Assembly (NCBI GenBank): GCA_000165345.1
Contig: CM000431.1
Coordinates: 128,001-192,000 of the forward strand
Length of the DNA stretch: 64,000 bases
Direction: 5' to 3'
In this document: piece by piece, positions 1 to 64,000 of the stretch
How the letters are laid out: the number at the start of each line of letters is the position of its first letter
How positions within the stretch are numbered: the first letter of the stretch is position 1
Notes under the pieces: generated by a model
Told to the model about the DNA's origin: nothing
Database searches by the model: none
What the model saw: only the letters and a program-made list of their open reading frames with translations
Translations under genes and position numbers: made by a program

Positions 1-3000
1 CTTTTTGAACAAAGTAAATCCGTTTCTTTTCTTTCTTTTCTGTAATTCTGTATTTGTTTAGATTCTCATTTTCTTTGATTATATCCTTTAGGAAATCATT
101 AATTTTAAGCTTATAATACTCATTATACTTGACAGGATTTGTTTTATTATCATCTTCTTTAAGATCTTTGGAAACTTTATTATAACATAAATAGTTATTC
201 GTCTCAAGATTGAATGGAATTGGTATTTTTGAATTTGGAAGTACTCTACTGGAAAAAAGTCCATCAGTAAAGAATACTTGAAGATCCATAGAAATCTCAT
301 TACTTAGTTCTAAAGGACTTAATATCCTTAAAATCTTCTCAACTCCTAATTGATCTTTTATATTTCTATGTTCAACTTGATAAAACAAGTAAGGACTTTC
401 AAAAAGAAGGCAATTTGAGTTGAATCCATTCTGAAGACTTTTATTTTCATAGTCCATTTTTGTATCTTTAAGATTTCGTATAAATATAGCAAATCTTCCA
501 GTATTGTCCAAATTAATAACCTTTTCAGTTGAAAATAATCTTTCAAAGTTAATTTGATCTTCATTTTTACAATATTCCTTAATTTTGGCTCTTCCTATAT
601 GAATTTGAAAGATCTGAATATTACTTGGTTGGAAACAGTAATTAATTTGATCAAGAACAATTTCGGTACCGTCATTAATAATATTGCATGTAGATCCAGG
701 ATCAATAAAATTATTATTTTTTGAATTTTGAAAGGTATCAAAATTGGGGTACCCTATTAATTGAATATCATAACCAGATTGATTAATAACTAAAATAGGT
801 CTGAATGGTTTAACAGAGCTGGAAAGTAGACATCCTCTAGTATTCCAAGCTCCATAATGTCTCAAGATAGTTCTAATGGTCCAAGGAGAAATGTTGAGAT
901 TTAAGGCAGAAAGAAGATGGAAATTGAGTCTTTTTGTGACCTTGCTTGAGCATGACTTATTTCTTGGAGAAAATCCATCATTTTGTACTAACTTATCTAA
1001 AGCCAGATTAAAATTACATCCTTCAATGATTGGCTCAAAGTATCCATGTCTTGGGTTCATGATCCAAAGTGAGAAATCTCCAGAATTTGTAATGGATATA
1101 GGATGATCAATAAGATAACTTCTAGAGCTAAGAATTAAGTTATTAGATTGTACAAAGATCATGAATAATGGGATTCCTGAGAAATCTTCAATAGAATTTA
1201 AAAGAATCAGCCTTGAATTTTGTATGATTACGTTTATGCTTAACTCTTCTTTAGCTTTTGAACTCCCTATTCCAAGGAATTCCTGGCTACTTGTAAACCT
1301 TTCAGAAATCCCATTAGTAAGAGATCTATATAGATCTGAATTCCTTGAGAGTTGTGATCTTTTTGAGAGAGACTTTTGCATTGACAATAAAACATCATAG
1401 AGGTCTAGAACATGTGGATAGTGTATTTGTAAAGTTATTGGTTGAGAAATTAACTTTAAGCTTCGATTGGTTTTGAGTGCCGCCTCGATCCCTTTTGAGA
1501 TAATATTATGTATGATCTGATGTTCCAAGCCATCCCAAATCACAAAACTTCCGAAATCTGCCATATGATATCCCAATTTTGAGCTGGAAATGGAGATATT
1601 TAGATTGGATTCAAAAAGCTGTTCCAAGTCATTTTCCCCTTGAATTCCATCTTGACTCTTTTCTTTTTTGCTTAAGTAACCCAGATCATAGGTACCTATC
1701 AAGTTTACTTTGGTTCTTAGGCCTGTATTAGATGCTAATATGCAACTGAATTTCTTTAGGCTTAAGTTTACCTCCATCAAATCCACTAAAAATCTGCTGT
1801 TATTTTCATCTTTTCTAGAATTCTCTTGCTCTATTATATCTGAATTAGGGAGACAAAAAGCCCTAGAGTAATCACTGTACCAATCATAAATCCCAAACAA
1901 AGATTGAATATCACAATCCGTATTAATGACTGGAGACTCAATACGAATCCGCCAGCTTGAACAGCTCGTATTTGTCTTTTTATTATCTCGAATATCATCA
2001 GAATCTTCTTTAAAGCTGTAGTATTGAACTTCAATAGGCTGCTCTAGATCCCGCTCCCTCCTCGGATTCTGGTTTTCCTGTAGATTCTGGTCCTCTTCTA
2101 CAATTGGTTTCAAAGCATTAAAGTAGCTTTCCAAATAATTCTCAAAATAAGCCTCCTTTGTGTAAACTGTAAAGTAGTGTTGATCCTCAAAGTTGGTTTT
2201 CTCCAATCTTTTATTTGACTCACTATCTCCTCTTTCCTGTTTGTGATCTTGATCTTGAGTTTGATCTTGAATGCAATATCCGGTACCGAAATTTGAATCA
2301 ACGTCAGAATGGTGAAAAGAATCAGGAATTGAAATTAAGAATGAAGGGTTCTGTTCGTCATTAAAGGTTAAAGAACTGAGAAGAAGGTTGAATGTGAAGC
2401 TTTGGTTTTGAGGAAATTTGCTCATAAACAAGTTAATTCCTTTAATCCTTACAATGGAAACCGTTTGTATAGAACCCTCCTTCGTCTCTTTTCCTTCTAC
2501 TTGAAGGACGTTACCATCAAATCCTATTAATTGTTTATTTTTCCAATCCCAATCTTTAATTAGATTAATTCTAATTAAAGGAAAACTGACAGAAATTGAG
2601 TTACTTGGTTGAATATCTTGATCTTCAAACCTCCCAGTAGGAATAATACTTGAACTTTCTCCTTCCTGTATACTATCTTGGAATCTCAAAGCTGCTCTCC
2701 TCCCAATAAATCTGTGTTGAATTAGCTGGGGAACATATCTTTTTTTTTTGGTACCTATAATAAATTGATCATCTTGAAGTTTCTCCTCCTTTAAGGAGAT
2801 CATAAATTCTGGATCTGAAATAGTTCCAGATGAAAGATTAGTGAGTTGTTTTACGAAAGGATCATAATTCATTAAGTTCCCAGAAAATGCCTTAATTAGT
2901 AGACTTAAAGTCTCAGGGTAAAGATTTAACTCCGCTTCTTTTTGCTTTGATTCGATGAAACAATTCATGTCAAATGAGTTATTCATTCCTTCACTGCATG

Positions 3001-6000
3001 TGTACCTCCTTAAATGAAAATTTAAGTCAGGAATTATCCCAAAAGGAATGGAACTTCTTCCTTCAGTTATCCCATAGTTTTCCTCTTCGAGATACAATCC
3101 CCAAATTTGTCTCATCCTCACATTCATCATCCTGAAGATGTAAAGATAAATCATGGAAGGATCCGATACTTGTCTAATTAAAGACTTGTTATTGAAATTA
3201 AAGAGTTCAATAAACATCTCAACTGAGGAAACTTTGTCAGGATCCGCATCATCAACAGATACTGATGGAATAATAAGCTTACTGTTTCTGAAGTTCATAC
3301 TTCTAAGAGGAACACATACATCTGAACCGCCTTCTATTTCTCCTCCAACTTTTTCCTGAGAAGGAAGAATAAGGGAAGAAGACTTTGATGATTTAACTAC
3401 TTCTGAATCCTTCACATTATCTTCTTCTAAATAATAAACAAAGCTCTGAATATTATCAATCAAGTACGAAAAGTAGTAAATATTGTGTAAAAATGCATCA
3501 AGAAATAAAACTAAAGTAATGTTCTCAGCCTCAACAAGCATCTCTGAACTTGAGATCATCTTTGATAGCCTTCCATGAATTAAATCTTCAATATCTTGAG
3601 CTCTCTGGTGAGAAATCATCTTCACCTCCATTATAGACGATTCCACTGAGCTATCCATCTTAAAGAAACACAAATCTTTCCTACCATTAACCATATTGTA
3701 TGCTTTCATCCTAATTACCCTAACAATAATATCTCTTCTTGTATCGTGATCACAGATTGATACCGTATTTTCAAATACTAACTTGAAAAACTCCGTATCT
3801 CTTTGAAATGCTACCAATTCAAAATTGCAAACATTAGCATCAATTAGGTACCTTGTCCACTTATCTGAAGTCTTTACTCCTATTTCTGAGCCTAGATCTT
3901 GGTCCTTTTTGGACTTAATCTCTTGTTCCGTACTTATATATGGTGAGGTAGTCCTTTTAAACAAACAAAGCAACTCTTGAAGAATTAATGGTCTCAAGTA
4001 AATAATAATAGACCCAATTTCCGTCCTAACCTGTACCTGATTGCTCTGAGAATAACCTGATCTGGATCTATTCAACCATTTAACTTTCTCATCCCTAGCT
4101 TTCTCAAGTGAAAGCTCCTCTTCAATGAAATGATATTGAGATGTTGGGAAACGAACAAAGCTAAAAGTGTTGCTGAGACTAAAGAGAGGAATTCTCTTGA
4201 TTCCTTTACACTCCTGGGATTCATCTTTAGAGTTAAGATAGCCTCCTTCTCTTTCAGCCTCTTTAATTCTCAAAAAATAATCCATGGAAAGCTGAGAAAT
4301 GGAAAAGTTAACCAGTCTATAGTGGTCGTGAATAAAGTTTAGGACTTGAATATCTCGTGTTCCCACATTCATCCAAGAATTATTATCTGATACAAAGTCA
4401 AATTTAAGACTATTTAGCCTTAAAAACCAAAATAACTGAATATTTAATCCAAGCTTAAACATTTTGAATTCCTTTTCTCTCGTCAATTTTCTCCCCAAAT
4501 TGAAATACTCACTTAAACATGAGTCATCCATCCATTGAATCATGTTCAAGTATATACTCTGGTAAACTTGAGGATCAAAATTGGATGTAATTGAGTTAAT
4601 TTGAATGGATGAGTAGATATTCTTAAGTACATCCCCAAGCTGAATCTCACCAATTGAACCTCCTCCAGTAGGTTTTGAATCCAAGCAAACAGAATTTGTT
4701 GATAGTACCAAATTCATGAAGGATCTCTCCTCGAACAAATCCTGGGAAAATGGATCTAGCTGAGTTAGTACGCCAAATAGCTTAATATACTTCATCCATG
4801 TCTCATCCAACATATTATACCTCTTGTATGATAAGAGATTCAACTTGATATCAATATAGTCAATGCTAAATAATCTATAAGAATTAACCATATCTACTCC
4901 TTTTGGAAGCTTTGGTGACCTTTTTTCACTCTTTCCTGACTCTCTCCTGTGAATATTGCTGGTATCTTGAATTCTAGCTCTGATTTTTTGTTCATCTTTC
5001 TCTATCCCAGTTGTTCCAGACTGGAAATCACTATAAATAGATAAATAGATTTCCTCAATCTTGGCATAATAACAGAGACTCTGAATACATTTAAACCAAT
5101 AAGTTGACTTTTCAGAAAGAACATATCTATAATATGGAGATACTTGAATGCCTCCCCCTACTCCTTTATTAATGAATGACTGAAGGTCAAAGCTGTTATT
5201 TTCAAATCTACTTTGGGGGCTTGAAATATCTAAAGAACTCTCCTCAAGTTCATATCCTCTCAAGATCTCTGAATCATTGTTAGATATTGAAATCTTTCCA
5301 AAACTTATTACATTGTAAATCGCACCTTCTAGTCTTGGATCTACCTTATGACAGAAAACCAAGATTGGAGTTTCAATTTGAATATCCACATCCATTAAAC
5401 CTGAATTTTGAAGAAATCCATCTCCTTGACTATTAATATCTCTTTTTTCTGAAATATCAGTTGAACCACTTTCGGTACAGGCCATATGATTATCTATTCT
5501 AGTCTTGGATTTATGTTTAATACCTTCTCCTCTACTTTTTCCAATACTCTTATTATACTTGTTAATTGCATTAACTAAAGCAGAAACAACGTTGGAATAA
5601 AAGATTGCATAGCATTTCTCAACGTTGATCTTAATAGTAGTTTTGCTACTTTCTGGAAATGAAGTTTCTAATCTCTTTGAAATGCTTCGATCCATAGAGA
5701 AATCAGAACTCATACTCAAAGAACTTCTCCTTCTGGAAGACCCTTGTACGTTGCAGATTGAGCTTTTTTTATTCAAGTAGTAGAATGTGAACCACATCTT
5801 TTCATCCTGTACGAGAGATTCATCCTCGTAAATTATTTGAAACCTCTCCTCATCTGGATCTGAGTAATCCAAATTAAACTCTTGTAAAACCGATAATAAA
5901 GAAATTCTTGAATCTGATTGAATGAATTCCAGACCAAAACTTCTCAAACTTCCCATCAAAGCACTTCTTTTGATCATCCTCAATCCTTCCTGTCCATCGA

Positions 6001-8083
6001 TTTTACTTCCTCCTGTCTCTACTGCAAACTCATCTCTAAGCACTACTTCAAGTTTTGTCTCTCTGAGCAAAACTCTGAAAGCCATGAAAGGAGTCTCAGA
6101 GCTAATAGCCCCAAACTGCTTGACAGTTGGAGAGGATTCCATATATAAAGGGTTCTCACTTTGAGATTTATCAAAAGATCCCAAATTCTGCTTAGATTCT
6201 GAAGTATTTTTATCCCCATCCTCCAAAGAATGATCAGAAAGACAGTCGAAAAATTGGAGATCTTCCATAGTCTGTTGAGCAAGAAATGCCTCATCTAACT
6301 CCACAGATCCATTAAAATTTTCATACTCTTCCTGTTTATTCTGCTCATCCTCGCTCTCCTGAGCATCAAAGAAAACATCATCAGCGCTATTCAAAGGAAC
6401 AGAAGAGATCCTATGGAACTTAAAAAGCCATTGAATCCAACTTCCAGACCCTCCTCCAGTAGCTTGAGAATCGCTATGGCTTGTCCTTCTAAAAGAATGA
6501 ATTTCCAACCTCTTTCCAACCCATTGATGTACTAGAGATGTATGCAAGGATACAAATCTAGAGAAAGGAACCCTAAGTATGTAATATTCTGAAAACTGTC
6601 TGGAAAAGTCTAAGAGCAGATCATTAAAGAGCCCACCATCGAAATACGGTCCAATGGAATCAAAAGTCATCTTTTCCTCAAAGTATTTGTGAAATTCCAT
6701 AGTATAATCCCTACAATACATTGATATCTTAGCTTCAGTAAAGTCTTCCTGGAGGCGAATATAAAGTGAAGAGTTATAACTTGACCTGGAAAATCGATGG
6801 GAACCAGAAATTGAAGAAATATCAGCTCTCCTATCCCTTATAATGCATCCTATTGCATATCTCCACCAAAGCTTTGCATTACCAATTACAGGAACATTTG
6901 GTCTATATAAAAACTTCCTCTCCAACATTGTCTTTCCCAATTCAATCTGTTTATTAAATGCCTGAATTTGGTTTAATATTCCTCCACAGTATGTGATTAT
7001 CTGTTCAGAAACTGTTACATAAATCTCTTCCAATACTCCATATATTGTGTATATTGGCATCTTAGATGCGTTAAACAAATCCTTTCTCTGTCTCAAAAGG
7101 AGCTTACAACAGAATGGATGCACAACCTGGTCCAACTCTTTTGGGGTCTCCTTTAAATTAGTTTCTCCATCTGTTGCCTCCCTTGCCGTATAGATTGAAA
7201 GGCCATCCAAATCCAGTATTCTATAAGAAAAGTCACTGGAATCTTTTTTCTGAAAGAATGGCTCAAACAACTTTTCGTCAGAACATTCACTCCTGGAACA
7301 AAATATTTCTTTCACTAACCCCAGATGTTCCTCGTACCCATGAATTTGGTCCGGACCCAATTCACTATTTACCTCCCTTGATGCCGAATTATTACCACTA
7401 ATATTAGTATCTTCATTTATACCAGAACCAACTGGTTTGGGGATAACCAAATCTTGGTCTACTAAAACCTGACTCAAATTTGGGATTGACCTAACTTCAA
7501 GAGAATCCAATACCAACCCACAATTCAACTCTTTGTTGGCTGAATCGCCAAGTTTAATATGAATCCTTCTAAACTTCAATCTTACATCTTGAATTAAAAC
7601 AGAGACTATTCTGCTCAAAAATGGTTTGCTTCCTCCTTTGCTACTGCTTCCCTTGACGCTAAAGTACTCATCCTCTGCCAACTCTGCCATAAAGTGAATA
7701 TTCCAGTGCTCTATTAACCGAAGTCTTTCTGAAATAACCAAACTCTCAATTTTCTCTGAATCAAACTCATTATGATCTATAAAACTTGCGTATAAATTCA
7801 CATCATCTATCTCTACAACTAATGGAGAACTGCTACCAGGTCTTAATATATTACTATAAGGAATCGATATGTTAATTGTCTCTATACAGCCGTACTTGAC
7901 TTTTATTGGAAGCCTTAATTGCTCCAAAAATCCTTCTTTTATCTTCACATTTCTGAGTTGTAGCTTGCCTGAATTTAATCCAAGCTCAAAACTATCCTCT
8001 GACACATTCTCTAAATACTTTCCTATAAATGTAGTAGCCCATTTAGACACAAAGCCTGCTACACGAGACACTGCTCGCCTCAT
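1..8083 (-). CDS. VPS13: VPS13-like bridge-like lipid-transfer protein (chorein-N). The gene is truncated by the window: ATG at 8083, reading down past position 1 with no stop (about 2694 codons in the window).
   Basis: Reverse-strand translation from the ATG at 8083 gives MRRAVSRVAGFVSKWATTFIGKYLENVSEDSFELGLNSGKLQLRNVKIKEGFLEQLRLPIKVKYGCIETINISIPY..PLVVEIDDV, which matches the VPS13 chorein-N pattern. The same frame (top coordinate = 1 mod 3) holds at spot checks near 6298 and 4861. The ORF track reports no minus ORF in that frame (it needs a stop inside the window), and the short minus ORFs it lists are all in the other frame. Confidence 0.7.
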   Translation of the reverse strand, partial: MRRAVSRVAGFVSKWATTFIGKYLENVSEDSFELGLNSGKLQLRNVKIKEGFLEQLRLPIKVKYGCIETINISIPYSNILRPGSSSPLVVEIDDVNLYASFIDHNEFDSEKIESLVISERLRLIEHWNIHFMAELAEDEYFSVKGSSSKGGSKPFLSRIVSVLIQDVRLKFRRIHIKLGDSANKELNCGLVLDSLEVRSIPNLSQVLVDQDLVIPKPVGSGINEDTNISGNNSASREVNSELGPDQIHGYEEHLGLVKEIFCSRSECSDEKLFEPFFQKKDSSDFSYRILDLDGLSIYTAREATDGETNLKETPKELDQVVHPFCCKLLLRQRKDLFNASKMPIYTIYGVLEEIYVTVSEQIITYCGGILNQIQAFNKQIELGKTMLERKFLYRPNVPVIGNAKLWWRYAIGCIIRDRRADISSISGSHRFSRSSYNSSLYIRLQEDFTEAKISMYCRDYTMEFHKYFEEKMTFDSIGPYFDGGLFNDLLLDFSRQFSEYYILRVPFSRFVSLHTSLVHQWVGKRLEIHSFRRTSHSDSQATGGGSGSWIQWLFKFHRISSVPLNSADDVFFDAQESEDEQNKQEEYENFNGSVELDEAFLAQQTMEDLQFFDCLSDHSLEDGDKNTSESKQNLGSFDKSQSENPLYMESSPTVKQFGAISSETPFMAFRVLLRETKLEVVLRDEFAVETGGSKIDGQEGLRMIKRSALMGSLRSFGLEFIQSDSRISLLSVLQEFNLDYSDPDEERFQIIYEDESLVQDEKMWFTFYYLNKKSSICNVQGSSRRRSSLSMSSDFSMDRSISKRLETSFPESSKTTIKINVEKCYAIFYSNVVSALVNAINKYNKSIGKSRGEGIKHKSKTRIDNHMACTESGSTDISEKRDINSQGDGFLQNSGLMDVDIQIETPILVFCHKVDPRLEGAIYNVISFGKISISNNDSEILRGYELEESSLDISSPQSRFENNSFDLQSFINKGVGGGIQVSPYYRYVLSEKSTYWFKCIQSLCYYAKIEEIYLSIYSDFQSGTTGIEKDEQKIRARIQDTSNIHRRESGKSEKRSPKLPKGVDMVNSYRLFSIDYIDIKLNLLSYKRYNMLDETWMKYIKLFGVLTQLDPFSQDLFEERSFMNLVLSTNSVCLDSKPTGGGSIGEIQLGDVLKNIYSSIQINSITSNFDPQVYQSIYLNMIQWMDDSCLSEYFNLGRKLTREKEFKMFKLGLNIQLFWFLRLNSLKFDFVSDNNSWMNVGTRDIQVLNFIHDHYRLVNFSISQLSMDYFLRIKEAEREGGYLNSKDESQECKGIKRIPLFSLSNTFSFVRFPTSQYHFIEEELSLEKARDEKVKWLNRSRSGYSQSNQVQVRTEIGSIIIYLRPLILQELLCLFKRTTSPYISTEQEIKSKKDQDLGSEIGVKTSDKWTRYLIDANVCNFELVAFQRDTEFFKLVFENTVSICDHDTRRDIIVRVIRMKAYNMVNGRKDLCFFKMDSSVESSIMEVKMISHQRAQDIEDLIHGRLSKMISSSEMLVEAENITLVLFLDAFLHNIYYFSYLIDNIQSFVYYLEEDNVKDSEVVKSSKSSSLILPSQEKVGGEIEGGSDVCVPLRSMNFRNSKLIIPSVSVDDADPDKVSSVEMFIELFNFNNKSLIRQVSDPSMIYLYIFRMMNVRMRQIWGLYLEEENYGITEGRSSIPFGIIPDLNFHLRRYTCSEGMNNSFDMNCFIESKQKEAELNLYPETLSLLIKAFSGNLMNYDPFVKQLTNLSSGTISDPEFMISLKEEKLQDDQFIIGTKKKRYVPQLIQHRFIGRRAALRFQDSIQEGESSSIIPTGRFEDQDIQPSNSISVSFPLIRINLIKDWDWKNKQLIGFDGNVLQVEGKETKEGSIQTVSIVRIKGINLFMSKFPQNQSFTFNLLLSSLTFNDEQNPSFLISIPDSFHHSDVDSNFGTGYCIQDQTQDQDHKQERGDSESNKRLEKTNFEDQHYFTVYTKEAYFENYLESYFNALKPIVEEDQNLQENQNPRRERDLEQPIEVQYYSFKEDSDDIRDNKKTNTSCSSWRIRIESPVINTDCDIQSLFGIYDWYSDYSRAFCLPNSDIIEQENSRKDENNSRFLVDLMEVNLSLKKFSCILASNTGLRTKVNLIGTYDLGYLSKKEKSQDGIQGENDLEQLFESNLNISISSSKLGYHMADFGSFVIWDGLEHQIIHNIISKGIEAALKTNRSLKLISQPITLQIHYPHVLDLYDVLLSMQKSLSKRSQLSRNSDLYRSLTNGISERFTSSQEFLGIGSSKAKEELSINVIIQNSRLILLNSIEDFSGIPLFMIFVQSNNLILSSRSYLIDHPISITNSGDFSLWIMNPRHGYFEPIIEGCNFNLALDKLVQNDGFSPRNKSCSSKVTKRLNFHLLSALNLNISPWTIRTILRHYGAWNTRGCLLSSSVKPFRPILVINQSGYDIQLIGYPNFDTFQNSKNNNFIDPGSTCNIINDGTEIVLDQINYCFQPSNIQIFQIHIGRAKIKEYCKNEDQINFERLFSTEKVINLDNTGRFAIFIRNLKDTKMDYENKSLQNGFNSNCLLFESPYLFYQVEHRNIKDQLGVEKILRILSPLELSNEISMDLQVFFTDGLFSSRVLPNSKIPIPFNLETNNYLCYNKVSKDLKEDDNKTNPVKYNEYYKLKINDFLKDIIKENENLNKYRITEKKEKKRIYFVQK

Positions 8084-8877
8084 TCCTCCTTCTTCAAGAC
8101 CACTGGCATTACAAACCTTCTCAACTTGCCTTTTATAGTTCTATTTGTCTCAAAGAAAAATTTAAAGTACTTAATTTTTTCTTTTTAATTAATTTTTCTT
8201 TGTTTTTTTAAAATTCTTTTTCCTATTTGCCCGCCTTTTTCAGACATGCAAAAATATTTTGTTGCATGTGGGGTGATAAATGTTAAAATTACAAAAATGG
8301 TACAGATAGCCAAAATGTTTTGAAGTATTTAGAAGGAAAAATTAGGAGTTTAAATTGTTTCTAGGTTTTTTTCTACGCAACTTATTATAACCCAACCATG
8401 TTCCTATAATTGTTTTATAACTACCTTTTTGACTATTTACTACATTTGTGTCTGAATTAATTATATATATGGTGTATAAAATATAGTATATTTTCTATAG
8501 TACATTATACTCTTTCCATCTTATTCGAGCTTTTTCAGCACAAAAACCCTTTCTTAGCTTTCAAAGTATTTTCATTTCTGGAACTTGACTCTAAAGGAAA
8601 CAAAAAACTGCTGAGAAAATGAGCTAATACATTTTTATTATTAATATTATTACTTTTATTAAAATATGGCTCAATTTAGCTGTGGGTCAAATATTACGTG
8701 TGCATGCAACTTCTCCCCTCATGGAGGTTTTTGTCAATTCATCACAAAGAATTCGAGAAATTACTAGAGCAGGGAAAAAAAAAGTAACTGCTCTTCTTTA
8801 AAATTTATCAAAAACAAGTTTCCATCGTTACTTATCTTTTTTAAACCATCCCCTTTAAGTACCTTAATCTTCTAAAT

Positions 8878-11268
8878 TTATCTGCTTGATTCTGAGTAAA
8901 AAAAATCATGATATTTAGGGCTCTTTAATACTGCTTGTTTCTGAGTTTGAGGCCTCGTATCATATCCTAAGTTAATATTTCTTCCAGAATGAAGTTGAAG
9001 AGTGTTTGCCTGTGACTGAGCTACATAATATGGTATAGTTTTTTCTGCTTCTCCGCCTTCACCTGAGTTCATATACTCAGGAGAGAACGTTGTATCCTCC
9101 ACAGAAACTATACTTTTTTTCTCTGGTGGAGCTATGTTTGAATCATAGCTGATACTTTTTTGGCTCATATGTACAATTTTTGACCCTTTTCTTGCTAGAA
9201 TTGGTTTTATTGAAGCAAGTTGCAAACTATTTAGCTTATTCCTAATTATTTCCTTGTTTGAATTGTCCACATTTTGAGCAGATTCAGTATCATCTGACCT
9301 TCTTCTCAAAAAGAAGACGCAACAAAACATTAATATAAGCAGAATCAATAGAATTCCAATAACTACCCCAATGATTAACTTTTTATTGACTGTTCGTTCT
9401 ATTACATCAAAATGCCCTTCTATTGACTTTTCCATCTTTACCTGCCCTGCTTCATTCAAATAACTCAATTCTTGGGTTTCTTGTGGATCATCGCTTTCAG
9501 AGTTAACATACTCTCCTGCTCCAAATCCCAATAATGAGTTTTCTGCCTCTTTATCAGAATTCATATCTATAATCCCAGAGTCCCTCTTGACTATGTTATT
9601 GCCTGTCAAAGAATTTGAGTTTTTTTTCACATAGGCGCTAGTCCTCACATTCTCTGTCTTTGGAGTATAGAGCGACTTTCCTGTAGTGTAGAATCGTGGC
9701 CTAAGAGTGGTTGTTGTGTTTTTAGTTGCTGTAGTGCTTTTCTTTGTGGTTGTCGTTTCTGTTGTTGTGGTTGTTGTTGTTGTGGTTGTGGTTGTGGTTG
9801 TGGTTGTGGTTGTGGTTGTTCTCGTAGTGGTTGTTGTAGTATTTGTAGTGGTGGAGGTGGAGGTATGTTTAGAACTGTTAGCAGGGTTATTCTTAGTGAA
9901 ATCATTATCAGAGGAAGTTGTGGTATTCGGGAATACTACTCCTTTAGAGGAAATGGTTGAAACATTACTTGAATAAACTTCTTCAACTCCTGAATTTCTC
10001 CCAATTGAAGAATAGTCTGAGAAAATAGGTTTTGTAACAGGAACCAATATATCTTCAATAGAGTCAGAACTCTGCTTGTAGATCATCTCCTCCAGGGTAT
10101 CGTTTCTTTCTTCATTCGCACGCCCGGATTCTGTACTATCAGACTCAAAACTTCCAGATGAGCTTCTATCCAAAGGATGGTATGTTGGTTGAGCGCTTAA
10201 ACCAATGAGCTTCATTTCATCAGACAAAGCTGGAATAGTACCTGGATCCTGATCCCAATAAAATGTTTTCTTCTGCTTATACCTTGGAAGATCCAAATAA
10301 GAATTATGGTAAACTTGGTCCCCTCCTTCGTTAGTTGAATCCTCTTTCCAGTTAAAGTTGATACTAGGAAAGTTTAACGAACTCTGATACGAGCTCCAAG
10401 CTGAGTCCAGGATATTTGAGACATTTTGACAAAGACCAACTGATAAATTATTCTCCCAAGCATCTGTACAGTTCAAATTATTGTAACCTGGAAGATCAAG
10501 CTTTGGCTCTTTACTAATAATTTCATCAGTCTGCTTAATTAGCTCTGAATATTTATTGGGATTCAGCCCACCAGAATCATAAGCTACTGTACCACAAACT
10601 GCACAAGAAAGCTCAGAATCTATAAGCCAACACGGCCTTCTTCCTAACCCTCCAATATCAAAAAAGCCACACTTTTCAAAGGGAAATTTGAATCTTAATA
10701 ACCAGCTTGCATTATAACTTGATGTCCAATTAATTTCAGAATCTCGAACTGATACGGGACTTCCACTATCTATCCAGTACCATCCTGGCGGATACCTGAA
10801 AAATGCATACTTTCTAAGTCCGACAAAACATCCATTTGCAGTCTTATGAATATCCCCTTGTTCCACAAGAGTTCTTCTGATTGCTTCTTCATCTGATAAC
10901 TTATATACTGAAGCCAATGTTACTGGGTACTCATTGGTTTCTTTAGACCCATTTCTTCTTCTTGTCTCTACTTCAGTTCCACCTAAATCATTGCAAGCCT
11001 TAAAACCGTGGGAAAATGTCCTAGGCCGGTCAAAAGTGACCAGCTTGAAACATCTTGTTTTCTCACCATTTGAAATCCATCCTTCCGGACAATTTGCATG
11101 GCCAGTATCTCCTAACTTGCTAACTTCTCTTCCAAAAACCCCAGAAACTACTATTAAACTTAATAATACTAAATTTGCACAATAGTGATTTGCCTATTAA
11201 ATTATATTAGACGCTACCGAGTCAAACATACCTATTAAACAATCCTTTAATTCATTAATCAGCCTCAT
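8878..11268 (-). CDS. C-type lectin domain mucin-like type-I membrane glycoprotein (CpClec-like). Two exons: 11268..11232 and 11168..8878.
   Basis: Track ORF 8878..10917 begins with a TTG translated as M, and the frame stays open upstream to 11168. The upstream part reads ...VLLSLIVVSGVFG|REVSKLGDTGHANCPEGWISNGEKTRCFKLVTFDRPRTFSHGFKACNDLGG...LASVYKLSDEEAIRRTLV...CFVGL...WYWIDSG...CGFFD..., a CTLD signature. It is followed by a poly-Thr mucin stretch, one TM helix (IIGVVIGILLILLILMFCCVFFL) and a cytoplasmic tail with YxxΦ-like motifs. No in-frame ATG lies before the upstream stop. A candidate exon 1 (ATGAGGCTGATTAATGAATTAAAGGATTGTTTAATAG, MRLINELKDCLI) ends at a GTATGT donor. A 63-nt intron ending TTTAG joins it in phase to exon 2 (1+2291 nt = 764 codons), giving signal peptide MRLINELKDCLIVLLSLIVVSGVFG. 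Confidence 0.7.
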
Positions 11269-11406
11269 ATATTACAAAATCCCTCTATATTCATTGGTTT
11301 CTCCTCAAATACTTACTTTAGTGACTTTTCCCCATTATACTCAAATTCTTATATTTGCATTTTGCATGTTCATATTTTTTCATATACCGATAGTTTTATT
11401 CAAAAC

Positions 11407-11418
11407 TTTGGCGCCAAA
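11407..11418. promoter_or_regulatory. Palindromic E2F-like motif TTTGGCGCCAAA in the 181-bp divergent promoter between the CpClec-like and Cet1-like genes.
   Basis: Exact TTTGGCGCCAAA. The same TGGCGCC core recurs in most intergenic promoters of the window. Confidence 0.55.
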
Positions 11419-11449
11419 ACTTTGGTTATTACTTTAATATTATTATAAG

Positions 11450-12827
11450 ATGAGAAACAAAGAGATGGGGAAAACTAATCTTGACGAGTACGAGTTAATT
11501 GTAAGTTTTCTTATACAATTTTTTGCTTCAATAGTTAATTAACTTCTAATATTACTAATAGGATGGCTCATTTTCAACGGGATGTAGTCAGGAAATTGAG
11601 TTCATTGCACAGTCTTTGGTTGATCTAGTCGAGGCTTCCCCTGAGCTTTTAAATATGGATGGGAAAGTTGATTTGGAGGTAAGTTCCTTTATTAGTTTGT
11701 TTCTTGGAGCTTCTCAATAACTTCCTTTTATTTAATCACCGTAAATCTGCTTTGATCACTAGGTTGAAGGACGTATTGGGACTTTAATTAATGAAAATAC
11801 AAAGGAGAAGGTTTTACTCCCTGTGGAGGGAATGTGTTTGCTACTTCCAAGTGAAAAAGAGTTCTCCTACCGTTTTTCTCCTGGTTTGGAAAAGTGGCAA
11901 ATGACAAGTGTTGTAGAAGAATTAAGAAAGGATTTTGACGAGTCAAAAATCCCTTATATTATCAAAAATAGGAATACAAATGACTACTATGTTCATAATC
12001 CGAATAAATCAGAAACAGAAGACAAATCACTAATTAGATTAAGTTATATTTCTCCAAAAAATCAAAAAGATAAACCAACTGAAGCGATATGGAAGGAAAA
12101 GATTGCAGTCTTTGATTTTTGCTCTCCAGGCCAGCCTGGAGACTTGGAGACCAAACACAATATTGAGAATGGTACATTGCTTAAGGATTTCAGAATTGCG
12201 ATCAACCTTGAACATAAGGAGAATCCTATCGAAGTTGCCAATACTGTTACTGGTCCAATTGAAAATTCATGTGTTTTGGAAAGAAGAAGAGAAAGAGAAA
12301 CCGTAGAAGTTTCAAATTTTGTTCTAGACTCTACTCATGTGGTACAGATTGAAAGTCGCAGGGGATTTAGGCAATGCGAAACTTATGAATTAGAACTAGA
12401 GCTTAAGCCTTCCCACTTTATTCCTCTATTAAAGTCTTATATAGAGGATACAAACAATGGGAAATTGAAAGTAATAGGAACTCATCCTTTCATTAAGCTA
12501 CTTACCAACTTTGTTAATTTGGTGTTTGGAATTACTCTATTTCTCAATAACAAAAAACCAAATGAACAAATCGAATCTTCTATTCAAAACTCATCTGGAA
12601 ACGAAAACCAAATTATGGATTTAACAAGTTGTACTCAATCCAATGAAATAGTCCAAGCCTTCAAAAAATACGTCTCACCCATTACTCCTATACTCGGAGA
12701 CTATTTATATAGAGCCGTAGCTAGTGAGAAGCAGAAACTTAACAGACCACAAGATATTATTTGCAAGGATGATATAGATATTTCACTCGGAATTAAGCCT
12801 TTACCTCCTGATACTAAAGAAATCTAA
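11450..12827 (+). CDS. mRNA-capping RNA triphosphatase (Cet1/triphosphate-tunnel metalloenzyme family). Three exons: 11450..11500, 11562..11678, 11763..12827.
   Basis: ATG at 11450. Both introns have GTAAGT donors (11501, 11679) and AG acceptors (TAATAG|, CACTAG|), and both are in phase 0. The spliced N-terminus reads MRNKEMGKTNLDEYELI|DGSFSTGCSQEIEFIAQSLVDLVEASPELLNMDGKVDLE|VEGRIGTLINEN.. and carries the TTM beta1 ExExR motif (LEVEGRIG). A C-terminal YELELELK resembles the second metal-binding ExE strand of Cet1. Track ORF 11823..12827 is only exon 3 (GTG shown as M). Confidence 0.55.
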
Positions 12828-12835
12828 TTCATTCA

Positions 12836-13377
12836 TCATTTTATTAGAGAGTAAAGAATTGGAAGATCACTCTTTTCCTCAACTCTTAGAATGTTTTTAA
12901 GCTCCTCAGTGCTTAATATCTGTTTTCCATTAGTATACTCACTTCTCCCCTTTGTTGAGTCAGAGTCCATCTTTGACTCTTTTAGCAGTACTTTTCCTGT
13001 ACTCTGATAACCATTATATACCAAATAATCGTAAATTAGTGAATTTAATATTAAATTCTCATCTGAAATACAGTTTTCTTGATCTTTGTTTTCATCATTC
13101 TAAAATTAATTTTCAAGTCATATATATCCTAGAGTATTTTTTTGTCAAGCTTTTTCTTACCTCCTCTGTTAGGGAATACAAAATCTCTGCCATTAGCCTG
13201 GCTCTAACCTCACTCAAAACTCCTTTCTTTTCCAGCTCAGATTTCACGGCTAACATTTTTCCCCCCATCAAAGAAAATAGATTATTAGTTAGATTATCCT
13301 CACAGAAATTAAACAGGAATATCTGTTCCTGCTAACTTACCTGACCTAAGCTCCTCTAATGAATGATCCTCCTGCAT
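12836..13377 (-). CDS. FOPNL/FOR20-like LisH-domain protein (centrosome/basal-body family). Three exons: 13377..13341, 13249..13161, 13099..12836.
   Basis: The spliced product MQEDHSLEELRS|AVKSELEKKGVLSEVRARLMAEILYSLTEE|NDENKDQENCISDENLILNSLIYDYLVYNGYQSTGKVLLKESK...LPILYSLIK aligns by eye with human FOPNL. Matching segments are LEKKGVLGHLKARIRAEVFNAL, ENLLINELIREYLEFNKYKYTASVL and IPLLYGIL. Donors are GTAAGT and GTAAGA, acceptors are TTAG| and TTTTAG|, and the phases are consistent (37+89+264 nt = 130 codons). Track ORF 12836..13024 is the tail of exon 3. Confidence 0.65.
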
Positions 13378-13705
13378 GCTTTCTTTATCGAGTAATTAAA
13401 GTAAATCCAGTTATATATTCCTCCTAAATATTCTGATAATTAACCCGATTAGTTTTCACTTGAAAACAATAATTCTGGAGTTCAAGTAAAACTGAAAATT
13501 CAACTCAATAAAAGCCTTGTTATTTGCGTACTCGCAACTAATTCTCGCTTTAACACTTCTTGCCAGTACACAAAACGCTAAAATTCTCTACTCCTTTGCT
13601 AATTTACCTCACAAAAAAAAGTGTATACCGGCATCGTTTTCCCGCCCATTTTTTGGAAATAATTATATTATTTTTGACATGGGTGTAAATTCTTGAAAAT
13701 CAATT

Positions 13706-14386
13706 TTGTTGTTTAAAAAAATAAATAAAATGGGGAATTTTTTAGCATCCACAAAGATAACAACTGATCTCGCGAGCAAGTCTGTGTACTCTTATACACT
13801 TACAACTCTCGAAGGAAATCCTTTTCCTATGGAAAGCTTGAAAGGGAAAGTCGTAATGGTAACAAATGTTGCATCCAAATGTGGCTACACAAAATCTTAT
13901 TATAAACAAATGGTGAGAATCTACTCTGTGTTTGCTCCTCTTGGACTTGAGATTATTGGTCTACCCTCCAGAGAGTTTATGGGTCAAGAATTTGAAGATC
14001 CTAAAGAGATTCGCAAATTCGCAGATTCTCATAATGTTAAATTCCCTCTGATGGAGATTTGTAAAGTGAATGGCCCAGATGCTTTAGAGTTTGTACAAAA
14101 GCTGAAAAGAGAGACACCTGAGTTATATGACGAAAAAAGTAACACTTTATCTGCAATAAAATGGAACTTTTCAAGGTTTTTAATTGATAAAAATGGAAAA
14201 GTTGTTGCATTTAGAGGAACTAGGACCGAGCCTAACGAGCTTATTCCAAAAATAGCTGAACTTCTTGGTGTTTCTGATTACCAGAATCTTTTTAAAAATT
14301 ACGACAAGCTCCATCCGGAGTCAGGTTATGACCCAAAGGATGACGTATGTCCTTTAAAGCAAAAACAAAGTGAACAAGGTTCTTAA
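13706..14386 (+). CDS. Glutathione peroxidase, Cys-type (non-selenocysteine).
   Basis: GPx signatures KGKVVMVTNVASKCGYT, LGLEIIGLPSREFMGQEF and WNFSRFLIDKNGKVVAFRG. The true start may be the internal Met (MGNFLAS). Confidence 0.85.
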   Translation: MLFKKINKMGNFLASTKITTDLASKSVYSYTLTTLEGNPFPMESLKGKVVMVTNVASKCGYTKSYYKQMVRIYSVFAPLGLEIIGLPSREFMGQEFEDPKEIRKFADSHNVKFPLMEICKVNGPDALEFVQKLKRETPELYDEKSNTLSAIKWNFSRFLIDKNGKVVAFRGTRTEPNELIPKIAELLGVSDYQNLFKNYDKLHPESGYDPKDDVCPLKQKQSEQGS

Positions 14387-14477
14387 AGGAAAATAATCTA
14401 TTCGGACAATATTACTTAGCATGACCATAAATATTACCTACTATGGATTTTTGCTCTTGTAAGTTGAAACAAAATAT

Positions 14478-16082
14478 TTAGGTTTGGACGCCAGTAATCA
14501 ATTCATAGGTAGTTACTATTGATGATAATATTGGTCCAATTGCCGAAATGTAACAAGACAATACTACACAGAAATTTGTGAAAAAGGATTTTCTTCTTCC
14601 CCATATAATAGAATAAACAAACAAGGGATAAATCGACGCAGTAAAAGCGTCAATATAACCACAAAACAATTCAACATATTGAGTACAAGATTTTGCCACA
14701 TGAGAAAGGAATATGGAGACAAGTAAAATAGCTGTAGAAAGTAAAAACCTCCAAATATTGAACTTTTCTTTATTTTTCATGGACTTAAGGGTTGCTTCAG
14801 CACTAAAATCTTCTTGACCATCTGATTCAATAGCTCTTGCTTTATTTTTAGCTAATAGACTTACTAATTCATCCAATACAATATTAGGATTGGATGGGAC
14901 ATAAGTTAATTTAAGGGCTCTGGATTCCTTTTTATCATCATCATCATTACCATCAAAAATTACTTGGAAAACGTCTTCTACTGCTAATTCTGACATGTAA
15001 TTGATAAGTCCAATATCATTTACGATAAAATTACAAATTGAAACGGTAAATAATGGAATAATAACACATAATGAAATACAACTCAGTATTCTTGAGAATC
15101 CCATGAATATATCACAAGGCGAAAAGTTTAATGTAATGTTATCTTGTGTAGCTTCACCAAAAGTTGTATATGCAGAAATAGTTAGAGCCAAAGAGAAAAC
15201 CAATAAAAATGTAAAGGATGCTGAAATAACCTTAATACATCTCTTATAAGTACAAGTACTAACATTTAAAACGGCTGGGACTACCATACAATGACATAAA
15301 AAGGCATAAGTTGCGAATGTGAACATCTTAAAAGCTGATAGTGGTCCATGAGCTGGCCAAATATGTACTTCTCCTGTAACAGGAGGCATAGGTCCTGAAT
15401 AAGGGAAAACAACAGATCTAACTACAATAACAGTAGCCAAAGTGAAGAATGATGCAACTGAAAACCAGCCAAGAAAATCCAATTCTGAAACTTTAGATTT
15501 CGTTGCAAAAGGTAATACCAATAAAAAGTATAATGCAGACAAAAAGTATTCATCCTTCAAATACTCCAAAAATTTAGCTTGAGGGAAGGAAAATACAGCA
15601 TGAGTAACCAGATCCTGAGTAAATGAACGCAATAGAATGAAGTATACTGGAACAGCATAAGCCATTGAAAGGAAACAAATAATGGAGATAGACTTAAAAT
15701 GAAACTTCATATTTCCTTTCATTTCCTCAACTTCACTGGCTGTCAGAATCATCTTCTGACCCTTCTGTAACTTCTCTACATCTTCTTTGTTCTCCTTCTT
15801 TGCGTCTCTTCTAGCTAAGAAACTACGAATACTCTTATATGCAGAAACTCTCATTAAAAGAGTGGATAAATCCACTGCTCCAAGTTGTAATGACCCTACA
15901 ACATAAATCGAATGGGTAACTATTGAAACAATGGCACAAATGATCAAAGTTGAAATTCCGACAGCCAAACCTGCCATCTTCATACCATATGTCAGAAATA
16001 CAACACCAGAGCCTATGCAACCGGCTGTCATGGTAGCGAAGGCCTTACTCGAATACTTGAAACTATCGTTTGCAGCCTCCAT
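14478..16082 (-). CDS. Multi-pass membrane transporter, probably of the amino-acid transporter (Aa_trans/AAAP-like) family.
   Basis: 534 aa with about 11 hydrophobic helices. The N-terminal ATMTAGCIGSGVVFLTYGMKMAGL resembles the Aa_trans signature (IGSGIL.LP). Family assignment is tentative. Confidence 0.5.
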   Translation of the reverse strand: MEAANDSFKYSSKAFATMTAGCIGSGVVFLTYGMKMAGLAVGISTLIICAIVSIVTHSIYVVGSLQLGAVDLSTLLMRVSAYKSIRSFLARRDAKKENKEDVEKLQKGQKMILTASEVEEMKGNMKFHFKSISIICFLSMAYAVPVYFILLRSFTQDLVTHAVFSFPQAKFLEYLKDEYFLSALYFLLVLPFATKSKVSELDFLGWFSVASFFTLATVIVVRSVVFPYSGPMPPVTGEVHIWPAHGPLSAFKMFTFATYAFLCHCMVVPAVLNVSTCTYKRCIKVISASFTFLLVFSLALTISAYTTFGEATQDNITLNFSPCDIFMGFSRILSCISLCVIIPLFTVSICNFIVNDIGLINYMSELAVEDVFQVIFDGNDDDDKKESRALKLTYVPSNPNIVLDELVSLLAKNKARAIESDGQEDFSAEATLKSMKNKEKFNIWRFLLSTAILLVSIFLSHVAKSCTQYVELFCGYIDAFTASIYPLFVYSIIWGRRKSFFTNFCVVLSCYISAIGPILSSIVTTYELITGVQT

Positions 16083-16712
16083 CTTTCCTTCAAAAATAAA
16101 ATCTATCTTTTACTTTATTTACTTTAAGAACTTCTCCCGACACTTGTACTTAAAACTAGAATTGTTCGGAATTTTTCTTAATGCTTTTTATTTAATTACA
16201 CTAAATTGCTGATAATAAGCCTTTCAACTTATATGAAAGACACAATATAGTAATTATTTGTTTATTCAATTCAGATTCTTCTGTTTATTAATTATTTTCT
16301 TTAACAGCTATTTCTTCTTTCTGCTCCTGTCCTTTAGCCCAATGCAGAAATAGGTCCCTAAAAATATTGCCGCCAGATCCCGCGCGCCTCCCGCCGAAAG
16401 GTAAATGTCAAAAATTAACGACATGGTAAAAAAAAGGATTAAAAAGATATTAAGAAAAACAATGTAGTAGTAAGAATTTTACTAATATGGATTTAACTGG
16501 AAAGATTTTTAGTTGAGTGAATGATTATTTCTTTGATTTTTTGCTATGACATTTTGTTTTATTTTTTTAATTCTTATCAATATTAATTATGTGTGTAAAT
16601 AAATGATCTTTTGAGGAAAATGTGTATGTGAGAAATTTATTGGAAAAAAAAAGCTGTTTAAAAAGAATCCCTAGATTAGAAAGATTTTTAGTTTTTTTGT
16701 TTAAATCTTGTA

Positions 16713-17813
16713 ATGAGAAATATAAGGTTCTTTCCCCTATTGGGAATATTTGTTTTGGGTCTAATAATAATATGTTTTGGAGTCTCAGAGTGCTACCAGG
16801 AAGAAAAAAGCTTGGAGGGTTCCCAGGTATTTCAAGAAGATCCTCAATTTAAACTAGAACAGTCTGGCTCTTATAAAGAAGACCCAGAGAGGATGAGAAA
16901 CTTGGATGAGTTTATTAAGTATTTGGTGAATGATGTTCTTTTTCCTTTAGAAGGAATTGTAAAAGGGTATTGCTTGTTTAGATCTGTATCAGATGAGGCA
17001 AAGGAGGACTTAGGACTTTATAACAAAGAGAGCATTGCTGTTGCTACCATTTTGTTAAGTGGCAAATGGAAGAATCCAATAAATTTTATATTACGTTGTA
17101 GAGAAAGCCTTCGTGTAGTAAGTAATGGGATGAAAGTTTCTTCATTTGAACATTCAAGTGAGTCCTGGTCCTCCATTACGAGTGCCCGTAGGAAGATGAA
17201 AGCTTCTCGAATAAAAATTTGTTTCAAGGCCAGAATATGCTCAAGAATGATGAAGAAAGAGGAGGGAACTGATAATCTTAGAAGGTTCTTGATTAACAGA
17301 ACTCAGTATGGATTAATTTATCCTGATCAAGGCTCAGAAATGGCTGTATGGAATACAGTAAGAGAATTTAAAGATATATTATCAGCAGGTATTCTCAAGG
17401 GTAGCATTAAGAATCATATCAGAGTGATTATTATGTTCAATTACATGAACAAAATCCTAAGCCAGATCGGAAAACAACCTGTTACTTTGTTTGTTTGTAT
17501 TGCTCTTATTAATTCCATGGTCAGAGAAAGATCCCTATCTGAATGGCTTTCATTTTCAAGGAGTAAAACTTCCTCCAGAAACAGATTAAATGAGCTTGGA
17601 ATCGATCCAGTAACAAACCTAAGATACGATACCAGATTGAATATCAAGGAGAATATAATTAACTTTCAAATAAGAACATGTAATCACGTAATCTGGACAT
17701 CTGAAGTCCTTTTAAGTGAAAGACAAGTTCAAGTTATTGGGGTGAATTCAAATCAAATATATACATTGAGGAAGAGAATTACGTGGATGTGTAATAAGAT
17801 GTTTACAATGTAG
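16713..17813 (+). CDS. Secreted protein of unknown function (N-terminal signal peptide).
   Basis: 366-aa ORF. The N-terminal FFPLLGIFVLGLIIICFGVSECY is a signal-peptide-like segment. It has its own upstream promoter region with a GC-rich element (cccgcgcgcctcccgccg at about 16379-16396). No recognisable domain. Confidence 0.5.
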   Translation: MRNIRFFPLLGIFVLGLIIICFGVSECYQEEKSLEGSQVFQEDPQFKLEQSGSYKEDPERMRNLDEFIKYLVNDVLFPLEGIVKGYCLFRSVSDEAKEDLGLYNKESIAVATILLSGKWKNPINFILRCRESLRVVSNGMKVSSFEHSSESWSSITSARRKMKASRIKICFKARICSRMMKKEEGTDNLRRFLINRTQYGLIYPDQGSEMAVWNTVREFKDILSAGILKGSIKNHIRVIIMFNYMNKILSQIGKQPVTLFVCIALINSMVRERSLSEWLSFSRSKTSSRNRLNELGIDPVTNLRYDTRLNIKENIINFQIRTCNHVIWTSEVLLSERQVQVIGVNSNQIYTLRKRITWMCNKMFTM

Positions 17814-18026
17814 AACTACTCATTTTAACTAATTTAGTCATTTTATAAATCTTATTCCAATAACTTATTTTTCTATTTTTGTTTTTTTTCTTTCCTTTTT
17901 TACCTTCAATTTAATCTTAAAATTAAAATGCATTTCCTGGCACCAGTCTGAGAATACCAGTAATGTTGGCGCCTAAATGTTGCTTTTAAACTGAAAACAT
18001 GAAAAAAATATGAAATTGGAATAAGA

Positions 18027-18812
18027 ATGAAAGGAGTTTTATGTTTAGTTCTTATTCAGCTGTGGCTTATAATAGGTAGGTTTGTTATATTTTATAGAGC
18101 TGACTTATTTGAAGAATTTCTGAGAGAATTACAATGGATCTAAAAATTGTAGTCTTTACAGTTAATTAAAATATGGTTAAATGGTCGGCTAAAATTCAAT
18201 AAATATTTAAATACGCTTCTTTTTTTTAGGAAAACTCTCAGTTTCTGCAAATAAGGTCTTAAACAACTACGAATATTGGGAAGATAAAATCGGTTCTATT
18301 TCCATAGATAGCCAAGCAAGTAATATTAGTACAGGAGTTAAGAAGAATTCCGCATCATACATAGGAGAAAACATTAAACCCTCAAACTTAGAAGTGCAAG
18401 GAAACCAAAGAATTTTGTCTGCTAGTATTAGTACTAGGCCAAAGAACAATCTTAAAACTTTAGATTTTAAGGATAATGAAATAAATGAAAAAACTCTGAT
18501 TGGAGCCACTAATAGTCCTAAAAACTGTGAATGCAAGGTTACAGTAAGTTATAAAAAAATAAATGAGTTATACTAGGCTCACAAGATGCTTTATTAAATT
18601 ATTCACAAATATATTACTAATTTCTACTTTTTTTCCATTAGAATGACTCTTGCTGGTCAAGGTCAGCATGTATTGGAATTGCAAGTACAATTTCCGTCTC
18701 TAGCCTTTTTATATTCATCGCTTTAATGTGGCTTGTTCAAGTTCTCTCAACTCATGCTGCAAAAGAAGAACATATCATGTTGAAAAATAAACTCAAAAAA
18801 CAGAAAACATAA
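18027..18812 (+). CDS. Small, previously unannotated type-I membrane protein of about 177 aa. Three exons: 18027..18075, 18230..18543, 18642..18812.
   Basis: Exon 1 ATGAAAGGAGTTTTATGTTTAGTTCTTATTCAGCTGTGGCTTATAATAG (MKGVLCLVLIQLWLIIG, a signal peptide) ends at a GTAGGT donor. Intron 1 ends TTTTTTTTAG, and exon 2 is in phase (2+312 nt), matching track ORF 18394..18576. A GTAAGT donor follows at 18544 and an acceptor CCATTAG| at 18641. Exon 3 encodes NDSCWSRSACIGIASTISVSSLFIFIALMWLVQVL.. (a TM helix) and stops at TAA 18810-18812. Confidence 0.5.
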
Positions 18813-19042
18813 AAATGTTAGTTAAGGACAAAATATAATTGGGAAAAATAAGCCATTTATTTGAATGGAAAAAAATATAATGAATTGAATGAATCAAAGC
18901 CTCAATTGTGCTTAGTAGTATAATGTATTAATTTTAGAGAATAAAAAAAAATTTGTAGAATCAGTGTATTAATATTGAATCTTAATCTTAAATCTCAAAC
19001 CTGAATTTACACTTGTCCGGACATCTAACAAAATGCATTCTC

Positions 19043-19071
19043 TTGGCGCCAATTTGAGAAGATGTGGCGCC
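19043..19071. promoter_or_regulatory. Two E2F-like sites (TTGGCGCCAA at 19043-19052 and TGGCGCC at 19065-19071) about 100 bp upstream of the first SLC35C-like gene.
   Basis: tcttggcgccaatttgagaagatgtggcgccctg. Confidence 0.5.
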
Positions 19072-19171
19072 CTGATCTAAAACGATTTTTAGATCTATAA
19101 GGAGATAAAGATAAGACAGGAGAGAATTAGAAATAAAAAGCAAAAAAAAGAATTTAAACAGCAAAGTAAAA

Positions 19172-20470
19172 ATGGGTCACTCAAAGAATAAAAAGAGTAA
19201 CTCTTCGTCTGGCTCAGAAGCTGGAAAGGAATCTGAAAGGTTTATTTCATTCCTCCCAAATAGCGTTGCAACAGTATTGGCCATTTGCTCGTTTATAGCA
19301 GCTTCAATATCTTCAGTTTATTTCAACAATGGTGTTTTTAAGAAGCAAATCAAGTTTCCTGTCTTTGTTTCATGTGCACAACAGCTTGTTGGTATGATTA
19401 TAATGAGCATATTTGGATTAATAAGAATGGCAATCTCAAAATCCTCTGAAAGTGGTAATGGAAAAGATGGAGCTGAGGTACAAGCTAACGGTTCATCAGT
19501 AAGCAGCTGGAAGAAGGTGATGTACGCTATTCCAGTCGCATTCTTTTTCTCTTTCAATATATCATTTAACAATATCTGTTTAACTCATGGTAAAGTTTCA
19601 ACTTATGCTATGGCTAAGTCTACCACACTGATGTGGTCTTTATGCCTCCAATTTTTAATCTTGGGAATTAAAGTTAAGTTGACCTCACTCATTTCTTGTG
19701 CAATCATTATTTCTGGTGTTCTCATTGGAGCATTTGATCCAAAATCACTTGTTTTGGTTTCTTTAATTTATGGTTGTATCTCATCATTCTCTCAGAGCTG
19801 CTACAATATCACTCTCAAGTGGGTTCTCCCTAAGATTGGTAACGATTCTGCAGGTCTTCTTAAATATGTTCAAATGTGGTCAATTCTCTTCTTTTTCATT
19901 CCTATGTTTGGAACTGGAGAAGTTATCCCAGCATTTACAACATCTGGTTGCTTTGATTTCAATGATCTTAATAGAATGATTTATCTATGGGGTCTAATCA
20001 CCACATCAGCTCTTCTTGCCATTGGTGTTAACCAGAGTACTTATGTTGTCATTGGTTTAACCACTCCAGCAACATTCAATGTTTGTGGTTTGGTCAAGCA
20101 AGCCTTACAAACTATCGGTGGAATCTTCTATCTAGGAGAATCTCTACCAACTCAAACAATCATTGCAGTTTGTCTCACATTCTGTGGTTCTGCTTCATAT
20201 ACTGCATTCAATCACTTTGGATCAAAACCATCTATGTCACCTTCTGAATTGAAAGTTGTTGAGGAAAAATACAAGGAAGTTGCAAGACAATCTGTCGGTA
20301 CTGCTTCTGATGTATTTGAAAATGCCCAAGATGACATCCTAAAGAGAAGTGGAAGCAAGACTAAGAACATGATTACACCATTCACCTCAAAAAATCCAGA
20401 AGCCATTCCTCTTAAGGATGATATTGAGGAAGGTCTCCCAACTGGAAACAATAACGAAAACAGAAACTAA
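19172..20470 (+). CDS. Nucleotide-sugar transporter, SLC35C/GDP-fucose-transporter-like (TPT/DMT superfamily). Paralog 1 of 3 in tandem.
   Basis: 432-aa, about 10-TM protein. FNNICLTHGKVSTYAMAKSTTLMWSLCLQFLILGIKVKLTSLISCAIIISGVLIGAFD and TPATFNVCGLVKQALQTIGGIFYLGE...CGSASYT line up by eye with the human SLC35C1 blocks [38 protein letters not shown]...GGFWLGVD and SPLTHNVSGTAKACAQT...GGSSAYT. Confidence 0.8.
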   Translation: MGHSKNKKSNSSSGSEAGKESERFISFLPNSVATVLAICSFIAASISSVYFNNGVFKKQIKFPVFVSCAQQLVGMIIMSIFGLIRMAISKSSESGNGKDGAEVQANGSSVSSWKKVMYAIPVAFFFSFNISFNNICLTHGKVSTYAMAKSTTLMWSLCLQFLILGIKVKLTSLISCAIIISGVLIGAFDPKSLVLVSLIYGCISSFSQSCYNITLKWVLPKIGNDSAGLLKYVQMWSILFFFIPMFGTGEVIPAFTTSGCFDFNDLNRMIYLWGLITTSALLAIGVNQSTYVVIGLTTPATFNVCGLVKQALQTIGGIFYLGESLPTQTIIAVCLTFCGSASYTAFNHFGSKPSMSPSELKVVEEKYKEVARQSVGTASDVFENAQDDILKRSGSKTKNMITPFTSKNPEAIPLKDDIEEGLPTGNNNENRN

Positions 20471-20957
20471 TTATAGTTCGTTAAATTCTACATTTGTTTA
20501 AATTTCATTCCCCGATGCCTATTCCCCTGTTTTTCTCCATCTAAAACCAATGTTTCTAAACTAATCAATTGCAGAAATATAAACTGTTTGTGGAATTCCT
20601 GTGCCATGTTGCATTCTTTAACAAATTACTTGTTGATGAATTTCCACTCTTATATGTATTAATAATGAAGTAGCCTTATATTACTTCCACCCCACTTTCC
20701 CACACTATTATTTTAAAATGTGCCGCTTTTACCGCCCTCGGTACCTTTGCCCGCTAAAAAGATCTTTGTGAATTTTTCATGTGGAATATCCAAAAATTAA
20801 AAGGCGCCTTTGAGTGATGATACTCAAACAATTAGTGGAACTTGTGATAATTTCATATGAAATTTGTCGAGAGAATAAGAATTTAAACCGCTAGGGAAAA
20901 GAATATATTATTATCAAAACTCTCAGATTATTTTACCATTAACCTTGAACTTTAAAA

Positions 20958-22142
20958 ATGAGTAAAGATTCAGAAAGACCAGAAATCTCTTTTATGGGCT
21001 TGCCAAGGCTGGCGAGTGCTAGTATTGCCATTGCAGTTTATGTTGTATGCTCAATTGGTTGTGTATACGCAAATAAATGGCTTCTAAGTAATGTAGGAGC
21101 TTGCCATGGTTTTATTCCCTTAGTACAACAACTTATTGGAGCCATTTTTGTGAGAACTATGGTGTATATCACAGGAATCTGTGGTATTGGCTCAGATAAT
21201 CAAAATCCTAGCTCTGATAAAACTAGTCAAAACGAAAAACAAAATGAATCACTCGTGAGCAGGCTCTGGAACAGATATAAGTACATCTGGCCAGCATCCT
21301 TTTGCTTCTCCTCCACAATTGTTTTGAACAATGCTTGTTTATCTATGGCAAAGCTTTCAACATATTCTGTTGCAAAATCCACAACTTTAATCTGGAACGT
21401 TCTCTTCCAATTCATTCTCCTCAGAATCAAGCTCCCAGTTAGTACAATCTTGTCCTGCTTCCTTATTCTTGCTGGTGTGACTATAGGTTCCTTGGATACC
21501 AGTACTTTGGCCCCTATGGCAGTTATTGCAGGCTGTTCATCCTCGATTTTCCAGGCTCTTTATAATACATGTATTGCCAGGGCTCTCCCTAAGACAAATA
21601 ATGATACCTCAGAGGTTTTGGTTAGGAATCAAGAGCTCTCCTCTGTGTTTCTTGTTATATATATTCTTGCCTCTAAAGAGCTTGTCAATTTATTCATGCA
21701 CTCACCATGCTTTGATTTATCCTCATCTAAGTTCTTAAGCTGCTGGGCTATATTCTTCCTCACCACTGCATTCGCAGCAGGTCTCAACAAGTTCACATTC
21801 ATGGTTATTGGACTTACTGAGCCTTCGACATTCTCAGTCATTGGGTTCACTAAAGCAGGTTTACAAACCGCCGGTGGATGGTTCATTTACAAGGATCCAG
21901 CATCTATCAAATCTGTTACTTCTGTAGTTTTCACACTTTCTGGATCTTTGATATATGGTATTACCAGGGGATCTAAGAAATCAGAATCAAAAAAGGAACA
22001 GGTAGAGGAAATCAGAAGACTGACTAGATGCTCCGCAGCGTCAGTTGGTGATATCGATGCAGTTCCCTCCCCCAGGGACGAAGAAGCTAAGAAGTCTGCC
22101 TCAAACGATGAAAAACAAAAACTTATCACAAGCAAAGTCTAA
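20958..22142 (+). CDS. Nucleotide-sugar transporter, SLC35C-like. Paralog 2 of 3.
   Basis: 394 aa. The same conserved blocks are present in diverged form (NNACLSMAKLSTYSVAKSTTLIWNVLFQFILLRIKLPVSTILSC; EPSTFSVIGFTKAGLQTAGGWFIYKD...SGSLIYG). Confidence 0.75.
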   Translation: MSKDSERPEISFMGLPRLASASIAIAVYVVCSIGCVYANKWLLSNVGACHGFIPLVQQLIGAIFVRTMVYITGICGIGSDNQNPSSDKTSQNEKQNESLVSRLWNRYKYIWPASFCFSSTIVLNNACLSMAKLSTYSVAKSTTLIWNVLFQFILLRIKLPVSTILSCFLILAGVTIGSLDTSTLAPMAVIAGCSSSIFQALYNTCIARALPKTNNDTSEVLVRNQELSSVFLVIYILASKELVNLFMHSPCFDLSSSKFLSCWAIFFLTTAFAAGLNKFTFMVIGLTEPSTFSVIGFTKAGLQTAGGWFIYKDPASIKSVTSVVFTLSGSLIYGITRGSKKSESKKEQVEEIRRLTRCSAASVGDIDAVPSPRDEEAKKSASNDEKQKLITSKV

Positions 22143-22340
22143 GCTATATGTTATGTGTGACCCACCAACCGTACTTAAGTAAAACACATTTTTTTCAAAT
22201 TATTTCCATATTATTGGTATTTGTATTGATATTTCCTAGCCATCATAAAGTTCATTTTTTTTAGTAAACCTCTTAATTTAGTGCTGAATTAGCATTGCAA
22301 GTAGATACTTAATTTTGCTGTGTTTTTGTTCTAGTAGGTG

Positions 22341-22383
22341 CGGCCCGCCGGCGCGGCATGTGTTTGTGGAACGGGCCCGCCGG
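22341..22383. promoter_or_regulatory. GC-rich island with a direct repeat GGCCCGCCGG (x2) and a GCGCGG core, in an otherwise AT-rich intergenic region upstream of SLC35C-like paralog 3.
   Basis: cggcccgccggcgcggcatgtgtttgtggaacgggcccgccgg. CCCGCC/GCGCG resemble E2F-type cores. Its GC content stands out strongly against the local background. Confidence 0.4.
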
Positions 22384-22948
22384 ATTTGTTGGGTCTTCCA
22401 CTACCGCCTAAAGGAATATGGGTAATTAAAAGACAAAAAAGATGGATTGTCTACTGTATTGCTATTTATTACAAGTAACTTGAATATATAATTTTACATT
22501 CCGTATTTGAAACTAGTTTAACTTATCTTACCTTTCGAGTAATATTCTTTAATTTCTATGTATTATTAGTGAGGAGACAGAGACGTCTAAATTTGGTACG
22601 GTACCACTAGAGACTTAGTAATAATAATTAAATGATATTTAAAACCTATGAAATGTATACCAAGAGAGAAAAAGGAGAAATGAGAAATAATACGTAAACG
22701 TTGCCTGATAATTAATAGTTAATTTAAGCTTCATTCAAATAAATTAAATAGAAGTTTGTATATTAATGGCATGTCTATATGGCCATTTAAATGGATTGTA
22801 AATTCAAATCTCACTAGCAAAGACACATTTAATAATAAAATTATCATTCTACAAACTTTAATAAGAACAGAAAAATTGTTCTAGTTTTGAAGAATTTATC
22901 TGATATTTATTTGAAGAAAGTTTTATTACTTCTGTAGTTAATACGAAA

Positions 22949-24118
22949 ATGGCAGGTGATTTCGGAAACAAGTCAAATTCCCAAGAGGAAGTAAGATACT
23001 GCTTTGGCTTACCAAATGCAGTTGCTGCTCCTATTGCCATGTGCGCATTCATTGTCTCATCTATTGGTTGCGTATACTACAACAAGAAGTGCTACCAAAA
23101 GGATCTTCCATTCCCAGTCTTCATGTCTTGGGCTCAACAACTCATTGGTATGGCTATCATGTCAACTTTCTTAACTATTAGAGGTATTCTCAGTGGAAAC
23201 GAAGAAATGTCCGCAAGTATCCCATTGAGCAAGAGACTTTACAGATATAAGTATGCAGTTTTCGTAGCTTTCTGCTTCTGTATGAACATTTCTTTGAACA
23301 ATATGTGTCTCAAGGATGCCAAGGTTTCTATGTATGCTGTCGCAAAGTCAACAACTGTATGCTACTCACTCCTCTTACAATACTTCTTATTGGGTATCAG
23401 AGCTAAGCTCTCATCTGTTTTGTCTTGCTTCGTTATTATTGGTGGTGTTATCGTTGGTATCTCAGATAAGGAATTCGGTCTTGAGCCACGTTCATTCTTC
23501 ATGGGCACTTTATCATCATTCTTCCAATCTCTCTACTCTGTTGCAGTCAAATACACTGTCCCACACTGTGACAACTCCACTACTGAACTCTTACTCCACG
23601 TACAAGAGCTCTCATGTATCATTCTTTTGGTCCTCTCTGTTGCCTGGGGTGAAACTTCAAAGGTCTTATCATCTAATGTATTTGCTTTCGTCTCTGCTCC
23701 ACTCAGTGCCCTCTGGTTATGGGTTTTGATGGCTGGTTCCGCTATCCTCGCTATCTGCTTAAACCAATGCACATACTTGGTCGTCTCCCTTACTACCCCA
23801 GCTACATACAACGTTACTGGTTTAGTTAAACAAGCCCTCCAAACTGCCGGTGGTTTCATCTTCTGGGGTGACAAGCTCAAGCCAGCTCCAGTTGGCGGTG
23901 CATGCCTCACACTCACTGGTTCAGCCATCTACACACTCACCAAGCTCTGGGATAACACTCCAAAGAACACCAAACAAGAAGAAACCATCAAGGAACAAGC
24001 TCGTCTCTCAGTTGGTACTGGTTCTGATGCCTTTGAAAACCCACTAACCGAGAATGGAAACCAAAACGAGAAGCAACCTCTCATCCCAGAGGACAAATGC
24101 GAGAAGGGTCAGGCTTAA
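22949..24118 (+). CDS. Nucleotide-sugar transporter, SLC35C-like. Paralog 3 of 3.
   Basis: 389 aa. NNMCLKDAKVSMYAVAKSTTVCYSLLLQYFLLGIRAKLSSVLSC and TPATYNVTGLVKQALQTAGGFIFWGD...TGSAIYT. This is the paralog most similar to paralog 1. Confidence 0.8.
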   Translation: MAGDFGNKSNSQEEVRYCFGLPNAVAAPIAMCAFIVSSIGCVYYNKKCYQKDLPFPVFMSWAQQLIGMAIMSTFLTIRGILSGNEEMSASIPLSKRLYRYKYAVFVAFCFCMNISLNNMCLKDAKVSMYAVAKSTTVCYSLLLQYFLLGIRAKLSSVLSCFVIIGGVIVGISDKEFGLEPRSFFMGTLSSFFQSLYSVAVKYTVPHCDNSTTELLLHVQELSCIILLVLSVAWGETSKVLSSNVFAFVSAPLSALWLWVLMAGSAILAICLNQCTYLVVSLTTPATYNVTGLVKQALQTAGGFIFWGDKLKPAPVGGACLTLTGSAIYTLTKLWDNTPKNTKQEETIKEQARLSVGTGSDAFENPLTENGNQNEKQPLIPEDKCEKGQA

Positions 24119-24325
24119 GTTGCGTCATTTTTCTAATCCTGTGCTTTGATCGGGGCACATCACAAATTAACAAGTTCGAACGAGCTAAGAATGGCTTAAA
24201 GCCCTTCCGAACATCGCGGTGTCTGTCGCCTAAATCGGGTCCATCACGTTGAGATTCTTGCTCTACTTTTGTGTCAATGTACACAGGGTCTCGATTCTAC
24301 TTGAGCTTGCCGTAATATGCGGGTC

Positions 24326-24356
24326 TGGCGCCGTTTTGTTTTGCATGGTTGGCGCC
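24326..24356. promoter_or_regulatory. Two E2F-like sites (TGGCGCC at 24326-24332 and TTGGCGCC at 24349-24356) with an intervening GCATGG, between SLC35C-like paralog 3 and the PAN-domain gene.
   Basis: gtctggcgccgttttgttttgcatggttggcgcctaatgg. Confidence 0.45.
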
Positions 24357-24634
24357 TAATGGTTACGTAAAACACGAGGCTTTGTTCCTGGTTTGTCGAT
24401 TGTCGATGGGCCTGATTAAGAGGAGATGCGGAGAATTTATACTAAAAATGTTTGGGTAGTATAATGAGATGTTTATCTTCTTTTCCAAGTGAGTTTGGAT
24501 TTAAGAAATGTATCTTAGTCTAGGTGTCAATGGACAGGTAGATGTCAGGGATCTTAACATTTTACGTGTTCGATACGTATAAATTATTCTGGGTTTACGA
24601 TATTGTTTACTTTTTTTTGTTGAATCTTTTTTCT

Positions 24635-26782
24635 TTACAGAATTAGCAGTAATAGAATTGCCAGAAGGATTGAGAGTTGTTTCGTAGTAAGGCTAGAATT
24701 GAATGCATCTGAGCTCCTTGTTAGATCCAATGATAGACTTCCAACTTCAGCGTGAAGAATATGTTCTCTATTTCCGTTTGGGTAGGATACAACTAAAGGA
24801 GTGCTAATACCCATTAAAATTACTCCAGAAGTTGGCCAACTATTTTCAATTATATCAAATAAAGGTCTCAATCCTCTTTTATCATTAATACTGTATAGCA
24901 TGCATTCATATGAATTATTAAGTTCAAATATTTGACATTTCTCTTCCATAGAACACAAAGATCTACAAAATTCTCCATGATGGTCTGTTGAATTTGTACT
25001 AATTTTGATCGATTTTATTAATTGAAGTTTGTCAGAAAACCGTGTAACACCATTGGAGTATATATATTCATAACATATAGAAGGTCCAACTACAGAGTTT
25101 GTATCAATGATTGGAACAGTATTGGATTTCACTACTCCTTGTTTATAGCATTCTTTTTTCTCTTTATTATAAACAAAATAGCTTCCAAGGCCATTATTTT
25201 CAAGTACAAGTGCTTGACATTCTGCTGGACTGCTAACAGCACTATTAGTGACTTTAACTTTATCATTTCCATCAAGCAATGGAGTAACTAAGTTTACATT
25301 ATGACTATAACATGGACAAGAAACTGACCCAGTAATCATCGAATAAGTGGAAGAATCTCTTTTAAAGCTATATTTTTCGCTAGAATAACCATTACATATA
25401 TTATCTTTGTTATTATAAGTCCAAAATTCACAATCACTTGTTTGAATACAGGAATTCTGACATTGCCCAGGGCTTAGAAAAGTTGGAATCGAAAATAGAT
25501 TTACTCCTGTAAATGATGATCCGTATTCATGGCAATTACTAGTGAAGTTTGAAGTATATAATGGTGCCCAAGTATCGTGTTTAACAGATACTCTTATTGT
25601 GTTATCCCTACATTCAAAGAATTTAGGAATGGCAAGATCATTGAGATAAATTACCCCAGATTCAGCATATAAAGATCTAGCTATAACCAACTCGACAATT
25701 AATCCATTATACATAACGTGTGGATATTTGCCTGTAAAGATTTCATTATTTGGTTTAAACTGATCAAATAACTGTGTATTTGTGTAATTTGTATATAACT
25801 GAGAAACAGTAATATCTCCTGTACTATTGAGGGAAATGAGAAAGTTATTATTATTTTTTTGGCATGATAAGATTACTCTCATATCAGTATTTCCAATTGG
25901 AATACTTGGATTTACAGGAACATGCAAAGAAGAAAGAAACATTCCTCCAAGTCTCCAAGAGGATCCAGGGGTAAATGGTGCATCCATTTCTACGAGTTTA
26001 TTTTTTGTTTTTGGGATTACATTAGGGAATGGAAGCTGATTTCGAATCCAATTAACCCCAACAATGTATGTTCGGGCCCAATGGACATTTTTGAAAATTA
26101 CCTCTCCAATAGAGAATGGGCAGTTAATTCCAATAGACTCACTAGTCAAATGAGCTTTTTCATAGCCAACTCCATAAATTTCAAAGACATATTCTCCTTT
26201 CTTATTCAAAACTGGAACTAAAGTGAGTTCGAAATAGGAAGATTCGCCTAGATATGGGAAAATTCCATATCCCCATCCCCCTGCTTTGCTCTTTCCATTA
26301 TTCAATTCGAAAGATCCTCCAGTAACATCAATAACACCATGGTGAGTCACAACAGGTTTTCCTCTAATCTTTAATCCTCCCTCAGAAGGGTTATTGCATT
26401 TCAACTCAAAATCGATATAGCATACACTTGGTAAAGGAGTTCCAGTTTGTAACTTACCACAAGCACTTATTCCAGCAAGTTTAAGGTATGAAAATGGGCT
26501 CAATGCACCATCTAAGATATCTGCAACAAATGTAGTTGAATTACCAAATCTGCTTGTTGGAATACTTAAAGATGGAAATGGGCCATCATTAAAATACTCT
26601 GGAATCTTTCGTTGGCATTTAACAATTGTTAATATATATGCTAAAGCAAGAAGGCCGTATTTAAATTGCTTCCAAGATTTTCCCATTTTGTGTGCTAAAT
26701 CCCTTACTCTAAGTACGATTTGATTAACTGTGTTTATTTTAGCAAACTTTGCTTTTATCAATTTCTGACTCCTAATTTGCAC
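24635..26782 (-). CDS. Secreted or membrane-anchored protein with three C-terminal PAN/Apple-like cysteine-rich domains.
   Basis: 715 aa. The N-terminal hydrophobic segment (GLLALAYILTIV) is a signal anchor. The C-terminal third has three Cys patterns typical of PAN/Apple: GQCQNSCIQTSDCEFWTY..NICNG; SPAECQALVLENNGLGSYFVYNKEKKECY; HGEFCRSLCSMEEKCQIFELNNSYECMLYS. Confidence 0.6.
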   Translation of the reverse strand: MQIRSQKLIKAKFAKINTVNQIVLRVRDLAHKMGKSWKQFKYGLLALAYILTIVKCQRKIPEYFNDGPFPSLSIPTSRFGNSTTFVADILDGALSPFSYLKLAGISACGKLQTGTPLPSVCYIDFELKCNNPSEGGLKIRGKPVVTHHGVIDVTGGSFELNNGKSKAGGWGYGIFPYLGESSYFELTLVPVLNKKGEYVFEIYGVGYEKAHLTSESIGINCPFSIGEVIFKNVHWARTYIVGVNWIRNQLPFPNVIPKTKNKLVEMDAPFTPGSSWRLGGMFLSSLHVPVNPSIPIGNTDMRVILSCQKNNNNFLISLNSTGDITVSQLYTNYTNTQLFDQFKPNNEIFTGKYPHVMYNGLIVELVIARSLYAESGVIYLNDLAIPKFFECRDNTIRVSVKHDTWAPLYTSNFTSNCHEYGSSFTGVNLFSIPTFLSPGQCQNSCIQTSDCEFWTYNNKDNICNGYSSEKYSFKRDSSTYSMITGSVSCPCYSHNVNLVTPLLDGNDKVKVTNSAVSSPAECQALVLENNGLGSYFVYNKEKKECYKQGVVKSNTVPIIDTNSVVGPSICYEYIYSNGVTRFSDKLQLIKSIKISTNSTDHHGEFCRSLCSMEEKCQIFELNNSYECMLYSINDKRGLRPLFDIIENSWPTSGVILMGISTPLVVSYPNGNREHILHAEVGSLSLDLTRSSDAFNSSLTTKQLSILLAILLLLIL

Positions 26783-26987
26783 TCCCGCGTGAATTATTTT
26801 TTCACTTTTATTATTAATCTAAATTTTGACCTTCAGTCTTTAATTCCATCATCCAAACCCTGAAAATTCCTTTGTATTTCCAAACCCTTTGTTAACACAA
26901 TACTTACCTCCTCCCGACATTTGCTACTATTTTTACATATTATTGCAAATTAATGTGTTACTCATAATAAATTCCCACATTATAATT

Positions 26988-27020
26988 TGCATGCATGGCG
27001 CCAAATATGTGGCGCCATTT
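26988..27020. promoter_or_regulatory. GCATGCATG followed by two palindromic E2F-like sites (TGGCGCCAAAT and GTGGCGCCATTT), in the divergent promoter between the PAN gene and the large Ser-rich gene.
   Basis: gcatgcatggcgccaaatatgtggcgccatttg. Confidence 0.5.
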
Positions 27021-27558
27021 GTAGGATCTCGATACCTATTTAAAAGAAAAATGTATTAACTAGTATTTGACTTCCTAATGCTTTTCTAAGCTGAGTTAAG
27101 TTAAGAGTTAGACTAGTGTATCTAAAAGAATGTTTTAGAATTTTAAATTTGAACATTCTAATTTTTAGTTGAACCGTAAGTAAAGTGAAGGTATAAGTAG
27201 AATAGTATTTTAAAGATGCAAAGATGGATTTAAAAAAAATCTACCCTTTTAGAGTAAATAATAGATAATTAACATCCATATTATATTTAAATATTTCATA
27301 TTCTTTAATTTCAAAGCATTTTCAATCTCAACTTTTTTTTACAAAATTTATTTTATTCAATTCCAACAACAATAGGCGGTATATTATGCAGCATGGAAAC
27401 AAAGTATTAAAAAAGATCTCAAAAAAAAAATTGAAAAAAGAGAAAACTTTCGAGAAAAGTTTTTAAACTTAAAAATATTTAAAGGATTATGAAGTATAAA
27501 CTAATACTCAGAAAGGACGCAAACGTTATAAACTAAGAACAATAGAAAATTAACCAGA

Positions 27559-30500
27559 ATGAATGGATCTAAAAATAGACCATCTTTCTCTGTAAAGATC
27601 CTGTTGTTTTTTCTAACTTCTGGATATCTTATTTTTAGTCCTGTGGTATTTGGTATTGGATTATCACAAGAACAGACAGGATTTACTGGATATGATAGTC
27701 CTATCCAAGAAACAAGTGGTTTAGAAGCCACTAACTATGAAGCCAGAGATTATTCTACCATTTTTGGACAGGATGCAAGTTCCTCGCCAGAGTCTAAAAC
27801 TCTGGGGGAACTTTCTAGAGTAAAATCTAGGTCTGCAGATAGAAGTCCAAGCTTGCCATATTCTCAAGAACCTTCTATGGAACTTGAAAACAGCATATCA
27901 AAAAGCCCTTCAGCATTCCCTAATCAATCTCAACAATACTCTCCAGTTTATGAACAAAGCCCATCAAAAAATTCAAGATTTGTATTAAAAAGAGAGAACT
28001 CTTTACTTGGTGAATTAAGTAAAAGTAAAAGTTCTTCTAAATCTAAATCTCCACAGAAAAAAATACCCTCTAAAGACAAAAAACGACCTTTAGTGGTTTC
28101 TTTGTCTTCTGAAGCTTCCCATTCAGAGAGGTCTAAGTCCAGATCTCCTTCTAGATCAAGTTCTAAGTCTAGATCCAAGTCTAGATCCAGATCAGAGTTG
28201 TCAAAGTCAAGAACGGGATATGGTGGTGAAATGTCAATTTCCAGCCCTGAAATTTCTCCAGTCAAGACCGAGAAATCCAGATCCAAATCAAGGAAAGAGA
28301 GCTCTAAGAGACCTTCTACTCCAGAATCTGAGTTTTTAAAGGAACAAGAAGTTTCCTCTTCTCAAAATATGGGAAACATTATTCCCCTTACTGCTCCAGA
28401 TATGTCACCATCTCCAAAGTTTTCCTTTAATGAAGTTTCTCCTTCTAATAGGGTTGAAGCCTCTAATATTGAAGCTTCAGCATCTCCATCTACCTTATTG
28501 GATCAATCTATTCCACAAGAAGCTTCTGTTAGTTCACCAGAATCCAGTTCTCTCCTTTCTGAAGAATTAAGTGTAAAAGAAGATGGGTCCCTGAATGCAA
28601 CTCAAATGCCAAGTAGAAAGTCATCAGGAACTTCTGAATCTGTTTCTGCTCGTCCATATACACCAGTTGACGAAGGTTCTGAATTCTCTACTTTATTGGA
28701 TGGAAGTCTTTCTTCAAATGAGCCGATAGATACGAGTCATCTACCTTTGGAAGTTGCTTCAGAATCCAGTATTGGCTCCAATTATATGACTTTATTAAGT
28801 TCTCTATATGGAATGCAGGCCTTATCAGGAGTTCCACTTGACTTTTCAGAAGAGCTTTTTAGAATTGAAATCTTAGTTAGTGAAGCTCTTTATAATACAG
28901 GATTGAGTATTTCTAATGCTGATGTTACACTTCTTACAAAAAGAGTTGCTCTGGTGGATTCTTCTGACAAAAACAACTCATTTGGAGCTCAAGTACATCC
29001 AAACTCTTTTGAAAAGATTCCATCATTCCCCAAAGTTACCTTTAATTTTGCTGAATGCGTTTATCAACTTGAAAATATTCTCTTCCATACAAGATCATTC
29101 ATCAAGCCTGTCTCAATGTCTCATATATTAAAAGGATGTGATCATATTAGATCCTCCTTAAATATTAGTAAACCTATTATGGAGAATAATGAAATCTTTA
29201 CAAAAGTTATTCAATATTTGATTCTCAGAATATACAATATAGGTAATCATGAAATTTTAAGTATTATTCATAAAAGAACCTCTATTCCAGCAATATTAGA
29301 TCTTACTGTATTTGAGAAATTGCAGAAATCATTGATTGAAGATTTTCTATCCGATTCCACTTCACTCCCTCTACCTGTTGAGTTCTGGAGAACTATATTT
29401 GTTCAACAACTACATTCTTTTAATTTATATTCAAAGGATCTAATTGGAGGACTTCTTGATGATCATTTTGGACTTATGGACATATTGTTGGATACAATGT
29501 ACTCAGATCCAATCAAAATGTGTCCATATATCACGTCTATTGTATTCTATAAAGTAAATCCATTCAAAATTGAAGATATTAGGATCAACTCAGCTAAGAT
29601 ACAAACTTTCTGTCTCATATACCTCAAGAATATGGGCTTAAATGAATTAGTTACCTTAAACAAATTGAATATGCCTACTCTCAGTAGAAACTCCAGACTT
29701 GATCAAATCGCCAAACAATTAGCTCCAGGCTTTGAAATTCTTCCATATTTCCATCCAGATTTTCCTAAAGATGGCAATGATCTTACTTGGGAAACTTGTT
29801 ATTCTATCTATTCCTCAGTATCAATGATGCTTAATTCTCTTCAGCTTGATCTAATATTCCCTCAGATCTCACCTTTATGTACCAAGATTACCAAAAAACC
29901 TCCTAGTCCAAAATTTATATTGGGAATGTTTTCAAGGATTCTTGATATACCTAGTACAATTCAGAATAGTCTATTGGAAATTCAAGATATTGATCAGATC
30001 ATTTCCTCTCTCTCGGTACAACTTAAACTACCTGAAACTCATTTAAGAGAAATTTATACTGATTATATTCAAGGAAACCCAATAAAGTACTTAAATACAA
30101 TATATACCATTTTAACCAAATCTCTCAAATTTTACTTTGGATTTGATTCAAACCAAGAATCTAATAGACAAAGAAACTCAAATAAGACCTTTGAACAACT
30201 ATTTCTTACCAGAAATATCTCAGAAAATACACAAATGTTTGAAAGACTGAATTATTGGAGTACAATTCACCTTTATTTCTTGTCTTTTACTATGGGAATC
30301 CCTAATTCATCTGAAATCCTAAGTGGTATCTACTCATTTACTCCATCTAATTGTGAATCCCTTTTATTCTCCTTCTTTAGAAGAGTCTCTTATTCAACAA
30401 GATCCAGTATTGCTGATAGTCTTACTTTGTGTATTACAATGTATTCTGTTATTTACAAAAACAACATTTCTTCAGTTCTGGTTAAAAATATATCAATCAA

Positions 30501-33500
30501 AGAACTTAGAGATGCTCTTAATTATAAGATCGGTACCTGGACTCCAACACAAAATGAATGGATGAGATCAATTTACATGGTCTTTGAAAATAAGTTGGAG
30601 ATTATTCCTAATATTTCAAATATTCAAACCCTCAGTTTGACAATCAATGAAGACTTTTTTAATTGTTTCTATTCTGTAAATAAGTATCTTCATGGAATGG
30701 TTACAGTTACTAGGTTTAAAGATATTAAAACTCCAAATCTAGAAAATAGAATACTCAATGAAAGGAGTCTTGGATTCAACCTTTGTTCTTCCATGAGTAT
30801 TGGAGCTCATAGTACTAGAGAAGAAGCTATTGAACTTAGAATCATTTCTACCGTTATTGAAGCTGTAAGACAGTTTGGGTTTAAGATTGATATTGAATAT
30901 ATTAAAGAGTTTATTAACAATTATAAGCTATCAAACAATTCAGCATTTCCTTCTGGAAGGATAATTCTGGATAATATAATCTCAAAGTTCCCAAATACCC
31001 TTGGGACAGCTATTAAAAAAGCTTTCCAGGCTAATTCATCCTCATCCAATTCACTTCCCTACTTTATTCAAGCTGAAAGAATCATTTCAAAAACATTAGA
31101 GTCTCGAGGATGCTTTATTCAGAACAAAGAAACTAGTATTGATGGAAGGAGTTTTGAATTGAGTAGAGATATATCAATTTCTCCAGGAAATAAAAATGTC
31201 TCATACTATAATACCATTAATTCATGTCTTTCTTGGAAAACTTTTGGATATTTTAATCTGATTTCATGTTATTCTGTTCTAGTGAATTCTGGAACTTGTG
31301 AATCAAAAGACGTTATCTTAGAGGCTATGGTTGAAATAGCAGAAAGACTCGAATGGCCAAGAGAACTTATTCTACTGATTCTTTCACAAGATTTTTCTCT
31401 CTCAGATTCTAATGTATTCCAAAAAATTAAACAAAGTACTGATCAAGAGGAATTTGAGAAGTATTTACAAATTATTCAAGATCTTATAGTACATGTGGAG
31501 GAACATGTTAATGACTTTTCATGGTCTGAGAAATCTCTGTCAAATCCCAAAGATGAATCTTACGTACTTGCAGAACCTTCAGAGGTTAGTATTAGTAAGA
31601 GCCAAACTCAGAAGATTAACTATTCATTTGCATTTGGATTTAGTAAGGATTCTATTGGTGATTATTTGAGATTATGGGAATACAGAAAAGAGATAGTTCT
31701 AAACCAAATCATGAGTTTTCCTGTGAATCCTTCTCTATCACTCACAAAGGATGAAATCTCATCTCTTCTTATGGACTCTTCACCTCAAAATATCAATAAA
31801 TTTGTGAATTCAAAAATGACTCCTTTTGCTAATAAGATCAAAGAGTTATGTTACAAAGAACCTCATGGATCTTTCCTCTGTGAGATTAAGACTCAAATTG
31901 GACTTCCACCTTTGAAGATTTATGGAAAAGGATCAAATATGATTTCAACTTCTATTTCAGTCATGAATCCTCCTAAAGAGTTAGGACAAGAAAATCTTTT
32001 AGTGTTAATGATTGCAACTCCATCAAAATCTTCAATTAAGTGGGAAAAATTAGAACCACAATCTCTGCTTTTCTTAAGCGTGTTAATGGGTCCAAAATGG
32101 GAAAAAGAGCTTAAAAGATACACTCAACTTTCCGTTAAGTATTTCCCATACTCTGGAGAGTATATTAGACTAACTCCTCCAGTATTTAAGATAGAAACTA
32201 AGGAGAGTATAATTCAAGAAACTTCAGATTTGTTGGATTCATCAATTTCAGCTTCTATTTCGCGCTCCCCAAGTACCAAAATGTCAAAGGCTTCAGTACT
32301 TCCAGGAGTATGGCATGAACACTTAGGAAATATTTCAATCCAGAAGCTCGTAGATTTCTCAAAGTTTGTTCCAGATAACTCAAACTTATTGATTAACATT
32401 GTTTGGACATTAGCTTCTGCTTTTAATTCATTATGGGTAGGAGGAGTGGAACTTTGTCAAATAGACTTAAAGTCCATATATGCTTATTTAGGAAGTCAAA
32501 ACCAACAGAGCTTGAATATGGGAAAGATTTTAGATGAATTTCTTGAATTTGGGCCAAATGAAGAAAACGTACATTCACTAACAAACTTTGTTCTCCATAC
32601 GTTATCTCCTCCTTTGATTCGGTTTAGTGAACTTGGGAGAAGCAGAGTACACTCCGTGACAGAATCGTCAATTGAAGCTTCTCAGTCCAAAATAAATGAA
32701 TGCAATGATCAATTGGAAGTCATGAACATCTTTAAGAATATATTAAGCTCAACAGACTTATCTGGAAAGATTAAAGGCCAAAATCTTGAGACTATTTGTC
32801 GTGAGATCTCTGAAATAGATCCCACTAAGCTTGATTGTAGCTCTTTGGCTTGGGCAAGGGAAAATAGTAGAATTCCTAATGATCTTGACAAATGGCCAAT
32901 TACAGATATTCCAATAGTTTCTCCAACTCTCAAACAGCAGGAAGTTGAAATTCCGACTTCTGTTAATCCAAATGAAGAGTTTTCAAACCCTGAATCTAAA
33001 TATTCGGAACAAAGCAGAAGCCTTTTAGAGTCTGCACCAACAATTCCTGTCTATATTCCTCCATCTGCTCCATCCATTCCTCCTTCCATTCCTCCACCAA
33101 TTCGTCAATCTGTTCGTCACCCTATTCCCCCATCTATTTCTGCTTCTGAACCAAGTGCAAAGGAAGTCGTGACAGAAGAGTCTCAAAAGAAAGAATTCTC
33201 TCCAGAATCACCTCCATCCGAAGAATCCGAGGTTGAAGGAACATCCACAAACGAAATCTTTGATCAAGCCTCTGTGGATCAGGGTGATTCCTCGGTATTT
33301 GTTACTAATCCTATACTACCACCACCTCCTACTAGTACCATAGTAAAGCCTTATAAGCCAGAGGATCTAAATGAATTTACTCTAGTCAAGGTTCCAAAAG
33401 GGCAACTTATGAATCTTCATATCTATCCAAGGATTACAGGAAATCTTTCAGAACAGAGGAAATTTGAAATTAAAGAATTACTAACAACATTAAAAGGAGT

Positions 33501-34416
33501 TGCTGAGGAATTGATATCTAAGTTCACTTCCTGGTCAGCTTCTATTTCAAGAAAACACTCTTCCATAGTTCCAGATGTTAATTTCAAGCCATCCTTTATT
33601 TTTGTTCCTCCTACACCAAATAATAGAGCTGACTCTCCGAGAATCTTAGAGAAAGAATTCTATATCCATGAATCCGTGTTCTTATTTGCCAGAGAGGAAC
33701 TTCAGAGAATTGAGCTTCCTATGCAACAAATTAGAAATGAGGACCTGGTAGAGGTGAAAATGAGCAGAGCAAGCCTTGCTTTTATTAACAATAATAAACA
33801 AGCTCCTCCAAGTATTACAATACCTCAAGCTCCTAGTTTTCCAGATATTAGACCCAATATCTCTCCAATCTCCCAAGCTCCTTCCTCTATTGGAGGGTTT
33901 AATGATAATGAAATCTCTCATTTAGTCTCGAATATTGAGAAAAAACCTGGTAAATACAAAGAGTCTATAGAAAATACTCAGAGAAGCTCAGAACTAAGTA
34001 ATTCTCTTGAGAAAAAGTCCGATATTAGTTTATCAAGTGGAAGTTTAGGTCAAGGAAGTGAGTCTTCTCAAAGAGAAATGAGTTCTGAGTCAGTTATAAA
34101 GGAGAATTCGGAAGAAAATGTCTCTGAATCTCAGAGATCAATATCACCAAAGTCAAATTTAGAGTCAGAAAATATTCAGGGATTATCAAATGGACACGAA
34201 TATGGGTATAGCACAGATTCAAGTATTACAAAAGGCGAAAAAAATAATTCTAACTCTTTAGCACAAGAAAATAGTCCGAATTCAGACTCCAATTCTCACA
34301 ATTCTCAACCAGAAATGTCTAGCCTCAAGTCTGAATCATCTTTGGATTTTGGATCCAACACTGACTTATCGAGTTCAGACTCAAAATCAGTCTCAGGGTC
34401 TAACTCTGGAGAATAA
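27559..34416 (+). CDS. Large (2285 aa) secreted Ser-rich protein of unknown function with SKSR/SR-like low-complexity tracts.
   Basis: Single 6.9-kb ORF. The N-terminal hydrophobic segment (ILLFFLTSGYLIFSPVVFG) acts as a signal peptide. The N-terminal 250 aa are Ser/Lys/Arg-rich (SKSKSPQKK..RSKSRSPSRSSSKSRSKSRSRSELSKSR). The central 1500 aa have ordinary composition and no motif I recognise. The C-terminal 300 aa are again Ser/Pro-rich. Confidence 0.6.
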   Translation: MNGSKNRPSFSVKILLFFLTSGYLIFSPVVFGIGLSQEQTGFTGYDSPIQETSGLEATNYEARDYSTIFGQDASSSPESKTLGELSRVKSRSADRSPSLPYSQEPSMELENSISKSPSAFPNQSQQYSPVYEQSPSKNSRFVLKRENSLLGELSKSKSSSKSKSPQKKIPSKDKKRPLVVSLSSEASHSERSKSRSPSRSSSKSRSKSRSRSELSKSRTGYGGEMSISSPEISPVKTEKSRSKSRKESSKRPSTPESEFLKEQEVSSSQNMGNIIPLTAPDMSPSPKFSFNEVSPSNRVEASNIEASASPSTLLDQSIPQEASVSSPESSSLLSEELSVKEDGSLNATQMPSRKSSGTSESVSARPYTPVDEGSEFSTLLDGSLSSNEPIDTSHLPLEVASESSIGSNYMTLLSSLYGMQALSGVPLDFSEELFRIEILVSEALYNTGLSISNADVTLLTKRVALVDSSDKNNSFGAQVHPNSFEKIPSFPKVTFNFAECVYQLENILFHTRSFIKPVSMSHILKGCDHIRSSLNISKPIMENNEIFTKVIQYLILRIYNIGNHEILSIIHKRTSIPAILDLTVFEKLQKSLIEDFLSDSTSLPLPVEFWRTIFVQQLHSFNLYSKDLIGGLLDDHFGLMDILLDTMYSDPIKMCPYITSIVFYKVNPFKIEDIRINSAKIQTFCLIYLKNMGLNELVTLNKLNMPTLSRNSRLDQIAKQLAPGFEILPYFHPDFPKDGNDLTWETCYSIYSSVSMMLNSLQLDLIFPQISPLCTKITKKPPSPKFILGMFSRILDIPSTIQNSLLEIQDIDQIISSLSVQLKLPETHLREIYTDYIQGNPIKYLNTIYTILTKSLKFYFGFDSNQESNRQRNSNKTFEQLFLTRNISENTQMFERLNYWSTIHLYFLSFTMGIPNSSEILSGIYSFTPSNCESLLFSFFRRVSYSTRSSIADSLTLCITMYSVIYKNNISSVLVKNISIKELRDALNYKIGTWTPTQNEWMRSIYMVFENKLEIIPNISNIQTLSLTINEDFFNCFYSVNKYLHGMVTVTRFKDIKTPNLENRILNERSLGFNLCSSMSIGAHSTREEAIELRIISTVIEAVRQFGFKIDIEYIKEFINNYKLSNNSAFPSGRIILDNIISKFPNTLGTAIKKAFQANSSSSNSLPYFIQAERIISKTLESRGCFIQNKETSIDGRSFELSRDISISPGNKNVSYYNTINSCLSWKTFGYFNLISCYSVLVNSGTCESKDVILEAMVEIAERLEWPRELILLILSQDFSLSDSNVFQKIKQSTDQEEFEKYLQIIQDLIVHVEEHVNDFSWSEKSLSNPKDESYVLAEPSEVSISKSQTQKINYSFAFGFSKDSIGDYLRLWEYRKEIVLNQIMSFPVNPSLSLTKDEISSLLMDSSPQNINKFVNSKMTPFANKIKELCYKEPHGSFLCEIKTQIGLPPLKIYGKGSNMISTSISVMNPPKELGQENLLVLMIATPSKSSIKWEKLEPQSLLFLSVLMGPKWEKELKRYTQLSVKYFPYSGEYIRLTPPVFKIETKESIIQETSDLLDSSISASISRSPSTKMSKASVLPGVWHEHLGNISIQKLVDFSKFVPDNSNLLINIVWTLASAFNSLWVGGVELCQIDLKSIYAYLGSQNQQSLNMGKILDEFLEFGPNEENVHSLTNFVLHTLSPPLIRFSELGRSRVHSVTESSIEASQSKINECNDQLEVMNIFKNILSSTDLSGKIKGQNLETICREISEIDPTKLDCSSLAWARENSRIPNDLDKWPITDIPIVSPTLKQQEVEIPTSVNPNEEFSNPESKYSEQSRSLLESAPTIPVYIPPSAPSIPPSIPPPIRQSVRHPIPPSISASEPSAKEVVTEESQKKEFSPESPPSEESEVEGTSTNEIFDQASVDQGDSSVFVTNPILPPPPTSTIVKPYKPEDLNEFTLVKVPKGQLMNLHIYPRITGNLSEQRKFEIKELLTTLKGVAEELISKFTSWSASISRKHSSIVPDVNFKPSFIFVPPTPNNRADSPRILEKEFYIHESVFLFAREELQRIELPMQQIRNEDLVEVKMSRASLAFINNNKQAPPSITIPQAPSFPDIRPNISPISQAPSSIGGFNDNEISHLVSNIEKKPGKYKESIENTQRSSELSNSLEKKSDISLSSGSLGQGSESSQREMSSESVIKENSEENVSESQRSISPKSNLESENIQGLSNGHEYGYSTDSSITKGEKNNSNSLAQENSPNSDSNSHNSQPEMSSLKSESSLDFGSNTDLSSSDSKSVSGSNSGE

Positions 34417-34613
34417 ATTTGAAAAGAAAAAGAGAGGGAATAAAAGAAAGAAGGGAATAGAAGAAAGGGGAAAAAAGTATAATCTTAAATTAACAATATA
34501 AATTATAAACATAAAGTATATCGGGATTAGTAGTGAAAATTAACTCAAAAACTTAGCCATAGAAAGAATATAGTAGTCTTAGAAATATCAATTTAACTTT
34601 AATTATAATATAA

Positions 34614-36089
34614 TCACTTAATTAAAGAAGTCTTTTTGTTAATAGAGAAGAAGTAGGTAGAGTTGTGGGAGTTCCAACGTTTTGTGTATAATAGTATAAA
34701 TATAGAGAGAATTAAGATGAAGGAATTAATAATAATTGCAATAATAGTTGGAAAGAAGAAGTTATCTTTATAGTTTCTATGAATAAAAGAGTCCCAAAGA
34801 TTGTATACTAAGGTAAAGAATCCTGCAATTGTGGAAGAAATACCTTGAATTGAATTTAAGTGAGTATAACCAAATGCGGAAGTAAAGAGACTGAAGGAAC
34901 ATCCAATAAAGTAGGAATAGCAGAATACACAAATGACAATTCCAAATAAATGTGATAAGAAGCAATACGGAATAAAGTTGGCAAAAAGGACCAAAATTAA
35001 TAGAGAAGATGCAACAAACAAAACCAAAAATAAGTAGATACCCATTAGATCTACAAAGATACCCACTAAAATAGCTGCAATAAATGTAGTTCCAAGCAAA
35101 AGACCAAATATATTTATAATAGATTCAGAGTATTGTAAGTCTCCAGAAGTCTGATCAAGTAGAATTGATTTCATATTGACAGTAAAGTAAAGCCTTACAA
35201 ACCACATTAAAGAGTATATAATAGTAAAAAGAATGGTTGGAATAGAAATAAGCTGCTCTTTGAATGTTAAAGTCCACTGATAAGGAATATCTTCTTTACA
35301 TCTATTAACTTCAACAACCATTTGACTATTAATTAATGAAAGACGCTCCTCATGATCAAATTCAGTAAGAGAGTTCATAATTTGAGATCTGGAAATAGAA
35401 ACTCTTGTACAATAATCAACAGTTGGAGTGACAAAAGGATGTTTAGGAATAATAAAGTAGAATCCAATCATCCAGAGAATTGAAAAGAAACAATTGATAA
35501 TTATAATAAATTGTGTAGGATTAATTCCTAAATAATGGAAATCAATACCTTTAGAAGAAATATAACGAACTAAATTAACCATAATTTGCATATAAGCGAA
35601 ACTCATTCCAACAGAACCTCCCACCATTGCTACAACAAGATGTTTCTTTGAATCATAAAACACAGAAATAGAAGTCTTTGTTAAAGTTAGAAGTTGTGTA
35701 GAAATTCCCCACAAACATATTCCAATATATGGAAAGTAGAACCAAGTTTTATCCAAAAAAAAGCAGAAAATCCATCCCATAATGTGAAATGCTGCTGATA
35801 GAATAGCTGTATTCCTATTATTAAATAAATCCACAAAATAAGCACCCAAAACTCCTGATAATAGAAGTGAAGATGTACCAAGAGAACATAGACTATTCAT
35901 TGTAGTTAGCTTGAAGTCAGGATCTAACCAGTAATAGGCATCGTTATTCATTAATAATTCCTTTACAGCAGATGGCAATAAATATGGTGCTCCCACCATT
36001 GGTGCAGAAACCACATAAAATAATAATAATGTGGTACTGGAAAATCCCGATTTGGTTTGATTCTCACAAGTAAATGGTTTTTCCATCAT
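34614..36089 (-). CDS. Multi-pass membrane transporter, MFS-like. It forms a head-to-head pair with the gene at 36602..38083.
   Basis: 491 aa with about 12 predicted helices. A conserved-looking loop GVLGAYFVDLFNNRNTAIL resembles the MFS/MCT-type G..D.FG.R motif. Its architecture resembles the divergently transcribed neighbour. Confidence 0.5.
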   Translation of the reverse strand: MMEKPFTCENQTKSGFSSTTLLLFYVVSAPMVGAPYLLPSAVKELLMNNDAYYWLDPDFKLTTMNSLCSLGTSSLLLSGVLGAYFVDLFNNRNTAILSAAFHIMGWIFCFFLDKTWFYFPYIGICLWGISTQLLTLTKTSISVFYDSKKHLVVAMVGGSVGMSFAYMQIMVNLVRYISSKGIDFHYLGINPTQFIIIINCFFSILWMIGFYFIIPKHPFVTPTVDYCTRVSISRSQIMNSLTEFDHEERLSLINSQMVVEVNRCKEDIPYQWTLTFKEQLISIPTILFTIIYSLMWFVRLYFTVNMKSILLDQTSGDLQYSESIINIFGLLLGTTFIAAILVGIFVDLMGIYLFLVLFVASSLLILVLFANFIPYCFLSHLFGIVICVFCYSYFIGCSFSLFTSAFGYTHLNSIQGISSTIAGFFTLVYNLWDSFIHRNYKDNFFFPTIIAIIINSFILILSIFILLYTKRWNSHNSTYFFSINKKTSLIK

Positions 36090-36173
36090 ATTTGTGTGTC
36101 TAGCTTAAGTTCCTTTTTATGAATCCTTTTGACAAAAATTTTTTATTTCGTTTTTTCTTATATAGTGGATACC

Positions 36174-36431
36174 GTGGCGCCTAAACGATAACGCAGGAAT
36201 GCTTGCATTAATAGATTTAGATCCAAATTAGATGATTTTTGTTAAATTTGTTAGAAGAAAACTTAAAAAAAAATATAGAATTCATGTTTAGCCACAGGCT
36301 TTCTTTTCATTGAAATTGTTTCCATCATTTCCCTTAGATAAGCACTTTCTTTAGTTAAAACAGTTTTTTTCCTTCATTTTAATATTTCATAAATAAAATA
36401 CGCACGCGGCGCCACATTCTTGGCGCCAAAT
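36174..36431. promoter_or_regulatory. Bidirectional promoter of the MFS-like pair, carrying three E2F-like sites (GTGGCGCCTAAA at 36174-36185, GCGGCGCCAC at 36407-36416, TTGGCGCCAAAT at 36420-36431).
   Basis: accgtggcgcctaaacg ... cgcacgcggcgccacattcttggcgccaaatcc. The intergenic region is 512 bp. Confidence 0.5.
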
Positions 36432-36601
36432 CCAAAGGTACCATTGTATTGAGACGGTGGGAAATGAAGAAAAAAGGAGGCAAAAAAAAATAACGAAAAT
36501 ATCACAAAATGAAAAAATAGAGAAATCTGACATTGCAATAAGAAATTAGAATTTTTTTTAATAAATAATTTTTTCAAGATATTCTTTTATAAAGAGTTAT
36601 A

Positions 36602-38083
36602 ATGGCTGGCTCAGAAACGGATAAGCGTAGAGCCTCAGGACGAAGAGGAAGCCTTGAAAGTGGCAGAGGAGATTCTCTTGGGAAAAATTCAAATGAGTCA
36701 AATCCAGGAGTTTTCAGAGAGATGTTCGGAACAAAGGAAAATCCTACAGTTATTCCATTTAAATCCATAATTAAGAATCCAAAGATTTATTTTCCAATTA
36801 TTGCACTTACAGCAACTCTTACAGCAGGTCATATTCAAAATCCAGATGCAACCAGAGAACTATTCTTTAAAAGTGGTGCATTTTCTTTTGCTCCTGAAAT
36901 GCTTGAGTCAGGAGAAGCTTTCTTTACCATCAACAATGTTATGTCCGTTGCTAATGGAGCAGTTTTCATTGGTCATATGATTGCAGGTTCTATAATTGAT
37001 AAATTTGGTTTACTCCCATGTGCATTGGTAGGCCATATTTTGTCTATTTTTGGATATACCTTAATGTTTTTATTACATTTCTCTTCCTATGCATATTATT
37101 TTGCTGGTATATGTTTTGGTATTTCTCTATCATGTACTTTTGCATCCAGATCCAGATTTATGCAGATGTTCCCAAAGGTCAAGAACACTGTTGGAATGCT
37201 TCTCACAATTGGTATGGATTTTTCTCTATTATTCCCCTTACTTCAAGATAAGCTTTCAGAACTCTTTGGTGGTACCAAGATTGTAATGACTAGTATGGTA
37301 ATTATCCAAGCAATAATACTCATTCACCATGCATTTATATTCCCATATGGTAAGCTACCTGATAGAATGGAGTATAAAAACTCTAATAATTCACGTAATC
37401 TTGAAGATGAAACCACTGATCTTATTCAAAAGGATGAAACTGAAGAAATTGAACAAGATGGAATTCAAGGTTACAGAGAACTTTCTTGCATTAGGAAGAT
37501 TTTCTCGCTACCTTTCATTGCCTTCTTTATTTATATGTTATTCTTTGCCTTATCTAGAATTCATTACCAACTCTTCTTCAGAAGTACTTGCTTGATGAAC
37601 ATTAGCGACCAAGTAAGCGCTAAAAAAGCTGCAGATTATGGAAATATTGTATATTCATTAGCATCTTACTTATCTCTTGCTTGGGGTTACATTGTAGATT
37701 ACAATGGACTTATTATTACAATGCAGTACCAAATCGCATTACTTATTGGAGCTTACTTCTGCGCAGGATTCAAGTCTGTGAGCAACATTATCCCTCAAAT
37801 CTTATCCAATGTATTTGCTGGTCTTTATACATGTTTTGCTAATTCTTTAACTTATAGTTTCGTAGCTGGTGTGTTTGGCTACGAAAGCTTTGGTGTTGTA
37901 CAAGGTTTAGCTTCTCTTTCAGCATTTGCTTCACTTATGTCAATCAATTACTGGCAGAACTTCTTGGAGAACGTTTTACAAAGAGATTACAATCTTGCGA
38001 ATAAACTTATCATGTATGCCGCCATTGTAATCCTTGTAATTTTATTCATATTAAGAATGATTTACGTTAGAAAAAGCAAGTAA
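36602..38083 (+). CDS. Multi-pass membrane transporter, MFS-like (probable paralog of 34614..36089).
   Basis: 493 aa with about 12 helices. GSIIDKFGLLPCALVG resembles an MFS/MCT signature. It has a Ser/Arg-rich N-terminal tail and is transcribed divergently from its neighbour off a shared E2F-motif promoter. Confidence 0.5.
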   Translation: MAGSETDKRRASGRRGSLESGRGDSLGKNSNESNPGVFREMFGTKENPTVIPFKSIIKNPKIYFPIIALTATLTAGHIQNPDATRELFFKSGAFSFAPEMLESGEAFFTINNVMSVANGAVFIGHMIAGSIIDKFGLLPCALVGHILSIFGYTLMFLLHFSSYAYYFAGICFGISLSCTFASRSRFMQMFPKVKNTVGMLLTIGMDFSLLFPLLQDKLSELFGGTKIVMTSMVIIQAIILIHHAFIFPYGKLPDRMEYKNSNNSRNLEDETTDLIQKDETEEIEQDGIQGYRELSCIRKIFSLPFIAFFIYMLFFALSRIHYQLFFRSTCLMNISDQVSAKKAADYGNIVYSLASYLSLAWGYIVDYNGLIITMQYQIALLIGAYFCAGFKSVSNIIPQILSNVFAGLYTCFANSLTYSFVAGVFGYESFGVVQGLASLSAFASLMSINYWQNFLENVLQRDYNLANKLIMYAAIVILVILFILRMIYVRKSK

Positions 38084-38408
38084 ATCTTAGATACAAGCCT
38101 TGGAATTGATCTTCGAAGCTTAATATTTCCAGTTAATTTAGTGTGAAAATTATCGGTGTAATAGCTTTTTGCTTGTATATATAAGACAATATTTTCAAAG
38201 TTGTACTATTCGAGAAATGTCGATTGGTTAATTAAAATTTGCCAATTGCTTCTTAAGATCAATAGAGGTTTTCCGCATAATAGTCGTATCAACTCATTAT
38301 TAAGAATTTTGTAATATACTGCAAGGTATCTATACTTATATTTATACTATATGTAATTTATTTATACTTTATGTAGAACCGATTTTTGTTCCTACTAACA
38401 CGTATATA

Positions 38409-38424
38409 ATGCATGCATGCATTT
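38409..38424. promoter_or_regulatory. Perfect 16-bp palindrome AATGCATGCATGCATT in the convergent 3' region between the MFS-like gene and the kinase-like gene.
   Basis: aatgcatgcatgcatt (a GCATGC x3 core). Its position between two stop codons suggests a 3'-end or terminator-associated element, or an AP2-type site acting at a distance. Confidence 0.35.
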
Positions 38425-38500
38425 TAGATTAATAATATATTAAAAAAAAAAGACTACTAGTTTCTAAGAATAACCCTAATTATTGAAACTTTTGTGATTC

Positions 38501-40153
38501 TTACTTTCTTCTTGAGCTAAAATTACACGATGGAACCCCCATGAACTGCTCAGCTGTATAACGTTTAAGTATCTTGCATGCTTCTAACAAAGCTTGCTTT
38601 TGGTCGATAAATCTACAGGGATATTTGTCGATTTCCTGATGTAATCTTCTAGTTTTTTTGTTAACTCTTTTAACTCTACATGATTCCCACTGATGGACGC
38701 TTCTAATAGCTGCCTTTAGTTTGCTAAGCTTCATGTTATAATACTTAATGAGCGACCTTATATTATTTATATCATCAGGCTTAACATCTTCACTAAAAAT
38801 CTTTTCTTCTTCCGGTAGAAATGATGGTGGCTTAGCAGGAGCAGTAAGTGGGTCTAAAATTCTAAAATCTAATAGGCCTATATCTTCATATGGTCTTCTC
38901 TCATACTTTCTACATGGATCATTTTCATATTGGATTTCATGGCTGTTCATAGAAATTGTATTCCCGATATCAATAATTTTCATAGAAGTTGGAGTAACTG
39001 CAGCTAATTCAAACATTGTATTAATAGTCTTCCATTTATCAGAACCAAAGTTTGGATCAATGGAAATCATAATATTTCTAGTATGCAAATCACAATGGAC
39101 TTTATTACCATTTTGTAACATGAACATAGCGGCAGTATAAAAAGGAAGCCATATTCCTCTAAGCATCCTTCTATACCATCTACCTACCTGTACCTTTTGC
39201 TCTTGGAATTCCTTCCCAATTAATAAATCATATAATAAGTTTTCATCCTTTAAAACAACAATAACTTTAATATAAGGAATGGCATCCAATTTTTCAATAA
39301 AAAGCATTTCATTAAATACTTCGTTCCCATTTTTATCATTAATGACATAATACTTGGGATGGAGACTCACTCTGACTTCGGGAGTTTTAGAATTTGCTTT
39401 ATAAGAATAACTTAATTGAGAAATTCTCATAGCTCTCTCCAGTTCATTGTAAAGTCTTGCAGGACGAAGGTTAAAGTAGGTATCAATTTTTGCCAAGATA
39501 TGAAAGGATGTGATTGGTTGTACTTTGCTTCCCACAGAACAGTCATATAATTTTTGAGCTAAATCAGGGTTTTTTGGATCCCCCTTTAAAACTTGATTAC
39601 GTGGGAGTACTAAGCAATTCTCCATAACAGTATATTGTAATGTTGAAGTAACAAAGAGTATTGCATATACAAGAGCTGAATTTGCTCCTTCCAAGTTCAA
39701 CTTCCAATTCACCAAAACAGTTTTCTCAGAACTACCTTCTACAGCTTTTTTGGTAATTTGATTAATTTGTGGAACAGATACAACCTTCTGATTCTTATCA
39801 CTTTCACATTTCAAGAAGAAGAATTTCTTTTTGCCTTCTCCTTTAAGAACATTTTGTCCATTACAAATCTCCACAACTCTACCTATACTATGTGCTTTCA
39901 TCGGATTGATACCTCTCAACTCCTCAACCGAGTTTATGCCTTCTTCTCCAGCAGAGTTGGACTCCTTCTTCGAGGAGTCTGAAGAGACCTTTGAAGTACC
40001 TTGAGGAGTTAATCCAGATCTTTTTCTTAGACCACTTTTGTTTCCAGATCTAGAATCGGCAGCTTTGACTATTGATAATTCCTGAATTAAAGTAATCCAT
40101 AGTATCAGTTGTAGTAATAGCAGAACCAAACTGGATTCCTTCACAAAATTCAT
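38501..40153 (-). CDS. Secreted divergent protein-kinase-like protein lacking a glycine-rich loop (FIKK/WNG-like atypical kinase or pseudokinase).
   Basis: 550 aa with an N-terminal signal peptide (LVLLLLQLILWITLIQELSIVKA). Candidate beta3 lysine in KKKFFFLKCE. Catalytic-loop-like HCDLHTRNIMISIDP (the HxDLxxxN pattern). DIG replaces DFG (KIIDIGNTIS). There is no GxGxxG. Confidence 0.45.
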   Translation of the reverse strand: MNFVKESSLVLLLLQLILWITLIQELSIVKAADSRSGNKSGLRKRSGLTPQGTSKVSSDSSKKESNSAGEEGINSVEELRGINPMKAHSIGRVVEICNGQNVLKGEGKKKFFFLKCESDKNQKVVSVPQINQITKKAVEGSSEKTVLVNWKLNLEGANSALVYAILFVTSTLQYTVMENCLVLPRNQVLKGDPKNPDLAQKLYDCSVGSKVQPITSFHILAKIDTYFNLRPARLYNELERAMRISQLSYSYKANSKTPEVRVSLHPKYYVINDKNGNEVFNEMLFIEKLDAIPYIKVIVVLKDENLLYDLLIGKEFQEQKVQVGRWYRRMLRGIWLPFYTAAMFMLQNGNKVHCDLHTRNIMISIDPNFGSDKWKTINTMFELAAVTPTSMKIIDIGNTISMNSHEIQYENDPCRKYERRPYEDIGLLDFRILDPLTAPAKPPSFLPEEEKIFSEDVKPDDINNIRSLIKYYNMKLSKLKAAIRSVHQWESCRVKRVNKKTRRLHQEIDKYPCRFIDQKQALLEACKILKRYTAEQFMGVPSCNFSSRRK

Positions 40154-41084
40154 TTTAAGCCTAACTAATAGACATAAATTTACTATTATTAAGCTTCCAT
40201 ATAAAATTCAACTATATATTGATTTTGAAAAATAATATTATGTGCCATTCACTCTAAGATAACAATCTTGTGAACCTGTTTCTGGTTAAACTACTAAAAA
40301 AAAATTCTTTTAACAATTTATTATCTTAGTTTTGTGTATAATTTCGCTAATTAATCTTTGTTTTTAATATTTTCATTTACCTTTGATTTCCCTTTTAAAC
40401 ATGCGTGCATAAAAGTGTTTATTTGTATGTGTGACACACACCAATCTTCTCAACAACGGCAAAAATAACAACCTTATTTGTCAGTATTCCTTTTTATTCA
40501 TTCATTCCTAACTTTTTTTTCTTATATTTTAAGTCTTATTTATAATCCTTTTCAAAATATTAATCTAACATTTATTCTATTAATCATGAGATCTCAATTT
40601 ACGCGCCTAAATTACTAGATCATAATAAAATAATTAATATACAAGTTGAAAGAAAAAAAAAGGAGCTATCGTTATTCAAACTCCTAGTTTATTCTCTTTT
40701 TTCTTCTAAGTTTGTTTTTAATTCTCTCAAATTTAACAATAGTTGTCTATTCTAATATGGTCGCATATAATCTTTTTCGTATTTCTTCTTATCCCACGTT
40801 AATTGATTATTTCTATTTTGTCATTCCCGCCGAAATGTTGACTACGATACACACTGCATGCACACCGGTATTGAATTGTGAATTTTTTTTTATTAAAAAA
40901 TTTGTTTAAAAGATTAAACGAAAAAAAGATAGTTGCAAGAAACTGGCAAACTAACAAAATCTAAAGAGAAGAAAATTTTAAATAGCCAGGATAATAGTTG
41001 TAGGAGTGCAGACAAATATAATTAAATCTAATAGTTGAAAAATGCTACTAAGTTGCAGATATTGAAGTTCCAGAAAATCAAATA

Positions 41085-42428
41085 ATGTTTGAGTTAAAAT
41101 TCTTATTTTTGTTTTTGGCCCTGGCTTTACTTAGAAATGCTGCTGGAGATGAGTTTTCAGACTATTCTATATTTCAAAGCCCCGAAAGCTCTACTGAGCT
41201 TTCAGGTGGTAGCCTGGGAATGCTAAATTTTGGCCAAAAACAATCCCTAGAGGACACAACTTTTGATACACAAAGCCAAGTTCTTCTTGACCATTTTCAA
41301 GATCCAAATGAACCATCAACAATTGGTAATATGATTTCCGAAAATAATTACCCAGTTGAAAGAAAAGAAATTATTGGATCTTTTGATGATAAATACAAAG
41401 AAAGCCCATATTCAGAAACTTCTATGTCATCTAGAAGAGGAAAAAGATCTCAAAATATTTTTTCCATCAATAAAATCTTGTCAAAGTACTCAAAAGAAGA
41501 ACTTGCATTGCTTAATGAGTATTTGATATCATTCTCTATGCTCCTAAAAAGGAGATTTAGGAAATTCATCTTCAAAAAGTATAGTCCCTCACGAATTAGA
41601 TCTCAATTTGCCAAGATGTATGTTGATAAGTTTGGAGGAAGCAAATCTAAGGCTTTACTTAAGCTTAGAGAGTTTGAGAAAATACTAAGTCTCAAACATT
41701 CTGCTGCAAGAAGACTTTTTCATAGTCAATTCAATCTTTTAATATCAACACTTAATTCAGCAGAAGCACTTATTTATTTAACAGAAAAATGGAGGTACCA
41801 ACCAACTTATATTAGTGAACCTCTTCTAGTTGTAAGCAAAAGCTCTTACAATAAACTAATGAATCTATGTAAGAAAAAATCAAGAAAAACCAAAATTGTA
41901 CTTGTCTCAGCCTCTTCTGAACTTATTCCAAAGAAATTCCGTAAGTCAGATCTAAATGATTCATTTCAAGAGCTTTCAAAGTTTAGCAAAACCATTCATT
42001 CCTTCCAAGAATCTGCTTCTTCTGGAGGAGCTGATTCCAAATTAAGCTTGGGAACAACTCAATGCAATTGGGATTCTTCTCGAAAGAAAAAAGCTAAATT
42101 CACAAAAAGTAGTCTTAAATGCTTTTTCAAGCCTAAAAAGCGCTCATTCTTTCATATCCATTACTATGATATCACGAATACTGCAAAGTTCAAATACTTA
42201 ATGCAAGTCCTCCTCAGGTATAAGCCTAATCCCTATTCTCAGAATGCTTACCCTCTCATTATTATACCAGTATTAATTGGGATTCCCCAAATTGATAAAA
42301 ATGGGTCCATTTTAGGGCTTAATTCTATTACAGAAGTCACAAAAAAGAAGAGAAAGTATGGAAAATCCTTCAATCATAGAAACAAAAAGAAATCTAACAA
42401 GAAAAAAAGAACTAAACTCGGAAAATAG
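41085..42428 (+). CDS. Secreted Lys/Ser-rich protein of unknown function.
   Basis: 447 aa. The N-terminal LKFLFLFLALALLRNAAG is a signal peptide. It has a basic C-terminus (KKKRKYGKSFNHRNKKKSNKKKRTKLGK) and no recognisable domain. Confidence 0.5.
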   Translation: MFELKFLFLFLALALLRNAAGDEFSDYSIFQSPESSTELSGGSLGMLNFGQKQSLEDTTFDTQSQVLLDHFQDPNEPSTIGNMISENNYPVERKEIIGSFDDKYKESPYSETSMSSRRGKRSQNIFSINKILSKYSKEELALLNEYLISFSMLLKRRFRKFIFKKYSPSRIRSQFAKMYVDKFGGSKSKALLKLREFEKILSLKHSAARRLFHSQFNLLISTLNSAEALIYLTEKWRYQPTYISEPLLVVSKSSYNKLMNLCKKKSRKTKIVLVSASSELIPKKFRKSDLNDSFQELSKFSKTIHSFQESASSGGADSKLSLGTTQCNWDSSRKKKAKFTKSSLKCFFKPKKRSFFHIHYYDITNTAKFKYLMQVLLRYKPNPYSQNAYPLIIIPVLIGIPQIDKNGSILGLNSITEVTKKKRKYGKSFNHRNKKKSNKKKRTKLGK

Positions 42429-42791
42429 TGGAATTTTCCCATTTATATTTGCTATTTTTTTTTAATTATTATATTAATTGTCAATTTTGATATTTTTGTG
42501 TGCATTTCCACTGAGCCCCTTTAATTTGTCCTTTCATATTTTATTTTAGTGTACATTTGTGTGATTTATATACAATTTATTAGGAAATTAAATAAAGTGT
42601 GAAAAAATACTGAAATATTGTGCTCTATTTCTTGCACAATACTTTATAACAAAATTCTCTTTTAAATATAATTAGCATATGATGAGACAATTATAATTAT
42701 AAGGAAATAGATCAATTTTTGACTAATTAAGATTATATTCACATATGCAGAGTATAATTTAATTGGATTCTCAACAAGGTGATACTTTTTT

Positions 42792-44858
42792 ATGATTAAA
42801 TCAAAATATTGGTATTGGACATTAACTTTGGTTCTCCTGATTATTCAGGTGGTTTTGGGTCAAAATGAAAAGTTTAGTAGATTAGTAGCTTCTTATGCTA
42901 CAGGAATAGATGAGATATTTTATCCATTTATTCCTCAATTATTTCTGATGATGGGTAGAGAACAGGTTATCTCAAATTTATTTAATTCTTTTGATGTTGT
43001 TATTGAGAAATATCCAGGAACAGCAAATTTGTGGATGTTTGAAAGTATTAAAGGAGAAATAAGTGAGATAAAGAATTCTATGGAAGAAAATATATTGAAT
43101 TTGGGAGACAAGTACAATATCAAATTTGCTGGAGATAATAAATTTAAAAGTTTTCAGGATTTCCAAAAAGATCTTTTGATTTATTTTAAAGAATTTGGAT
43201 TAGAAAGAGCATTTAAGATACATAATGAAATTGAGGAAATAAGAAAAAAGCTAATGGATTATAAAACTTTAAATAATGTAAAAATACTTGAACAAGTTGA
43301 ATATAGGTGGAACTTTTTGATAAATATATTAGAATTTGTAAATAAGAATGAAGGGAATAAAAATGATGAGTTAAGAAGAAAAATTAATCAAAGTATAACA
43401 AATCACTTTATCATGATGGAGATTCCAAAAAAAACTGAGTTTGATGTGAAAAACTTTGATTCAGATTTCTCAAACGAATTTTGGGATGGCCATTTAAGCA
43501 ATTATAAATTATTGGCTCTTTTTCATGAATATAGTATTCAACAGATAAACTTGTTATATAAACAGAAATTGATTTGGCTGAGAATTCATTTAACAGTAGG
43601 AATAATAGATTCGGAAGGTTTTCTGAATAAAGTACATAAGTCAGCAAGTAACACAATGGTACACTCAATTTCATTAACTTCTCTTCAATACTTATACCAG
43701 ATTAAGGATAGAATCGACTTTTTTTTGTTAAATGAATCTTATTTGGATCAACTACTGGATATTTACGATAATTTATCAATAGCAATGAATAGGTGGATGG
43801 GACAGACTTTGGTTTTGGATGATTTGCAATATTTATATACTCATTTGAAGATTGAATGTTTAGACATTCGAAAAGCATTAATACATTTTTTTGACAGGAT
43901 AAAACAATATGGACAGACAGATCTGATAGTGTTGGATAAAAAGAGCAAGAAGAATAAAAAATTAGGGAAGAAGAATAGTGGATTTTTAACTCATTTACCA
44001 ATAGAATGGGATATTACAACAAAGCTAGAGAATGATTTATTATCTTTAATAAGAGAAATTGAGATTTGGAAAGGGAAAAGCTATCCTAAAGTAAAACAAT
44101 CTGGGGATATTTTAATTTTTAGAGATATGATTACTTCAAGAGTAAATATGGAACTTGAGGAGGAAATTAAAAAGAACGATAGCTTATATGAGGATCATAC
44201 TGAGTTTTACCTTTATTTAGAAAGGATAGAACAAAGATATATGACTTTTGTGAGAAAGTCAATCGTATTTTTGGATGAACTTAAGAGTACAAGTAATGAC
44301 TGCCAGACTTTGTATTTTTCAGCATCCCAAGCTGGAACCTTGATTTATGAGATCGTAGCAAGTGAAATATTAAAAACGTCAAACCGTTCGGGAAGGATTA
44401 ATATGAACTCGAGCAAACAGCTAAAAAGCTTAATTAAAGATTTAGAATTTGTGAAGGAATCAATAGATACAGTAAAGAAGACTGAAGAGGATAGCGATGC
44501 TACTGATATTCTTGGAGAATCAATATCCGATGAAGACTTTATATATGTTCCTGGAACAGTTGGGAGTTTTAAAAAATCCCAGACCACTAGTGGTTATTTG
44601 ATATTCAGGATTTCAGTGATTGTGGGACTTTTAATTGTGGCAATCATATTGTATATTTATAAGGATAAAATCTTGGTGAAAAAGTTTGATAATTCTGAGG
44701 AAAGCGAGATATACGAAAGATATTGTTCAAGGGTATCTTTGGACGAGATAGAGTTTAATTCCTCGCAAAATGGTGAACATAAAATGGTTATGAAAAAGAA
44801 TAAGTATTATAAGGTAGATAATAAGTCTGGGAATATAATTTTAAAGCAGCAAAAGTGA
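42792..44858 (+). CDS. Type-I membrane protein of unknown function (signal peptide plus a single C-terminal TM).
   Basis: 688 aa. The N-terminal YWYWTLTLVLLIIQVVLG is a signal peptide. A C-proximal helix LIFRISVIVGLLIVAIILYIY is followed by a short cytoplasmic tail. Confidence 0.5.
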   Translation: MIKSKYWYWTLTLVLLIIQVVLGQNEKFSRLVASYATGIDEIFYPFIPQLFLMMGREQVISNLFNSFDVVIEKYPGTANLWMFESIKGEISEIKNSMEENILNLGDKYNIKFAGDNKFKSFQDFQKDLLIYFKEFGLERAFKIHNEIEEIRKKLMDYKTLNNVKILEQVEYRWNFLINILEFVNKNEGNKNDELRRKINQSITNHFIMMEIPKKTEFDVKNFDSDFSNEFWDGHLSNYKLLALFHEYSIQQINLLYKQKLIWLRIHLTVGIIDSEGFLNKVHKSASNTMVHSISLTSLQYLYQIKDRIDFFLLNESYLDQLLDIYDNLSIAMNRWMGQTLVLDDLQYLYTHLKIECLDIRKALIHFFDRIKQYGQTDLIVLDKKSKKNKKLGKKNSGFLTHLPIEWDITTKLENDLLSLIREIEIWKGKSYPKVKQSGDILIFRDMITSRVNMELEEEIKKNDSLYEDHTEFYLYLERIEQRYMTFVRKSIVFLDELKSTSNDCQTLYFSASQAGTLIYEIVASEILKTSNRSGRINMNSSKQLKSLIKDLEFVKESIDTVKKTEEDSDATDILGESISDEDFIYVPGTVGSFKKSQTTSGYLIFRISVIVGLLIVAIILYIYKDKILVKKFDNSEESEIYERYCSRVSLDEIEFNSSQNGEHKMVMKKNKYYKVDNKSGNIILKQQK

Positions 44859-45487
44859 GGAGTCTTTTTTATAAAAAAGTTTTGTGAATCTAGTTACAAT
44901 TTCCATAATTAAGTAGAAAATGTTTCCTTAAATTCAATTCTTATATAGAAATCGAATAGTTCGACTGTTACCTTCCGGCGATTGAAAGTCGCTTATTAGT
45001 AGTTTATAATCTTTTAATTTGATCAAATTTTTTCTAAAAAGTTTATTTAGAGTCTATCCACTATTCATTTTTTAATCATTTTCTGAGGGGTATATAGAAC
45101 TTGCATGTACCGGTATTTTTGCATGCATTCAAGGTAAAAAATACAAGCCATGCAAACAATAAAAACTGGCGGGCAGAGGAAGAATTAAGAATGTTAATAT
45201 ATGTTTATAATGATTAATAACAAATAATTGAATAAATGTGGGATTCTAATATGAAGGAGCTCATTTTCTGAATTTTGAGTTTGAAACAATAAAGAAAATG
45301 TGTCAAAAAAAGTAGTTTCTTTGGAAGAGGTAAAGTCGAAATTTCGGATGGATTTTCTTTTGTAGAAATATGCATGCAAGAGGCGCTTGAGGACAAGGCG
45401 TAGTGAGGGGGAAGAATTTAATATGCAATAAAAACACAAAAAAAGTAATTTGTTGACAGAACATGAAGAGGTGAATTTCCAAAAAAG

Positions 45488-48400
45488 ATGGATGTAATAG
45501 AAGCAGGAGATGTTGTGGAAAAGCCATCTCCAGATGTTTTTCGCTCAAGTAGGCAATTTTTGGACTCTGAGGTGAAGTTAATAGAAGAAATAAAACATAA
45601 TTTTTTGGATACAGTAGGTTATATGGAATTTCGAAAATTTAGCAGAAAACACCAGGGAGTATTTAGAGATGTTGCAAGGGCTTGGACTTTGATTTTGTTA
45701 GTACTTTGTGGATTTTTCTCAAATCTGCTATTTTTTTCTTCATGTCCAAATTTGGGAGATATAGCAGCACATGGGTTGTTTTACAAGGGATATAATTTGA
45801 TAATATTATGCGTTGAAATCGGAATGATAGTGACTACATCATTTTGGCTGCTAATGACTCAGTTCCAGACTGGAGTAGTTTACTCGTTTAGATTGAGCGT
45901 TTTATACACAGCTATTACATTTCTATTATTTATTTTGAGGACAACAATTTCAGATTCAGAAAACTCAACAATTCTACAAAAATGTGACTATATTTTGAGT
46001 AATGGAGAGGTGATCGTTTACAATATAATTCCGCTCATATATATTACGTTACAGTTCTTAATTTCTTTTATTTCATTTTTTTACTCAAAACTGAGACCAA
46101 TCATAGCTGTATATTACTTTAAGCATCCTTGGTTCCTCAAGTCTTGGAAATTTGTAAATATTGAGCCTGTAGAGTTAAAATTACTTTCTTTTGGAAAGAG
46201 GTTTGATGGGAGCAGAAATATTAGTCCAAGAAATACAAGTTCAAAGTATTGTGAAAAAAGCGAGTCAGAGGACAAGACGAGCTCTGAAGGTATGAAAGGA
46301 GGATATTCAAGCGATACAAAAATGTTTTGGGATACGGAAAGTGATAACCAGAATATCAGATTAGCTTCTGGTTATTTCATTGAGATTAAAAGGTTTAGTG
46401 TAAGAAAGCTACTGAAAAAGTTGAATCCGATAAGATTGGATTTGCTTTTAACTTTTAGAACAAGAAAGGATAGAGGTAGAAGACCAAATTCTTTGAAAAA
46501 CCAGGGATGCAGCATAAATAGTTGGTATTTGGGAGAAATTAATGAGGAAGGAAGGCCTCATGGTTTTGGAAGATGGAGGGAGGATGATTACTACGGCGAG
46601 ATTCTCGTTGGGTTTTGGAAGAATGGGCATCCTGTTGGACCATTTAAAACAAGAGAGTGTAGATCAGGGAGTGGCTTTATTTGTTTGAAGCTAGGATTCT
46701 GTCGAACAGAGGCAAATTTGACTCCTAATCTATATGGTTATGCAGATATTGAATGCAGTGTTTCTGGTCAATTCTTTAGAGGGTTTCCTTTATGCCATAT
46801 TTATCCGGCTCCGTCAATAGGAATGAATAGAAGTGGATCAATCTTTGCGAGAATTGGGGCTAAAGGAAAGGCAGCATTAGATGATACAACTCAAAAGGGC
46901 AAGAAAATGGTTGGTGCAGTGTTTAATAGTTCTTGGTTTAAGAAAATAAGGAAAAAGGACAAAGATAAGAAGACCGCATTAGAGAAGAAGGAGAGCATTT
47001 TAGATTCTAAAAAGGTGGTTAGGCTTAATTTAGATAATATTGAAGGTAATAGTGATAAGATGGAGTCAAATGAATTAAATAGTTTATCAATTGATATACC
47101 GTCAGGAAATGAGCAAAATTTAAAGGAAGTAGAACCCAAACTGTCATCAGGGATGTGTAAAAGTGAAATGAATTTAAGCTTACAGAAAAAAGGAGTTCAC
47201 ATGATCCGTAAAGTTAGACAAAAGCTAAGAAGGAACCAAAACAGACAGGACAAGGAGCGTGATTTGTCTCTTCTGTGGGTTTTCCAAAATTTATCCCCAC
47301 ACATTCCGATGTTTACAATCCACCCTAAGAATGAAGTCACTATTTTGGTTGATGCAGAAAGGGGTTTGTATATTGCCGGATACTTTCCAGTATCAGAAGT
47401 ATTACGTTATACAAAACAAACAGGAGCGAGGTTGGCTTTGAGCAACCAGGATCCTGAGAGTTTGCTAAGCGAAAATAACCTAAAGAGTACAATTTTGGGC
47501 CCGAATGATGCCATTAGTGGGCTTATTCCGTTCTCAAGCTCATTTTCGAGCTCCTCCATTATCAAAGCTTCTCAGTATCCTCTAAATAGGCCTCAAGATA
47601 ATAGGTACTTGGAGTCTGTTGAAGTTAGGGTAGTTGATAGATATTGCAATGATTCCGTCTTCTCAAAAGATGCTTTAGATGAAAACCAGGATAATACCGT
47701 ATACTACCCAGAGTTGGAAGTCAAGAATTGGATTCATAGCGATGGACTTCATGCGGCTGAGGCGCTGATATTTATTCATGGGTATAATAACACAATAATG
47801 GATGCTTTAAGGCAAGTTGGACAGATGATTGCTTTTGGAAACTTTCCCTCGTATATAAAACCTATGGTATTTTCTTGGCCATCAGGAAATTCCTTCTTAG
47901 AGTATTTCAAGGCTAGAAAGAGTGCAGAAAGTCCTCACACTCATAATTCACTTTACCAACTCATATTAGGGTTAAAGAATAGAGGAATTCGACATATCCA
48001 CATTATGACTCATTCAATGGGAACTAGATTATTCATCCAGTCGTTCCCTAAGCTTTTATCAGAGAATTTACTTGAAAGATGTGAACAGCATGATCATAGA
48101 TCAAGCATTGATCCTGGAAATTATTTGGGTCTTCGTCATTCTGAGACTCAGTTCGGAGACGAGATTAATCCAATTATTAATGAAAAGGTTCAAATAGTTT
48201 CAATGACTTTCTTGAATCCTGATTATTACTTGGATGACTTTATTAACAAAGCTTTCCCAATGTTAAGGCAATACTGTAATTTAATTACTATGTATGGAGA
48301 TAGCCAAGATGGTGCTCTAAAGTGGAGTGAAATCATTCAGGGTAGGAAAGCTCTCGGCTGCAACGTTTTTGGATTGCATTACGGGACTATTGGGAGCTTT

Positions 48401-49009
48401 AGTAAGAGAATGAAATCTCAAATCAACGATCTTGACCAATATAGAGCTTCTGATGTGGAACTAACCAGTGGCTTGAAGAAGACAGTTTCTACATCAAACA
48501 TGGCCGTCTATGGGGATGAAATCAACTTCTCTTCCAATCAGAAAATAGGAACAACAGGATTAAAATCGGATACGGAAAATCACCCTAATTCTGAGAATAG
48601 AGCTTCACAAGAATCAAAACCAAGAAATGATAGCGCATTATCTCTTATTTACCCTTCTAAGGTCCTAATTAACAGTTTCAACGCCTCTCAAAGTCCCAGG
48701 CAAGGTTCTCCAAGAGCAAGTAGTTCCGGAATTTTGGAGACTTCCAGTCCATATGCAAATAGACATACTCCTGAACAAAGATTCAACTATTTAGATATGG
48801 ATGTAATTGACCAGAGTTTCATTGAACAAAATGTTGGGACAATGCGTCATAATAACTGGAACTTAAACAGAGAAGTCATTGAGGATTTGAGGGAACTGGT
48901 GGTGAGCAGGAAAAGAGCATACCAGAGATCTACCAGGCTAGACAAACGAGAAGGTAATGTTTGGGTCTACAGAATTGCTCCTTCTTGTGTCACTTCCATT
49001 TTCGACTAG
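45488..49009 (+). CDS. Membrane protein with an N-terminal 4-TM block, MORN-like repeats and a C-terminal DUF900-type alpha/beta hydrolase domain.
   Basis: 1173 aa. There are four hydrophobic helices at residues 60-200. GRPHGFGRWREDDYYGEILVGFWKNGHPVGPF is MORN-like. The C-terminal ALIFIHGYNNTIMDALRQVGQMIAFGNFPSYIKPMVFSWPSGNSFLEYF...IRHIHIMTHSMGTRLF matches the PF05990/DUF900 hydrolase pattern (HGYNN...FSWPS...AHSMG, a GxSxG nucleophile elbow). Confidence 0.65.
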   Translation: MDVIEAGDVVEKPSPDVFRSSRQFLDSEVKLIEEIKHNFLDTVGYMEFRKFSRKHQGVFRDVARAWTLILLVLCGFFSNLLFFSSCPNLGDIAAHGLFYKGYNLIILCVEIGMIVTTSFWLLMTQFQTGVVYSFRLSVLYTAITFLLFILRTTISDSENSTILQKCDYILSNGEVIVYNIIPLIYITLQFLISFISFFYSKLRPIIAVYYFKHPWFLKSWKFVNIEPVELKLLSFGKRFDGSRNISPRNTSSKYCEKSESEDKTSSEGMKGGYSSDTKMFWDTESDNQNIRLASGYFIEIKRFSVRKLLKKLNPIRLDLLLTFRTRKDRGRRPNSLKNQGCSINSWYLGEINEEGRPHGFGRWREDDYYGEILVGFWKNGHPVGPFKTRECRSGSGFICLKLGFCRTEANLTPNLYGYADIECSVSGQFFRGFPLCHIYPAPSIGMNRSGSIFARIGAKGKAALDDTTQKGKKMVGAVFNSSWFKKIRKKDKDKKTALEKKESILDSKKVVRLNLDNIEGNSDKMESNELNSLSIDIPSGNEQNLKEVEPKLSSGMCKSEMNLSLQKKGVHMIRKVRQKLRRNQNRQDKERDLSLLWVFQNLSPHIPMFTIHPKNEVTILVDAERGLYIAGYFPVSEVLRYTKQTGARLALSNQDPESLLSENNLKSTILGPNDAISGLIPFSSSFSSSSIIKASQYPLNRPQDNRYLESVEVRVVDRYCNDSVFSKDALDENQDNTVYYPELEVKNWIHSDGLHAAEALIFIHGYNNTIMDALRQVGQMIAFGNFPSYIKPMVFSWPSGNSFLEYFKARKSAESPHTHNSLYQLILGLKNRGIRHIHIMTHSMGTRLFIQSFPKLLSENLLERCEQHDHRSSIDPGNYLGLRHSETQFGDEINPIINEKVQIVSMTFLNPDYYLDDFINKAFPMLRQYCNLITMYGDSQDGALKWSEIIQGRKALGCNVFGLHYGTIGSFSKRMKSQINDLDQYRASDVELTSGLKKTVSTSNMAVYGDEINFSSNQKIGTTGLKSDTENHPNSENRASQESKPRNDSALSLIYPSKVLINSFNASQSPRQGSPRASSSGILETSSPYANRHTPEQRFNYLDMDVIDQSFIEQNVGTMRHNNWNLNREVIEDLRELVVSRKRAYQRSTRLDKREGNVWVYRIAPSCVTSIFD

Positions 49010-49528
49010 TTTAAAGCTTCAAATATCACCTTTAATGAGGTGATTACTGCTCAAGATTCTCCAGTTTTCACAGTTATTACATCAATTTCGCCCAGAATAA
49101 GAAATAGTTTAAAACAAAATAAACAATTAAGCAAAATTCTACCTACATTTCACAACTCTTCTCGGAAACTGGGTGACATTTTCTCCTTGTTCACCTAACT
49201 GCTTCCTATATTACTCCACAAAATGAGTATACTGACTCCTGCTAAGTCCCAAACAAATTAACCGAGCTAAGCAAATCCAAGTTCAACAACCTAAGTCTCA
49301 CATCTTTAATAGTCCTGACAATTTTTAATTTGTAATAACAGTGTCAATTCCTTTTATCCCTGCTCTTTCTCCATACTTTCTCTCTTTCCTCCATTTCCCC
49401 CTCTTTTCTTTCTCTTTCTCCAAATATTTTCCCTCCCTGAAACCTAAAATCTCTAAGCCCGGATCTAAAAATTAGGTGGCGGATCTAACGTTTTGGCGGG
49501 AAATTGCATGCAAGTCTGGAGAAAATAA

Positions 49529-52500
49529 TTGAGAAAAAGTGAAAAGTGCAGGAAAGAGATAATGAAAGCGTTATTCCTGGCATTTTTAATAATTTTTATA
49601 GGAGGATGGGGTGGGGGAAAGCTGGTTAGAGTGGAATCTTTAAAAACAAGTGCAAAAAGGTATCAAGAAAGAGAAAGGGTTCCATCTCGTTTGCCTCCAC
49701 CAAGAGAAGAACCTCCGGTATTTCAAAGATATTTATATTCCTATCCAAAAGATTATGGTTATTACTTTTTTAATAGAATTAGTGATTCCAATTACTGGGA
49801 TCGTATTAATGGAGAAAATAAGCAAATTCCAATTGAGGGTTGGCAATGGGACAACACATCTAATAATTGGTTATGGGGTCCCTTAAGAAACCAGGATGGT
49901 ACACCATTACTTCCTTTGAGTCCAGAATTAGAAGCTCCAAGAGCTTATGTGGGCCCTACTCGTATTTATGGTCCAATTCAAGTCGATGATTTACCAATTC
50001 CAAGAGTTTTAGATATAATTTGTAAACCTTATGAAAGTTTAATAGGTATTAGAGCATGGTTTCCCAATCCTGAAAGTAAAGGAAGGAAAGATCTACGTGG
50101 GATTCAGTTCTTATGTTCTTCTCCTTTAGATACAAGAGTAAAAGGAGGGTCTAAACATTCAACATGGAGTAGGATTATGGGAAATGTTGGCCCAAATTTG
50201 AAAAAGTACACTGTTTTGACGCGTCCAGAGGATCCTTTTGTCAAAATTAGGGTTTTTGTTGAAACTTTAAACCCAGTAAAGCATCAGTCCCAAAGAGAGT
50301 TAGTTATACCAACCTATCAAGGTCCAAGATTAGTGTATATAGATAATCAAGAAGAAGCATTGGAAAAAGGTCCAATATACCTTATTAGAAGAATAACTTT
50401 GAGAACCAAGAATAATCATCTGAGTTTCTTGGGTAAGGCAGGAGGTAATTTACCTTCAGTTGTAGAGTCTGCTCCAGAAGGATATGAGCTTTCAGGATTC
50501 AGAATCTTGATTTCAGGATATCCAAGAAGTAAATGGAGGGGAGCTGACTTTTCAACTTTGGCATACAGAAACTCCATATCTTTAGGATTTCTCTTCTCAA
50601 AGACTGAGGATATACTGTCTCGTCCTCAAGTTATTTATGGTAGAAGAGGATATGATTTCCAAGATATTAAATGCGATGGGAAGATCACAGGATTACAAGG
50701 ATTTTTTATGGGAAATAGAGGGTTGGTCGGTATTAAAGTTGAATGTGACAGAGTATGGCAGGAAGTTATTTTGGGAATTACAGAAGGAACTGATTATAAG
50801 GCCTTGGTTGGGAGTATGATCAGTGCTGTGACTTTGCATTTATCACCAGAAAAGTTTATCCAAAGTCTGGTGGTATTCTCTACAACAGGTAGACAACAGA
50901 AGTTGGGTGATGATTGGGTTACTCCTACAATAAGATCCTCTAAATCAGAGGGGGGAGGAAGAGGAAAGATTCTACAAGGAATCTTTGCCGAGTTGGACAA
51001 AACTGGAGCTATTTCAGGAATTGGTTTCCATTGGAAGAAGCCTCCAAAGCCGGGTCAGGCTGGGGATAGGGAGGATTATGGTAATTTGGAGGTTTCTGAA
51101 TCTCCCTTGGAAGGAGGAGACACTGGATCACTTGGAAATTCTTCAAAGAAGGAGATTGTTCCAAGAAGCTCCTTCTATGGTAGAGTTGCTAAGGATTGTC
51201 CAATCCTGGAAACCAAATGTCCCACGGGTGTTCCATTGACAGGTCTACGTTTAATTATGAGAAAGGGTGAGACCCAGCCAAAACCCTTTAAAATGTACTT
51301 AGTTTCTTTGTCAATCCAATGTGGAGACGAGTTCTTTAAGCCAGTTGGGAATCCAAATCTAATAGAAGCAGGTAAGAAGAGGACTTATGACATTCTGATT
51401 CATGAAGAGGATCCAGTTGTAGATTTCAGGGTTTATCTTGGTGATCTTGGTCTTCCTCATCTTTTTGATCTTCGTTTCAAACATGATGTATTAAGTAGTT
51501 ATGAATTATATGGATTCAGAGTTGCTATGATGATTAGAAGTGAGAGAATTGGTGCGATTGCTCCTCTTTATAGGGTTGCAACTCCTATTGATTTACCTCC
51601 AATCACTGCAAAAGACATTAGTATTCGTCTATTTGGAGCTGTTAGACCTGAATCTGATCCAGATGTGGTAGTACTTGAAACATCTTGTCCACCTGGAATC
51701 CCTATTACAGCTGTTAGGATGTGGTTTGTAAGGAAGATTGAGGGAAATAATGTTTTCTCTAGGTTAGTTGGTCTTAGAATTCGTTGTGGTTCTAAATGGA
51801 GGAAGACTAAACTTGGAAGTAGTATGGGAGATAGATTTGAAGCTGAAGTGGAATCTGGGGACTTCTTCTCAAGATCCTTTGTTGAGAACCAATCCGAGAA
51901 GCCTTTCTATGTGAGTGGGATAATGCTAGTTACTTTAGAGAATAGAAAGTCATCTTTTGGTGAGACAGGAACAGAAATTATGAAGAAATTGGCATCAGGT
52001 GATGTTGAATCTGAAATATATGGATTTATTGGACAGGAAACACCAGAAGGATTAGTTTCTATTGGGTTCCTTGAGAGAAAAGCAAATTACGATGATTATC
52101 CAACATTTAATGATATTGAAGTGGCTCCATATCAAGTTTCTGCTTCAGATATCCAAGGAGAATCAGAAGGTTCTTTGAATGAGGAAAAGTTAATAGAAAG
52201 CGGAATTGTGAACTTCAGGCCCGGAGAGGAGTGGTTTGGACGTAGAGGATTAGGGGGATCTCATGCAGAAGAGACTTTCTGTGCTCCTGGAAGCAGGTTA
52301 ACTGGTCTTTTGGTACATACTTCAACAAAGATTCCTCATTCGATTATTGGTTTGACTTTAATATGCGATGGCAAGCCATTAAATCCAGTTGGAAGTACTT
52401 TGGGAGATATTGCCAGGTATGAGATTCCAATGAATGAGCCAATAGAAAAGGTTGAAGTTGTATTGAATAAAGAAGATAGATCACTAAGTAGATTAAAACT

Positions 52501-53851
52501 TTTCAATAGAAACCATATGAAAAAGAAGATGGGAAAATTACATGATAGATTCTTGAGTGGATTTGATGTAGAGATTAGAAAAGGAATGATAACAGCTTTA
52601 TCAGCAATATATACTAACTTTGGGGATTCTGGTCCTCCTCCAAAGGTAAGAACAGTACTTGGATCAAATCAAGTAGGGTCAGGTTCAGCCCCAATAACTG
52701 ATAGAAACACTCCATGGGGTCATGCAAATGCAAATGGAGATGTAAGTACTGGAGATGAGTATTCGTGCGAGGAAGGAACAAAACTTACTCAAATAACTAT
52801 GGCTTATAAGAGGAACTCTATAGAACAGAAACAAGAATTAATAGGTTTGAGGATTACTTGTAATGATGAAGATTATGAGCAAGTTGGAATGTGGGATGTT
52901 TCAGATAATAATTATATTCTTGTAGAGGAAACCTTTGGACTGAGGGAAAAAGAGTTTATAATAGCGATAGGAGGAACCAGGATTGATAAGACTCATAGTA
53001 TAGGAAAACTCTATTTTGAGACAAATCTTCTAAGACAGTTTGGGGAATGGCAGCATTATTATGTGGAGGCAAAAACAAGAGGAGATGGGTTGTATGGATT
53101 TGAATTGTTATTTGAGAAGACAGGAGATTATACAACTCCAATAGCAATGCTATTACCATTGTTCAGACCAACTTCAATGGATACAAGGAGTGAAGATTTG
53201 GAAGAGAAGAAATATAAATCTCCATTTGAATTACCAAAAGCAGTAGCAGAGTCATCAGAGGAAGCAAATGAGCAAGAAATGAGAGGAATGTTAAGTTCTC
53301 CAACAATTGTTACAGATTGGATTGGATTGGACATTGGAAGCTTAGAGATGGATGGAATTTGGTGTAAGACTTCAAGGCTAAAGTTGGATGGAAGAATGAC
53401 TTGGGAAGATTGGAGGAACTCAAGAATGACAGGATTGAGAGTATATAATGATGGAGACCACATTAAAGGAATAGCTCTTCAATGTGGGAATTCTTGGTTA
53501 GAGGAGGCAAATCTTGGTCTAGTTGGCCCGAAGTTCCATTTTGATGAAATTAGTGATTGTTTGGAGAGTGATGCTGATTATATAGAGAATATTGAAGTTG
53601 CTATTGATTCTAGAGGTATTCCGGCAGGGTTTAAAGTATTTAGCCACGTTAAGAGGCAGAAGAAAGTTTTAATTAATAATAATTCTATGGTGACTTGGCA
53701 ATCAAATGTTCCAGATTCAGGAAATCACTATGCTTCAGGCATTCATGTTGAATACGACCCTGATACTAATATTATATTCAGAGTTAGAATAGTCTATCGT
53801 CCAATTTCAATTGCAGAAGACCCTGAGGAAAATGTCGGGTTTATATTTTAA
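49529..53851 (+). CDS. Large (1440 aa) secreted protein made of about 8 copies of an unrecognised ~150-aa module marked by a Cys-bracketed hairpin C-x2-G-x2-[IL]-T-G-[LI]-R ... [IL]-x-G-[LI]-x-[IL]-x-C.
   Basis: A signal-peptide-like ALFLAFLIIFIGG follows the internal Met. Repeated segments: CKPYESLIGIRAWF..LRGIQFLC; CDGKITGLQGFF..LVGIKVEC; CPTGVPLTGLRLIM..YLVSLSIQC; CPPGIPITAVRMWF..LVGLRIRC; CAPGSRLTGLLVHT..IIGLTLIC; CEEGTKLTQITMAY..LIGLRITC; CKTSRLKLDGRMTW..IKGIALQC. Cys spacing is 23-36 aa. Confidence 0.6.
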   Translation: MRKSEKCRKEIMKALFLAFLIIFIGGWGGGKLVRVESLKTSAKRYQERERVPSRLPPPREEPPVFQRYLYSYPKDYGYYFFNRISDSNYWDRINGENKQIPIEGWQWDNTSNNWLWGPLRNQDGTPLLPLSPELEAPRAYVGPTRIYGPIQVDDLPIPRVLDIICKPYESLIGIRAWFPNPESKGRKDLRGIQFLCSSPLDTRVKGGSKHSTWSRIMGNVGPNLKKYTVLTRPEDPFVKIRVFVETLNPVKHQSQRELVIPTYQGPRLVYIDNQEEALEKGPIYLIRRITLRTKNNHLSFLGKAGGNLPSVVESAPEGYELSGFRILISGYPRSKWRGADFSTLAYRNSISLGFLFSKTEDILSRPQVIYGRRGYDFQDIKCDGKITGLQGFFMGNRGLVGIKVECDRVWQEVILGITEGTDYKALVGSMISAVTLHLSPEKFIQSLVVFSTTGRQQKLGDDWVTPTIRSSKSEGGGRGKILQGIFAELDKTGAISGIGFHWKKPPKPGQAGDREDYGNLEVSESPLEGGDTGSLGNSSKKEIVPRSSFYGRVAKDCPILETKCPTGVPLTGLRLIMRKGETQPKPFKMYLVSLSIQCGDEFFKPVGNPNLIEAGKKRTYDILIHEEDPVVDFRVYLGDLGLPHLFDLRFKHDVLSSYELYGFRVAMMIRSERIGAIAPLYRVATPIDLPPITAKDISIRLFGAVRPESDPDVVVLETSCPPGIPITAVRMWFVRKIEGNNVFSRLVGLRIRCGSKWRKTKLGSSMGDRFEAEVESGDFFSRSFVENQSEKPFYVSGIMLVTLENRKSSFGETGTEIMKKLASGDVESEIYGFIGQETPEGLVSIGFLERKANYDDYPTFNDIEVAPYQVSASDIQGESEGSLNEEKLIESGIVNFRPGEEWFGRRGLGGSHAEETFCAPGSRLTGLLVHTSTKIPHSIIGLTLICDGKPLNPVGSTLGDIARYEIPMNEPIEKVEVVLNKEDRSLSRLKLFNRNHMKKKMGKLHDRFLSGFDVEIRKGMITALSAIYTNFGDSGPPPKVRTVLGSNQVGSGSAPITDRNTPWGHANANGDVSTGDEYSCEEGTKLTQITMAYKRNSIEQKQELIGLRITCNDEDYEQVGMWDVSDNNYILVEETFGLREKEFIIAIGGTRIDKTHSIGKLYFETNLLRQFGEWQHYYVEAKTRGDGLYGFELLFEKTGDYTTPIAMLLPLFRPTSMDTRSEDLEEKKYKSPFELPKAVAESSEEANEQEMRGMLSSPTIVTDWIGLDIGSLEMDGIWCKTSRLKLDGRMTWEDWRNSRMTGLRVYNDGDHIKGIALQCGNSWLEEANLGLVGPKFHFDEISDCLESDADYIENIEVAIDSRGIPAGFKVFSHVKRQKKVLINNNSMVTWQSNVPDSGNHYASGIHVEYDPDTNIIFRVRIVYRPISIAEDPEENVGFIF

Positions 53852-54377
53852 TAGAGGTTTAGTAATCTTTTGCTAAGGGAGAATGAAAGAAAGAAAGAGG
53901 AGGGAAAATAGAGGTACAAAATTGAGACATGGTGGAATTGAATTGATTTTGTTCTGTATTTTGTACTATGGATGACCAATTTGGTCCAAATAGGTGAATA
54001 CTCTAACTGGCGCGCATTTCCTGCTATTTGCATATATGCATGCATGTATGGACTTGTAAGTACATATTTTCTCTTATCCTTATAATACTTGCTAGTATGG
54101 TTATGTATTATTTATTTTTAAGGTTATATATTTATATTTAATTTTAATTTTGGTTTTATATGTTTTTTTTCCTATTTGCATCATAAATATATGTGAAAAA
54201 GGAGTGCTAATAATATCGTTAGTAGTAGGTAGTAGATAAGGGAGAGGGGGGAGAAATCGGTTTTGACAATTTCATAAGAAAAAAAAAAAAGAAAATCAGG
54301 CCATGCATTAAATACTTGACTTTATTCAGTCAGTAAAGCCTATTGTATGTTCTAGTTTGGTATTTTTTCAAAAAGAG

Positions 54378-54450
54378 CTCCGACGCCGGGAATCGAACCC
54401 GGGTCGCATGGGTGAGAGCCATGTATCCTAGCCGACTAGACTACGTCGGA
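54378..54450 (-). tRNA. tRNA-Glu(CUC): tRNA-Glu (anticodon CUC).
   Basis: Reverse complement: TCCGACGTAGTCTAGTCGGCTAGGATACATGGCTCTCACCCATGCGACCCGGGTTCGATTCCCGGCGTCGGAG. It has a 7-bp acceptor stem, an anticodon stem CATGG/CCATG with loop CTCTCAC (anticodon CTC), and T-arm CCGGG-TTCGATT-CCCGG. It closely resembles the eukaryotic tRNA-Glu-CTC consensus. A T5 run follows the 3' end on the minus strand (Pol III terminator). Confidence 0.9.
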
Positions 54451-54540
54451 ATTCGAGGTACCCATTATTTTAATTAGTATAGTTGAAATATCATGATGTC
54501 TACTTAGGCGGTAAATTTCTGCAAGTTATATAAAAATTTT

Positions 54541-54566
54541 ACTACCTCTAGAGAAAGAGGTAGTAG
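54541..54566. other. Perfect 10-bp inverted repeat (hairpin) TACTACCTCT-agagaa-AGAGGTAGTA, about 90 bp upstream of the tRNA-Glu 5' end.
   Basis: tactacctctagagaaagaggtagta. The arms are exact reverse complements. Confidence 0.5.
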
Positions 54567-55184
54567 GCGGGAAGTACTAAAGGCTTAGAATGACAATATT
54601 AAAATGCTGAATAAAACTTAGCAAATAGGGAAGAAAAAAAGAAGGAAAAAAAAATTGAAAAAAAACATTAAAGAATTTAAATATACAGAATTGACCTTTA
54701 GAGTCAAGACTTAAATATCTCTAGTGGTTGATTAAGAAAATATTGGTATAGACGCTATTACTTGGAATAAATAAAATTAAGGAATATATCTATATGTATC
54801 TACTCGTTTAAATTTAAGAGTTTAGAGCATTATATAGAATTAATTTAAGTTTCATTTTTTTTTTGGTAATAGGCTAACAAAACGATAAAGAGATTATTAT
54901 TAATTTATTTGAAAGAAAAAAAAGTACTTAATACAAAGAAGAAATTTGGATTTTATACTTGAAGGACATTTATTCAAAGTTTTGTTTGGACATTAATTAA
55001 TATTTTAAGATAAGTAGTAATAAGTTTATAATTGATACTGGTTGGATAAATTTATGTAATAATAGAGGAAAGAGAAGGGTATTTAAAGCAAATCAATAGA
55101 GAATATTTTATTTCAGTTTAATATTAATAATAAAAGAAAATTTCCTTTAATTATCAAACAGTGAATAATAAAGTTTAGATATTA

Positions 55185-56276
55185 ATGGAGCAAAATTCAA
55201 TTGTTCCATACCACAATGGAAGGAACTATCCTGAATATGGCCAGTTAACAAATTATTATCCTAATAATACAAATAATAATGGGAATGATTCAAAGTCTGC
55301 TCCATATGAGATTCCGGGATGTCCAGTTTTCAGTGTTTTCATAGCGACAGTTGTTGGTATTTTATGGCTCTTCTTTGCATTAACATTACCAGCATACCAT
55401 TATGCAAGAGTAGTTTTTCCAATAGATAATTATATTGACTTAAATTTCGGATTATGGACAGTACATGTTTCTTCAAACTGCGATTCATTCGTTAGTTTTG
55501 ACGCAAATAAGAAGATGTGTAGATTTATAGTTTCAAGAATGGATAATTTAAGTATTTCAGATGCTACAAACTTTATTTGTAGTCTTGAAGCTGGTACATT
55601 ACAACTTTTAAATCTTGGTTGTAATAAATTCCACTTGTTAAGAATTGGTTCATCAGTTATCATGACAATGTTTATTTTATCAATCATATTACTATTCTTT
55701 GCAGCAATCTTTTTATTAACATTTTGGTTCTGTTATCGTACAAGACGTGTGAGACAAAGTATATTTATGCTTCATTTCATTTCAGCATTAACATGCGTTC
55801 TTGGTATTGTTGGATATCTTCTTGTTGGTGGTCTTACTATACAGCCATTTAGAGATTCTTCAATGTTTGGAATAGGTAGTAGTATGTTTGCAAGACTATT
55901 CTTTGTTGATATTTCAAGAACATTTGATTTGTCAACAGGTTTTGCTTTTGCTGCTTTTGGAATGATTTGGATTGTTTTATTACCTTTATGGTCAGTTTGT
56001 GCATTACCATCAGATATTTGTGTGGATGCTATTGAAGTTATTGAGGATACAACATACGAGGAGGAAGAGTTAAAGAAGCTTTTGGGTTATTCAGGACTTT
56101 TTGGACAAAACTATGGTAATGAACAGTCTGCTGCTAATAACTCTTATTATTATCAGAATAATCAAAACCAGAATTATTATAATCATCAATATCCTCAATA
56201 TTATCAGGGCCAACAGAATCATAATCCATATGGGCAACAATATCCTTATTACAATCAACAATATAGAGGTTATTAG
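55185..56276 (+). CDS. Tetraspan (4-TM) membrane protein with a Cys-containing extracellular loop and a Q/N/Y-rich prion-like C-terminal tail.
   Basis: 363 aa. Helices: VFSVFIATVVGILWLFFAL, VIMTMFILSIILLFFAAIFLLTFWF, FISALTCVLGIVGYLLVGGL, AFAAFGMIWIVLLPLWSV. A loop carries 4 Cys. The tail reads NNSYYYQNNQNQNYYNHQYPQYYQGQQNHNPYGQQYPYYNQQYRGY. Confidence 0.5.
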   Translation: MEQNSIVPYHNGRNYPEYGQLTNYYPNNTNNNGNDSKSAPYEIPGCPVFSVFIATVVGILWLFFALTLPAYHYARVVFPIDNYIDLNFGLWTVHVSSNCDSFVSFDANKKMCRFIVSRMDNLSISDATNFICSLEAGTLQLLNLGCNKFHLLRIGSSVIMTMFILSIILLFFAAIFLLTFWFCYRTRRVRQSIFMLHFISALTCVLGIVGYLLVGGLTIQPFRDSSMFGIGSSMFARLFFVDISRTFDLSTGFAFAAFGMIWIVLLPLWSVCALPSDICVDAIEVIEDTTYEEEELKKLLGYSGLFGQNYGNEQSAANNSYYYQNNQNQNYYNHQYPQYYQGQQNHNPYGQQYPYYNQQYRGY

Positions 56277-56389
56277 TTGCAATTTATTTTAACCAAGTAA
56301 TTTGGACATTAAGGTTTCTATTTTTTCAAGGCAAGGCAATTTCTTTCTTTAAAAAGAGAATGTTGCAGCAAAAATTCCGTCTTTACTAT

Positions 56390-57660
56390 GATTCCTACTA
56401 CTTTATTACCACTACTTTTACTACCACTAATATTACTGTTACTACTACTACTACTANTACTAATANTANTATTATTATTATTATTGGTAATACTANTTTC
56501 AANACTATTACCAATGATAATTCAACAAATAGCNTCAGCTGTTTATAGTATTAATATTANTTCAAANCTTTTAATTCCATTNNCANCCATTTTNATCCAT
56601 TNCATTCTCTCTATTCCCCTCTCAANAAGTGGATTTATGTAATAACTTTAATAAGTTCGTTATATATCGAAANATAAATGTGTATAATCNTTGTACTATT
56701 GTTCGAGCATATTAGCAAGAATTATATTAAACTGGAAGAGAAATAGTAGAAGAAGAAAGTANGNATAGAGAATGAGTTAGAATTTGATAGTATGTCCAAG
56801 ATTTAGTTTATATTTCTATATTATACAANTAAAATCTATGAATTTTACTAGTTATTTTTTCTANGNTTATAGTTATTTTAAAGTTAAAATAAAATCTTTT
56901 ACTTGAAAATTTTAACATATCTCATATATTCTATTTGTTTTATNCACNAGATTTACTTTCTNATGTTATATTACTANTCAATTTTTGAAAATGCGAATAT
57001 TNTATTNGATACATGCGATTTGCATGCATCCACATAAATTCNCGNNATACCGTTTAAAGAAATATGGTAATTACGTGTCAATTTTTCTNTTTGAATAATN
57101 TTAATGGTATTTTTAATAGTATTANTATAANTAGTAGAAATTGTATTAAAAATTAGAAATGTTAGTGTGAATAAAGATATTAATANATTATTATTAGTAG
57201 AAATAAGTGGAAAACAAATAGTACTAAAATTGTAATTATTCNGATTAAAATAGTTTTTTTTTTTANTTTTTTAAATAAATAAAAAAACTTAAGTTAAATA
57301 TTAGATTTAATAATTAAATAAATGGGGTGGATACATATAATTTTANTNTTTCTAATCAATAATTTAATGATTAAGNACATGNAAATAAGTGTAGGTTATT
57401 TATTGATTANATTAAATTNTTTNGATAGTTNTTATNTTCANTTCCTNNNNNNANGNNTCTTTAGTAATTGATTTCCAGAAGAGATTTCCTGAAGTTGGAG
57501 TGTTNCGAAAATCTTGATAATTATGGACTCATAGTNCTNTNNTNNNNANTANTATNATTANNATTATCGNCAATATNNTCANGATTNNCCNNCTGTTNNN
57601 GCTCGNATNACNGTNGGTANAACTATTGNCTTNANNTNCATNTNNNANNNGTATATTTAC
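56390..57660. repeat. Low-complexity TAC/ATT microsatellite region containing many N characters (unresolved or low-quality assembly stretch).
   Basis: (tac)n/(att)n runs such as ctactactactantactaatantantattattattatt. Scattered N positions run from about 56457 to 57660, and dense N runs at 57447-57460 and 57540-57650. Confidence 0.7.
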
Positions 57661-59701
57661 AGTATTAGCAGTATCCTCAACTCCAAGTGAACTAACAGCT
57701 AAAGTTGTGGAAAGTCTTAAAATTTCATTTGGATTATTAGAAGCAGTTTCCAATTTAATATATGCAAATAATGAGATATTACTTTGTACTAGATCAATAT
57801 CAATAATAATTTGATTTTTATTTAAAGGAAATAATTCAATTGGAATTTTAAATTTTGAAATAGTACCTACAAAATCATTACTTTTCTTTTTATTTACTAT
57901 TTTATTTTCTCCAATTAATCCTTCTTGATTATTGAAATATTTTTTTATGTTAGTTTGTATAGTTGTAGTTTTTTTATTATTTACATTAATAGCTTTATTA
58001 ATTCCATCTAAAGTAGCTTCCATAAATAATGGTAATTTATTTGTATTCGTATTATGACTAATATGTGGAGCTATATCATCTAATAATTTATTTACCAAAA
58101 TAATTTCGTCTTCATTTAATATTAGAATATATCTCTGTGTTCCATCTTCACTTGATGTTATATTATACATGATAAGATAATTATCTAAATCAAAAGAAAT
58201 TTGTTCTTGTTTTGTTGTGTTAATACTTTCAAGTTTTTGATTATTATAATGGTCATCAATTAAAATATGATGACGTTTTTTATGTGGATTTTTTGTATTG
58301 ATTCCAGTATTATTTACTGAATTTATTTTCATTTGATCTTGATTGGATTGTTCTTCTATTTCATTTTGATTATTTTTTATGATCGTAGAGTTGTTTGAAT
58401 CATTAGTAGTATTTGAAAGAATAGTATTATTAAAGTTATCAAATTGTGTAGAATTTTCTGTAATATTTGTTATAAAGTTTGATTCTTTGAAATATTCCTC
58501 AGTATTATTGTTTAAAGATAAGGCATCTTTTGTTTGATTGGTTACTTTTTCCTGTAAATCTTTGATTTGAAGAAATTCTGAATTTGTTTGAGTATTTTTG
58601 TCCAAGGGTATTCCTCCATTGATCAAATTTCCAATATTTGCAGGAATGGTCGTATTTGCGGTAAAGTTACCAGTTGAAGAGCTTGAATCTTTGATTTCAA
58701 TTTTTTCTTCTTGTTTGTCCTTATTTTCTTTTTTCTCACCCTCCTTTTCTTTCTCACCCTTTTCTTTTCTTTTCATCCTCTTTTTCGGTCTTCTTCTTTT
58801 CTTCTACCTTTTCGTCCATCTCTTTTTTATCCTTTTCTTCCTCCGTTTTCTTTTCGTACTTCTTTTCATTCTCTGCCATCTTTTTATCCTCCACCTTCTT
58901 TTCGTCCTTTTCATTCTCTGTCTTCTTTTCATCTTTCTTTTCATTCTCTGTCTTCTTTTCTTCATCCGTTTTCTTTTCTTCCTCCGTTTTCTTTTCGTCC
59001 TTTTCATTCTCTGCCATCTTTTCATCCTCCACCTTCTTTTCGTCCTTTTCATTATCTGTCTTCTTTTCTTCATCCGTTTTCTTTTCGTCCTTTTCATTCT
59101 CTGCCATCTTTTCATCCTCCACCTTCTTTTTGTACTTTTCATTCTCTGTCTTCTTTCCTTCCTCTACCTTCTTTTTTCTCTCCTTTTCTTCCTCCATTTT
59201 CTTTTCGTCCTTCTCCTTTTCGTCCTTCTTTTCATTCTCTGTCTTCTTTTCATCATCTGTCTTCTTTTCGCTCTTCTCTTTCTCCTTCCCTTGTATTGGG
59301 TTGTATATCTCACTATGTAAATCTATATTTGCAGAATTTTTGATTTCATTTCTCTGATTATTTCTCAGTGATAGTTTTGCCTTAGAAATTGAGGAAGACT
59401 CAGAAATTTGTGTAGAATTATCGTTACTAATCAATGAAAATTCTGTCTTAATATTTAAAACTACTCCCTGTTGTATATTGCTTTTCAACTTTAATATTCT
59501 TCCACTGCATGATTCTCCTATTGTATTAATTTCACAAACTTGATCATTATTTTGCTTTTGAGAATTTTCAATCTCAGCTATTTGATCTTCTGCTAAAATC
59601 TCATAATTCTCCAATCTAACGCTTTCTGATAACCAAACAAAGCTAAATATTACTAAAATAGGAAGAAATAATCTTCCAAACTTAATTATATGCATTTTCA
59701 T
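57529..59701 (-). CDS. Secreted protein with a signal peptide, KE-rich 15-aa tandem repeats and an N/T/S-rich C-terminal region. It is split by an apparent frameshift near 58754-58776, and its 3' end runs into the N-containing gap.
   Basis: Track ORFs 58754..59701(-) and 57529..58776(-) are adjacent, overlap by 23 nt in different frames and share composition (..KKTEKEDEKKRKG* / MKRKEKGEKEKEGEKKENKDK..). The N-terminal MKMHIIKFGRLFLPILVIFSFVWLSESV is a signal peptide. The shift lies in gaaaagaaaagaaaaggg. The downstream ORF ends inside the N-rich region, so the true 3' end is unknown. Confidence 0.5.
58740..59285. repeat. Coding tandem repeat with a 45-bp unit in two alternating variants (90-bp super-unit), encoding EKKVEDEKMAENEKD / EKKTDEEKKTDNEKD on the minus strand.
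   Basis: Repeated ...cgtccttttcattctctgccatcttttcatcctccaccttctttt / cgtccttttcattatctgtcttcttttcttcatccgttttctttt... The plus-strand ORFs 58598..59320, 58711..59343 and 59130..59357, and the minus ORF 58804..59142, are alternate-frame artefacts of this repeat. Confidence 0.75.
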
Positions 59702-61396
59702 CTTTTTTTTTTTTTTTATTTAAATTTGATAAAATATTATTATTGTTATTTTGGTTTTACTATTATTTGTATTCAAATTAAATATTAATAATAATTAATA
59801 AATAAAAGATACCTTTCCTTCACTTTATTCGACTTAATGTGAGAACTTATTATTGCTTTACTACTTACAATGATTTTATTTGGAATTACTTCATTACTAA
59901 AGAGTAAAAATTTGTATTCTTCTTTACCATTAATCTATTTATTTATAATTATTATTGAATATTTTCTCTATATACTCAATGAATTCCTTATTTCAAATTC
60001 TCGATATTTATTGCATTTATAGATCTATGGCAAAATTATACACATTAGAATTTATAGTAAATAATTAAAAAAAAAAAGAATAAAAAAAAAATATATTTAA
60101 ATGTTTAACATTAATTTTATTGAAAATAAAAAATTCTTTACTAATCCATCATTTGCTTTCTATGTAGAATTAAATATACATATTTTCTACAAAATAACTC
60201 AATCTTAGATTATTAGTTTTCTTTAGAATAATTTATTGATACAACAAAAAATTTATTAATACAATTTGACTTTTTTTAAAAGAAATATTAAATCCCTCTA
60301 TTAATTTATTTTTATAATAAAGAGAAAATTAAAAAAAAAAAAAACTTTTTTCCACTATTTCTAATTTTACATGCATTTTAAGAAAGAAACCCGCCAAATC
60401 ATTTATTTTGAATTTTTATTTCTTTTTTTCCAAATTAATAATAGTAATTGTTATATTAATTAAAACAACTTTAATTATATATTTTTTTAAAAATTTCTTC
60501 ATCTCTTTTTTTCTTAAAAAAAAAGTAAAAATCTCGCTACTTTAATACTCAATTCTTAAAAAAGTGTATTAAACAAAAAATATTTACATAAATATATATA
60601 CAAATATAATATAAATATTTTTATTGCATAAATTAATGTCATTATTAAATATTATTTAATAATTTATAATTTGTAGTGTAAATTCATATAATAATATATT
60701 AATAATATTAATAATAATATAAACAACTTTAGATATTAATTAATTTGCACATTTTTACCGCCAAAACTACTTTTAAAATAATCAATATTTGCATGAGTAA
60801 TGTTTGTAAGGATTATTTATTATTATAATTTTTTTTCCTCAGCGGCTATAATAAAATTAAAGGAGAGTTATAATCAATTATATATTAATTAATAATAAAT
60901 ATAAACAAGAAATACCGTATATTATAAGTTGATTTATTGATAAGACAAAAAAAGAAAATAATAAAAGTTGAAGGAAAAGAAATAATAATAATAACAAACC
61001 AAGTTGACATTTCAAGACTCTAAAATAGTCAATATATTGGATGATATAAAATATTAGCAAATATAGAGGGGAAACAGAGAAATATATATAACCAAATAAA
61101 TCGCAATTTTGACAAATAGAAGTATTAAGGACTTAAAAATATTGTCAATTAATAGTTTGTAAAAAAAAAAAAAAAAGAAAGGAATCGTATGGTATTTGAA
61201 TAGAGTTAAAAATTGAATAATATTTAATATAGTCAAAATAATAAGAAGAAAACTTGATAAGAATCTAATCACAAGTAAATTTTTTTCAAAAATTTATATT
61301 TATTTATATATATGTAATTATATTTTAACATATATTTATATATATATTTAAATATAAATATATATCCAAAAATAAGACTGAAAAAAAAGATAAAAA

Positions 61397-63454
61397 ATGG
61401 AAGAGAAAATCGACAGGAAAGATTTTTTCTCAGTAGAGCTTGAAAATGGACAAGTAGAACCTGAATCATCTCCAATATATAGAAATCCTAGTTATTCTAA
61501 AGGTGAATTATCAAATTTACAAGGTTTAAATGCAAACAATTTATGGGAACTATTTGTAAATTCTGTAAATAAATATAAGAATAAAAAATGTCTTGGAACA
61601 AGAAAACTAAATAGAGATGGAACTTATGGAGAATATGTATTTAAAAGCTATGAAGAATTGAAAGAAGAGGCTTTAAATATTGGTATTAATATTTTAAAGA
61701 TGGATTTATGCCCAATAAGAAAATATGAAGATAATGAATATCAAAAAGAAATTAGTATGATGGGTATATTGAGTAGAAATAGAGAAGAATGGTATTTAAC
61801 AGAACATGCATGTAATGCATTTGGAATTTGTTTAGCTCCTTTATATGATACTTTGGGAGAAGATAATTTAAAATTTATACTGGTGCAAACACAATTAAAA
61901 AGTCTATGTATTTCAAATGATAGTTTAGAAAAGATTATATCAATTATTGAAAGATCTATAATTGATTCAACCAGAGATTCAATATTAATAAAAAATTTGA
62001 TATGCTTTGATCATCCAACAACAGAAATTAATCAGAGAGCTAAGAATTTAGATATTAATTTGATTTTATTCAAGAATTTACAAGAAAAAGTCAGTAAGAA
62101 AGATAAAGAAATATACAAACCCAAAAAAATTAAACCAGATGATATGTGTTCAATACATTTTACATCGGGAACTACTGGATATCCAAAAGGAGCAATATTA
62201 ACACATCGTTGTTTTTTAGCATGCGTAAAAAGTTCATATGAACATTTATTTTCAGAGAAAGAAATACAATTAGATAATGAAGATGCACATTTATCTTATC
62301 TTCCAATGGCACATATATTTGAAAGATTAATTGTAATGAATGCTTATTATTTGGGAATACCAATTGGTATATTTAGTGGTAGTGTAACAAGATTAATGAG
62401 TGATTCACAAGAATTAAAACCAACAATATTAGTTTGTGTACCACAAGTCTTAACAAGAATTATTCAAACAGTTAATGATAAAATTAGTCAATCAAACTTT
62501 TTAGTAAGAACAGTATTTCATAAAGCATTGAAACAAAAAGAAAGTATTATTAAAACAAAAGGAGATCCAACACATTGGTTATGGGATAGAATTATTTTTA
62601 GTAATACAAGACAGATATTAGGTGGAAAATTGAAAGCTATAATAAGTGGAGCAGCACCATTAGGTTTAGAAGTAAATCATAAAATACAAGCAATTTTTTG
62701 TTGTAAATTAATTGAAGGATTTGGTATGTCAGAATGTATTGGTACTTTAGGTACAAGATATTCATATGCACATTTAGGTACTGTTGGTGGTCCATTTAGT
62801 GATGTAGAAGTCAAATTAACATCAGTATTAGAAATGGGGTATGATTCAACAAAAGAACCAAGAAGAGGATTATTAAAGATAAGAGGTAACAGTGTATGTA
62901 AAGGTTACTTTAGGGATATAATCAATAGTAAAGAATTGATTGATAGTAATGGTTGGTTAGATACTGGTGATATAGCAGAAAGACAACAAGATGGCTCATT
63001 TAAGATTATTGATAGAAAGAAATCATTATTTAAATTGTCTCAAGGTGAATATATTTCACCAGAAAGAATTGAGGGAATATATTTATCATCATCATCATTA
63101 ATTCAACATGTATATGTATATGGTCAATCAACTGATAGATTTTTAGTAGCTTTAATATTCCCAAATGAGCAAGCATTAAGAAAATGGTCGGAAGATAAAG
63201 GAATGAATACTTTATCATTATCTTTGGAAGAATTATGTGAATCTCATGAATTATTTGATGAATTGAATGATTCTTTTCATAAAGCTGAATTAAGTTCAAA
63301 TTTATTTGGTTTTGAGAGAATACATAAATTTAAAGTAATTCCTGAGGTTTTAAGTACTTCAAATGGATTATTAACACCAACTATGAAGATTGTGAGAAAT
63401 AAAGTCAATTCAAAGTATAAGGAAGTTTTGAATACTTTAAGATCACAAATTTGA
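61397..63454 (+). CDS. Long-chain fatty acyl-CoA synthetase (AMP-binding superfamily).
   Basis: AMP-binding motif I HFTSGTTGYPKGAILTHR, motif II EGFGMSECIG and motif III DTGDIAERQQDGSFKIIDRKK. The 685-aa length is typical of eukaryotic LACS. Confidence 0.9.
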   Translation: MEEKIDRKDFFSVELENGQVEPESSPIYRNPSYSKGELSNLQGLNANNLWELFVNSVNKYKNKKCLGTRKLNRDGTYGEYVFKSYEELKEEALNIGINILKMDLCPIRKYEDNEYQKEISMMGILSRNREEWYLTEHACNAFGICLAPLYDTLGEDNLKFILVQTQLKSLCISNDSLEKIISIIERSIIDSTRDSILIKNLICFDHPTTEINQRAKNLDINLILFKNLQEKVSKKDKEIYKPKKIKPDDMCSIHFTSGTTGYPKGAILTHRCFLACVKSSYEHLFSEKEIQLDNEDAHLSYLPMAHIFERLIVMNAYYLGIPIGIFSGSVTRLMSDSQELKPTILVCVPQVLTRIIQTVNDKISQSNFLVRTVFHKALKQKESIIKTKGDPTHWLWDRIIFSNTRQILGGKLKAIISGAAPLGLEVNHKIQAIFCCKLIEGFGMSECIGTLGTRYSYAHLGTVGGPFSDVEVKLTSVLEMGYDSTKEPRRGLLKIRGNSVCKGYFRDIINSKELIDSNGWLDTGDIAERQQDGSFKIIDRKKSLFKLSQGEYISPERIEGIYLSSSSLIQHVYVYGQSTDRFLVALIFPNEQALRKWSEDKGMNTLSLSLEELCESHELFDELNDSFHKAELSSNLFGFERIHKFKVIPEVLSTSNGLLTPTMKIVRNKVNSKYKEVLNTLRSQI

Positions 63455-63703
63455 TTATGAAAATAATATATAACTTATTTATATATTTTTTTTCTCTTTT
63501 TTTTTAATAATAATTTTTTGTATTATTATTTTCTATATATTTTCCAATACTTAATTTCTTTATTATAAATATGATTTATTAACTTGTTTGTATTTATGTA
63601 ATTGATGATATACTTAGTAGTTTTTGTTTAATGGAATATTTGAATTTGGATTTTAGATTGTTTAAGACTTGGAATCCTCTAATATAGATTCAAATGTAGG
63701 ATT

Positions 63704-63724
63704 TTTAGGTTTAGGGTTTTTAGG
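63704..63724. repeat. Telomere-type hexamer repeats TTTAGG-TTTAGGG-TTTTTAGG (Cryptosporidium-type telomere unit) at the proximal edge of the subtelomeric array.
   Basis: aggatttttaggtttagggtttttaggcctaa. Confidence 0.6.
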
Positions 63725-64000
63725 CCTAATTCCAAGTTTAGGACTCTCAGGCCTAAATTCCAGGCCTAACTTCCAAGCCTAATTCCAAGTTTAGAACTCA
63801 CAGGACTAAATTCCAGGCCTAACTTTCAAGCCTAATTCCAAGTTTAGAACTCACAGGCCTAAATTCCAGGCCTAATTCCAAGCCTAGGATTTCCCACCTA
63901 AATCCAGGCCTAACTTCCAATGACTAAATTCCGAGCATAAATTCAAGTCCTAAATTCCAAGTTTAGAACTCTCAGGCCTAAATTCCAGGCCTAATTCCAA
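63725..64000. repeat. Subtelomeric tandem repeat of about 54 bp with embedded CCTAAA (telomere C-strand) motifs. At least 4 to 5 copies run to the window end.
   Basis: Unit ttccaagtttagaactc[at]caggcctaaattccaggcctaa[ct]ttccaagcctaa recurs at about 63730, 63784, 63838 and 63955, with one longer degenerate copy. Confidence 0.7.

Follow-up and report, generated by a model that had tools for sequence, protein, structure and literature searches.

Does the 64,000-nucleotide stretch of DNA analyzed here (the window) lie at a chromosome end, and does the repeat at its right edge mark the beginning of a telomere? The original prediction described an apicomplexan, Cryptosporidium-like segment rather than a prokaryotic one, placed it in a subtelomere and expected near-identity or synteny to a Cryptosporidium chromosome end. 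The near-identity was found, but the chromosome end was not. Judging by its DNA and protein matches, the window is almost certainly an internal, ordinary and already annotated segment of chromosome 3 from the IOWA lineage of C. parvum, at ~131-195 kb of 1.10 Mb. The whole window is published, annotated biology, with nothing new present.

Placement on chromosome 3

In the IOWA-ATCC chromosome 3 sequence CP044420.1, the window corresponds to ~131,020-195,019 of 1,102,616 bp. The DNA comparison spans window positions 3730-64000, and positions 1-3729 are covered by the VPS13 reading frame and its Pfam match only. Identity over ~48.7 kb (3730-52428) is 99.995-100%: 99.995% for 3730-24386 and 100% both for 12949-34118 (CP044420.1 143968-165137) and for 31085-52428 (CP044420.1 162104-183447). 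The stretch 45185-64000 is 99.3% identical, with Ns in the window making up 98 of ~123 differences. At the protein level, 19 predicted products are residue-identical to annotated C. parvum proteins (Iowa II EAK89199-89217, CPATCC_0010xx), chromosome 3 locus tags (cpbgf_3006xx, CPHLJ_3g455, Cgd3_500) occur within the matching protein clusters, and the gene order is the one annotated in three C. parvum assemblies. The window would run from cgd3_430 to cgd3_640; most of these identifiers derive from the literature, the numbers being mostly interpolated between three anchored genes. Genes of 863, ~880 and 582 aa follow to the right of the window in every chromosome-level assembly fetched (the 582-aa gene where the locus reaches it). 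The Cryptosporidium-like assignment is thus fully supported and is sharpened to species, chromosome and lineage, whereas the subtelomeric placement fails on the chromosomal position, the genes beyond the right end and the nature of the terminal repeat (see below).

A cluster of ~120 differences from CP044420.1 lies at 56.4-58.0 kb, where a hypervariable block would be expected if the window belonged to a different species of Cryptosporidium or to a C. parvum subtype that has diverged. We consider such an origin highly improbable: 98 of the differing positions are Ns in the window itself, identity is 99.995-100% elsewhere, and C. hominis and C. tyzzeri show only 88-98% identity over the corresponding region. 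The 98 N bases are an artefact of assembly quality. A prokaryotic or mobile-element accessory region, suggested by the default framing of the scan and nothing else, has a practically negligible probability. Exact DNA and protein identity to C. parvum, spliceosomal introns and eukaryotic domains (VPS13, Cet1, SLC35 and the C-type lectin domain) refute it, and, as originally predicted, tandem-repeat and Pfam analysis of the window turned up neither an integrase or transposase nor a CRISPR-like array.

Genes, introns and domains

The window contains 23 densely packed protein-coding genes and one tRNA-Glu (Table 1), and the layout suggests that the 23 genes would be transcribed separately. Genic sequence makes up ~79% of the window; the intergenic regions (21%) are short and AT-rich.

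Table 1. Coordinates of features in the window
Feature	Position	Strand	Basis or remark
VPS13-like gene, first 2,694 codons of 4,420 aa	1..8083	-	Pfam VPS13_N E 8.7e-30; 4,420-aa call in CP044420.1; N-terminus read
CpClec (cgd3_440, by position), 775-aa type I membrane protein	8878..11268	-	Gene call and splice solution
Exact E2F-like palindromes TGGCGCCA, n=5	11409, 19044, 26996, 27010, 36421		Each in a promoter-bearing intergenic region
Cet1-type mRNA 5'-triphosphatase, 410 aa	11450..12827	+	Pfam mRNA_triPase 3e-13
LisH/FOPNL-like protein, 129 aa	12836..13377	-	Exact match 'LIS1 homology motif containing protein' CPHLJ_3g455
Glutathione peroxidase, 218 aa	13730..14386	+	Pfam GSHPx 2.6e-26; = C. 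parvum Iowa II EAK89216.1
Amino-acid transporter (Aa_trans), 534 aa	14478..16082	-	Pfam Aa_trans
Signal-peptide or membrane protein, 366 aa	16713..17813	+	= EAK89213.1; hydrophobic N-terminus
Signal-peptide and transmembrane protein, 177 aa	18027..18812	+	= cpbgf_300490 / CPATCC_0031370
Three tandem SLC35/TPT nucleotide-sugar transporter paralogues	19172..24118	+	Pfam TPT
cgd3_520, secreted cysteine-rich PAN/Apple protein, 683 aa	24635..26686	-	Pfam PAN_1 4e-10; = EAK89209.1
Signal-peptide protein, 2,285 aa	27559..34416	+	No recognised domain (Pfam)
Divergent pair of 12-TM MFS-like transporters	34614-36089; 36602-38083	-; +	Weak Pfam MFS_1, below gathering score
Signal-peptide protein, 550 aa	38501-40153	-	Exact Iowa II protein; N-terminus read
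Signal-peptide protein, 447 aa	41085-42428	+	Exact Iowa II protein; N-terminus read
Signal-peptide protein, 688 aa	42792-44858	+	Exact Iowa II protein; N-terminus read
DUF900 alpha/beta-hydrolase protein, 1,173 aa	45488..49009	+	Pfam DUF900 1.3e-22
Signal-peptide protein, 1,429 aa	49562..53851	+	cgd3_600 by position
tRNA-Glu(CTC)	54377-54450	-	ARAGORN; Rfam tRNA 62.5 bits
363-aa protein	55185..56276	+	Clusters with cpbgf_300620, a shorter model of this gene
Scattered N bases, n=98	56457-57650		Low-quality stretch of source assembly; most of the differences from CP044420.1
~745-aa signal-peptide protein, Lys/Glu-rich 15-aa repeats	57446..59683	-	3' end damaged by N bases
Acyl-CoA synthetase CpACS1 (cgd3_640), 685 aa	61397..63454	+	Pfam AMP-binding 4e-54; = EAK89199.1
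Internal minisatellite, start	63697..64000	+	Short TTTTTAGGTTTAGGGTTTTTAGG seed, then 12-14-bp units

Short GTAAGT..AG introns had been predicted in at least four genes. Seven short GT..AG introns are present in four genes, and four of the seven begin with GTAAGT. Splice sites were chosen to give products of the annotated lengths, and for three of the four genes the resulting protein exactly matches one annotated in C. parvum. CpClec has a single 63-nt intron (11169-11231, GTATGT..AG), and two introns each were found in the genes for Cet1 (11501-11561 and 11679-11762, both GTAAGT..AG), the LisH/FOPNL-like protein (13250-13340, GTAAGT; 13100-13160, GTAAGA) and the 177-aa protein (18076-18229, GTAGGT; 18544-18641, GTAAGT). 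The spliced Cet1 product is exactly the C. parvum 'mRNA triphosphatase Cet1-like protein'.

Pfam matches were obtained for each of the anticipated VPS13, Cet1-type capping enzyme, SLC35 and PAN proteins. The expected signal-peptide secreted proteins are likewise represented, by hydrophobic N-termini in ~10 proteins (N-termini read) and by the source name 'signal peptide-containing'. For the anticipated FOPNL protein, Pfam gives LisH only (5e-7), and pairwise BLASTP against a human FOPNL sequence entered by hand gave 33% identity (E 9e-19), in agreement with the claim. The VPS13-like gene, cgd3_430 by position, runs past the window start. The SLC35/TPT paralogues lie at 19172-20470, 20958-22142 (cgd3_500) and 22949-24118; in the sources, the first is called 'fucose translocator ... 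within locus of 3 paralogous genes' and the second 'Cgd3_500 protein', and for the third an exact protein was found at this locus. A published cgd3_520 peptide, PEYFNDGPFPSL (PMC8710574), is present at residues 29-40 of the PAN/Apple protein. Of the MFS-like pair, one bears the source name 'protein with 12 transmembrane domains' and the other 'Major facilitator superfamily'.

A review lists cgd3_600 as the dense-granule protein CpDG1 (PMC12688253), and we assign the 1,429-aa protein to it by position. The tRNA-Glu(CTC) has an exact B box (GGTTCGATTCC), does not encode CCA and is followed by the predicted T5 Pol III terminator (54370-54374). The gene for the ~745-aa protein carries 45/93-bp tandem repeats at 58832-59284. 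The last gene, cgd3_640, is CpACS1 (PMC8717973).

The repeat at the right edge

The right-edge repeat is a variable internal minisatellite and not a telomere. Its unit, (A/G)GGCCTAA(A/C)TTCCA, is arranged in 53-bp higher-order repeats in the intergenic region after CpACS1. The array extends beyond the window to ~700 bp in total in IOWA, and its length varies between isolates and species.

That the window is subtelomeric and that its right end begins a TTTAGG telomere, as originally proposed, is scarcely credible, and chromosome mapping refutes it. Cryptosporidium telomeres do have AAACCT/AGGTTT as their unit (PMC11685829), and CCTAAA/TTTAGG hexamers do occur in the window tail, including the perfect TTTAGGTTTAGG at 63704-63715. 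This is, however, the longest perfect TTTAGG run, at two copies, and comparable matches with one mismatch allowed arose in 45 of 100 shuffles. Most units of the remaining tail are 12-14 bp long, contain CCTAA(A) and show the C-rich strand, which is the wrong polarity for a right-hand telomere. Moreover, the array stops after ~700 bp and gives way to the genes to the right of the window (863, 882 and 582 aa), and the window is without subtelomeric multigene families.

Could the repeat after ACS1 instead be a functional relic of telomeric sequence (a fusion scar, protein-binding element or fragile site) and not a neutral minisatellite? We regard this as very unlikely. The unit contains CCTAAA, array length shifts quickly among lineages, and C. 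parvum, C. hominis and C. tyzzeri share a conserved telomere-like seed, TTTTTAGG(G)TTAGGGTTTTTAGG, but this seed consists of just ~3 degenerate units. The array is almost missing from C. tyzzeri; therefore, its expansion is recent and not conserved. A fusion point is further opposed by the gene order of both flanks, which is shared by the same three species, those fetched.

Upstream motifs and comparison with known systems

Motifs described upstream of C. parvum genes include E2F-like sequences (TGGCGCCA / DTTGSCGCCH / TTTGGCGGGAAV) and the AP2_1 motif BGCATGCAH (Oberstaller et al. 2013, PMC3734150). The exact octamer TGGCGCCA occurs five times in the 64-kb window against 0.05 expected, always in intergenic sequence (5/5). 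Its predicted presence in nearly every intergenic region was an overstatement, since, of the 23 regions, 4 contain the exact octamer, 7 contain GGCGCC and 11 contain TGGCGS. E2F-like GC cores are nearly all intergenic (12/12 for GGCGCC, against a 21% intergenic share of the window). GCATGCA motifs, also predicted, are abundant (24 in the window, 2.6 expected), and all nine AP2_1-type TGCATGCA sites are intergenic. Two E2F-like sites (24326, 24350) lie within a convergent, promoter-less intergenic region. From the literature, the intergenic GGCGCC cores and ApiAP2 TGCATGCA sites may act as promoter motifs. The window sites are the same sequences as those of Oberstaller et al. 2013, are likewise nearly all intergenic and do not differ from them, being just less universal than first stated.

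C. parvum has a C-type-lectin mucin-like glycoprotein, CpClec (Ludington & Ward 2016, as cited in PMC12688253 and PMC11363900), which is cgd3_440 (PMC12688253); we assign the gene at 8878..11268 to it from its position beside Cet1. Like known CpClec, the product has, in order, a signal peptide, a C-type lectin domain (CTLD), a poly-Thr mucin tract, a transmembrane helix and a cytoplasmic tail, and its gene lies directly upstream of Cet1. The CTLD of the window's copy is too divergent for a direct Pfam Lectin_C score. PF00059 is found in 11 of 16 aligned sequences (the CpClec query and 15 homologues), and the family profile matches solved C-type lectin domains, which, with the poly-Thr tract, bears out the predicted mucin/CTLD protein.

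Relative to C. parvum IOWA-ATCC chromosome 3 (CP044420.1, GCA_015245375.1), the window is unchanged in gene content, order and orientation. It differs in its 98 N bases, in a few small changes at 58.5-59.5 kb and in the length of ACS, at 685 aa against 683 aa ('partial') for CP044420.1. The Ns and the ACS length set the window apart from CP044420.1 and point to a sister record of the IOWA lineage, plausibly the older Iowa II reference. With Cryptosporidium telomeres, (TTTAGG)n (PMC11685829), the window tail shares the hexamer and one perfect dimer. Unlike them, its array is internal, consists of 12-14-bp units grouped into 53-bp higher-order repeats, has mostly C-strand polarity, and is bounded by unique sequence and then genes.

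Assignment of the window to Cryptosporidium parvum chromosome 3

Comparison with fetched loci places the window on chromosome 3 of Cryptosporidium parvum, IOWA lineage. By BLASTN, positions 12949-34118 matched CP044420.1 (the chromosome 3 record of C. parvum IOWA-ATCC, assembly GCA_015245375.1) at 143968-165137 with 100% identity over 21,170 bp, positions 31085-52428 matched the same record at 162104-183447 with 100% identity over 21,344 bp, and positions 3730-24386 matched it at 99.995% over 20,657 bp. C. hominis and C. tyzzeri reached only 88-98% over the same region. At the protein level, 19 of 20 queried window proteins had exact matches to proteins named Cryptosporidium parvum in NCBI and UniRef (for example, Iowa II EAK89199-EAK89217 and the CPATCC_0010xx series). 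The matched clusters carried chromosome 3 locus tags (cpbgf_3006xx, such as cpbgf_300620; CPHLJ_3g455; “Cgd3_500 protein”), and the gene order in the window is the order found in annotated C. parvum assemblies. The Cryptosporidium identification in the original prediction is thus upheld by near-identity to a chromosome-level C. parvum assembly and by identical proteins in the same order.

The position on the chromosome was predicted to be subtelomeric, and this is contradicted by the same comparison. Because the matched loci lie unreversed in CP044420.1, the window runs forward at about 131,020-195,019 of 1,102,616 bp, which leaves about 907 kb and further genes beyond its right end. Protein look-ups by exact sequence led to NCBI records of chromosome scale (about 1.10 Mb). 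None of the window's 23 genes belongs to a subtelomeric multicopy family; an example of such a family, the insulinase-like block cgd3_4170-4280, occupies the opposite end of the chromosome (PMC12688253).

One part of the alignment to CP044420.1 would otherwise pass for a hypervariable region. The differences from that record (about 120) are concentrated at 56.4-58.0 kb and resemble a polymorphic hot spot, but at 98 of these positions the window simply has an N. The isolated N bases are spread through intergenic DNA and into the 745-aa gene on the minus strand, whose 3' end they damage. The hot-spot reading was rejected, and the block is an artefact of assembly quality in the source record.

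Gene content, introns and the C-type lectin domain of CpClec

The window is eukaryotic nuclear DNA and not prokaryotic. It is AT-rich (24-38% GC in 4-kb bins) with long reading frames filling both strands, and once gene models were placed the genic share was about 79% and the intergenic share 21%. Genes are compact and of mixed orientation, with short introns in 4 of the 23. For genes whose span exceeded the annotated product, we searched for GT..AG introns whose removal gives an open frame matching the annotated length exactly, and this search returned seven introns in four genes (see the table), as many genes as the original prediction had named at the least. Three of the four spliced products (Cet1, LisH and the 177-aa protein) are exact database matches. 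For Cet1 the length also admits a second solution that is non-consensus, and the ambiguity is settled because the spliced protein is an exact match. Spliced CpClec had no exact counterpart in the database, which leaves its small first exon less certain.

Features of the window (positions in nucleotides of the window)
Feature	Position	Strand	Remarks
CpClec (cgd3_440) intron	11169-11231	-	GTATGT..AG; sole single-intron solution among ten of the right total length
CpClec C-type lectin domain	10561-11118	-	
Cet1 introns	11501-11561, 11679-11762	+	both GTAAGT
LisH gene introns	13250-13340, 13100-13160	-	GTAAGT and GTAAGA, respectively
177-aa gene introns	18076-18229, 18544-18641	+	GTAGGT and GTAAGT, respectively
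GC-rich convergent intergenic region	24119-24450		between cgd3_510 and cgd3_520
Genes for signal-peptide proteins	38501-53851		550, 447, 688 and 1,429 aa
tRNA-Glu(CTC)	54377-54450	-	exact B box GGTTCGATTCC; no encoded CCA
Scattered N bases	56457-57650		98 isolated bases
745-aa signal-peptide protein gene	57446-59683	-	3' end damaged by N bases
Tandem repeats in the 745-aa gene	58832-59284	-	45/93 bp
CpACS1	61397-63454	+	
Minisatellite	from 63697		passes the window's right edge

The single tRNA gene has the form that was predicted, that of a Pol III transcript: an internal B box, no encoded CCA and an oligo-T terminator. After its 3' end come TC and TTTTT, so that the T5 run starts 2-3 nt past the end. 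Rfam gave no other match across the whole window. The scans turned up neither an integrase nor a transposase nor a CRISPR-like array, and the window shows no sign of a prokaryotic system, in agreement with the earlier view that it is not a prokaryotic accessory region.

Pfam confirmed the predicted VPS13, Cet1, SLC35 and PAN assignments. The matches in the window comprise VPS13_N, mRNA_triPase, GSHPx, Aa_trans, three TPT (SLC35), PAN_1, DUF900 and AMP-binding, together with two weak MFS_1 matches that fall below Pfam's gathering score. The signal-peptide proteins were supported by hydrophobic N-termini and by the names in the source records. Four of these, which have no recognised domain, are encoded in a stretch that also contains, between them, the gene for a 1,173-aa DUF900 hydrolase. 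The 745-aa signal-peptide protein contains tandem repeats that encode a Lys/Glu-rich 15-residue repeat (e.g., KKTENEKDEKKVEDE); the length of the repeat region varies among C. parvum assemblies, resulting in products of 717 and 745 aa. In the LisH protein, Pfam detected only LisH, and a PDB search gave only a weak LIS1 match. BLASTP against human FOPNL, with a provisional reference sequence, gave 33% identity over 123 aa (E 9e-19), and we rate the protein as a likely, rather than proven, FOPNL.

Gene names were anchored at several points: (i) cgd3_500 by its UniRef name; (ii) cgd3_520 by the published immunogen peptide PEYFNDGPFPSL (PMC8710574), which spans residues 29-40 in the PAN protein of the window; (iii) cgd3_640 as CpACS1 (PMC8717973), a fatty-acyl-CoA synthetase according to the literature; and (iv) cgd3_440 as CpClec and cgd3_600 as the dense-granule protein CpDG1, both from a review (PMC12688253). 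By position, the 1,429-aa signal-peptide protein is assigned to cgd3_600. The remaining cgd3 identifiers we infer by interpolation between the anchors.

A mucin and a C-type lectin domain (CTLD) had both been predicted, and both are present in a single protein, the published CpClec, since the CTLD, a long poly-Thr tract and a transmembrane helix occur in the same product. According to the literature, CpClec is a lectin, at the surface or secreted, with sulfated proteoglycans of the host as its ligands. The CTLD is too divergent for direct scoring by Pfam and came to light only by way of its homologues and of a profile built from the family. A direct Pfam scan left Lectin_C (PF00059) unscored in CpClec, a word-indexed homologue search with residues 1-349 returned zero matches, a single-sequence search of the PDB with the CTLD gave only a weak match to the snake C-type lectin echicetin (E 0.36), and a single-sequence AlphaFold model of the domain was unusable (mean pLDDT 33). 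An exhaustive phmmer search with residues 30-215 found 15 homologues, with E-values from 1e-13 to 6e-4; PF00059 is present in 11 of the 16 sequences aligned. The family profile matched solved C-type lectin domains in Ly75 (1e-37), PLA2R (8e-33), KLRB1 (3e-9) and the DC-SIGN CRD (8e-7). In the CTLD alignment the Cys framework and WxWxD are invariant, with W113, W115 and D117 present in CpClec, and the framework common to the CpClec homologues is C..W..C..C..G.R.Y..W.W.D..C..C..C..C.

E2F-like motifs in the intergenic regions

An E2F-like palindrome had been claimed for nearly every intergenic region. Its intergenic enrichment stands: the exact octamer TGGCGCCA was observed 5 times against 0.05 expected, always between genes, and intergenic positions also account for all 12 GGCGCC, 13 of 15 GSCGCC, 23 of 27 TGGCGS and, for the AP2_1 type of motif, all 9 TGCATGCA sites, in a window of which only 21% is intergenic. 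Its near-ubiquity does not, with the octamer in 4 of the 23 intergenic regions and TGGCGS in 11 of 23; the wording is true only when every GGCG[G/C] core is allowed to count. The motifs of the window are the E2F-like and AP2_1 motifs already described for C. parvum (PMC3734150), with a predicted promoter function; according to the literature, E2F and ApiAP2 factors act on them.

Between cgd3_510 and cgd3_520, which converge, the intergenic DNA is 45-48% GC, compared with a mean of 33% for the window, and contains E2F-like TGGCGCC at 24326 and 24350, although no annotated gene starts there. As a candidate non-coding RNA it was rejected, with no Rfam match at E<=1 and folding z-scores of -1.0 and 0.0, which amount to no signal.

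The repeat array beyond CpACS1

The right end of the window was predicted to consist of TTTAGG telomere repeats, a claim that fails on copy number and on position. The last 300 bases hold one perfect TTTAGGTTTAGG, and a match of this type with one mismatch allowed arose in 45 of 100 shuffles; on either strand of the whole window, the longest perfect hexamer run is two copies. What is present instead is a short seed, TTTTTAGGTTTAGGGTTTTTAGG, a telomere-like palindrome of the form TTTAGG|CCTAA, followed by 12-14-bp units of (A/G)GGCCTAA(A/C)TTCCA arranged in 53-bp higher-order repeats. A telomere would need the G-rich strand to run 5' to 3' toward the end, and the units are mostly of CCTAA(A) polarity. 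In CP044420.1, the array extends for about 700 bp and ends in unique sequence, after which an 863-aa gene lies on the minus strand; the array therefore occupies a convergent intergenic region after CpACS1. In two other C. parvum assemblies, for which the fetched loci are longer, 882- and 582-aa genes follow the 863-aa gene.

We compared the array in the intergenic DNA after ACS in three further fetched loci (L001, L022 and L024) besides that of C. parvum IOWA (L012, array at 18497-19205). Its length is about 700 bp in C. parvum IOWA, against about 320 bp in a second C. parvum assembly and about 270 bp in C. hominis, and only 1-2 units are present in C. tyzzeri. Short-read contigs break off inside it. 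The array is an internal minisatellite that changes fast, and it does not mark a chromosome end. From the 1-2 units seen in C. tyzzeri it has grown to about 270 bp in C. hominis and to 320-700 bp among C. parvum isolates. We hold it improbable that the array is a fast-evolving repeat of variable length, so far undescribed, that would serve to type C. parvum isolates, and an internal telomere-like element with a role in chromatin or fragility is less likely still.

The check thus corrects two misreadings: the segment is internal rather than subtelomeric, and it ends in a minisatellite rather than a telomere. The resemblance of the array to the Cryptosporidium telomere unit, AAACCT/AGGTTT (PMC11685829), is real but superficial. 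As annotated parasite nuclear DNA, the window should be dropped from searches for new prokaryotic or mobile systems; its content is already known from a well-studied parasite.

Follow-up and report, generated by a model that had tools for sequence, protein, structure and literature searches.

The question raised by this locus, which lies on the minus strand of a 64,000-nucleotide stretch of DNA (hereafter the window), is where the translation of a long lectin-type reading frame begins. The open frame of the main exon extends upstream only to position 11193, and its first in-frame ATG was found at 10215 (residue 331 of the product described below), which is 3′ of the lectin domain; the preliminary description had stated that this frame reaches an upstream stop without any in-frame ATG, which holds for the part upstream of 10215. 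A start codon is supplied in the model by a short upstream exon. The coding part of exon 1 (11268..11232, minus strand; 37 nt, ATGAGGCTGATTAATGAATTAAAGGATTGTTTAATAG) opens with the ATG at 11268..11266 and contains 12 codons (MRLINELKDCLI) along with the first base of the Val13 codon. It is followed by a 63-nt phase-1 intron (11231..11169, minus strand; GTATGT...AAATTTAG) with an A+T content of 68% and two in-frame stops, TAA TAG, at 11202..11197. Exon 2 (11168..8878, minus strand) comprises 2291 nt, including the TAA at 8880..8878, and encodes residues 13-775. The coordinates proposed earlier for the ATG at 11268 and for the 37-nt exon with its GTATGT donor were correct on the minus strand, and so were the coordinates and the arithmetic of the 63-nt intron, the TTTAG end of which rejoins the frame; the spliced coding sequence of 37 + 2291 = 2328 nt is open and corresponds to 776 codons, that is, 775 amino acids and a stop. 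The spliced product begins with MRLINELKDCLIVLLS..., and its N-terminus reads MRLINELKDCLIVLLSLIVVSGVFG|REV across the predicted signal-peptide cut, or MRLINELKDCLIVLLSLIVVSGVFG|REVSKLGDTGHANCPEGW in the longer form. When the exact 775-aa product was searched for in a collection of 15 billion proteins, no match was obtained. As 63 equals 3 x 21, exon 1, the intron and exon 2 all share one frame, and an unspliced message would terminate after 23 codons at the in-frame stops of the intron; since no other AUG is present before the lectin domain, splicing would be obligatory.

All upstream ATG, GT and AG combinations were listed, and 67 formal ATG/donor/acceptor models were found to restore the frame without a stop; the frame-restoring arithmetic alone is thus not significant in such an AT-rich stretch. 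Among the donors of these 67 models, the one at 11231 was the sole donor with the GTAWGT consensus, and its combination with the acceptor at 11169 was the only pair conserved across other species. The comparison was carried out with eight sequences, namely the window, C. meleagridis, chipmunk genotype I, C. canis, C. felis, C. xiaoi, C. ryanae and C. andersoni. Exon 1 was exactly 37 nt long in all eight and was followed by GTAAGT, GTATGT or GTAAGA; the intron was in phase 1 in each of them, and the junction codon was invariably Val (G|TA or G|TT) with a hydrophobic run next to it. The intron lengths, measured to the first frame-restoring AG, were 63, 63, 63, 50, 50, 60, 61 and 77 nt, so that the length was not a multiple of three in four of the eight species; an intron of exactly 63 nt, in frame with both exons, was found in the parvum/meleagridis/chipmunk clade. 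This conservation of exon length, phase and junction Val bears out the exon/intron model of the preliminary description. At the level of sequence, the cross-species comparison provides decisive support for the intron, and the two-exon model, with its 37-nt exon and 63-nt GT-AG phase-1 intron, is very probably correct; we infer the splicing itself from these alignments.

Could the same ATG and donor be joined to a different acceptor, or the same ATG to a different donor? An AG at 11151 or 11148, giving an intron of 81 or 84 nt, would preserve the frame in either case, and the GenBank model of C. xiaoi uses another, poorer donor located 21 nt further downstream; in all such arrangements the hydrophobic core of the signal peptide would be shortened or altered. 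Against this, introns of 81 or 84 nt would cost six to seven residues of the hydrophobic core, the alternative donors do not carry the GTAWGT consensus, and the AG at 11169 is preceded by a T-rich tract and retains both its position and the junction Val in 8/8 species. We regard a shifted splice site as very unlikely.

Still less probable is a start at another place, which would be either one of the upstream ATGs at 11294, 11335 or 11383, reached through a different intron, or a non-AUG codon within exon 2. Formal GT-AG models do exist for the three upstream ATGs, and several species share the one at 11294, but the donors that these ATGs would require (GTAATA, GTCACT and GTATAA) are poor and not conserved, and the N-termini of the orthologues (MRLINEL..., MKFLR..., MMINSF...) all begin at the site homologous to 11268. 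Furthermore, the frame opened at 11294 is a 9-codon upstream ORF (11294..11265, minus strand) that terminates at a TGA overlapping the main ATG (ATGA). An upstream ATG at -23 to -26 was kept in five other species, with no conservation of the uORF peptide, and this uORF is a possible element of the 5′ leader. Further upstream, a GGCGCC palindrome (TTGGCGCCAA) at 11410..11415 lies in the spacer shared with the divergent neighbour gene; it was found 139-155 nt 5′ of the start codon in seven of the eight species and may represent a promoter element. This divergent upstream neighbour is the mRNA triphosphatase gene, which has two short 5′ introns of 61 and 84 nt, while the gene downstream is VPS13. 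The spacer had earlier been given as 181 bp, a value counted to an ATG at 11450; the start of the neighbour gene for which C. meleagridis, C. canis and C. andersoni show both annotation and conservation corresponds to 11465, and the correct spacer is 196 bp.

The pattern of substitutions also distinguishes the intron from its flanks. The intron was 82.5% identical to that of C. meleagridis, against 97% for exon 1 and 95% for exon 2; with chipmunk genotype I, identity was 75% for the intron, 92% for exon 1 and 91% for exon 2. In exon 2, 24 of 29 substitutions (C. meleagridis) and 43 of 53 (chipmunk genotype I) fell at third codon positions, and such a third-position pattern was absent from the intron in the same two comparisons. 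The notion that there is no intron at all, and that the two stops found in the window stem from sequencing errors or indicate a pseudogene, can call on a length of 63 nt that is divisible by three and in frame with both exons, and on the read-through in two independent C. meleagridis annotations, but its likelihood is practically negligible: read-through meets stops or a frameshift in seven of the eight species and is open only in C. meleagridis, intron lengths of 50, 61 and 77 nt do not fit a whole number of codons, the intron segment diverges faster than the adjoining exons and lacks codon periodicity, purifying selection acts on the remainder of the gene, where third positions take most of the substitutions, and reading through would move the hydrophobic core about 33 residues away from the N-terminus.

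With the two-exon model, the domain layout described earlier for the product, in which a CTLD, a poly-Thr region, a transmembrane segment and a tail with a YxxΦ motif follow a signal peptide, was found to be present. The product contains just two hydrophobic segments, one at the N-terminus and the other at residues 610-633. The hydrophobic core of the signal peptide and the predicted cleavage region are encoded at 11131..11168 (minus strand; VLLSLIVVSGVFG|RE), with an N-terminal Kyte-Doolittle peak of 2.1 (19-residue window); V at -3 and G at -1 satisfy the cleavage rule at VFG|RE, where the signal peptide is predicted to be cleaved. The intron splits this signal peptide in such a way that exon 1 encodes the charged n-region and exon 2 the hydrophobic core together with the predicted cleavage site. 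The earlier statement that exon 1 carries the start codon and the signal peptide thus holds for the start codon, whereas only the n-region of the signal peptide belongs to this exon and the rest is located in exon 2. The poly-Thr mucin core is encoded at 9706..9870 (minus strand; about residues 446-500), and Thr and Ser together make up 71% of residues 431-500; a tandem repeat with units of 6, 12 and 18 nt at 9744..9864 encodes the poly-Thr region. The transmembrane segment (LIIGVVIGILLILLILMFCCVFFL; 9307..9378, minus strand; residues 610-633) is the only internal hydrophobic peak, reaching up to 3.4 in the 19-residue Kyte-Doolittle window. It is followed by a cytoplasmic tail of 142 residues, in which YHDF (8902..8913, minus strand; residues 765-768) is the sole YxxΦ motif; YH[DE]F was kept in the aligned orthologues.

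The lectin domain itself (10594..11091, minus strand; residues 39-204, CPEGW...CAVC) was not recovered by direct comparison. No match to Pfam PF00059 Lectin_C was obtained at E <= 10 with the window protein and eight orthologues; among PDB sequences, phmmer found nothing beyond a marginal hit to echicetin A (E 0.53), and the search with a full-length profile produced noise from the transmembrane segment. On the other hand, an exhaustive search with a domain profile detected 13 distant relatives (E 1.5e-15 to 5e-4), and nine of the ten that were tested passed the Pfam Lectin_C gathering score over the aligned region. An AlphaFold2 model of the domain, built from a 17-sequence alignment that included the distant relatives, reached a pLDDT of 82.5 and a pTM of 0.84, as compared with an unusable model (pLDDT 35) from the nine Cryptosporidium sequences alone. 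When the predicted model was compared with the PDB by Foldseek, ranks 1-20 were all CTLDs (E 7e-6 to 5e-3, probability 1.00), including DC-SIGNR, snake-venom C-type lectins, DEC205, CLEC4D and TC14; the best match was CRD4 of the mannose receptor (7juf_B; E 7e-6, target-normalised TM-score 0.75). Cysteines 39, 52, 71, 126, 179, 192, 201 and 204 were invariant across the 17 sequences, and the same was true of the GLR within CFVGLR and of W and D within WYWID. The Cryptosporidium domain carries an insertion of about 19 residues after the first helix relative to the distant relatives, which may be the cause of the Pfam miss. We thus take the domain to be a divergent CTLD, as judged from intermediate homologues and the predicted fold; the same evidence upholds the CTLD assignment of the preliminary description but not its wording of a "textbook" domain, the domain being divergent and without a Pfam Lectin_C match. 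The motifs EPN, QPD, EPS, EPD and WND were not found anywhere in the protein. If binding is Ca2+-dependent as reported, the Ca2+/sugar site would be non-canonical because EPN/QPD and WND are absent.

To which gene does this structure belong? With the spliced product as query, a single protein was obtained from each of seven further Cryptosporidium species or genotypes (from two isolates in the case of C. canis), and most of these orthologues are named "C-type lectin containing protein"; none of the hits came from C. parvum or C. hominis. Identity to the C. meleagridis protein of that name was 86% over 100% of the query; it was 82% for chipmunk genotype I, 60-62% for C. canis and 42-43% for C. 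xiaoi and C. ryanae, with 98-100% of the query covered in each case, and 72% for C. felis and 52% for C. andersoni over about half of it. In all seven loci fetched, the genes follow one another as GSHPx, LisH, mRNA triphosphatase, Clec, VPS13, and the window matches this order. There appears to be one Clec gene per Cryptosporidium genome, in conserved synteny. Two Logan contigs encoding the C-terminal 256 aa were also found, one (L008) 99.6% identical to the window (same species) and the other (L009) 97.6% identical (sister species); both end at the poly-Thr repeat and leave the 5′ end uncovered. These two identity values are consistent with the C. parvum / C. hominis pair. The primary papers on CpClec are those of Bhalchandra et al. 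from 2013 and of Ludington & Ward from 2016. CpClec is described in a review as a type I membrane protein (PMC7477959), and its Ca2+-dependent binding has been reported experimentally (PMC12688253). A single review gives its gene id as cgd3_440 (PMC12688253), an id that has been assigned elsewhere to CpPRP1 instead (PMC8710574). Full-length similarity to the orthologues, synteny and domain layout support the CpClec-type identity put forward earlier, and with high confidence we consider the locus to be an orthologue of CpClec, or CpClec itself, from the C. parvum / C. hominis group.

Public gene models were then compared with the two-exon structure. The same 37-nt exon and phase-1 intron are present in the GenBank models of chipmunk genotype I (KAH8584552.1 / XP_067202263.1), C. 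canis, C. ryanae and C. andersoni (cand_034120), and the N-termini of these four models match the spliced translation exactly. The exon is therefore "unannotated", as the preliminary description had called it, only with respect to a mechanical ORF list. The orthologue N-termini, which had been suggested earlier as a check, gave a divided answer: these four agree exactly, whereas the models of C. meleagridis, C. xiaoi and C. felis differ. In C. meleagridis, the stop-free intron is read through in both assemblies, which carry independent annotations; in C. xiaoi, the downstream donor mentioned above is used; and in C. felis, the start is placed antisense within the first exon of the neighbour gene, although in this species a 37-nt exon (ATGAGATTTACAAAGTTG...) followed by a 50-nt intron yields a normal signal peptide. 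The 5′ ends of the public models of these three species are probably misannotated. The published CpClec model, in turn, almost certainly contains the 37-nt exon, because a type I protein needs a signal peptide and here it would be reachable only via exon 1. The gene cgd3_440 figures in the supplementary material to the reannotation of C. parvum only in a dN/dS table, which gives no exon information. The gene and its two-exon structure are thus already known, and the present result amounts to a correct gene model, not to a discovery. Its discovery value is small, the gene being a characterised Cryptosporidium adhesin; its value for curation lies in the probable 5′ misannotations in the records of three sister species. 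It also illustrates that prokaryote-style ORF calling on this genome loses short first exons, as happens at this locus and again in the mRNA triphosphatase gene next to it.

Taken together, the following course of expression may be proposed. The AUG would come from exon 1, along with the charged n-region of the signal peptide, and the spliceosome would remove the 63-nt GT-AG phase-1 intron; exon 2 would then contribute the remainder of the signal peptide with its hydrophobic core and cleavage site, the CTLD, the poly-Thr stalk, the transmembrane helix and the 142-residue tail with YHDF. The poly-Thr stalk would be O-glycosylated in the manner of a mucin, YHDF would serve as a sorting motif near the end of the cytoplasmic tail, and the protein would bind to sulfated proteoglycans of the host cell in a Ca2+-dependent way; the glycosylation and the binding are taken from inference or from the literature. 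CpClec is reported to be expressed in a stage-specific manner. It is conceivable, though improbable, that the in-frame 63-nt intron and the upstream ATG together form a regulated switch operated by intron retention. If so, a retained intron would cut translation of the window gene short after 23 codons, and in C. meleagridis it would place 21 additional residues inside the signal peptide, and either effect could tune the stage-specific expression of CpClec.

As far as known systems are concerned, no difference was found between the window gene and CpClec, the two being compared by description only. In comparison with the GenBank orthologues, the 37-nt exon, the intron site, phase 1 and the junction Val are the same, whereas protein identity ranges from 82% down to 42%, the intron varies from 50 to 77 nt and the length of the poly-Thr region also varies; the C. 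andersoni gene has at least one further intron (a gene span of 2142 nt for a 641-aa product). Unlike the CRDs of animal C-type lectins, the domain has no direct Pfam Lectin_C match and no EPN, QPD or WND, it carries the insertion of about 19 residues, and its identity to them is only 15-23%. Nevertheless, the predicted fold is the same as that of animal CRDs such as mannose receptor CRD4 and DC-SIGNR (target-normalised TM-score 0.72-0.75), and the domain shares with them the long-form cysteine pattern, the WIGL-like CFVGL and WxWxD.

Among the public models for orthologues of the C-type-lectin mucin gene (CpClec type, minus strand of the window), the 5′ ends look misannotated in C. meleagridis (positions 3001-3140 of its orthologous locus, L001), C. 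xiaoi (L005:3001-3140) and C. felis (L004:3001-3420). In both C. meleagridis entries (KAK9173347.1 and POM84430.1), the stop-free 63-nt intron was translated as coding sequence, and the C. xiaoi model used a weak donor, A|GTCATT, passing over the conserved G|GTAAGT. For C. felis, the modelled start falls on the antisense strand of an exon of the neighbouring gene; a 37-nt exon followed by a 50-nt intron gave instead MRFTKLFESYFFVFLSFFLSSGTFG. At the other end of the gene, the C. canis models terminated prematurely and lacked the KSPKYHDFFYSE tail.

The divergent neighbour (11450-12827, plus strand) was identified as an mRNA triphosphatase gene, with PF02940 (Pfam) found in the orthologues. Its 5′ part was interrupted by two short introns of 61 nt (11501..11561) and 84 nt (11679..11762), which separate exon 1 (11450 or 11465..11500), exon 2 (11562..11678) and exon 3 (11763..12827), all on the plus strand; only 11823..12827 appeared in the mechanical ORF list. 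The ATG at 11450 was confined to the window species and C. meleagridis, and the start at 11465 was the conserved and annotated one.

Inside the 181/196-bp spacer of the two divergent genes lies a GGCGCC palindrome (TTGGCGCCAA, 11410-11415), which was located 139-155 nt 5′ of the lectin start codon in seven of the eight species compared and was not found upstream of that codon in the remaining one, C. andersoni. This palindrome may be an E2F-like promoter element common to both genes. Closer to the lectin gene, an upstream ATG 26 nt 5′ of the start codon opens a putative uORF (11265-11294, minus strand) of nine codons (MNIEGFCNI), and the TGA that closes it shares bases with the main ATG (ATGA). 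C. meleagridis, chipmunk genotype I, C. canis, C. felis and C. xiaoi likewise have an upstream ATG, at -23 to -26; the encoded peptide was not conserved across the species keeping it.

Within the lectin gene, the poly-Thr region (9744-9864) was a 6/12/18-nt tandem repeat with GTTGTG units on the plus strand. Its length varied among species, and both Logan assemblies of the locus ended exactly at this repeat. Elsewhere in the window, G+C dropped to 0.19-0.23 between 56000 and 62000, against 0.31-0.37 in the rest, and this part still carried long ORFs (57529..58776, minus strand; 61397..63454, plus strand).

One review (PMC12688253) attaches the gene id cgd3_440 to CpClec, but a second paper (PMC8710574) attaches it to CpPRP1, a rhoptry protein; one of these assignments is presumably erroneous.

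Distant relatives of the lectin domain (P0012-P0024) share the arrangement seen in the lectin: a signal peptide, a CTLD, a Thr-rich region and a TM. These relatives came from Vitrella brassicaformis (CEL94247.1, CEL98353.1), Rhytidocystis pertsovi and Siedleckia nematoides, and further ones from unnamed transcriptome or Logan contigs; the matches to the domain included no Plasmodium or Toxoplasma protein. Given this distribution, the architecture seems to predate Cryptosporidium.

Follow-up and report, generated by a model that had tools for sequence, protein, structure and literature searches.

A recurrent palindrome on Cryptosporidium parvum chromosome 3 corresponds to the published E2F-like promoter motif

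The window analysed here, a 64 kb stretch of DNA, belongs to Cryptosporidium parvum chromosome 3 and surrounds cgd3_490, cgd3_500 and cgd3_510. Proteins encoded in it are identical to the products of these three genes and of their neighbours (chromosome record CP044420.1), confirming the Cryptosporidium source surmised in an initial annotation made from the letters alone. Non-coding DNA makes up 21.5% of the window. Window statistics are based on these 64 kb and about 16 promoters, and the comparison of coding with non-coding DNA covers the window and four syntenic loci. The genes beside the sites described below encode transporters, an mRNA triphosphatase, a PAN-domain protein and hypothetical proteins, with no obvious S-phase set.

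The hexamer GGCGCC occurs 12 times in the window (positions 11410, 17968, 19045, 19066, 20803, 24327, 24351, 26997, 27011, 36176, 36408 and 36422) against 0.63 expected, with a maximum of 4 in dinucleotide-preserving shuffles. TGGCGCC gives 16 strand matches for 0.55 expected and is present on one strand or the other at 11 of the 12 sites, and the full TGGCGCCA is matched 5 times for 0.05 expected. The repeated palindromes that the initial annotation had picked out are thus real. Counting 17 SGCGCS sites ([C/G]GCGC[C/G]; the 12 GGCGCC and 5 others) and 10 GGCGGG/CCCGCC sites, the window holds 27 E2F-like cores; for SGCGCS, 0.56 sites are expected in the non-coding DNA alone, where all 17 are found. 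An unbiased k-mer scan is led, among non-AT-rich non-coding k-mers, by TGGCGCC and TGCATGC(A), the former with 16 non-coding and 0 coding occurrences. The coordinates first listed proved correct to within 0-2 nt, mostly being counted from the flanking T, apart from three small errors. A GGCGCC core does lie at 20803 (AGGCGCCT) but is not TGGCGCC on either strand; the GGCGGG variant placed at 60375 exists but is really CCCGCC at 60390-60395 (context AAACCCGCCAAAT); and TTTGGCGGG is present at 49492, with its core at 49495.

All 27 cores are non-coding (12/12 GGCGCC, 17/17 SGCGCS and 10/10 GGCGGG). With a non-coding fraction of 0.215, the binomial p for the GGCGCC sites is 1e-8; being clustered, they amount to 8 independent regions. 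At least one E2F-like core was found in 15 of the 16 promoter-bearing intergenic regions versus one of the six convergent 3'/3' regions (Fisher p = 0.0013), and only 2 of the 27 cores lie in a 3'/3' region. Within the window the motif is therefore not equally frequent in coding sequence or 3' regions, and its description as the dominant regulatory grammar is fair, TGGCGCC and TGCATGC also being the two top specific k-mers. A position shortly upstream of start codons, also claimed at the outset, holds for 10 of the 12 GGCGCC sites, which have an annotated start 40-330 bp downstream, but not for the pair 24327/24351, located between two stop codons.

The sites were said to occur often in pairs 10-25 bp apart, and four such pairs were found, spaced by 14 bp (26997/27011 and 36408/36422), 21 bp (19045/19066) and 24 bp (24327/24351). 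Eukaryotic E2F sites likewise often come as two neighbours near transcription starts, as in the adenovirus E2 promoter and that of E2F1. Here, single sites and pairs are equally common, and the orientation of a site relative to its gene is not fixed. The symmetric core carries T-rich 5' and A-rich 3' flanks in TTTGGCGCCAAAA (11407), CTTGGCGCCAAAT (36420), CATGGCGCCAAAT (26995) and TTTTGGCGGGAAA (49491); sites 19066 and 20803 have weaker or reversed ones. The extensions reported earlier, GGCGCCTAAA at 17968 and 36176 and GGCGCCTAAT at 24351, are present; such TAAA/TAAT extensions fall within the degeneracy of the published motif, whose motif-1 instances include ...CGCCTAA (PMC7840661 supplement).

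The full canonical 12-bp E2F palindrome, TTTGGCGCCAAA, is located at 11407..11418 and is the sole E2F-like core of a 181-bp divergent region between starts at 11268 (minus strand, 775-aa gene) and 11450 (plus strand, mRNA triphosphatase). A 177-aa gene with its start codon at 18027 is preceded at 59 bp by TTGGCGCCTAAA (17966..17977); there, TTGGCGCC is invariant across four species. The cgd3_490 start (19172) is preceded, at 127 and 106 bp, by the pair TGGCGCCA / TGGCGCCC (19044..19072), whose distance to the 5' end of Cp_lnc_151, an lncRNA on the opposite strand, is 265-286 bp; C. meleagridis, C. ubiquitum and C. canis retain both sites of the pair and C. bovis one. At 20802..20809, 155 bp before the cgd3_500 start (20958), the site has reversed A/T flanks; in C. 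ubiquitum and C. canis it has decayed to AGCGCC / AGCGCT. The cgd3_510 start (22949) lies about 600 bp downstream of a cluster CCCGCCGGCGCG ... CCCGCC (22344..22381), whose GGCGCG/GGCGCC core is retained in C. meleagridis and C. canis.

Two copies of TGGCGCCA 14 bp apart (26996..27017), preceded by TGCATGCA at 26988, occupy the divergent region between starts at 26686 (minus strand, PAN-domain gene) and 27559 (plus strand, 2285-aa gene). The 24-nt block TAGTGGATACCGTGGCGCCTAAAC (36163..36186), invariant in four species, includes the GGCGCC at 36176; this core lies 92 bp upstream of a minus-strand MFS transporter gene that starts at 36089. Its plus-strand paralogue (start 36602) has the pair CGGCGCCA / TGGCGCCA (36407..36428) 194 and 180 bp upstream, the second site being invariant in four species. 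Two further divergent regions contain CGCGCGCCTCCCGCC, a composite of E2F-like cores (16381..16395; starts 16082, minus, and 16713, plus) matched in position by two CCCGCC sites in C. ubiquitum, and CGCGCCTAAATTACTAGATCAT (40602..40623; starts 40153, minus, and 41085, plus), a 22-nt block invariant in four species, as is TTCCCGCC at 40824-40831. Six further cores, all non-coding, lie at 8230, 13641, 45168, 54009 (GGCGCG), 54566 and 60390; the first is CCCGCC at 8230..8235, 152 bp upstream of the minus-strand start codon at 8083, and the 13641 core is found at the same position in C. ubiquitum.

The companion motif GCATGCA, listed with the cores in the initial annotation, was recovered at 26988/9, 45120/1, 45371/2, 49505/6 and 54037/8, and gives 24 strand matches in the window versus 2.6 expected. 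It is the published ApiAP2 AP2_1 motif TGCATGCA, whose binding by AP2 domains was measured with protein-binding microarrays (PMC4117751). Like the E2F-like motif it is palindromic, non-coding here (10/10 copies of TGCATGCA) and at times adjoins E2F sites (26988, 49505); it differs in sequence and in factor family, and three copies (38411/38415 and 57022) lie in convergent spacers. In TTTGGCGGGAAATTGCATGCA (49492..49512), 67 bp upstream of the start at 49562, a GGCGGG-type E2F site adjoins an AP2_1 site. The GGCGGG at 49492 and the GCATGCA at 49507 have already been tabulated for the opposite-strand lncRNA Cp_lnc_153 (47090-49472), at -29 and -42 (PMC7840661), so that, lying also upstream of the 49562 start, they mark a bidirectional promoter.

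The pair between stop codons, TGGCGCCG / TTGGCGCCTAAT (24326..24360), occupies a conserved 516-bp 3'/3' region (stop codons 24118 and 24635), and its position is retained in three other species. An exact 561-nt match to the published lncRNA Cp_lnc_152 (PMC7840661 supplement) was found at 23873..24433 on the minus strand, overlapping in antisense the 3' end of cgd3_510, the gene for the GDP-fucose transporter. The pair is located at +78 to +107 within the assembled lncRNA, not upstream of it. The two sites are 24 bp apart in C. parvum, whereas C. ubiquitum and C. canis have them 6 bp apart.

C. meleagridis, C. ubiquitum and C. canis have orthologous sites whose distances to the start codons match; in C. 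bovis this is so only in part, 3 of about 13 sites being retained. Of the columns that make up the GCGC cores, 69% are invariant, where the background is 36%; only 2 of 5000 random placements attain the 69%. The invariant blocks centre on the motif, and GGCGGG-type sites are conserved too. In the coding DNA of the GC-rich species C. canis, one core was found for 6.0 expected from dinucleotide shuffles, and synonymous-codon shuffles give 0 versus 3.9 expected for SGCGCS and 0 versus 5.7 for GGCGGG.

Comparison with published motif sets places the window motif in the C. parvum E2F family. That motif is described as 5'-TGGCGCCA-3', with core [C/G]GCGC[G/C] and variant GGCGGG (PMC3734150), and also as [A/T][C/G]GCGC[G/C][A/T] (PMC12246861). 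It is the most over-represented upstream motif, present upstream of genes of every expression class (PMC3734150) and of 161 of 200 co-expression clusters (PMC4117751), and is the top motif both upstream of lncRNAs (PMC7840661) and in the ATAC-seq peaks of sporozoites, of which over half are bidirectional promoters (bioRxiv 10.1101/2025.01.17.633476). The window motif shares organism, consensus, GGCGGG variant and upstream location with the motif of Oberstaller 2013 (PMC3734150; also Bankier 2003 and the review PMC12246861), as well as co-occurrence with TGCATGCA and association with lncRNA 5' ends, and shows no essential difference from it. It is the already published C. parvum E2F-like promoter motif, a correct and ordinary finding, with consensus T-T-[G/C]-G-C-G-C-[C/G]-A-A, mostly as TGGCGCCA, plus GGCGGG half-variants.

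We consider it highly probable that the sites are instances of this known cis-regulatory element of Cryptosporidium promoters, with E2F/DP as likely binder. From the sequence we infer both the factor, E2F/DP, and any assignment of activation or repression to a given site. The candidate genes are cgd1_1560 and cgd6_1430 for E2F, and cgd7_3650 and cgd8_1850 for DP (PMC12246861; bioRxiv 10.1101/2025.01.17.633476). These genes lie outside the window. The symmetric GCGC core would be bound by an E2F/DP winged-helix heterodimer, each half-site being contacted by one subunit and the T/A flanks tuning affinity, and binding would mark short intergenic regions as open-chromatin promoters. Because it is palindromic, a site could serve both divergent genes, or an mRNA and an opposite-strand lncRNA. 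The canonical eukaryotic E2F/DP site, TTT[C/G]GCGC[C/G]AAA (E2F4-DP2-DNA structure, Zheng et al. 1999, cited in PMC3734150), shares the symmetric GCGC core, which is flanked by a run of T and, on the opposite side, a run of A. However, in animals and plants it governs a cell-cycle regulon via Rb-family pocket proteins, whereas the Cryptosporidium motif accompanies nearly all gene classes and no Rb orthologue has been reported in this genus (PMC3734150). Since every expression class carries the motif upstream, a general promoter element fits better than a classical cell-cycle switch.

A real promoter element read by another protein (an ApiAP2 domain beyond those assayed, a zinc-finger or a Myb-like protein), its resemblance to an E2F site being coincidental, is unlikely. 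The presence of the motif upstream of almost every gene class would suit such a reader, and E2F expression does not follow that of the motif-bearing ribosomal-protein genes (PMC3734150). Our search of the published literature, newer work included, found no direct assay of E2F/DP binding to the motif in Cryptosporidium, the enrichment of the motif in ATAC-seq peaks being the indirect evidence of occupancy; ChIP-seq was called for by the 2013 paper (PMC3734150), and a 2025 review states that experimental confirmation is absent for most regulatory components (PMC12246861). Nevertheless, full canonical E2F sites including flanks occur, as in TTTGGCGCCAAA at 11407 and TTTGGCGGGAAA at 49492. The C. 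parvum AP2 domains yielded TGCAT, CACACA and G-box motifs on protein-binding microarrays, and no GCGC motif (PMC4117751), and the only apicomplexan genus reported to retain E2F/DP (PMC12246861, PMC4117751) is also the one where the motif dominates.

It is less probable still that the motif serves mainly as a structural or core-promoter signal, timing being conferred by no sequence-specific regulator; as an island of high GC content in AT-rich DNA it could exclude or position nucleosomes and so fix bidirectional initiation. Its presence in 15 of 16 promoter spacers regardless of gene function, the 181-bp divergent spacer served by one site and the frequent bidirectionality of ATAC-seq peaks all agree with such a role, and the C. 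canis coding depletion would be expected if a lone site can create a cryptic promoter. However, what is conserved is the exact GCGC core with its T/A flanks, not general GC content, and the hexamer is still about 6-fold enriched in C. canis non-coding DNA, which is 45% GC. This structural role and E2F binding are compatible. Action at the RNA level, through hairpins of paired palindromes in 5' UTRs or lncRNA, appears very improbable. Palindromic copies 14-24 nt apart can pair, and RNAalifold pairs 24327 with 24351, which lie inside Cp_lnc_152, but pairing between identical palindromes is trivial; the frequency of single sites, the variable orientation, the interspecies difference in spacing and the location of the motif in ATAC-seq peaks upstream of transcripts all speak against it. 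Chance, base composition or a dispersed repeat, for which only the small 64-kb sample could be invoked, is ruled out by the shuffles (0 of 100-300 reached the observed counts) and by the exclusively non-coding location, in DNA of lower GC content than the coding part (26.7% versus 34.4%), and the sequences flanking different sites are unrelated to one another.

Beyond E2F/DP binding to a known promoter element, we tentatively raise a broader possibility, to which we give rather little weight: in the compact genomes of Cryptosporidium the E2F-like core may be the primary, self-sufficient element that sets bidirectional start sites, with the 24327/24351 pair as a corollary control point of Cp_lnc_152. 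This would explain why a core is found in nearly every promoter-bearing spacer, why a single palindrome occupies the 181-bp divergent spacer, and the apparent purge of cores from C. canis coding DNA (0 versus about 9.6 expected under synonymous-codon shuffling). Were it true, the pair would be a dedicated control point of Cp_lnc_152 and a case of cross-species conserved, E2F-site-driven antisense regulation. The level of Cp_lnc_152 is anticorrelated with that of the sense GDP-fucose transporter mRNA (r = -0.81; PMC7840661 supplement).

The importance of the E2F motif has been in print since 2003-2013, and the window only illustrates it. Base-level conservation over five species (four beyond C. 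parvum), the C. canis coding depletion and the Cp_lnc_152 pair are local additions that leave the overall picture unchanged and could guide the choice of sites for validation by mutagenesis or ChIP. Cryptosporidium ranks among the major causes of diarrhoea in children and, as this is the only apicomplexan genus reported to retain E2F/DP, the motif probably offers the main way into the control of its transcription.

A 432-aa protein encoded at 19172-20470 was found as a residue-for-residue match on CP044420.1 (a 1.10 Mb record, GCA_015245375.1). Cluster look-ups identified this protein and seven neighbours, cgd3_500 and cgd3_510 among them, as Cryptosporidium parvum proteins, and on the strength of these sequence matches the window is assigned to C. 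parvum chromosome 3. Its gene map, built from deposited gene calls and, in the outer parts, from stop-free frames and Pfam matches, contains 23 gene spans and has a non-coding share of 21.5%. Two overlapping minus-strand ORFs at 57529-59701 may belong to a single gene that a frameshift or an intron interrupts; a 45/93-nt tandem repeat lies within them (58718-59284), with a strong T/C skew on the plus strand. At 9744-9852, a 775-aa minus-strand gene contains the hexamer GTTGTG repeated about 10 times as an array. Another tandem repeat (63722-64000, 53-bp period, 93% matches, with AGGCCTAAATTCC units) is located downstream of an acyl-CoA-synthetase-like gene and extends past the window end.

The over-representation of E2F-like motifs holds up and greatly exceeds chance expectation. 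Across the whole window GGCGCC occurs 12 times, versus 0.63 expected from dinucleotide-preserving shuffles (maximum 4), TGGCGCC gives 16 strand matches versus 0.55 expected, and the full palindrome TGGCGCCA is observed 5 times versus 0.05 expected. Site positions in the initial annotation were correct within 0-2 nt, except that the sequence at 20803 is AGGCGCCT and not TGGCGCC, and that the variant placed at 60375 is a CCCGCC at 60390. The extensions described there (GGCGCCTAAA/T, at 17968, 24351 and 36176) are present, as are the GCATGCA companion sites and four close pairs, which are 21, 24, 14 and 14 bp apart.

All these cores are non-coding: 12/12 for GGCGCC (binomial p 1e-8), 17/17 for [C/G]GCGC[C/G] (SGCGCS; 4e-12) and 10/10 for GGCGGG/CCCGCC (2e-7), despite the lower GC content of non-coding DNA (26.7% versus 34.4% in coding DNA). 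Inside non-coding DNA alone, 17 SGCGCS were observed versus 0.56 expected. Rather than being equally frequent in coding and 3' regions, the 27 cores of the window are thus 27/27 non-coding, and a core is present in 15 of 16 promoter-bearing (tandem or divergent) spacers versus one of six convergent spacers (Fisher p = 0.0013). When all k-mers were compared between non-coding and coding DNA, TGGCGC(C) (16-17 non-coding, none coding) and TGCATGC(A) ranked top, A/T-rich words aside. Given the spacer occupancy, the non-coding confinement and this ranking, describing the motif as the dominant cis-regulatory grammar is fair for this window. The proposed placement upstream of start codons holds for 25/27 cores, which precede at least one start codon by 40 to ~1200 bp (most by <350 bp), and fails for the pair at 24327/24351, which sits between two stop codons.

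Several loci illustrate the gene arrangement. Three triose-phosphate/GDP-fucose transporter paralogues lie in tandem at 19172-24118 with one E2F-like site each; the description of cgd3_510 reads 'fucose translocator, within locus of 3 paralogous genes'. Two divergent MFS transporter paralogues (34614-38083) have a common 512-bp spacer with three E2F-like sites. A tRNA-Glu(CTC) gene (54377-54450, minus strand) lies in a 1.3-kb spacer that also contains GGCGCG (54009), TGCATGCA (54038) and GGCGGG (54566).

Agreement in sequence, location and organism supports identification of the motif with the published C. parvum E2F motif family. The E2F motif 5'-TGGCGCCA-3', with core [C/G]GCGC[G/C] and variant GGCGGG, was reported as the most over-represented upstream motif (Oberstaller 2013, PMC3734150), where its first noticing is credited to Bankier et al. 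2003; the motif strings are absent from the text of Mullapudi 2007. It occurs upstream of 161/200 co-expression clusters (PMC4117751), tops the 100 bp upstream of lncRNAs (PMC7840661) and tops sporozoite ATAC-seq peaks, more than half of which are bidirectional promoters (bioRxiv 10.1101/2025.01.17.633476). The TAAA/TAAT extension is treated as flank degeneracy within the published range, the motif-1 instances tabulated in PMC7840661 including CAACCGCCTAA and ATACCGCCTAA. As a separate, telomere-repeat-like CCTAAA motif it was rejected: CGCCTAA is non-coding in 7/7 cases, yet these are few, CCCTAA is unenriched, and published motif-1 itself has ...CGCCTAA. GATC/AGATCT was likewise discarded as a second motif, since GATC(T) recurs in conserved blocks beside several sites but non-coding DNA is enriched in neither AGATCT nor GATC (AGATCT, 5 non-coding versus 28 coding).

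The companion GCATGCA is the published ApiAP2 site AP2_1 (PMC12246861, PMC4117751). The corresponding TGCATGCA is non-coding in 10/10 cases in the window, at 8702, 26989, 38411/38415, 40856, 45121, 45372, 49506, 54038 and 57022. Convergent 3'/3' spacers hold the double copy at 38411/38415 and the single copy at 57022, a placement that may point to additional antisense or non-coding promoters missing from the annotation.

We compared the syntenic loci of C. meleagridis, C. ubiquitum, C. canis and C. bovis, in all of which gene order is identical. SGCGCS is non-coding in 13/13, 9/9, 16/17 and 3/3 cases, respectively. Distances from core to start codon match between orthologues, with 59, 60, 61 and 42 bp for the 177-aa gene and, as measured in this comparison, 87, 83, 84 and 82 bp for the MFS gene. 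In four-species alignments of 11 spacers, 69% of GCGC core columns are invariant versus a background of 36%, a level reached by 2/5000 random placements. Motif-centred sequences (TAGTGGATACCGTGGCGCCTAAAC, CGCGCCTAAATTACTAGATCAT, TTGGCGCC and TTCCCGCC) are among the longest invariant blocks, and GGCGGG-type sites are likewise conserved between C. parvum and C. ubiquitum. Other invariant spacer blocks (17-24 nt, four species) have no match to the motifs considered: 22275-22294 (AATTTAGTGCTGAATTAGCA), 26929-26949 (ATTTTTACATATTATTGCAAA), 20778-20796 (CATGTGGAATATCCAAAAA), 38459-38482 (AGTTTCTAAGAATAACCCTAATTA) and 40838-40874 (TTGACTACGATACACACT/CATGCACACCGGTATTGA).

Expected numbers in C. parvum coding DNA (<1 for SGCGCS, ~1 for GGCGGG) are too few for a test of coding depletion. 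C. canis serves as an informative case, since the GC content of its locus is 49%, versus 32-34% in the other four species. E2F-like cores are about 6-fold enriched in its non-coding DNA, whereas its coding DNA contains 1 core versus 6.0 expected from dinucleotide shuffles. With synonymous-codon shuffles of this coding DNA, SGCGCS was found 0 times versus 3.9 expected, and GGCGGG 0 times versus 5.7 expected.

The pair at 24327/24351 is located in a 516-bp spacer (24119-24634); four species conserve this spacer throughout, at a mean column identity of 76%. RNAalifold, run on the four sequences, predicted long-range helices between left blocks (TGTCTGTCGCCTA, ACATC, TTCGAAC) and right blocks, in mostly invariant columns, which speak neither for nor against a structure. 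The reading as a structured RNA gene was set aside; the spacer has no Rfam match even at E <= 1 and no ORF. Published lncRNAs were located by matching the supplement sequences of PMC7840661 to the window, and three gave exact matches, all on the minus strand. Cp_lnc_152 (561 nt, 23873-24433) runs antisense to cgd3_510, which encodes the GDP-fucose transporter, and its reported correlation with the sense mRNA is -0.81 (PMC7840661 supplement). Cp_lnc_151 (18494-18780) is antisense to the 177-aa gene, and Cp_lnc_153 (47090-49472) to the gene for a DUF900 hydrolase (45488-49009). The E2F pair lies inside the assembled Cp_lnc_152, at +78 to +107, and not upstream of it. The short-read assembly may place the 5' end of the lncRNA only approximately; alternatively, the pair may function from a position downstream of the start site, or a different transcript may be under its control.

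In the best-supported model, E2F/DP winged-helix heterodimers would bind the symmetric GCGC core and thereby mark promoters, which would often be bidirectional because the core is palindromic. [quoted passage not shown] A reader of the ApiAP2 type is argued against, since protein-binding microarrays with AP2 domains yielded no GCGC motif (PMC4117751). At 11407-11418, a single canonical site (TTTGGCGCCAAA) is the sole E2F-like core in the 181-bp spacer between divergent start codons. At 49492-49512, a GGCGGG site and TGCATGCA are flanked on one side by a start codon (49562) and on the other by position 49472, where the opposite-strand Cp_lnc_153 has its 5' end; PMC7840661 lists both motifs for this lncRNA, at -29 and -42. 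The phenomenon is already known and some of these very sites are already tabulated. What the present analysis adds is modest: conservation resolved for individual sites, depletion of the cores from C. canis coding DNA, and a site pair embedded in an lncRNA.

Follow-up and report, generated by a model that had tools for sequence, protein, structure and literature searches.

The spacer between cgd3_480 and the GDP-fucose transporter gene cgd3_490 on chromosome 3 of C. parvum IOWA raised the question of whether it carries a spliced gene of its own and, if so, what kind of protein this gene encodes. The locus lies in a window of 64,000 nt, which is the whole stretch of DNA analysed here and to which all positions refer. 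An earlier note had read the spacer as an unannotated three-exon gene for a small Ser/Asn-rich type-I membrane protein. Our analysis led to a closely similar answer. We consider, with a probability of about 0.9, that the locus is a genuine single-copy three-exon gene of C. parvum chromosome 3, identical with the one deposited as QOY42397.1, and that its product is predicted to be a type-I membrane protein; the mechanism offered below for this product is far more tentative. The features of the locus are collected in Table 1.

Table 1. Features of the three-exon gene at 18027-18812 and of its surroundings (positions in the window)
Feature	Position	Strand	Description
Upstream neighbour EAK89213.1	16713-17813		366 aa
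E2F-like TGGCGCC promoter motif	17967-17973	+	54-60 nt 5' of the start codon; role here inferred
Exon 1	18027-18075	+	49 nt; ATG at 18027; signal-peptide hydrophobic core; ends in phase 1 within codon 17
Intron 1	18076-18229	+	154 nt, 24.7% GC; donor GTAGGT at 18076; end CTTC-T8-AG
Exon 2	18230-18543	+	314 nt; end of signal peptide, predicted cleavage VSA|N, aa 24-60 module, aa 61-114 linker, CEC motif
Alternative in-frame AG acceptor	18240-18241	+	12 nt 3' of the main acceptor; use would remove four residues (173 aa)
ORF fragment of the track	18394-18576	+	mechanical 60-aa GTG ORF; 3' part of exon 2 plus 33 nt of intron 2
Intron 2	18544-18641	+	98 nt, 21.4% GC, phase 0; donor GTAAGT at 18544; end CCATTAG
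Exon 3	18642-18812	+	171 nt including TAA; C125/C131, TM helix at approximately aa 131-157, A161-x2-E164, basic tail
Downstream neighbour EAK89212.1, 'fucose translocator'	19172-20470		432 aa

The joining of the three plus-strand exons of 18027-18812 across two GT..AG introns retained the reading frame and gave a coding sequence of 534 nt (49 + 314 + 171), corresponding to 177 codons and a stop codon with no internal stops. Both introns contained stop codons in each of the three frames. Every element listed in the earlier note was found at its coordinates, including the GTAGGT donor, the poly-T tract followed by AG, the GTAAGT donor and the CCATTAG acceptor. The second exon, described there as in phase and 314 nt long, had exactly this length and kept the frame, and the joined exons yielded the 177-aa product that had been proposed. 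The public gene model agreed with this structure base for base. The mean length and GC content published for C. parvum introns are 99 nt and 22%, with which both introns agree, and the spacer between cgd3_480 and cgd3_490 would measure 1358 nt without this gene, compared with a genome mean of approximately 550-590 nt (PMC4637869 Table 1). The spacer size as well as the length and GC content of the introns fit a real gene.

The note had also pointed out that the track displayed only a fragment at 18394..18576, and this fragment was indeed present in the six-frame ORF list as a 60-aa ORF beginning with GTG. ORF calls on Logan contigs, which are unspliced and co-linear with the genome, yielded the same 60-aa product. 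The ORF was rejected as a gene, as its C-terminal end consists of intron 2 sequence without protein conservation. Spliced, cDNA-like contigs of the gene were sought and none was found, all Logan contigs over the region being unspliced and genome-co-linear; the exact 177-aa product was confined to three genome assemblies, each above 1 Mb in size. The splicing of the gene is supported by the comparative evidence described below, along with annotations described by their authors as curated with RNA evidence (PMC8744675, PMC12179316).

An exact-sequence look-up in public records detected the identical 177-aa protein as QOY42397.1, WKS76789.1 and WRK31282.1, and as UniProt A0A7S7LHS3, with the name strings 'CPATCC_0031370' and 'cpbgf_300490'. 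The version of strain HLJ, CPHLJ_3g485, was a variant with two substitutions, and the '3g485' numbering was used in two recent annotations. On chromosome 3 of IOWA-ATCC (CP044420.1), the annotated gene spans 786 bp, and the locus was 100% identical to 15027-21812 of the window; the annotated gene therefore corresponds exactly to 18027-18812. The QOY42397.1 gene thus shares with the model the 177 residues, the 786-bp span and the flanking genes, and differs only in the state of annotation.

The gene is an annotation gap in the old reference and was already known as a gene model. The word 'unannotated' in the earlier note held for its own track and for the 2004 Iowa II GenBank annotation, in which both neighbours have EAK accessions and the small gene has none. 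It did not hold for the newer annotations, in which the gene is present in C. parvum IOWA-ATCC, BGF and HLJ and also in C. muris, C. hominis, C. meleagridis, C. ubiquitum and others. The annotation gained 74 genes through Isaza et al. (2015), who also more than doubled the proportion of genes with introns and whose ortholog table passes from cgd3_480 to cgd3_490 with nothing in between (PMC4637869). The re-annotation of C. parvum, C. hominis and C. tyzzeri by Baptista et al. (2022) used RNA-seq evidence and manual, synteny-aware curation (PMC8744675), and the telomere-to-telomere annotation of BGF was built with long-read RNA data (PMC12179316). A literature search by gene IDs found no paper naming the gene; it is a known gene model about which nothing has been published by name.

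A search for orthologues in other Cryptosporidium species had been suggested as a check of the model, and at least seven further species or genotypes were found to carry annotated ones. These were C. hominis CHM_3g485 / ChTU502y2012_384g0120, C. tyzzeri CTYZ_00002756, C. ubiquitum cubi_00860, C. bovis FG379_001939, C. ryanae FG386_003132 and C. muris CMU_038250, along with that of C. meleagridis, labelled 'putative integral membrane protein', and that of the chipmunk genotype I. The protein search detected six orthologues over their full length with E values from 2e-99 to 2e-28, and the C. muris orthologue was a profile match with E = 2e-11. The protein identity to C. parvum ranged from 94% (C. 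tyzzeri) down to 30% (C. muris). The gene order and orientation were common to seven species, namely an Aa_trans gene on the minus strand, the gene of approximately 366 aa, this gene and the tandem TPT transporters. As the chromosomes of C. parvum and C. hominis have been described as completely syntenic (PMC4637869), a conserved position beside the sugar-nucleotide transporters points only weakly to a function.

The orthologous loci of C. meleagridis, C. ubiquitum, C. bovis, C. hominis, the chipmunk genotype I and C. muris were compared, and the introns were recovered by a brute-force search for GT..AG structures reproducing each deposited protein. The two introns were recovered in C. hominis, C. 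meleagridis, C. ubiquitum, C. bovis and C. muris. In the five intestinal-clade taxa compared, namely C. hominis, C. meleagridis, C. ubiquitum, the chipmunk genotype I and C. bovis, the first exon measured 49 nt; in C. muris it measured 55 nt and ended at the same ATAATAG|gt junction. Intron 1 was in phase 1 inside the signal peptide, at a position common to the orthologues, and intron 2 was in phase 0 between ...(V/I)T and N(D/N/E) from C. parvum through C. muris. The lengths across the orthologues were 154/150/149/147/165/126 nt for intron 1 and 98/94/98/121/162 nt for intron 2, with differences that were not multiples of three. The donor GT and acceptor AG were aligned in the five closer species, and the intron positions and splice sites were kept in the six other species. 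These findings demonstrated that the exon-intron structure of the gene is conserved across the genus, and the orthologues share with it the three exons, the neighbours and the protein architecture while differing in the linker and the extreme C-terminus.

Two of the public models were imperfect. The model of the chipmunk genotype I extends into intron 2, and that of C. hominis UdeA01 takes the downstream acceptor. The C. hominis protein P0002 ('unnamed protein product', 173 aa) differed from the 177-aa C. hominis models by a four-residue gap and by I15V and R169K.

Substitutions were analysed in the spliced frame. The Nei-Gojobori dN/dS was 0.16-0.37 for all pairs more distant than C. parvum and C. 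hominis, and the substitutions at the three codon positions against C. meleagridis were 15/9/35, with an excess at the third position. When C. parvum was compared with C. meleagridis, the chipmunk genotype I and C. ubiquitum, dN/dS was 0.04-0.06 for aa 24-60 and approximately 0.45-0.54 for the linker at aa 61-114; exon 3 gave 0.07-0.31. Judging from these substitution patterns, the spliced plus-strand frame is under purifying selection.

At the protein level, C. parvum and C. hominis were 92% identical, compared with 97.0% and 99.3% for the flanking genes. Ten of the 14 differences were located in aa 64-109, and eight of these in aa 64-87. In aa 61-114, nine nonsynonymous substitutions and one synonymous substitution were counted between the two species (dN/dS approximately 2.5), a 9:1 count that was not significant as a sign of positive selection in the linker (Fisher p = 0.46). 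Over the greater distances, the dN/dS values of the linker look like relaxed rather than positive selection.

The Kyte-Doolittle analysis of the product detected two hydrophobic spans, at residues 1-23 and approximately 129-161. The former, which has one Lys, a core of approximately 15 residues (G3-G17) and then K18-L-S-V-S-A|N, is predicted to be a signal peptide cleaved after A23 according to the -3/-1 rule. This agrees with the signal peptide that had been assigned to the ATG end of the gene. In the latter span, 19-residue windows exceeded 1.9 across approximately 129-161, and the span was followed by HAAKEEHIMLKNKLKKQKT, in which six K/R were present versus two D/E. The predicted topology is type I, with one C-terminal TM helix and a basic tail of approximately 20 residues in the cytosol; approximately 107 residues are predicted to face the lumen or the outside. 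The Cys pair, TM helix and basic tail that the earlier note had read from the last exon were recovered as C125/C131, the span at approximately 129-161 and this tail. The product has four cysteines, at 116, 118, 125 and 131.

The alignment of nine Cryptosporidium species or genotypes divided the protein into segments of different conservation. The N-terminal module (aa 24-60) was strongly conserved as KVLNNYxxWE...Q.(A/G).N, and the following linker (aa 61-114) varied among the orthologues both in sequence and in length. Beside the membrane, the four cysteines formed an invariant motif, C116-E-C118-x6-C125-W-x4-C131, as part of the core invariant in all orthologues, C-E-C-x6-C-W-x4-C-I..A-S.I....L-F..I...W..Q......A..E. 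The highest conservation was found in the TM helix, with column identities of 0.91 and 0.82 for aa 131-150, and A161-x2-E164 just past the helix was also invariant. The extreme C-terminus was not conserved, ending in YKSDI, NENTK, QSNN or AKDKR among the orthologues. The TM helix contains the small or polar residues G133, A135, S136, T137, S139, S141 and S142, and a test for the clustering of its invariant residues on one helical face gave no clustering beyond chance (resultant 0.35, p = 0.16).

The structure predicted by AlphaFold2 from a small alignment was poor, with a mean pLDDT of 51 and a pTM of 0.20, and fold matches to it would therefore be meaningless. The pLDDT was below 50 for residues 40-114 and up to 77 in the helical block at 128-176, and residues 2-38 were drawn as one continuous helix of low confidence. 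Taken from this model, the linker is probably disordered.

The composition of the product was only mildly biased. The description 'Ser/Asn-rich' was borne out in direction, with 12.4% Ser and 9.0% Asn compared with 10.8% and 6.1% in the long ORFs of the window, although the enrichment was small. Assignment to the mucin-like glycoproteins was rejected, as the Ser content and the Thr content (5.1%) were close to the local values of 10.8% and 5.4% and Ser/Thr runs were absent. Only two N-x-S/T sequons were found, at N48 and N122, neither of which was kept in all orthologues. A dilysine ER retrieval signal (KKXX / KXKXX) was likewise rejected, the C-terminus being ...KKQKT with Q at position -3, and a GPI anchor was incompatible with the hydrophilic basic tail of approximately 20 residues past the hydrophobic span.

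Relatives outside the genus were searched at several levels. The best Pfam E values for the product and all nine orthologues were 0.03-0.09, approximately 13-14 bits under the cut-offs, and no family was assigned. The PDB profile search with the family gave a best E value of 0.77, and no relative of solved structure was detected. An exhaustive HMM profile search of 1.84 billion representatives detected six proteins at E <= 0.001, five of which were of Cryptosporidium type. The matches included C. ryanae, C. muris CMU_038250 and one Logan contig from a GC-richer relative. The repetitive ENA protein P0024 was judged spurious, as it matched only around the word 'NCEC'. Beyond Cryptosporidium, this search of 1.84 billion representatives brought up no relative, which shows the family to be restricted to the genus; it is also single-copy.

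Several other readings of the locus were weighed against the three-exon gene for a type-I protein. The most radical is that there is no spliced gene, and that the ORFs arose by chance in an AT-rich spacer, or that the only real one is 18394-18576 or an ORF on the minus strand, for example 18267-18536. The mechanical ORF list holds only short ORFs here and the ORF callers on Logan contigs gave only the 60-aa piece, as this reading would predict. Against it, the frame was kept over three exons in nine species or genotypes, the splice sites and intron phases were conserved as far as C. muris, the third-position bias and the dN/dS well below 1 appeared in the spliced plus-strand frame, and the curated annotations were identical to the model. 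The comparative data refute this reading, to which we attach next to no credence. Another reading accepts the gene and lets the main mRNA use the AG at 18240-18241, giving a protein of 173 aa without four residues of the signal-peptide c-region. This AG is in frame, and precisely these four residues are missing from P0002 of C. hominis. The T8 tract, however, stands directly before the first AG (18228-18229), which was conserved in all compared species and is used in all other annotations, whereas the downstream AG was found only in C. parvum and C. hominis and was absent in C. meleagridis (CTCGG), the chipmunk genotype I, C. ubiquitum and C. bovis. Predominant use of the downstream acceptor is accordingly regarded as very unlikely. 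The N-terminal segment may also be seen as an uncleaved signal anchor, in which case the protein, instead of being type I, would cross the membrane twice as a hairpin, with its two ends cytosolic and 107 residues forming a lumenal loop. The single AlphaFold2 helix over residues 2-38 speaks for such an anchor, as does the hydropathy of the windows in 1-23 (up to 2.18), which equals the level of the C-terminal TM. A core of approximately 15 residues is nevertheless short for a membrane span, and it is followed by K18 and the small-x-small motif VSA, with the -3/-1 rule satisfied. Moreover, in C. bovis and C. muris the N-terminal segment kept its composition and was poorly conserved in sequence, unlike the C-terminal TM. 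We regard the hairpin as unlikely, and retain the cleaved, type-I form as the predicted product.

What the type-I protein does is a separate matter. We tentatively view it as a small structural or accessory subunit of the secretory pathway or of the parasite surface membrane, and not as an enzyme or transporter. It could instead be a surface or secretory-organelle antigen with a linker under diversifying or relaxed selection, and a candidate determinant of the host-range difference between C. parvum and C. hominis. The lower parvum-hominis identity than in the flanking genes, the concentration of the differences in aa 64-109 and the 9:1 count with its dN/dS above 2 all point in this direction. 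Many positively selected genes of C. parvum encode uncharacterised proteins with signal peptides (PMC8744675), a trend that also fits an antigen. On the other side, the 9:1 count was not significant and the dN/dS of the linker was approximately 0.5 in distant pairs, the TM helix and tail were the most conserved parts rather than the exposed region, and mucin-like Ser/Thr runs were absent. A literature search found no reports on the localisation or expression of the gene. On balance an antigen seems rather unlikely. A more specific version, in which a genus-specific mini-protein at the parasite surface or host interface engages a host or parasite partner through its N-terminal module and four-Cys knot while the linker shapes antigenic or host-range differences, is more speculative and appears doubtful; if true, the gene would be an overlooked and tractable invasion or attachment factor, missed by older lists through the 2004 annotation.

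Under the view of a small accessory subunit, the following course may be envisaged. The 177-aa precursor would enter the ER co-translationally by means of its N-terminal signal peptide, which would be cut after A23 to leave a mature protein starting at N24, and the mature protein would be inserted in type-I orientation by the C-terminal TM helix. The four cysteines might form disulfides at the membrane surface. The conservation of the TM helix and the juxtamembrane segment hints that the protein may associate with itself or bind another membrane protein as a partner.

Glycophorin-like small single-pass type-I proteins have an exposed domain that is disordered, associate through the TM and end in a short basic tail. 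The product resembled them in layout only, with a predicted signal peptide, a probably unstructured exposed region of approximately 100 residues, a TM helix with small and polar residues and a basic tail. It had no sequence similarity to them and lacked a dense tract of Ser/Thr for O-glycosylation; its juxtamembrane four-Cys motif has no counterpart among them, and the helical-face test was negative. The mucin-like and secreted antigen families of Cryptosporidium include gp40/15, gp900 and CpMuc as well as SKSR, MEDLE and FLGN. The product was similar to these in the restriction to the genus, the predicted signal peptide and an exposed region in which C. parvum and C. hominis have diverged comparatively quickly. 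It differed from them in being single-copy and chromosome-internal without poly-Ser/Thr tracts, and in having a conserved TM anchor kept genus-wide including the gastric species; homology to them was undetected in the profile search.

The gene carries little weight as a discovery, because the same structure and product are present in the current annotations of C. parvum and at least seven other species or genotypes. Its value is that of a check, as a curated model of three exons was reproduced base for base by careful reading of the sequence alone. Studies built on the 2004 Iowa II gene list leave the gene out without notice, which applies to older arrays as well as to proteomic databases and tables of orthologues. 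It is one among many uncharacterised membrane proteins restricted to Cryptosporidium. With its genus-wide conservation, invariant four-Cys/TM core and fast-evolving linker, it would be a sensible, though not outstanding, choice for tagging or knock-out.

The surroundings of the gene were also inspected. It is located approximately 149 kb into a chromosome of approximately 1.1 Mb, and not at a chromosome end. The tandem GDP-fucose transporters of 432/394/389 aa are cgd3_490, cgd3_500 and cgd3_510 (PMC9713705), and the ORF lengths in the window agree with this trio. The upstream 366-aa gene fits cgd3_480, as its identity to C. hominis was 97.0% here and 97.3% in the table of Isaza et al. (PMC4637869). 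A paralogous relationship between cgd3_480 and the small gene was rejected (BLASTP E = 2.8). Elsewhere in the window, 98 scattered N bases were present at 56457-57650, typical for a draft-quality stretch. In view of these bases and of the EAK accessions of both neighbours, the window most likely represents the 2004 Iowa II reference.

The sequence upstream of the start codon contains TGGCGCC, a motif present in 16 copies in the window, where shuffled sequences predict 0.55. The E2F-like motif class is the most over-represented upstream motif in C. parvum (PMC3734150). At this locus, TTGGCGCC was kept at the same position in C. hominis, C. meleagridis, the chipmunk genotype I and C. ubiquitum, and we infer that the copy at 17967 may act as a promoter element of the gene.

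The public gene models of the small three-exon gene (window 18027-18812) were compared with the loci and sequences of its orthologues, which were found only in Cryptosporidium. The deposited model of the chipmunk genotype I orthologue, ELE39_000448 (130 aa; L005:2001-2900, L005 being the fetched orthologous locus), runs past the intron-2 donor into the intron. At this locus the GTAAGT donor is intact and is followed by a CTAG acceptor and a full third exon with the Cys pair, the TM helix and the tail. As joining with this third exon gives a product of 181 aa, the public 130-aa model is truncated. The 148-aa relative from a Logan contig (P0023) matched the family over aa 37-119, up to the CEC motif, the first Cys pair beside the TM helix, after which Pro/Ser/Arg-rich sequence was found. 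The source organism was apparently GC-richer, and P0023 probably comes from a Cryptosporidium species not yet sequenced or annotated, as an ORF call that extends into intron 2.

The models also differed at the acceptor of intron 1. The 173-aa 'unnamed protein product' of C. hominis (P0002) uses an AG located 12 nt downstream, resulting in the absence of four residues. This downstream AG (window 18240-18241), present in C. parvum and C. hominis only, could be a minor alternative acceptor. The naming of the gene varied as well. An exact-sequence look-up of the 177-aa C. parvum protein returned the name string 'cpbgf_300490', which would map to cgd3_490 in the BGF system of identifiers (PMC12179316), where names take the form cpbgf_<chr>00<legacy number>; cgd3_490 is described elsewhere as a 432-aa transporter (PMC9713705). 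The small gene was numbered '3g485' in two other annotations.

The three TPT-family transporter genes located immediately 3' of the small gene are tandem paralogues, and a tandem TPT array likewise adjoins the small-gene orthologue in C. muris. The coordinates of these and other features are listed below.

Features in and around the small gene and elsewhere in the window
Feature	Position	Strand	Remark
Upstream ORF MLLLN*	17977-17994	+	between E2F-like site and main ATG
Upstream ORF MKKI*	17999-18013	+	between E2F-like site and main ATG
Upstream ORF MKLE*	18010-18024	+	between E2F-like site and main ATG
TPT-family transporter, 432 aa	19172-20470	+	putative GDP-fucose transporter cgd3_490
TPT-family transporter, 394 aa	20958-22142	+	putative GDP-fucose transporter cgd3_500
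TPT-family transporter, 389 aa	22949-24118	+	putative GDP-fucose transporter cgd3_510
TGGCGCC sites	11409, 17967, 19044, 19065, 24326, 24350, 26996, 27010, 36175, 36408, 36421		
tRNA-Glu(CTC) gene	54377-54450	-	tRNA/Rfam scan
Overlapping long ORFs	58598-59320, 58711-59343	+	ORF listing
Overlapping long ORF	58754-59701	-	ORF listing; adjoins 57529-58776 (-)

Counted over the two strands, the E2F-like heptamer TGGCGCC was detected in 16 copies in the window, the expected number being 0.55. The sites were frequently paired, two of them lying upstream of cgd3_490, and none of the 16 was inside the listed long ORFs of the window. Between the copy upstream of the small gene and its main ATG, the region of the three tiny upstream ORFs contains a ATGAAAAAAATATGAAATTGGAATAAGAATG stretch kept in C. 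hominis and C. meleagridis. Whether these ORFs belong to the 5' UTR would depend on where transcription starts.

The tRNA-Glu(CTC) gene was the only tRNA or Rfam match within the window. The 98 ambiguous bases (N), scattered as isolated positions or as runs no longer than 6, were all confined to 56457-57650 (approximately 1.2 kb), and no others were present in the window; this looks like a low-quality stretch of a draft assembly and suggests the 2004 Iowa II reference as the origin of the window. Just downstream of it, several long ORFs overlap on both strands at 58598-59701.

What the first reader, a model, noticed from the sequence alone, without database searches (positions are those of the whole stretch)
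19172..24118. Tandem array of three divergent SLC35C/GDP-fucose-transporter-like nucleotide-sugar transporter genes
Three same-strand paralogs (432, 394 and 389 aa) sit within 5 kb. Each has the two SLC35C signature blocks, with paralogs 1 and 3 closer to each other than to 2. Each has its own promoter (E2F-like sites before paralog 1, a GC-rich GGCCCGCCGG repeat before paralog 3).

A local expansion of Golgi sugar-nucleotide importers sits a few kb from a CTLD mucin and several secreted glycoproteins. This may reflect diversification of substrate specificity for mucin O-glycosylation or fucosylation.
Basis: partly seen in the sequence, partly recalled or inferred. Interest (0 to 1): 0.6.

Follow-up and report, generated by a model that had tools for sequence, protein, structure and literature searches.

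The report
Known Cryptosporidium triple sugar-nucleotide transporter array
The three neighbouring genes are real, but they are the already annotated Cryptosporidium parvum genes cgd3_490, cgd3_500 and cgd3_510, an ancient three-gene set of GDP-fucose-transporter-like membrane carriers kept in every Cryptosporidium species examined, whose cargo and cellular location are still untested.

Summary
Three same-strand, intronless ORFs of 432, 394 and 389 aa lie at the stated coordinates. All three pass Pfam TPT (PF03151). Paralogs 1 and 3 are closer to each other (43% identity) than either is to paralog 2 (32-35%).

The array is not new. The window is C. parvum chromosome 3 and the genes are cgd3_490, cgd3_500 and cgd3_510. 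[quoted passage not shown]

This work adds four points:
- The array has the same order and flanks in six species, including the gastric C. muris and C. andersoni, so the triplication predates the genus radiation.
- All three copies are under strong purifying selection (dN/dS 0.03-0.08).
- The trio is a monophyletic, derived branch of the SLC35C1-like family, with a 10-helix nucleotide-sugar-transporter fold.
- Each paralog has its own genus-invariant residues where Vrg4 has its guanine-recognition FYNN motif (KYVQ, VRNQ, LHVQ).

"Golgi importers for mucin fucosylation" is unproven. The parasite cannot make GDP-fucose, and published proximity labelling places cgd3_490 near a feeder-organelle transporter. 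Novelty: already known. Interest is modest.

The parts
19172..20470 (+). Paralog 1 = cgd3_490, 432 aa. SLC35C1-like TPT-family transporter with a long, conserved C-terminal tail.
   Evidence: ORF found. Pfam TPT 56.6 bits. [quoted passage not shown] Named cgd3_490 in PMC9713705. Orthologs are 68-93% identical in six species. Enriched in CpGT1 proximity labelling, 5/7/4 v 0/0/0 peptides.
20958..22142 (+). Paralog 2 = cgd3_500, 394 aa. The most divergent copy.
   Evidence: ORF found. Pfam TPT 32.2 bits. Orthologs are 63-86% identical. dN/dS 0.081 against C. ubiquitum. Among the top-10 transcripts in one condition and reported as expressed in sexual stages.
22949..24118 (+). Paralog 3 = cgd3_510, 389 aa. 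The most constrained and most highly expressed copy.
   Evidence: ORF found. Pfam TPT 66.4 bits. AlphaFold2 model with pLDDT 83.3, pTM 0.83, 10 TM helices plus a C-terminal helix. Best solved-structure matches are Vrg4, TPT and SLC35B1. dN/dS 0.033. Top-10 transcript in infected ileum, and the highest-signal transporter listed in an oocyst microarray table.
19043..19072 (.). Two E2F-type GGCGCC boxes (TTGGCGCCAA and TGGCGCCC), 106-127 nt upstream of the paralog 1 ATG.
   Evidence: Sequence read. Motif enrichment of 16 v 0.55 expected in the window. A GGCGCC box sits at -101 to -122 in C. ubiquitum, C. felis and C. ryanae, and is absent in C. muris and C. andersoni.
20803..20808 (.). GGCGCC box 155 nt upstream of the paralog 2 ATG.
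   Evidence: Sequence read. A box at -148 in C. ryanae; CCCGCC/GGCGGG boxes at about -230 in C. ubiquitum and C. felis.
22342..22383 (.). Two GGCCCGCCGG boxes in the long (806 nt) spacer between paralogs 2 and 3, 566-607 nt upstream of the paralog 3 ATG.
   Evidence: The only two copies in the window, with 0 expected. CCCGCC boxes lie at -566 to -630 in C. felis and C. ryanae. C. muris and C. andersoni have a GGCGCC at about -393.

Best explanation
What it is. The locus holds the known C. parvum genes cgd3_490, cgd3_500 and cgd3_510. They are three products of a tandem triplication that happened before the Cryptosporidium species diverged. All three have been kept since as separate, strongly constrained genes.

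What each protein is. Each is a 10-helix member of the drug/metabolite-transporter fold, in the SLC35C1-like (GDP-fucose-transporter-like) branch of the TPT family.

How it most likely works (inferred from the family). Each works as an alternating-access antiporter. It moves a nucleotide-activated sugar across a membrane in exchange for the corresponding nucleoside monophosphate. The invariant TM9 lysine would hold the phosphate, and residues on TM7 and TM8 would read the base.

Why three copies persist. The copies differ in three ways:
- each has its own genus-invariant residues at the positions that align with the nucleotide pocket;
- each has its own conserved cytosolic tail;
- each has its own upstream GC boxes and a different reported expression pattern.
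I therefore think the copies have divided the work by substrate and/or membrane, rather than being redundant GDP-fucose importers.

Shown versus inferred. Shown here: gene structure, family placement, fold, age of the triplication, purifying selection and paralog-specific conserved sites. Inferred: antiport, substrate class and division of labour.
For: Genes and identity.
- ORFs and Pfam TPT hits.
- Identity to the annotated C. parvum proteins and the published description of the tandem trio.

Age and constraint.
- The same three-gene array, with the same flanks, is present in C. muris, C. andersoni, C. felis, C. ryanae and C. ubiquitum.
- Each orthogroup has 100% bootstrap support, the trio is monophyletic at 93-96%, and paralogs 1+3 group at 92-93%.
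- dN/dS is 0.03-0.08.

Family placement.
- An exhaustive profile search found 2191 relatives. The nearest are other Cryptosporidium paralogs, then gregarines, chromerids and colpodellids.
- Named relatives are 'GDP-fucose transporter 1-like' or 'C1'.
- The trio profile scores 112-129 bits against SLC35C1-type proteins. It scores 32 bits against another TPT protein and 13-22 bits against solved Vrg4, TPT and SLC35B1.

Fold. The model is confident and has 10 TM helices. Target-normalised TM-scores to Vrg4, TPT and SLC35B1 are 0.77-0.80.

Divergence between paralogs.
- 77 sites are at least 90% conserved within each orthogroup but differ between orthogroups. They are densest in TM8, TM7, TM6 and TM4.
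- These include the positions that align with the Vrg4 FYNN motif.

Expression. Different expression reports exist for the three genes.
Against: - No transport assay or localisation exists for any of the three proteins.
- Sequence is a poor predictor of substrate in SLC35 (PMC6789118).
- The deep nodes of my NJ trees are unresolved (6-45% support). The exact sister group, and the relation to the proven T. gondii GDP-fucose transporter, are therefore not fixed.
- SLC35C2, SLC35D and SLC35E references could not be included, because the AlphaFold database library was unavailable.
- Paralog-specific conserved sites could reflect differences in partners or lipid environment rather than substrate.
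Confidence: 0.8

Rival explanations
1. Host-interface scavengers. At least one of the three, most likely cgd3_490, sits at the parasite-host interface (feeder organelle or plasma membrane). It would import host cytosolic GDP-fucose or other nucleotide sugars or nucleotides that the parasite cannot make, in exchange for a parasite nucleoside monophosphate.
For: - The parasite lacks every route to GDP-fucose, UDP-GlcNAc and UDP-GalNAc, and is said to have to scavenge GDP-fucose.
- cgd3_490 is significantly enriched in miniTurbo labelling with the feeder-organelle transporter CpGT1: 5/7/4 v 0/0/0 peptides, P = 0.0079, similar to the bait itself. cgd3_510 is 3-fold enriched but not significant.
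- The authors of two papers raise this possibility for the family in general.
- Expression is very high for a Golgi housekeeping carrier.
- The long cytosolic tails are conserved across the genus, with an RxS..D motif and an EKQxL[IV] acidic-dileucine-like motif in paralogs 2 and 3.
Against: - The same proximity list contains ER and Golgi trafficking proteins (Sec16, Rab11, HSP70). The labelling could therefore have happened while the bait was in transit.
- cgd3_500 was not detected.
- No microscopy exists.
- A plasma-membrane nucleotide-sugar transporter has no clear precedent that I know of.
Confidence: 0.3
2. All three are conventional Golgi/ER GDP-fucose importers whose diversification serves mucin O-glycosylation or fucosylation.
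For: - Family placement is with SLC35C1-type proteins.
- The single T. gondii homologue, NST2, is required for O-fucosylation.
- C. parvum has one protein O-fucosyltransferase, cgd1_2440.
Against: - Six 'GDP-fucose transporter' paralogs serve a single fucosyltransferase, and O-fucose has not yet been detected in the parasite.
- Mucin O-glycans are HexNAc made from UDP-sugars.
- The TM7 FYNN guanine-recognition motif is KYVQ, VRNQ and LHVQ in the trio. It is YNN in animal SLC35C1-type proteins and FYNM in the probable T. gondii NST2.
- The Golgi localisation is not demonstrated.
Confidence: 0.3
3. They are sugar-phosphate or triose-phosphate/phosphate translocators, as the Pfam family name suggests, rather than nucleotide-sugar carriers.
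For: - The Pfam hit is to 'Triose-phosphate Transporter family'.
- The best solved-structure sequence match is the Galdieria phosphate translocator 5y78 (E = 5e-4).
- The parasite imports hexose phosphates.
Against: - PF03151 also covers the SLC35C1-type proteins found here.
- The trio profile scores 112-129 bits against SLC35C1-type proteins but only 22 bits against 5y78.
- The Lys-Arg pair of the translocator on TM9 aligns with Lys-Gln in the trio.
- The hexose-phosphate carriers identified in C. parvum are MFS-type CpGT1 and CpGT2.
Confidence: 0.07
4. The array is an assembly duplication, or a recent, strain-specific copy-number expansion.
For: None was found.
Against: - The copies are only 32-43% identical in protein, with no long DNA repeats between them.
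- The same three orthologs lie in the same order in six independently assembled species.
Confidence: 0.01

Closest known systems
[quoted passage not shown]
   Same: Same Pfam family and 10-TM fold. Shares the TM4 block (NNxCL...Y...[RK]S.T) and the TM9 block (T.P.T.N[VI].G..K...Q[TS]). The trio profile scores 112-120 bits against a tunicate 'GDP-fucose transporter 1-like' protein and against a human sequence recalled from memory, which is 54% identical to the tunicate protein.
   Different: Only 23-27% identical. TM7 YNN is replaced by YVQ, RNQ or HVQ. The TM4 Arg is Lys in all three. The trio has long, conserved C-terminal tails. There are three tandem copies, plus at least three more paralogs elsewhere in the genome.
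Toxoplasma gondii NST2 (TGGT1_267730), the genetically validated apicomplexan GDP-fucose transporter
   Same: Same family. A 467-aa T. gondii protein (P0049) matches the trio profile at E = 8e-53. The assembly accession GCA_000006565.2 is recognised from memory as strain ME49. It is probably NST2, because T. gondii is reported to have a single SLC35C1 homologue.
   Different: T. gondii has one gene, whereas Cryptosporidium has six family members. The T. gondii protein keeps FYNM and TSPLTFN..G..KA..QT, closer to the family consensus. T. gondii makes its own GDP-fucose (my own knowledge); Cryptosporidium does not. Orthology to any one of the trio is unresolved in my trees.
Other C. parvum SLC35C1-like paralogs (cgd4_3110 type of 680-740 aa; cgd8_1370 and cgd8_1440 types)
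   Same: They are the nearest relatives of the trio in the exhaustive search (199-263 bits) and share the same blocks.
   Different: They are unlinked and single copy, with different lengths and N-terminal extensions. Their TM7 motif is YNQ or YQL. The grouping of the trio with the cgd4_3110 type has only 45% support.
Fungal Vrg4 GDP-mannose transporter (solved structures 5OGE, 5OGK, 9S35, 9S36)
   Same: It is the best structural match to the cgd3_510 model (E = 4e-8, target-normalised TM-score 0.77). It gives the mechanistic template: antiport, TM7 base pocket and TM9 lysine.
   Different: 16% identity, and only 15 bits against the trio profile. The FYNN and GALNK motifs are not conserved as such.
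Human SLC35B1 (ER ATP/ADP exchanger)
   Same: Same fold (target-normalised TM-score 0.78). It shows that this fold can carry plain nucleotides.
   Different: A different SLC35 subfamily, scoring only 13 bits against the trio profile. There is no evidence that the trio carries free nucleotides.

Membership tests
Drug/metabolite transporter superfamily, nucleotide-sugar/TPT fold | Ten transmembrane helices arranged as in solved nucleotide-sugar transporters and phosphate translocators | tested here: met
   The AlphaFold2 model of cgd3_510 (pLDDT 83.3, pTM 0.83) has 10 TM helices plus a C-terminal helix. Foldseek gives E = 4e-8 to 9e-8 and target-normalised TM-scores of 0.77-0.80 to Vrg4, TPT and SLC35B1. 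The old annotation of '8 TM' is an undercount.
Pfam TPT (PF03151) | Score above the curated gathering threshold (30 bits) | tested here: met
   56.6, 32.2 and 66.4 bits, over about 280 of 291 profile positions.
SLC35C1-like (GDP-fucose transporter) subfamily | Closer in sequence to SLC35C1 orthologs than to other nucleotide-sugar transporter families | tested here: met
   The trio profile scores 112.5 bits against tunicate 'GDP-fucose transporter 1-like', 126 bits against a JGI 'GDP-fucose transporter C1', 32 bits against another TPT protein, and 13-22 bits against Vrg4, TPT and SLC35B1. InterPro and TransportDB labels reported in PMC9713705 agree. Caveat: SLC35C2, SLC35D and SLC35E references could not be scored.
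SLC35C1-like (GDP-fucose transporter) subfamily | Conserved TM4 and TM9 signature blocks, including the TM9 lysine | tested here: met
   Both blocks are present in all three paralogs and in all their orthologs. The Lys is invariant. The TM4 Arg is replaced by Lys.
GDP-sugar transporters (Vrg4 / SLC35C1 type) | TM7 F-Y-N-N motif, whose asparagines recognise guanine (PMC6789118) | tested here: not met
   The aligned positions read KYVQ (paralog 1), VRNQ (paralog 2) and LHVQ (paralog 3), each invariant across the genus. Animal and stramenopile SLC35C1-type proteins have YNN, and the probable T. gondii NST2 has FYNM.
GDP-fucose transporters | Transport of GDP-fucose in exchange for GMP | not testable with these tools
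   No transport data were found in the searchable literature. PMC9713705 states that the true substrates remain to be elucidated.
Golgi nucleotide-sugar transporters | Residence in the Golgi or ER membrane | not testable with these tools
   No localisation has been published. The only data are CpGT1 proximity labelling, with cgd3_490 enriched, cgd3_510 not significant and cgd3_500 absent.
Plastid-type phosphate translocators (TPT/GPT/PPT) | Lys-Arg pair on TM9 that binds phosphate (as I recall it from the 5Y78 structure paper) | tested here: not met
   In the profile alignment to 5y78, the translocator 'KR' aligns with 'KQ' in the trio. The overall score is only 22 bits.

The most novel reading that the evidence does not exclude
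One or more of the trio, with cgd3_490 the best candidate, is not a Golgi carrier. It would be a nucleotide-sugar-transporter fold redeployed at the feeder organelle to pull host cytosolic GDP-fucose, other nucleotide sugars or even purine nucleotides into the parasite. That would place it on the route of the still unidentified nucleotide import inferred genetically by Pawlowic et al. 2019. The altered base-recognition residues on TM7 and TM8 would be the signature of that change of cargo.
Probability: 0.18. Interest if true: 0.75.

Novelty: already known. Interest (0 to 1): 0.3.

Why it matters
The array itself is textbook annotation for this genome, so finding it again adds nothing. Its function does matter, for four reasons:
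- Cryptosporidium cannot make GDP-fucose, UDP-GlcNAc, UDP-GalNAc or purines.
- It carries six GDP-fucose-transporter-like genes for a single fucosyltransferase.
- Two of the three genes here are among its most abundant transcripts.
- The carrier behind host nucleotide uptake is unknown.

If one of these proteins works at the host interface, it would be a parasite-specific, highly expressed and strongly constrained drug target. It would also show an unusual redeployment of a Golgi transporter fold. The paralog-specific, genus-invariant pocket residues listed here give concrete positions to mutate.

Tried and rejected
- **Word-indexed protein searches.** Searches with paralog 1 and with the three-paralog alignment returned only Cryptosporidium proteins. 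The family had to be reached with the exhaustive profile search.
- **Search seeded with a remembered human SLC35C1.** This third word-indexed search returned no human entry. It gave only a tunicate and a nematode SLC35C1-type protein and some JGI-named fragments. The human sequence used in trees and motif tables is therefore recalled from memory, and is validated only by 54% identity to the tunicate protein.
- **Solved structures by sequence.** The single-sequence search found nothing. The profile search gave only weak hits.
- **AlphaFold database fold search.** This library was not available. SLC35C2, SLC35D and SLC35E could therefore not be compared.
- **Deep phylogeny.** NJ trees with 100 bootstraps resolve the three orthogroups and the trio. 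They do not resolve the trio's sister group or the position of the T. gondii protein, where support is 6-45%.
- **Other features in the array.** Tandem Repeats Finder found nothing, and Rfam found nothing within the array. The repeat search found only short matches at homologous codons.
- **C-type lectin near the array.** Pfam gives no Lectin_C hit in any neighbouring ORF, even at E<=1.
- **Apparent loss of paralog 2 in C. felis.** I first suspected a loss. It is an annotation gap, and the ORF is intact.
Full report
**Observation**

The window carries three ATG-initiated ORFs on the + strand. All three exceed the Pfam gathering score for the Triose-phosphate Transporter family PF03151, with 56.6, 32.2 and 66.4 bits against a cut-off of 30. 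The matches cover almost the whole profile.

Paralogs 1 and 3 share 42-43% identity. Paralog 2 is 32-35% identical to either. At the DNA level only a few matches of 24-33 nt, at homologous codons, link the copies. These are therefore old duplicates, not an assembly artefact.

**Identity and prior knowledge**

Paralog 1 is 100% identical to a Cryptosporidium parvum protein. [quoted passage not shown]

A 2022 reconstruction of Cryptosporidium glycosylation lists the genes as cgd3_490, cgd3_500 and cgd3_510, with the same three lengths. [quoted passage not shown] The finding is therefore real but already annotated and published.

**Age and maintenance of the array**

The same three genes lie in the same order and on the same strand in every species checked:
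- C. muris and C. andersoni, with proteins of 415, 394 and 391 aa;
- C. felis, C. ryanae and C. ubiquitum.

The flanks are the same where the fetched locus reaches them. A PAN-domain protein gene lies on the opposite strand downstream in all six species. An amino-acid transporter gene lies upstream in the window, C. muris, C. andersoni and C. ubiquitum.

C. parvum-C. muris orthologs are 68%, 65% and 74% identical. In NJ trees each orthogroup has 100% bootstrap support, the trio is monophyletic at 93-96%, and paralogs 1+3 are sisters at 92-93%. The triplication therefore predates the split of gastric and intestinal species.

dN/dS between C. parvum and C. ubiquitum is 0.059, 0.081 and 0.033 for paralogs 1, 2 and 3. 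All three are under strong purifying selection, with paralog 3 the most constrained.

**Family placement**

Word-indexed searches found only Cryptosporidium relatives. An exhaustive profile search of 1.84 billion representatives found 2191 relatives at E<=1e-3.

The three trio clusters score 583-598 bits. The next best hit scores 263 bits. The nearest relatives are:
- other Cryptosporidium paralogs (the 680-740 aa cgd4_3110 type, CMU_025300, and a C. canis 'GDP-fucose transporter');
- gregarines (Lankesteria, Porospora, Siedleckia) and Rhytidocystis;
- Cardiosporidium;
- the chromerids Vitrella and Chromera, and the colpodellid Alphamonas.

Where a source gives a functional name to a relative outside Cryptosporidium, the name is 'GDP-fucose transporter C1' or 'GDP-fucose transporter 1-like'.

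Scores of the trio profile against reference proteins:

| Target | Bits |
|---|---|
| Tunicate SLC35C1-type protein | 112.5 |
| JGI-named 'GDP-fucose transporter C1' | 126 |
| Ectocarpus homologue | 129 |
| Another TPT-family protein (Taxus) | 32 |
| Solved phosphate translocator 5y78 | 22 |
| Solved GDP-mannose transporter 9s35 | 15 |
| Solved SLC35B1 | 13 |

One caveat remains: SLC35C2, SLC35D and SLC35E references could not be scored, because the AlphaFold database library was unavailable.

**Fold**

An AlphaFold2 model of cgd3_510, built on a 73-sequence alignment, is confident (pLDDT 83.3, pTM 0.83). It has ten transmembrane helices plus a C-terminal helix. The best solved-structure matches are Candida Vrg4, the Galdieria phosphate translocator and human SLC35B1, with target-normalised TM-scores of 0.77-0.80. 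The '8 transmembrane domains' of the original annotation is an undercount.

**Binding-site comparison**

In Vrg4 the TM7 FYNN motif recognises guanine, with N221 most important for purine selectivity. K289 of the TM9 GALNK motif binds the phosphate (PMC6789118).

In my alignments the TM9 lysine is invariant in the trio. The TM7 positions that align with YNN differ by group:

| Group | TM7 motif |
|---|---|
| Animal and stramenopile SLC35C1-type proteins | YNN |
| Probable T. gondii NST2 | FYNM |
| Other Cryptosporidium paralogs | YNQ or YQL |
| Paralog 1 | KYVQ |
| Paralog 2 | VRNQ |
| Paralog 3 | LHVQ |

Each trio motif is invariant across the genus.

More generally, 77 positions are at least 90% conserved within each orthogroup yet differ between orthogroups. 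They are densest in TM8 (10 of 31), TM6 (7 of 28), TM7 (5 of 22) and TM4 (7 of 23). This pattern is what a division of substrate specificity would produce. It does not prove one, and sequence is a poor predictor of cargo in this family.

**Regulatory claims**

- Before paralog 1, two GGCGCC boxes (TTGGCGCCAA and TGGCGCCC) sit 106-127 nt before the ATG. TGGCGCC occurs 16 times in the window against 0.55 expected, mostly between genes. A box at -101 to -122 is kept in C. ubiquitum, C. felis and C. ryanae, but not in the AT-rich gastric species.
- Paralog 2 has a GGCGCC at -155.
- GGCCCGCCGG occurs twice, at 22342 and 22374, and nowhere else in the window. These copies lie 566-607 nt upstream of the paralog 3 ATG. 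CCCGCC boxes lie at similar distances in C. felis and C. ryanae.
- The spacer between paralogs 2 and 3 is 750-810 nt in all six species, about twice the length of the other spacers.

E2F-type motifs are reported as the dominant motif in open chromatin and intergenic regions of C. parvum. That GGCGCC is the Cryptosporidium E2F-type core is my own recollection. 'Own promoter for each gene' is therefore plausible and partly supported by positional conservation. No transcript mapping was available.

**Neighbourhood**

A poly-Thr, single-TM mucin-like ORF lies at 8878-10917 (-), about 8 kb upstream of the array. It fits CpClec (cgd3_440) by gene order. Pfam detects no lectin domain in the ORF as listed.

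The other neighbours are an mRNA triphosphatase, a glutathione peroxidase, an amino-acid transporter, a PAN-domain protein and two MFS transporters. In a genome with a gene every 2-3 kb, this proximity carries little weight.

**Function**

What the literature reports:
- It has a single protein O-fucosyltransferase.
- O-fucose has not yet been detected on its glycoproteins, and its mucin O-glycans are single HexNAc units (PMC9713705).
- cgd3_510 is among the ten most abundant parasite transcripts in infected mouse ileum, and cgd3_500 is in the top ten in another condition.
- cgd3_510 is the transporter named, with the highest signal, in an oocyst microarray table.
- 'A GDP-fucose transporter' is among the most expressed oocyst genes in C. 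hominis and C. baileyi.
- cgd3_500 is a candidate CDPK5 substrate with reported expression in late male and female stages.

Six 'GDP-fucose transporters', three of them this abundant, look excessive for one fucosyltransferase.

The supplementary data of Xu et al. 2024 give the only experimental hint on location. In miniTurbo proximity labelling with the feeder-organelle transporter CpGT1, peptide counts were as follows:

| Protein | Biotin | Control | Note |
|---|---|---|---|
| cgd3_490 | 5, 7, 4 | 0, 0, 0 | P = 0.0079 |
| CpGT1 (bait) | 9, 6, 5 | 0, 0, 0 | P = 0.01 |
| cgd3_510 | 8, 6, 4 | 4, 2, 0 | 3-fold, not significant |
| cgd3_500 | not found | not found | |

The same list contains ER and Golgi trafficking proteins, so the signal is ambiguous. 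The purine nucleotide importer inferred genetically in C. parvum is still unidentified.

**Conclusion**

The best-supported statement has three parts. The locus is an ancient, genus-wide tandem triplet of SLC35C1-family antiporters. Each copy is kept under strong constraint. Each has its own conserved pocket residues, cytosolic tail and upstream boxes, which points to a division of labour.

Whether that labour is Golgi GDP-fucose import, import of other nucleotide sugars, or scavenging at the host interface cannot be decided with sequence tools. I give roughly equal weight (about 0.3 each) to the conventional Golgi reading and to a host-interface role for at least one copy. As a discovery the array is already known. 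Its residual interest lies in the unresolved function.

Noticed in passing
L006 4005-5189 (C. felis, GCA_014529505.1 contig JABXOJ010000046.1): The C. felis annotation has no gene for paralog 2. It calls two small minus-strand genes (76 and 126 aa) there instead. tblastn shows an intact 394-aa ORF that is 84.5% identical to cgd3_500. This is an annotation gap, not a gene loss.
   Followed up: yes
window 24326-24356: Two TGGCGCC boxes lie about 210-235 nt past the stop of paralog 3, between the 3' ends of two convergent genes where no promoter is expected. GGCGCC boxes sit at the same distance (+202 to +214) in C. ubiquitum and C. felis. They may mark an unannotated or antisense transcript.
   Followed up: partly
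window 22143-22948 and the equivalent spacers in L001, L002, L006, L007, L008: The spacer between paralogs 2 and 3 is 750-810 nt in all six species, against 340-575 nt for the other two spacers where both ends are known. Its GC boxes lie at the far (5') end. This suggests a long 5' UTR, a UTR intron or another element ahead of the most highly expressed copy.
   Followed up: partly
window 20180-20467, 21960-22139 and 23950-24115 (C-terminal tails of the three proteins): The cytosolic tails are conserved across the genus. All three share [AT]-R-x-S-[VIA]-[GA]-x-x-x-D, a basic-x-Ser kinase-type site. Paralogs 2 and 3 share E-K-Q-[PK]-L-[IV], which resembles an acidic dileucine sorting signal. Paralog 1 has an invariant IPLK[DN]DIE[EQ]GL. 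This is relevant because cgd3_500 is reported as a candidate CDPK5 substrate.
   Followed up: partly
window 8878-10917 (-): This mucin-like ORF has a run of about 50 residues that is almost all Thr, one TM helix and a cytosolic tail. By gene order it is probably CpClec (cgd3_440). The listed ORF starts at TTG and Pfam finds no C-type lectin domain in it, so the lectin part may be divergent or lie partly upstream.
   Followed up: partly
window 34614-36089 (-) and 36602-38083 (+), with the spacer at 36175-36428: Two divergently transcribed MFS-type transporter genes have four TGGCGCC sites in the shared spacer. By numbering one should be cgd3_550, which is listed among the ten most abundant parasite transcripts in one condition.
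   Followed up: no
window 18211-18809 (+): A small gene just upstream of the array appears to have one intron (GTAAGT at about 18546, and an AG at about 18641). It ends in a hydrophobic helix. Orthologs of 163-178 aa are annotated at the same place in C. muris, C. andersoni, C. ryanae and C. ubiquitum.
   Followed up: no
window 2-8140 (-): A stop-free reading frame of at least 2713 codons runs off the left end of the window. The ORF tool therefore does not list it.
   Followed up: no
window 54378-54450 (-): One tRNA gene (Rfam RF00005, 62.5 bits). It is the only Rfam match in the window.
   Followed up: no
window 19145-19171 and 20874-20900: A shared AAGAATTTAAAC 12-mer lies just upstream of paralog 1 (from -27) and of paralog 2 (from -84). 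It may be a start-site element or a chance match.
   Followed up: no
Trees (proteins P0035, P0036, P0040, P0041): Free-living relatives of apicomplexans (Vitrella, Chromera, Alphamonas) carry close homologues of the apicomplexan SLC35C1-like proteins, and they group with them rather than with animal SLC35C1. This fits vertical descent better than the earlier proposal that apicomplexans took their fucose transporter from animals. Support for the deep nodes is low.
   Followed up: partly
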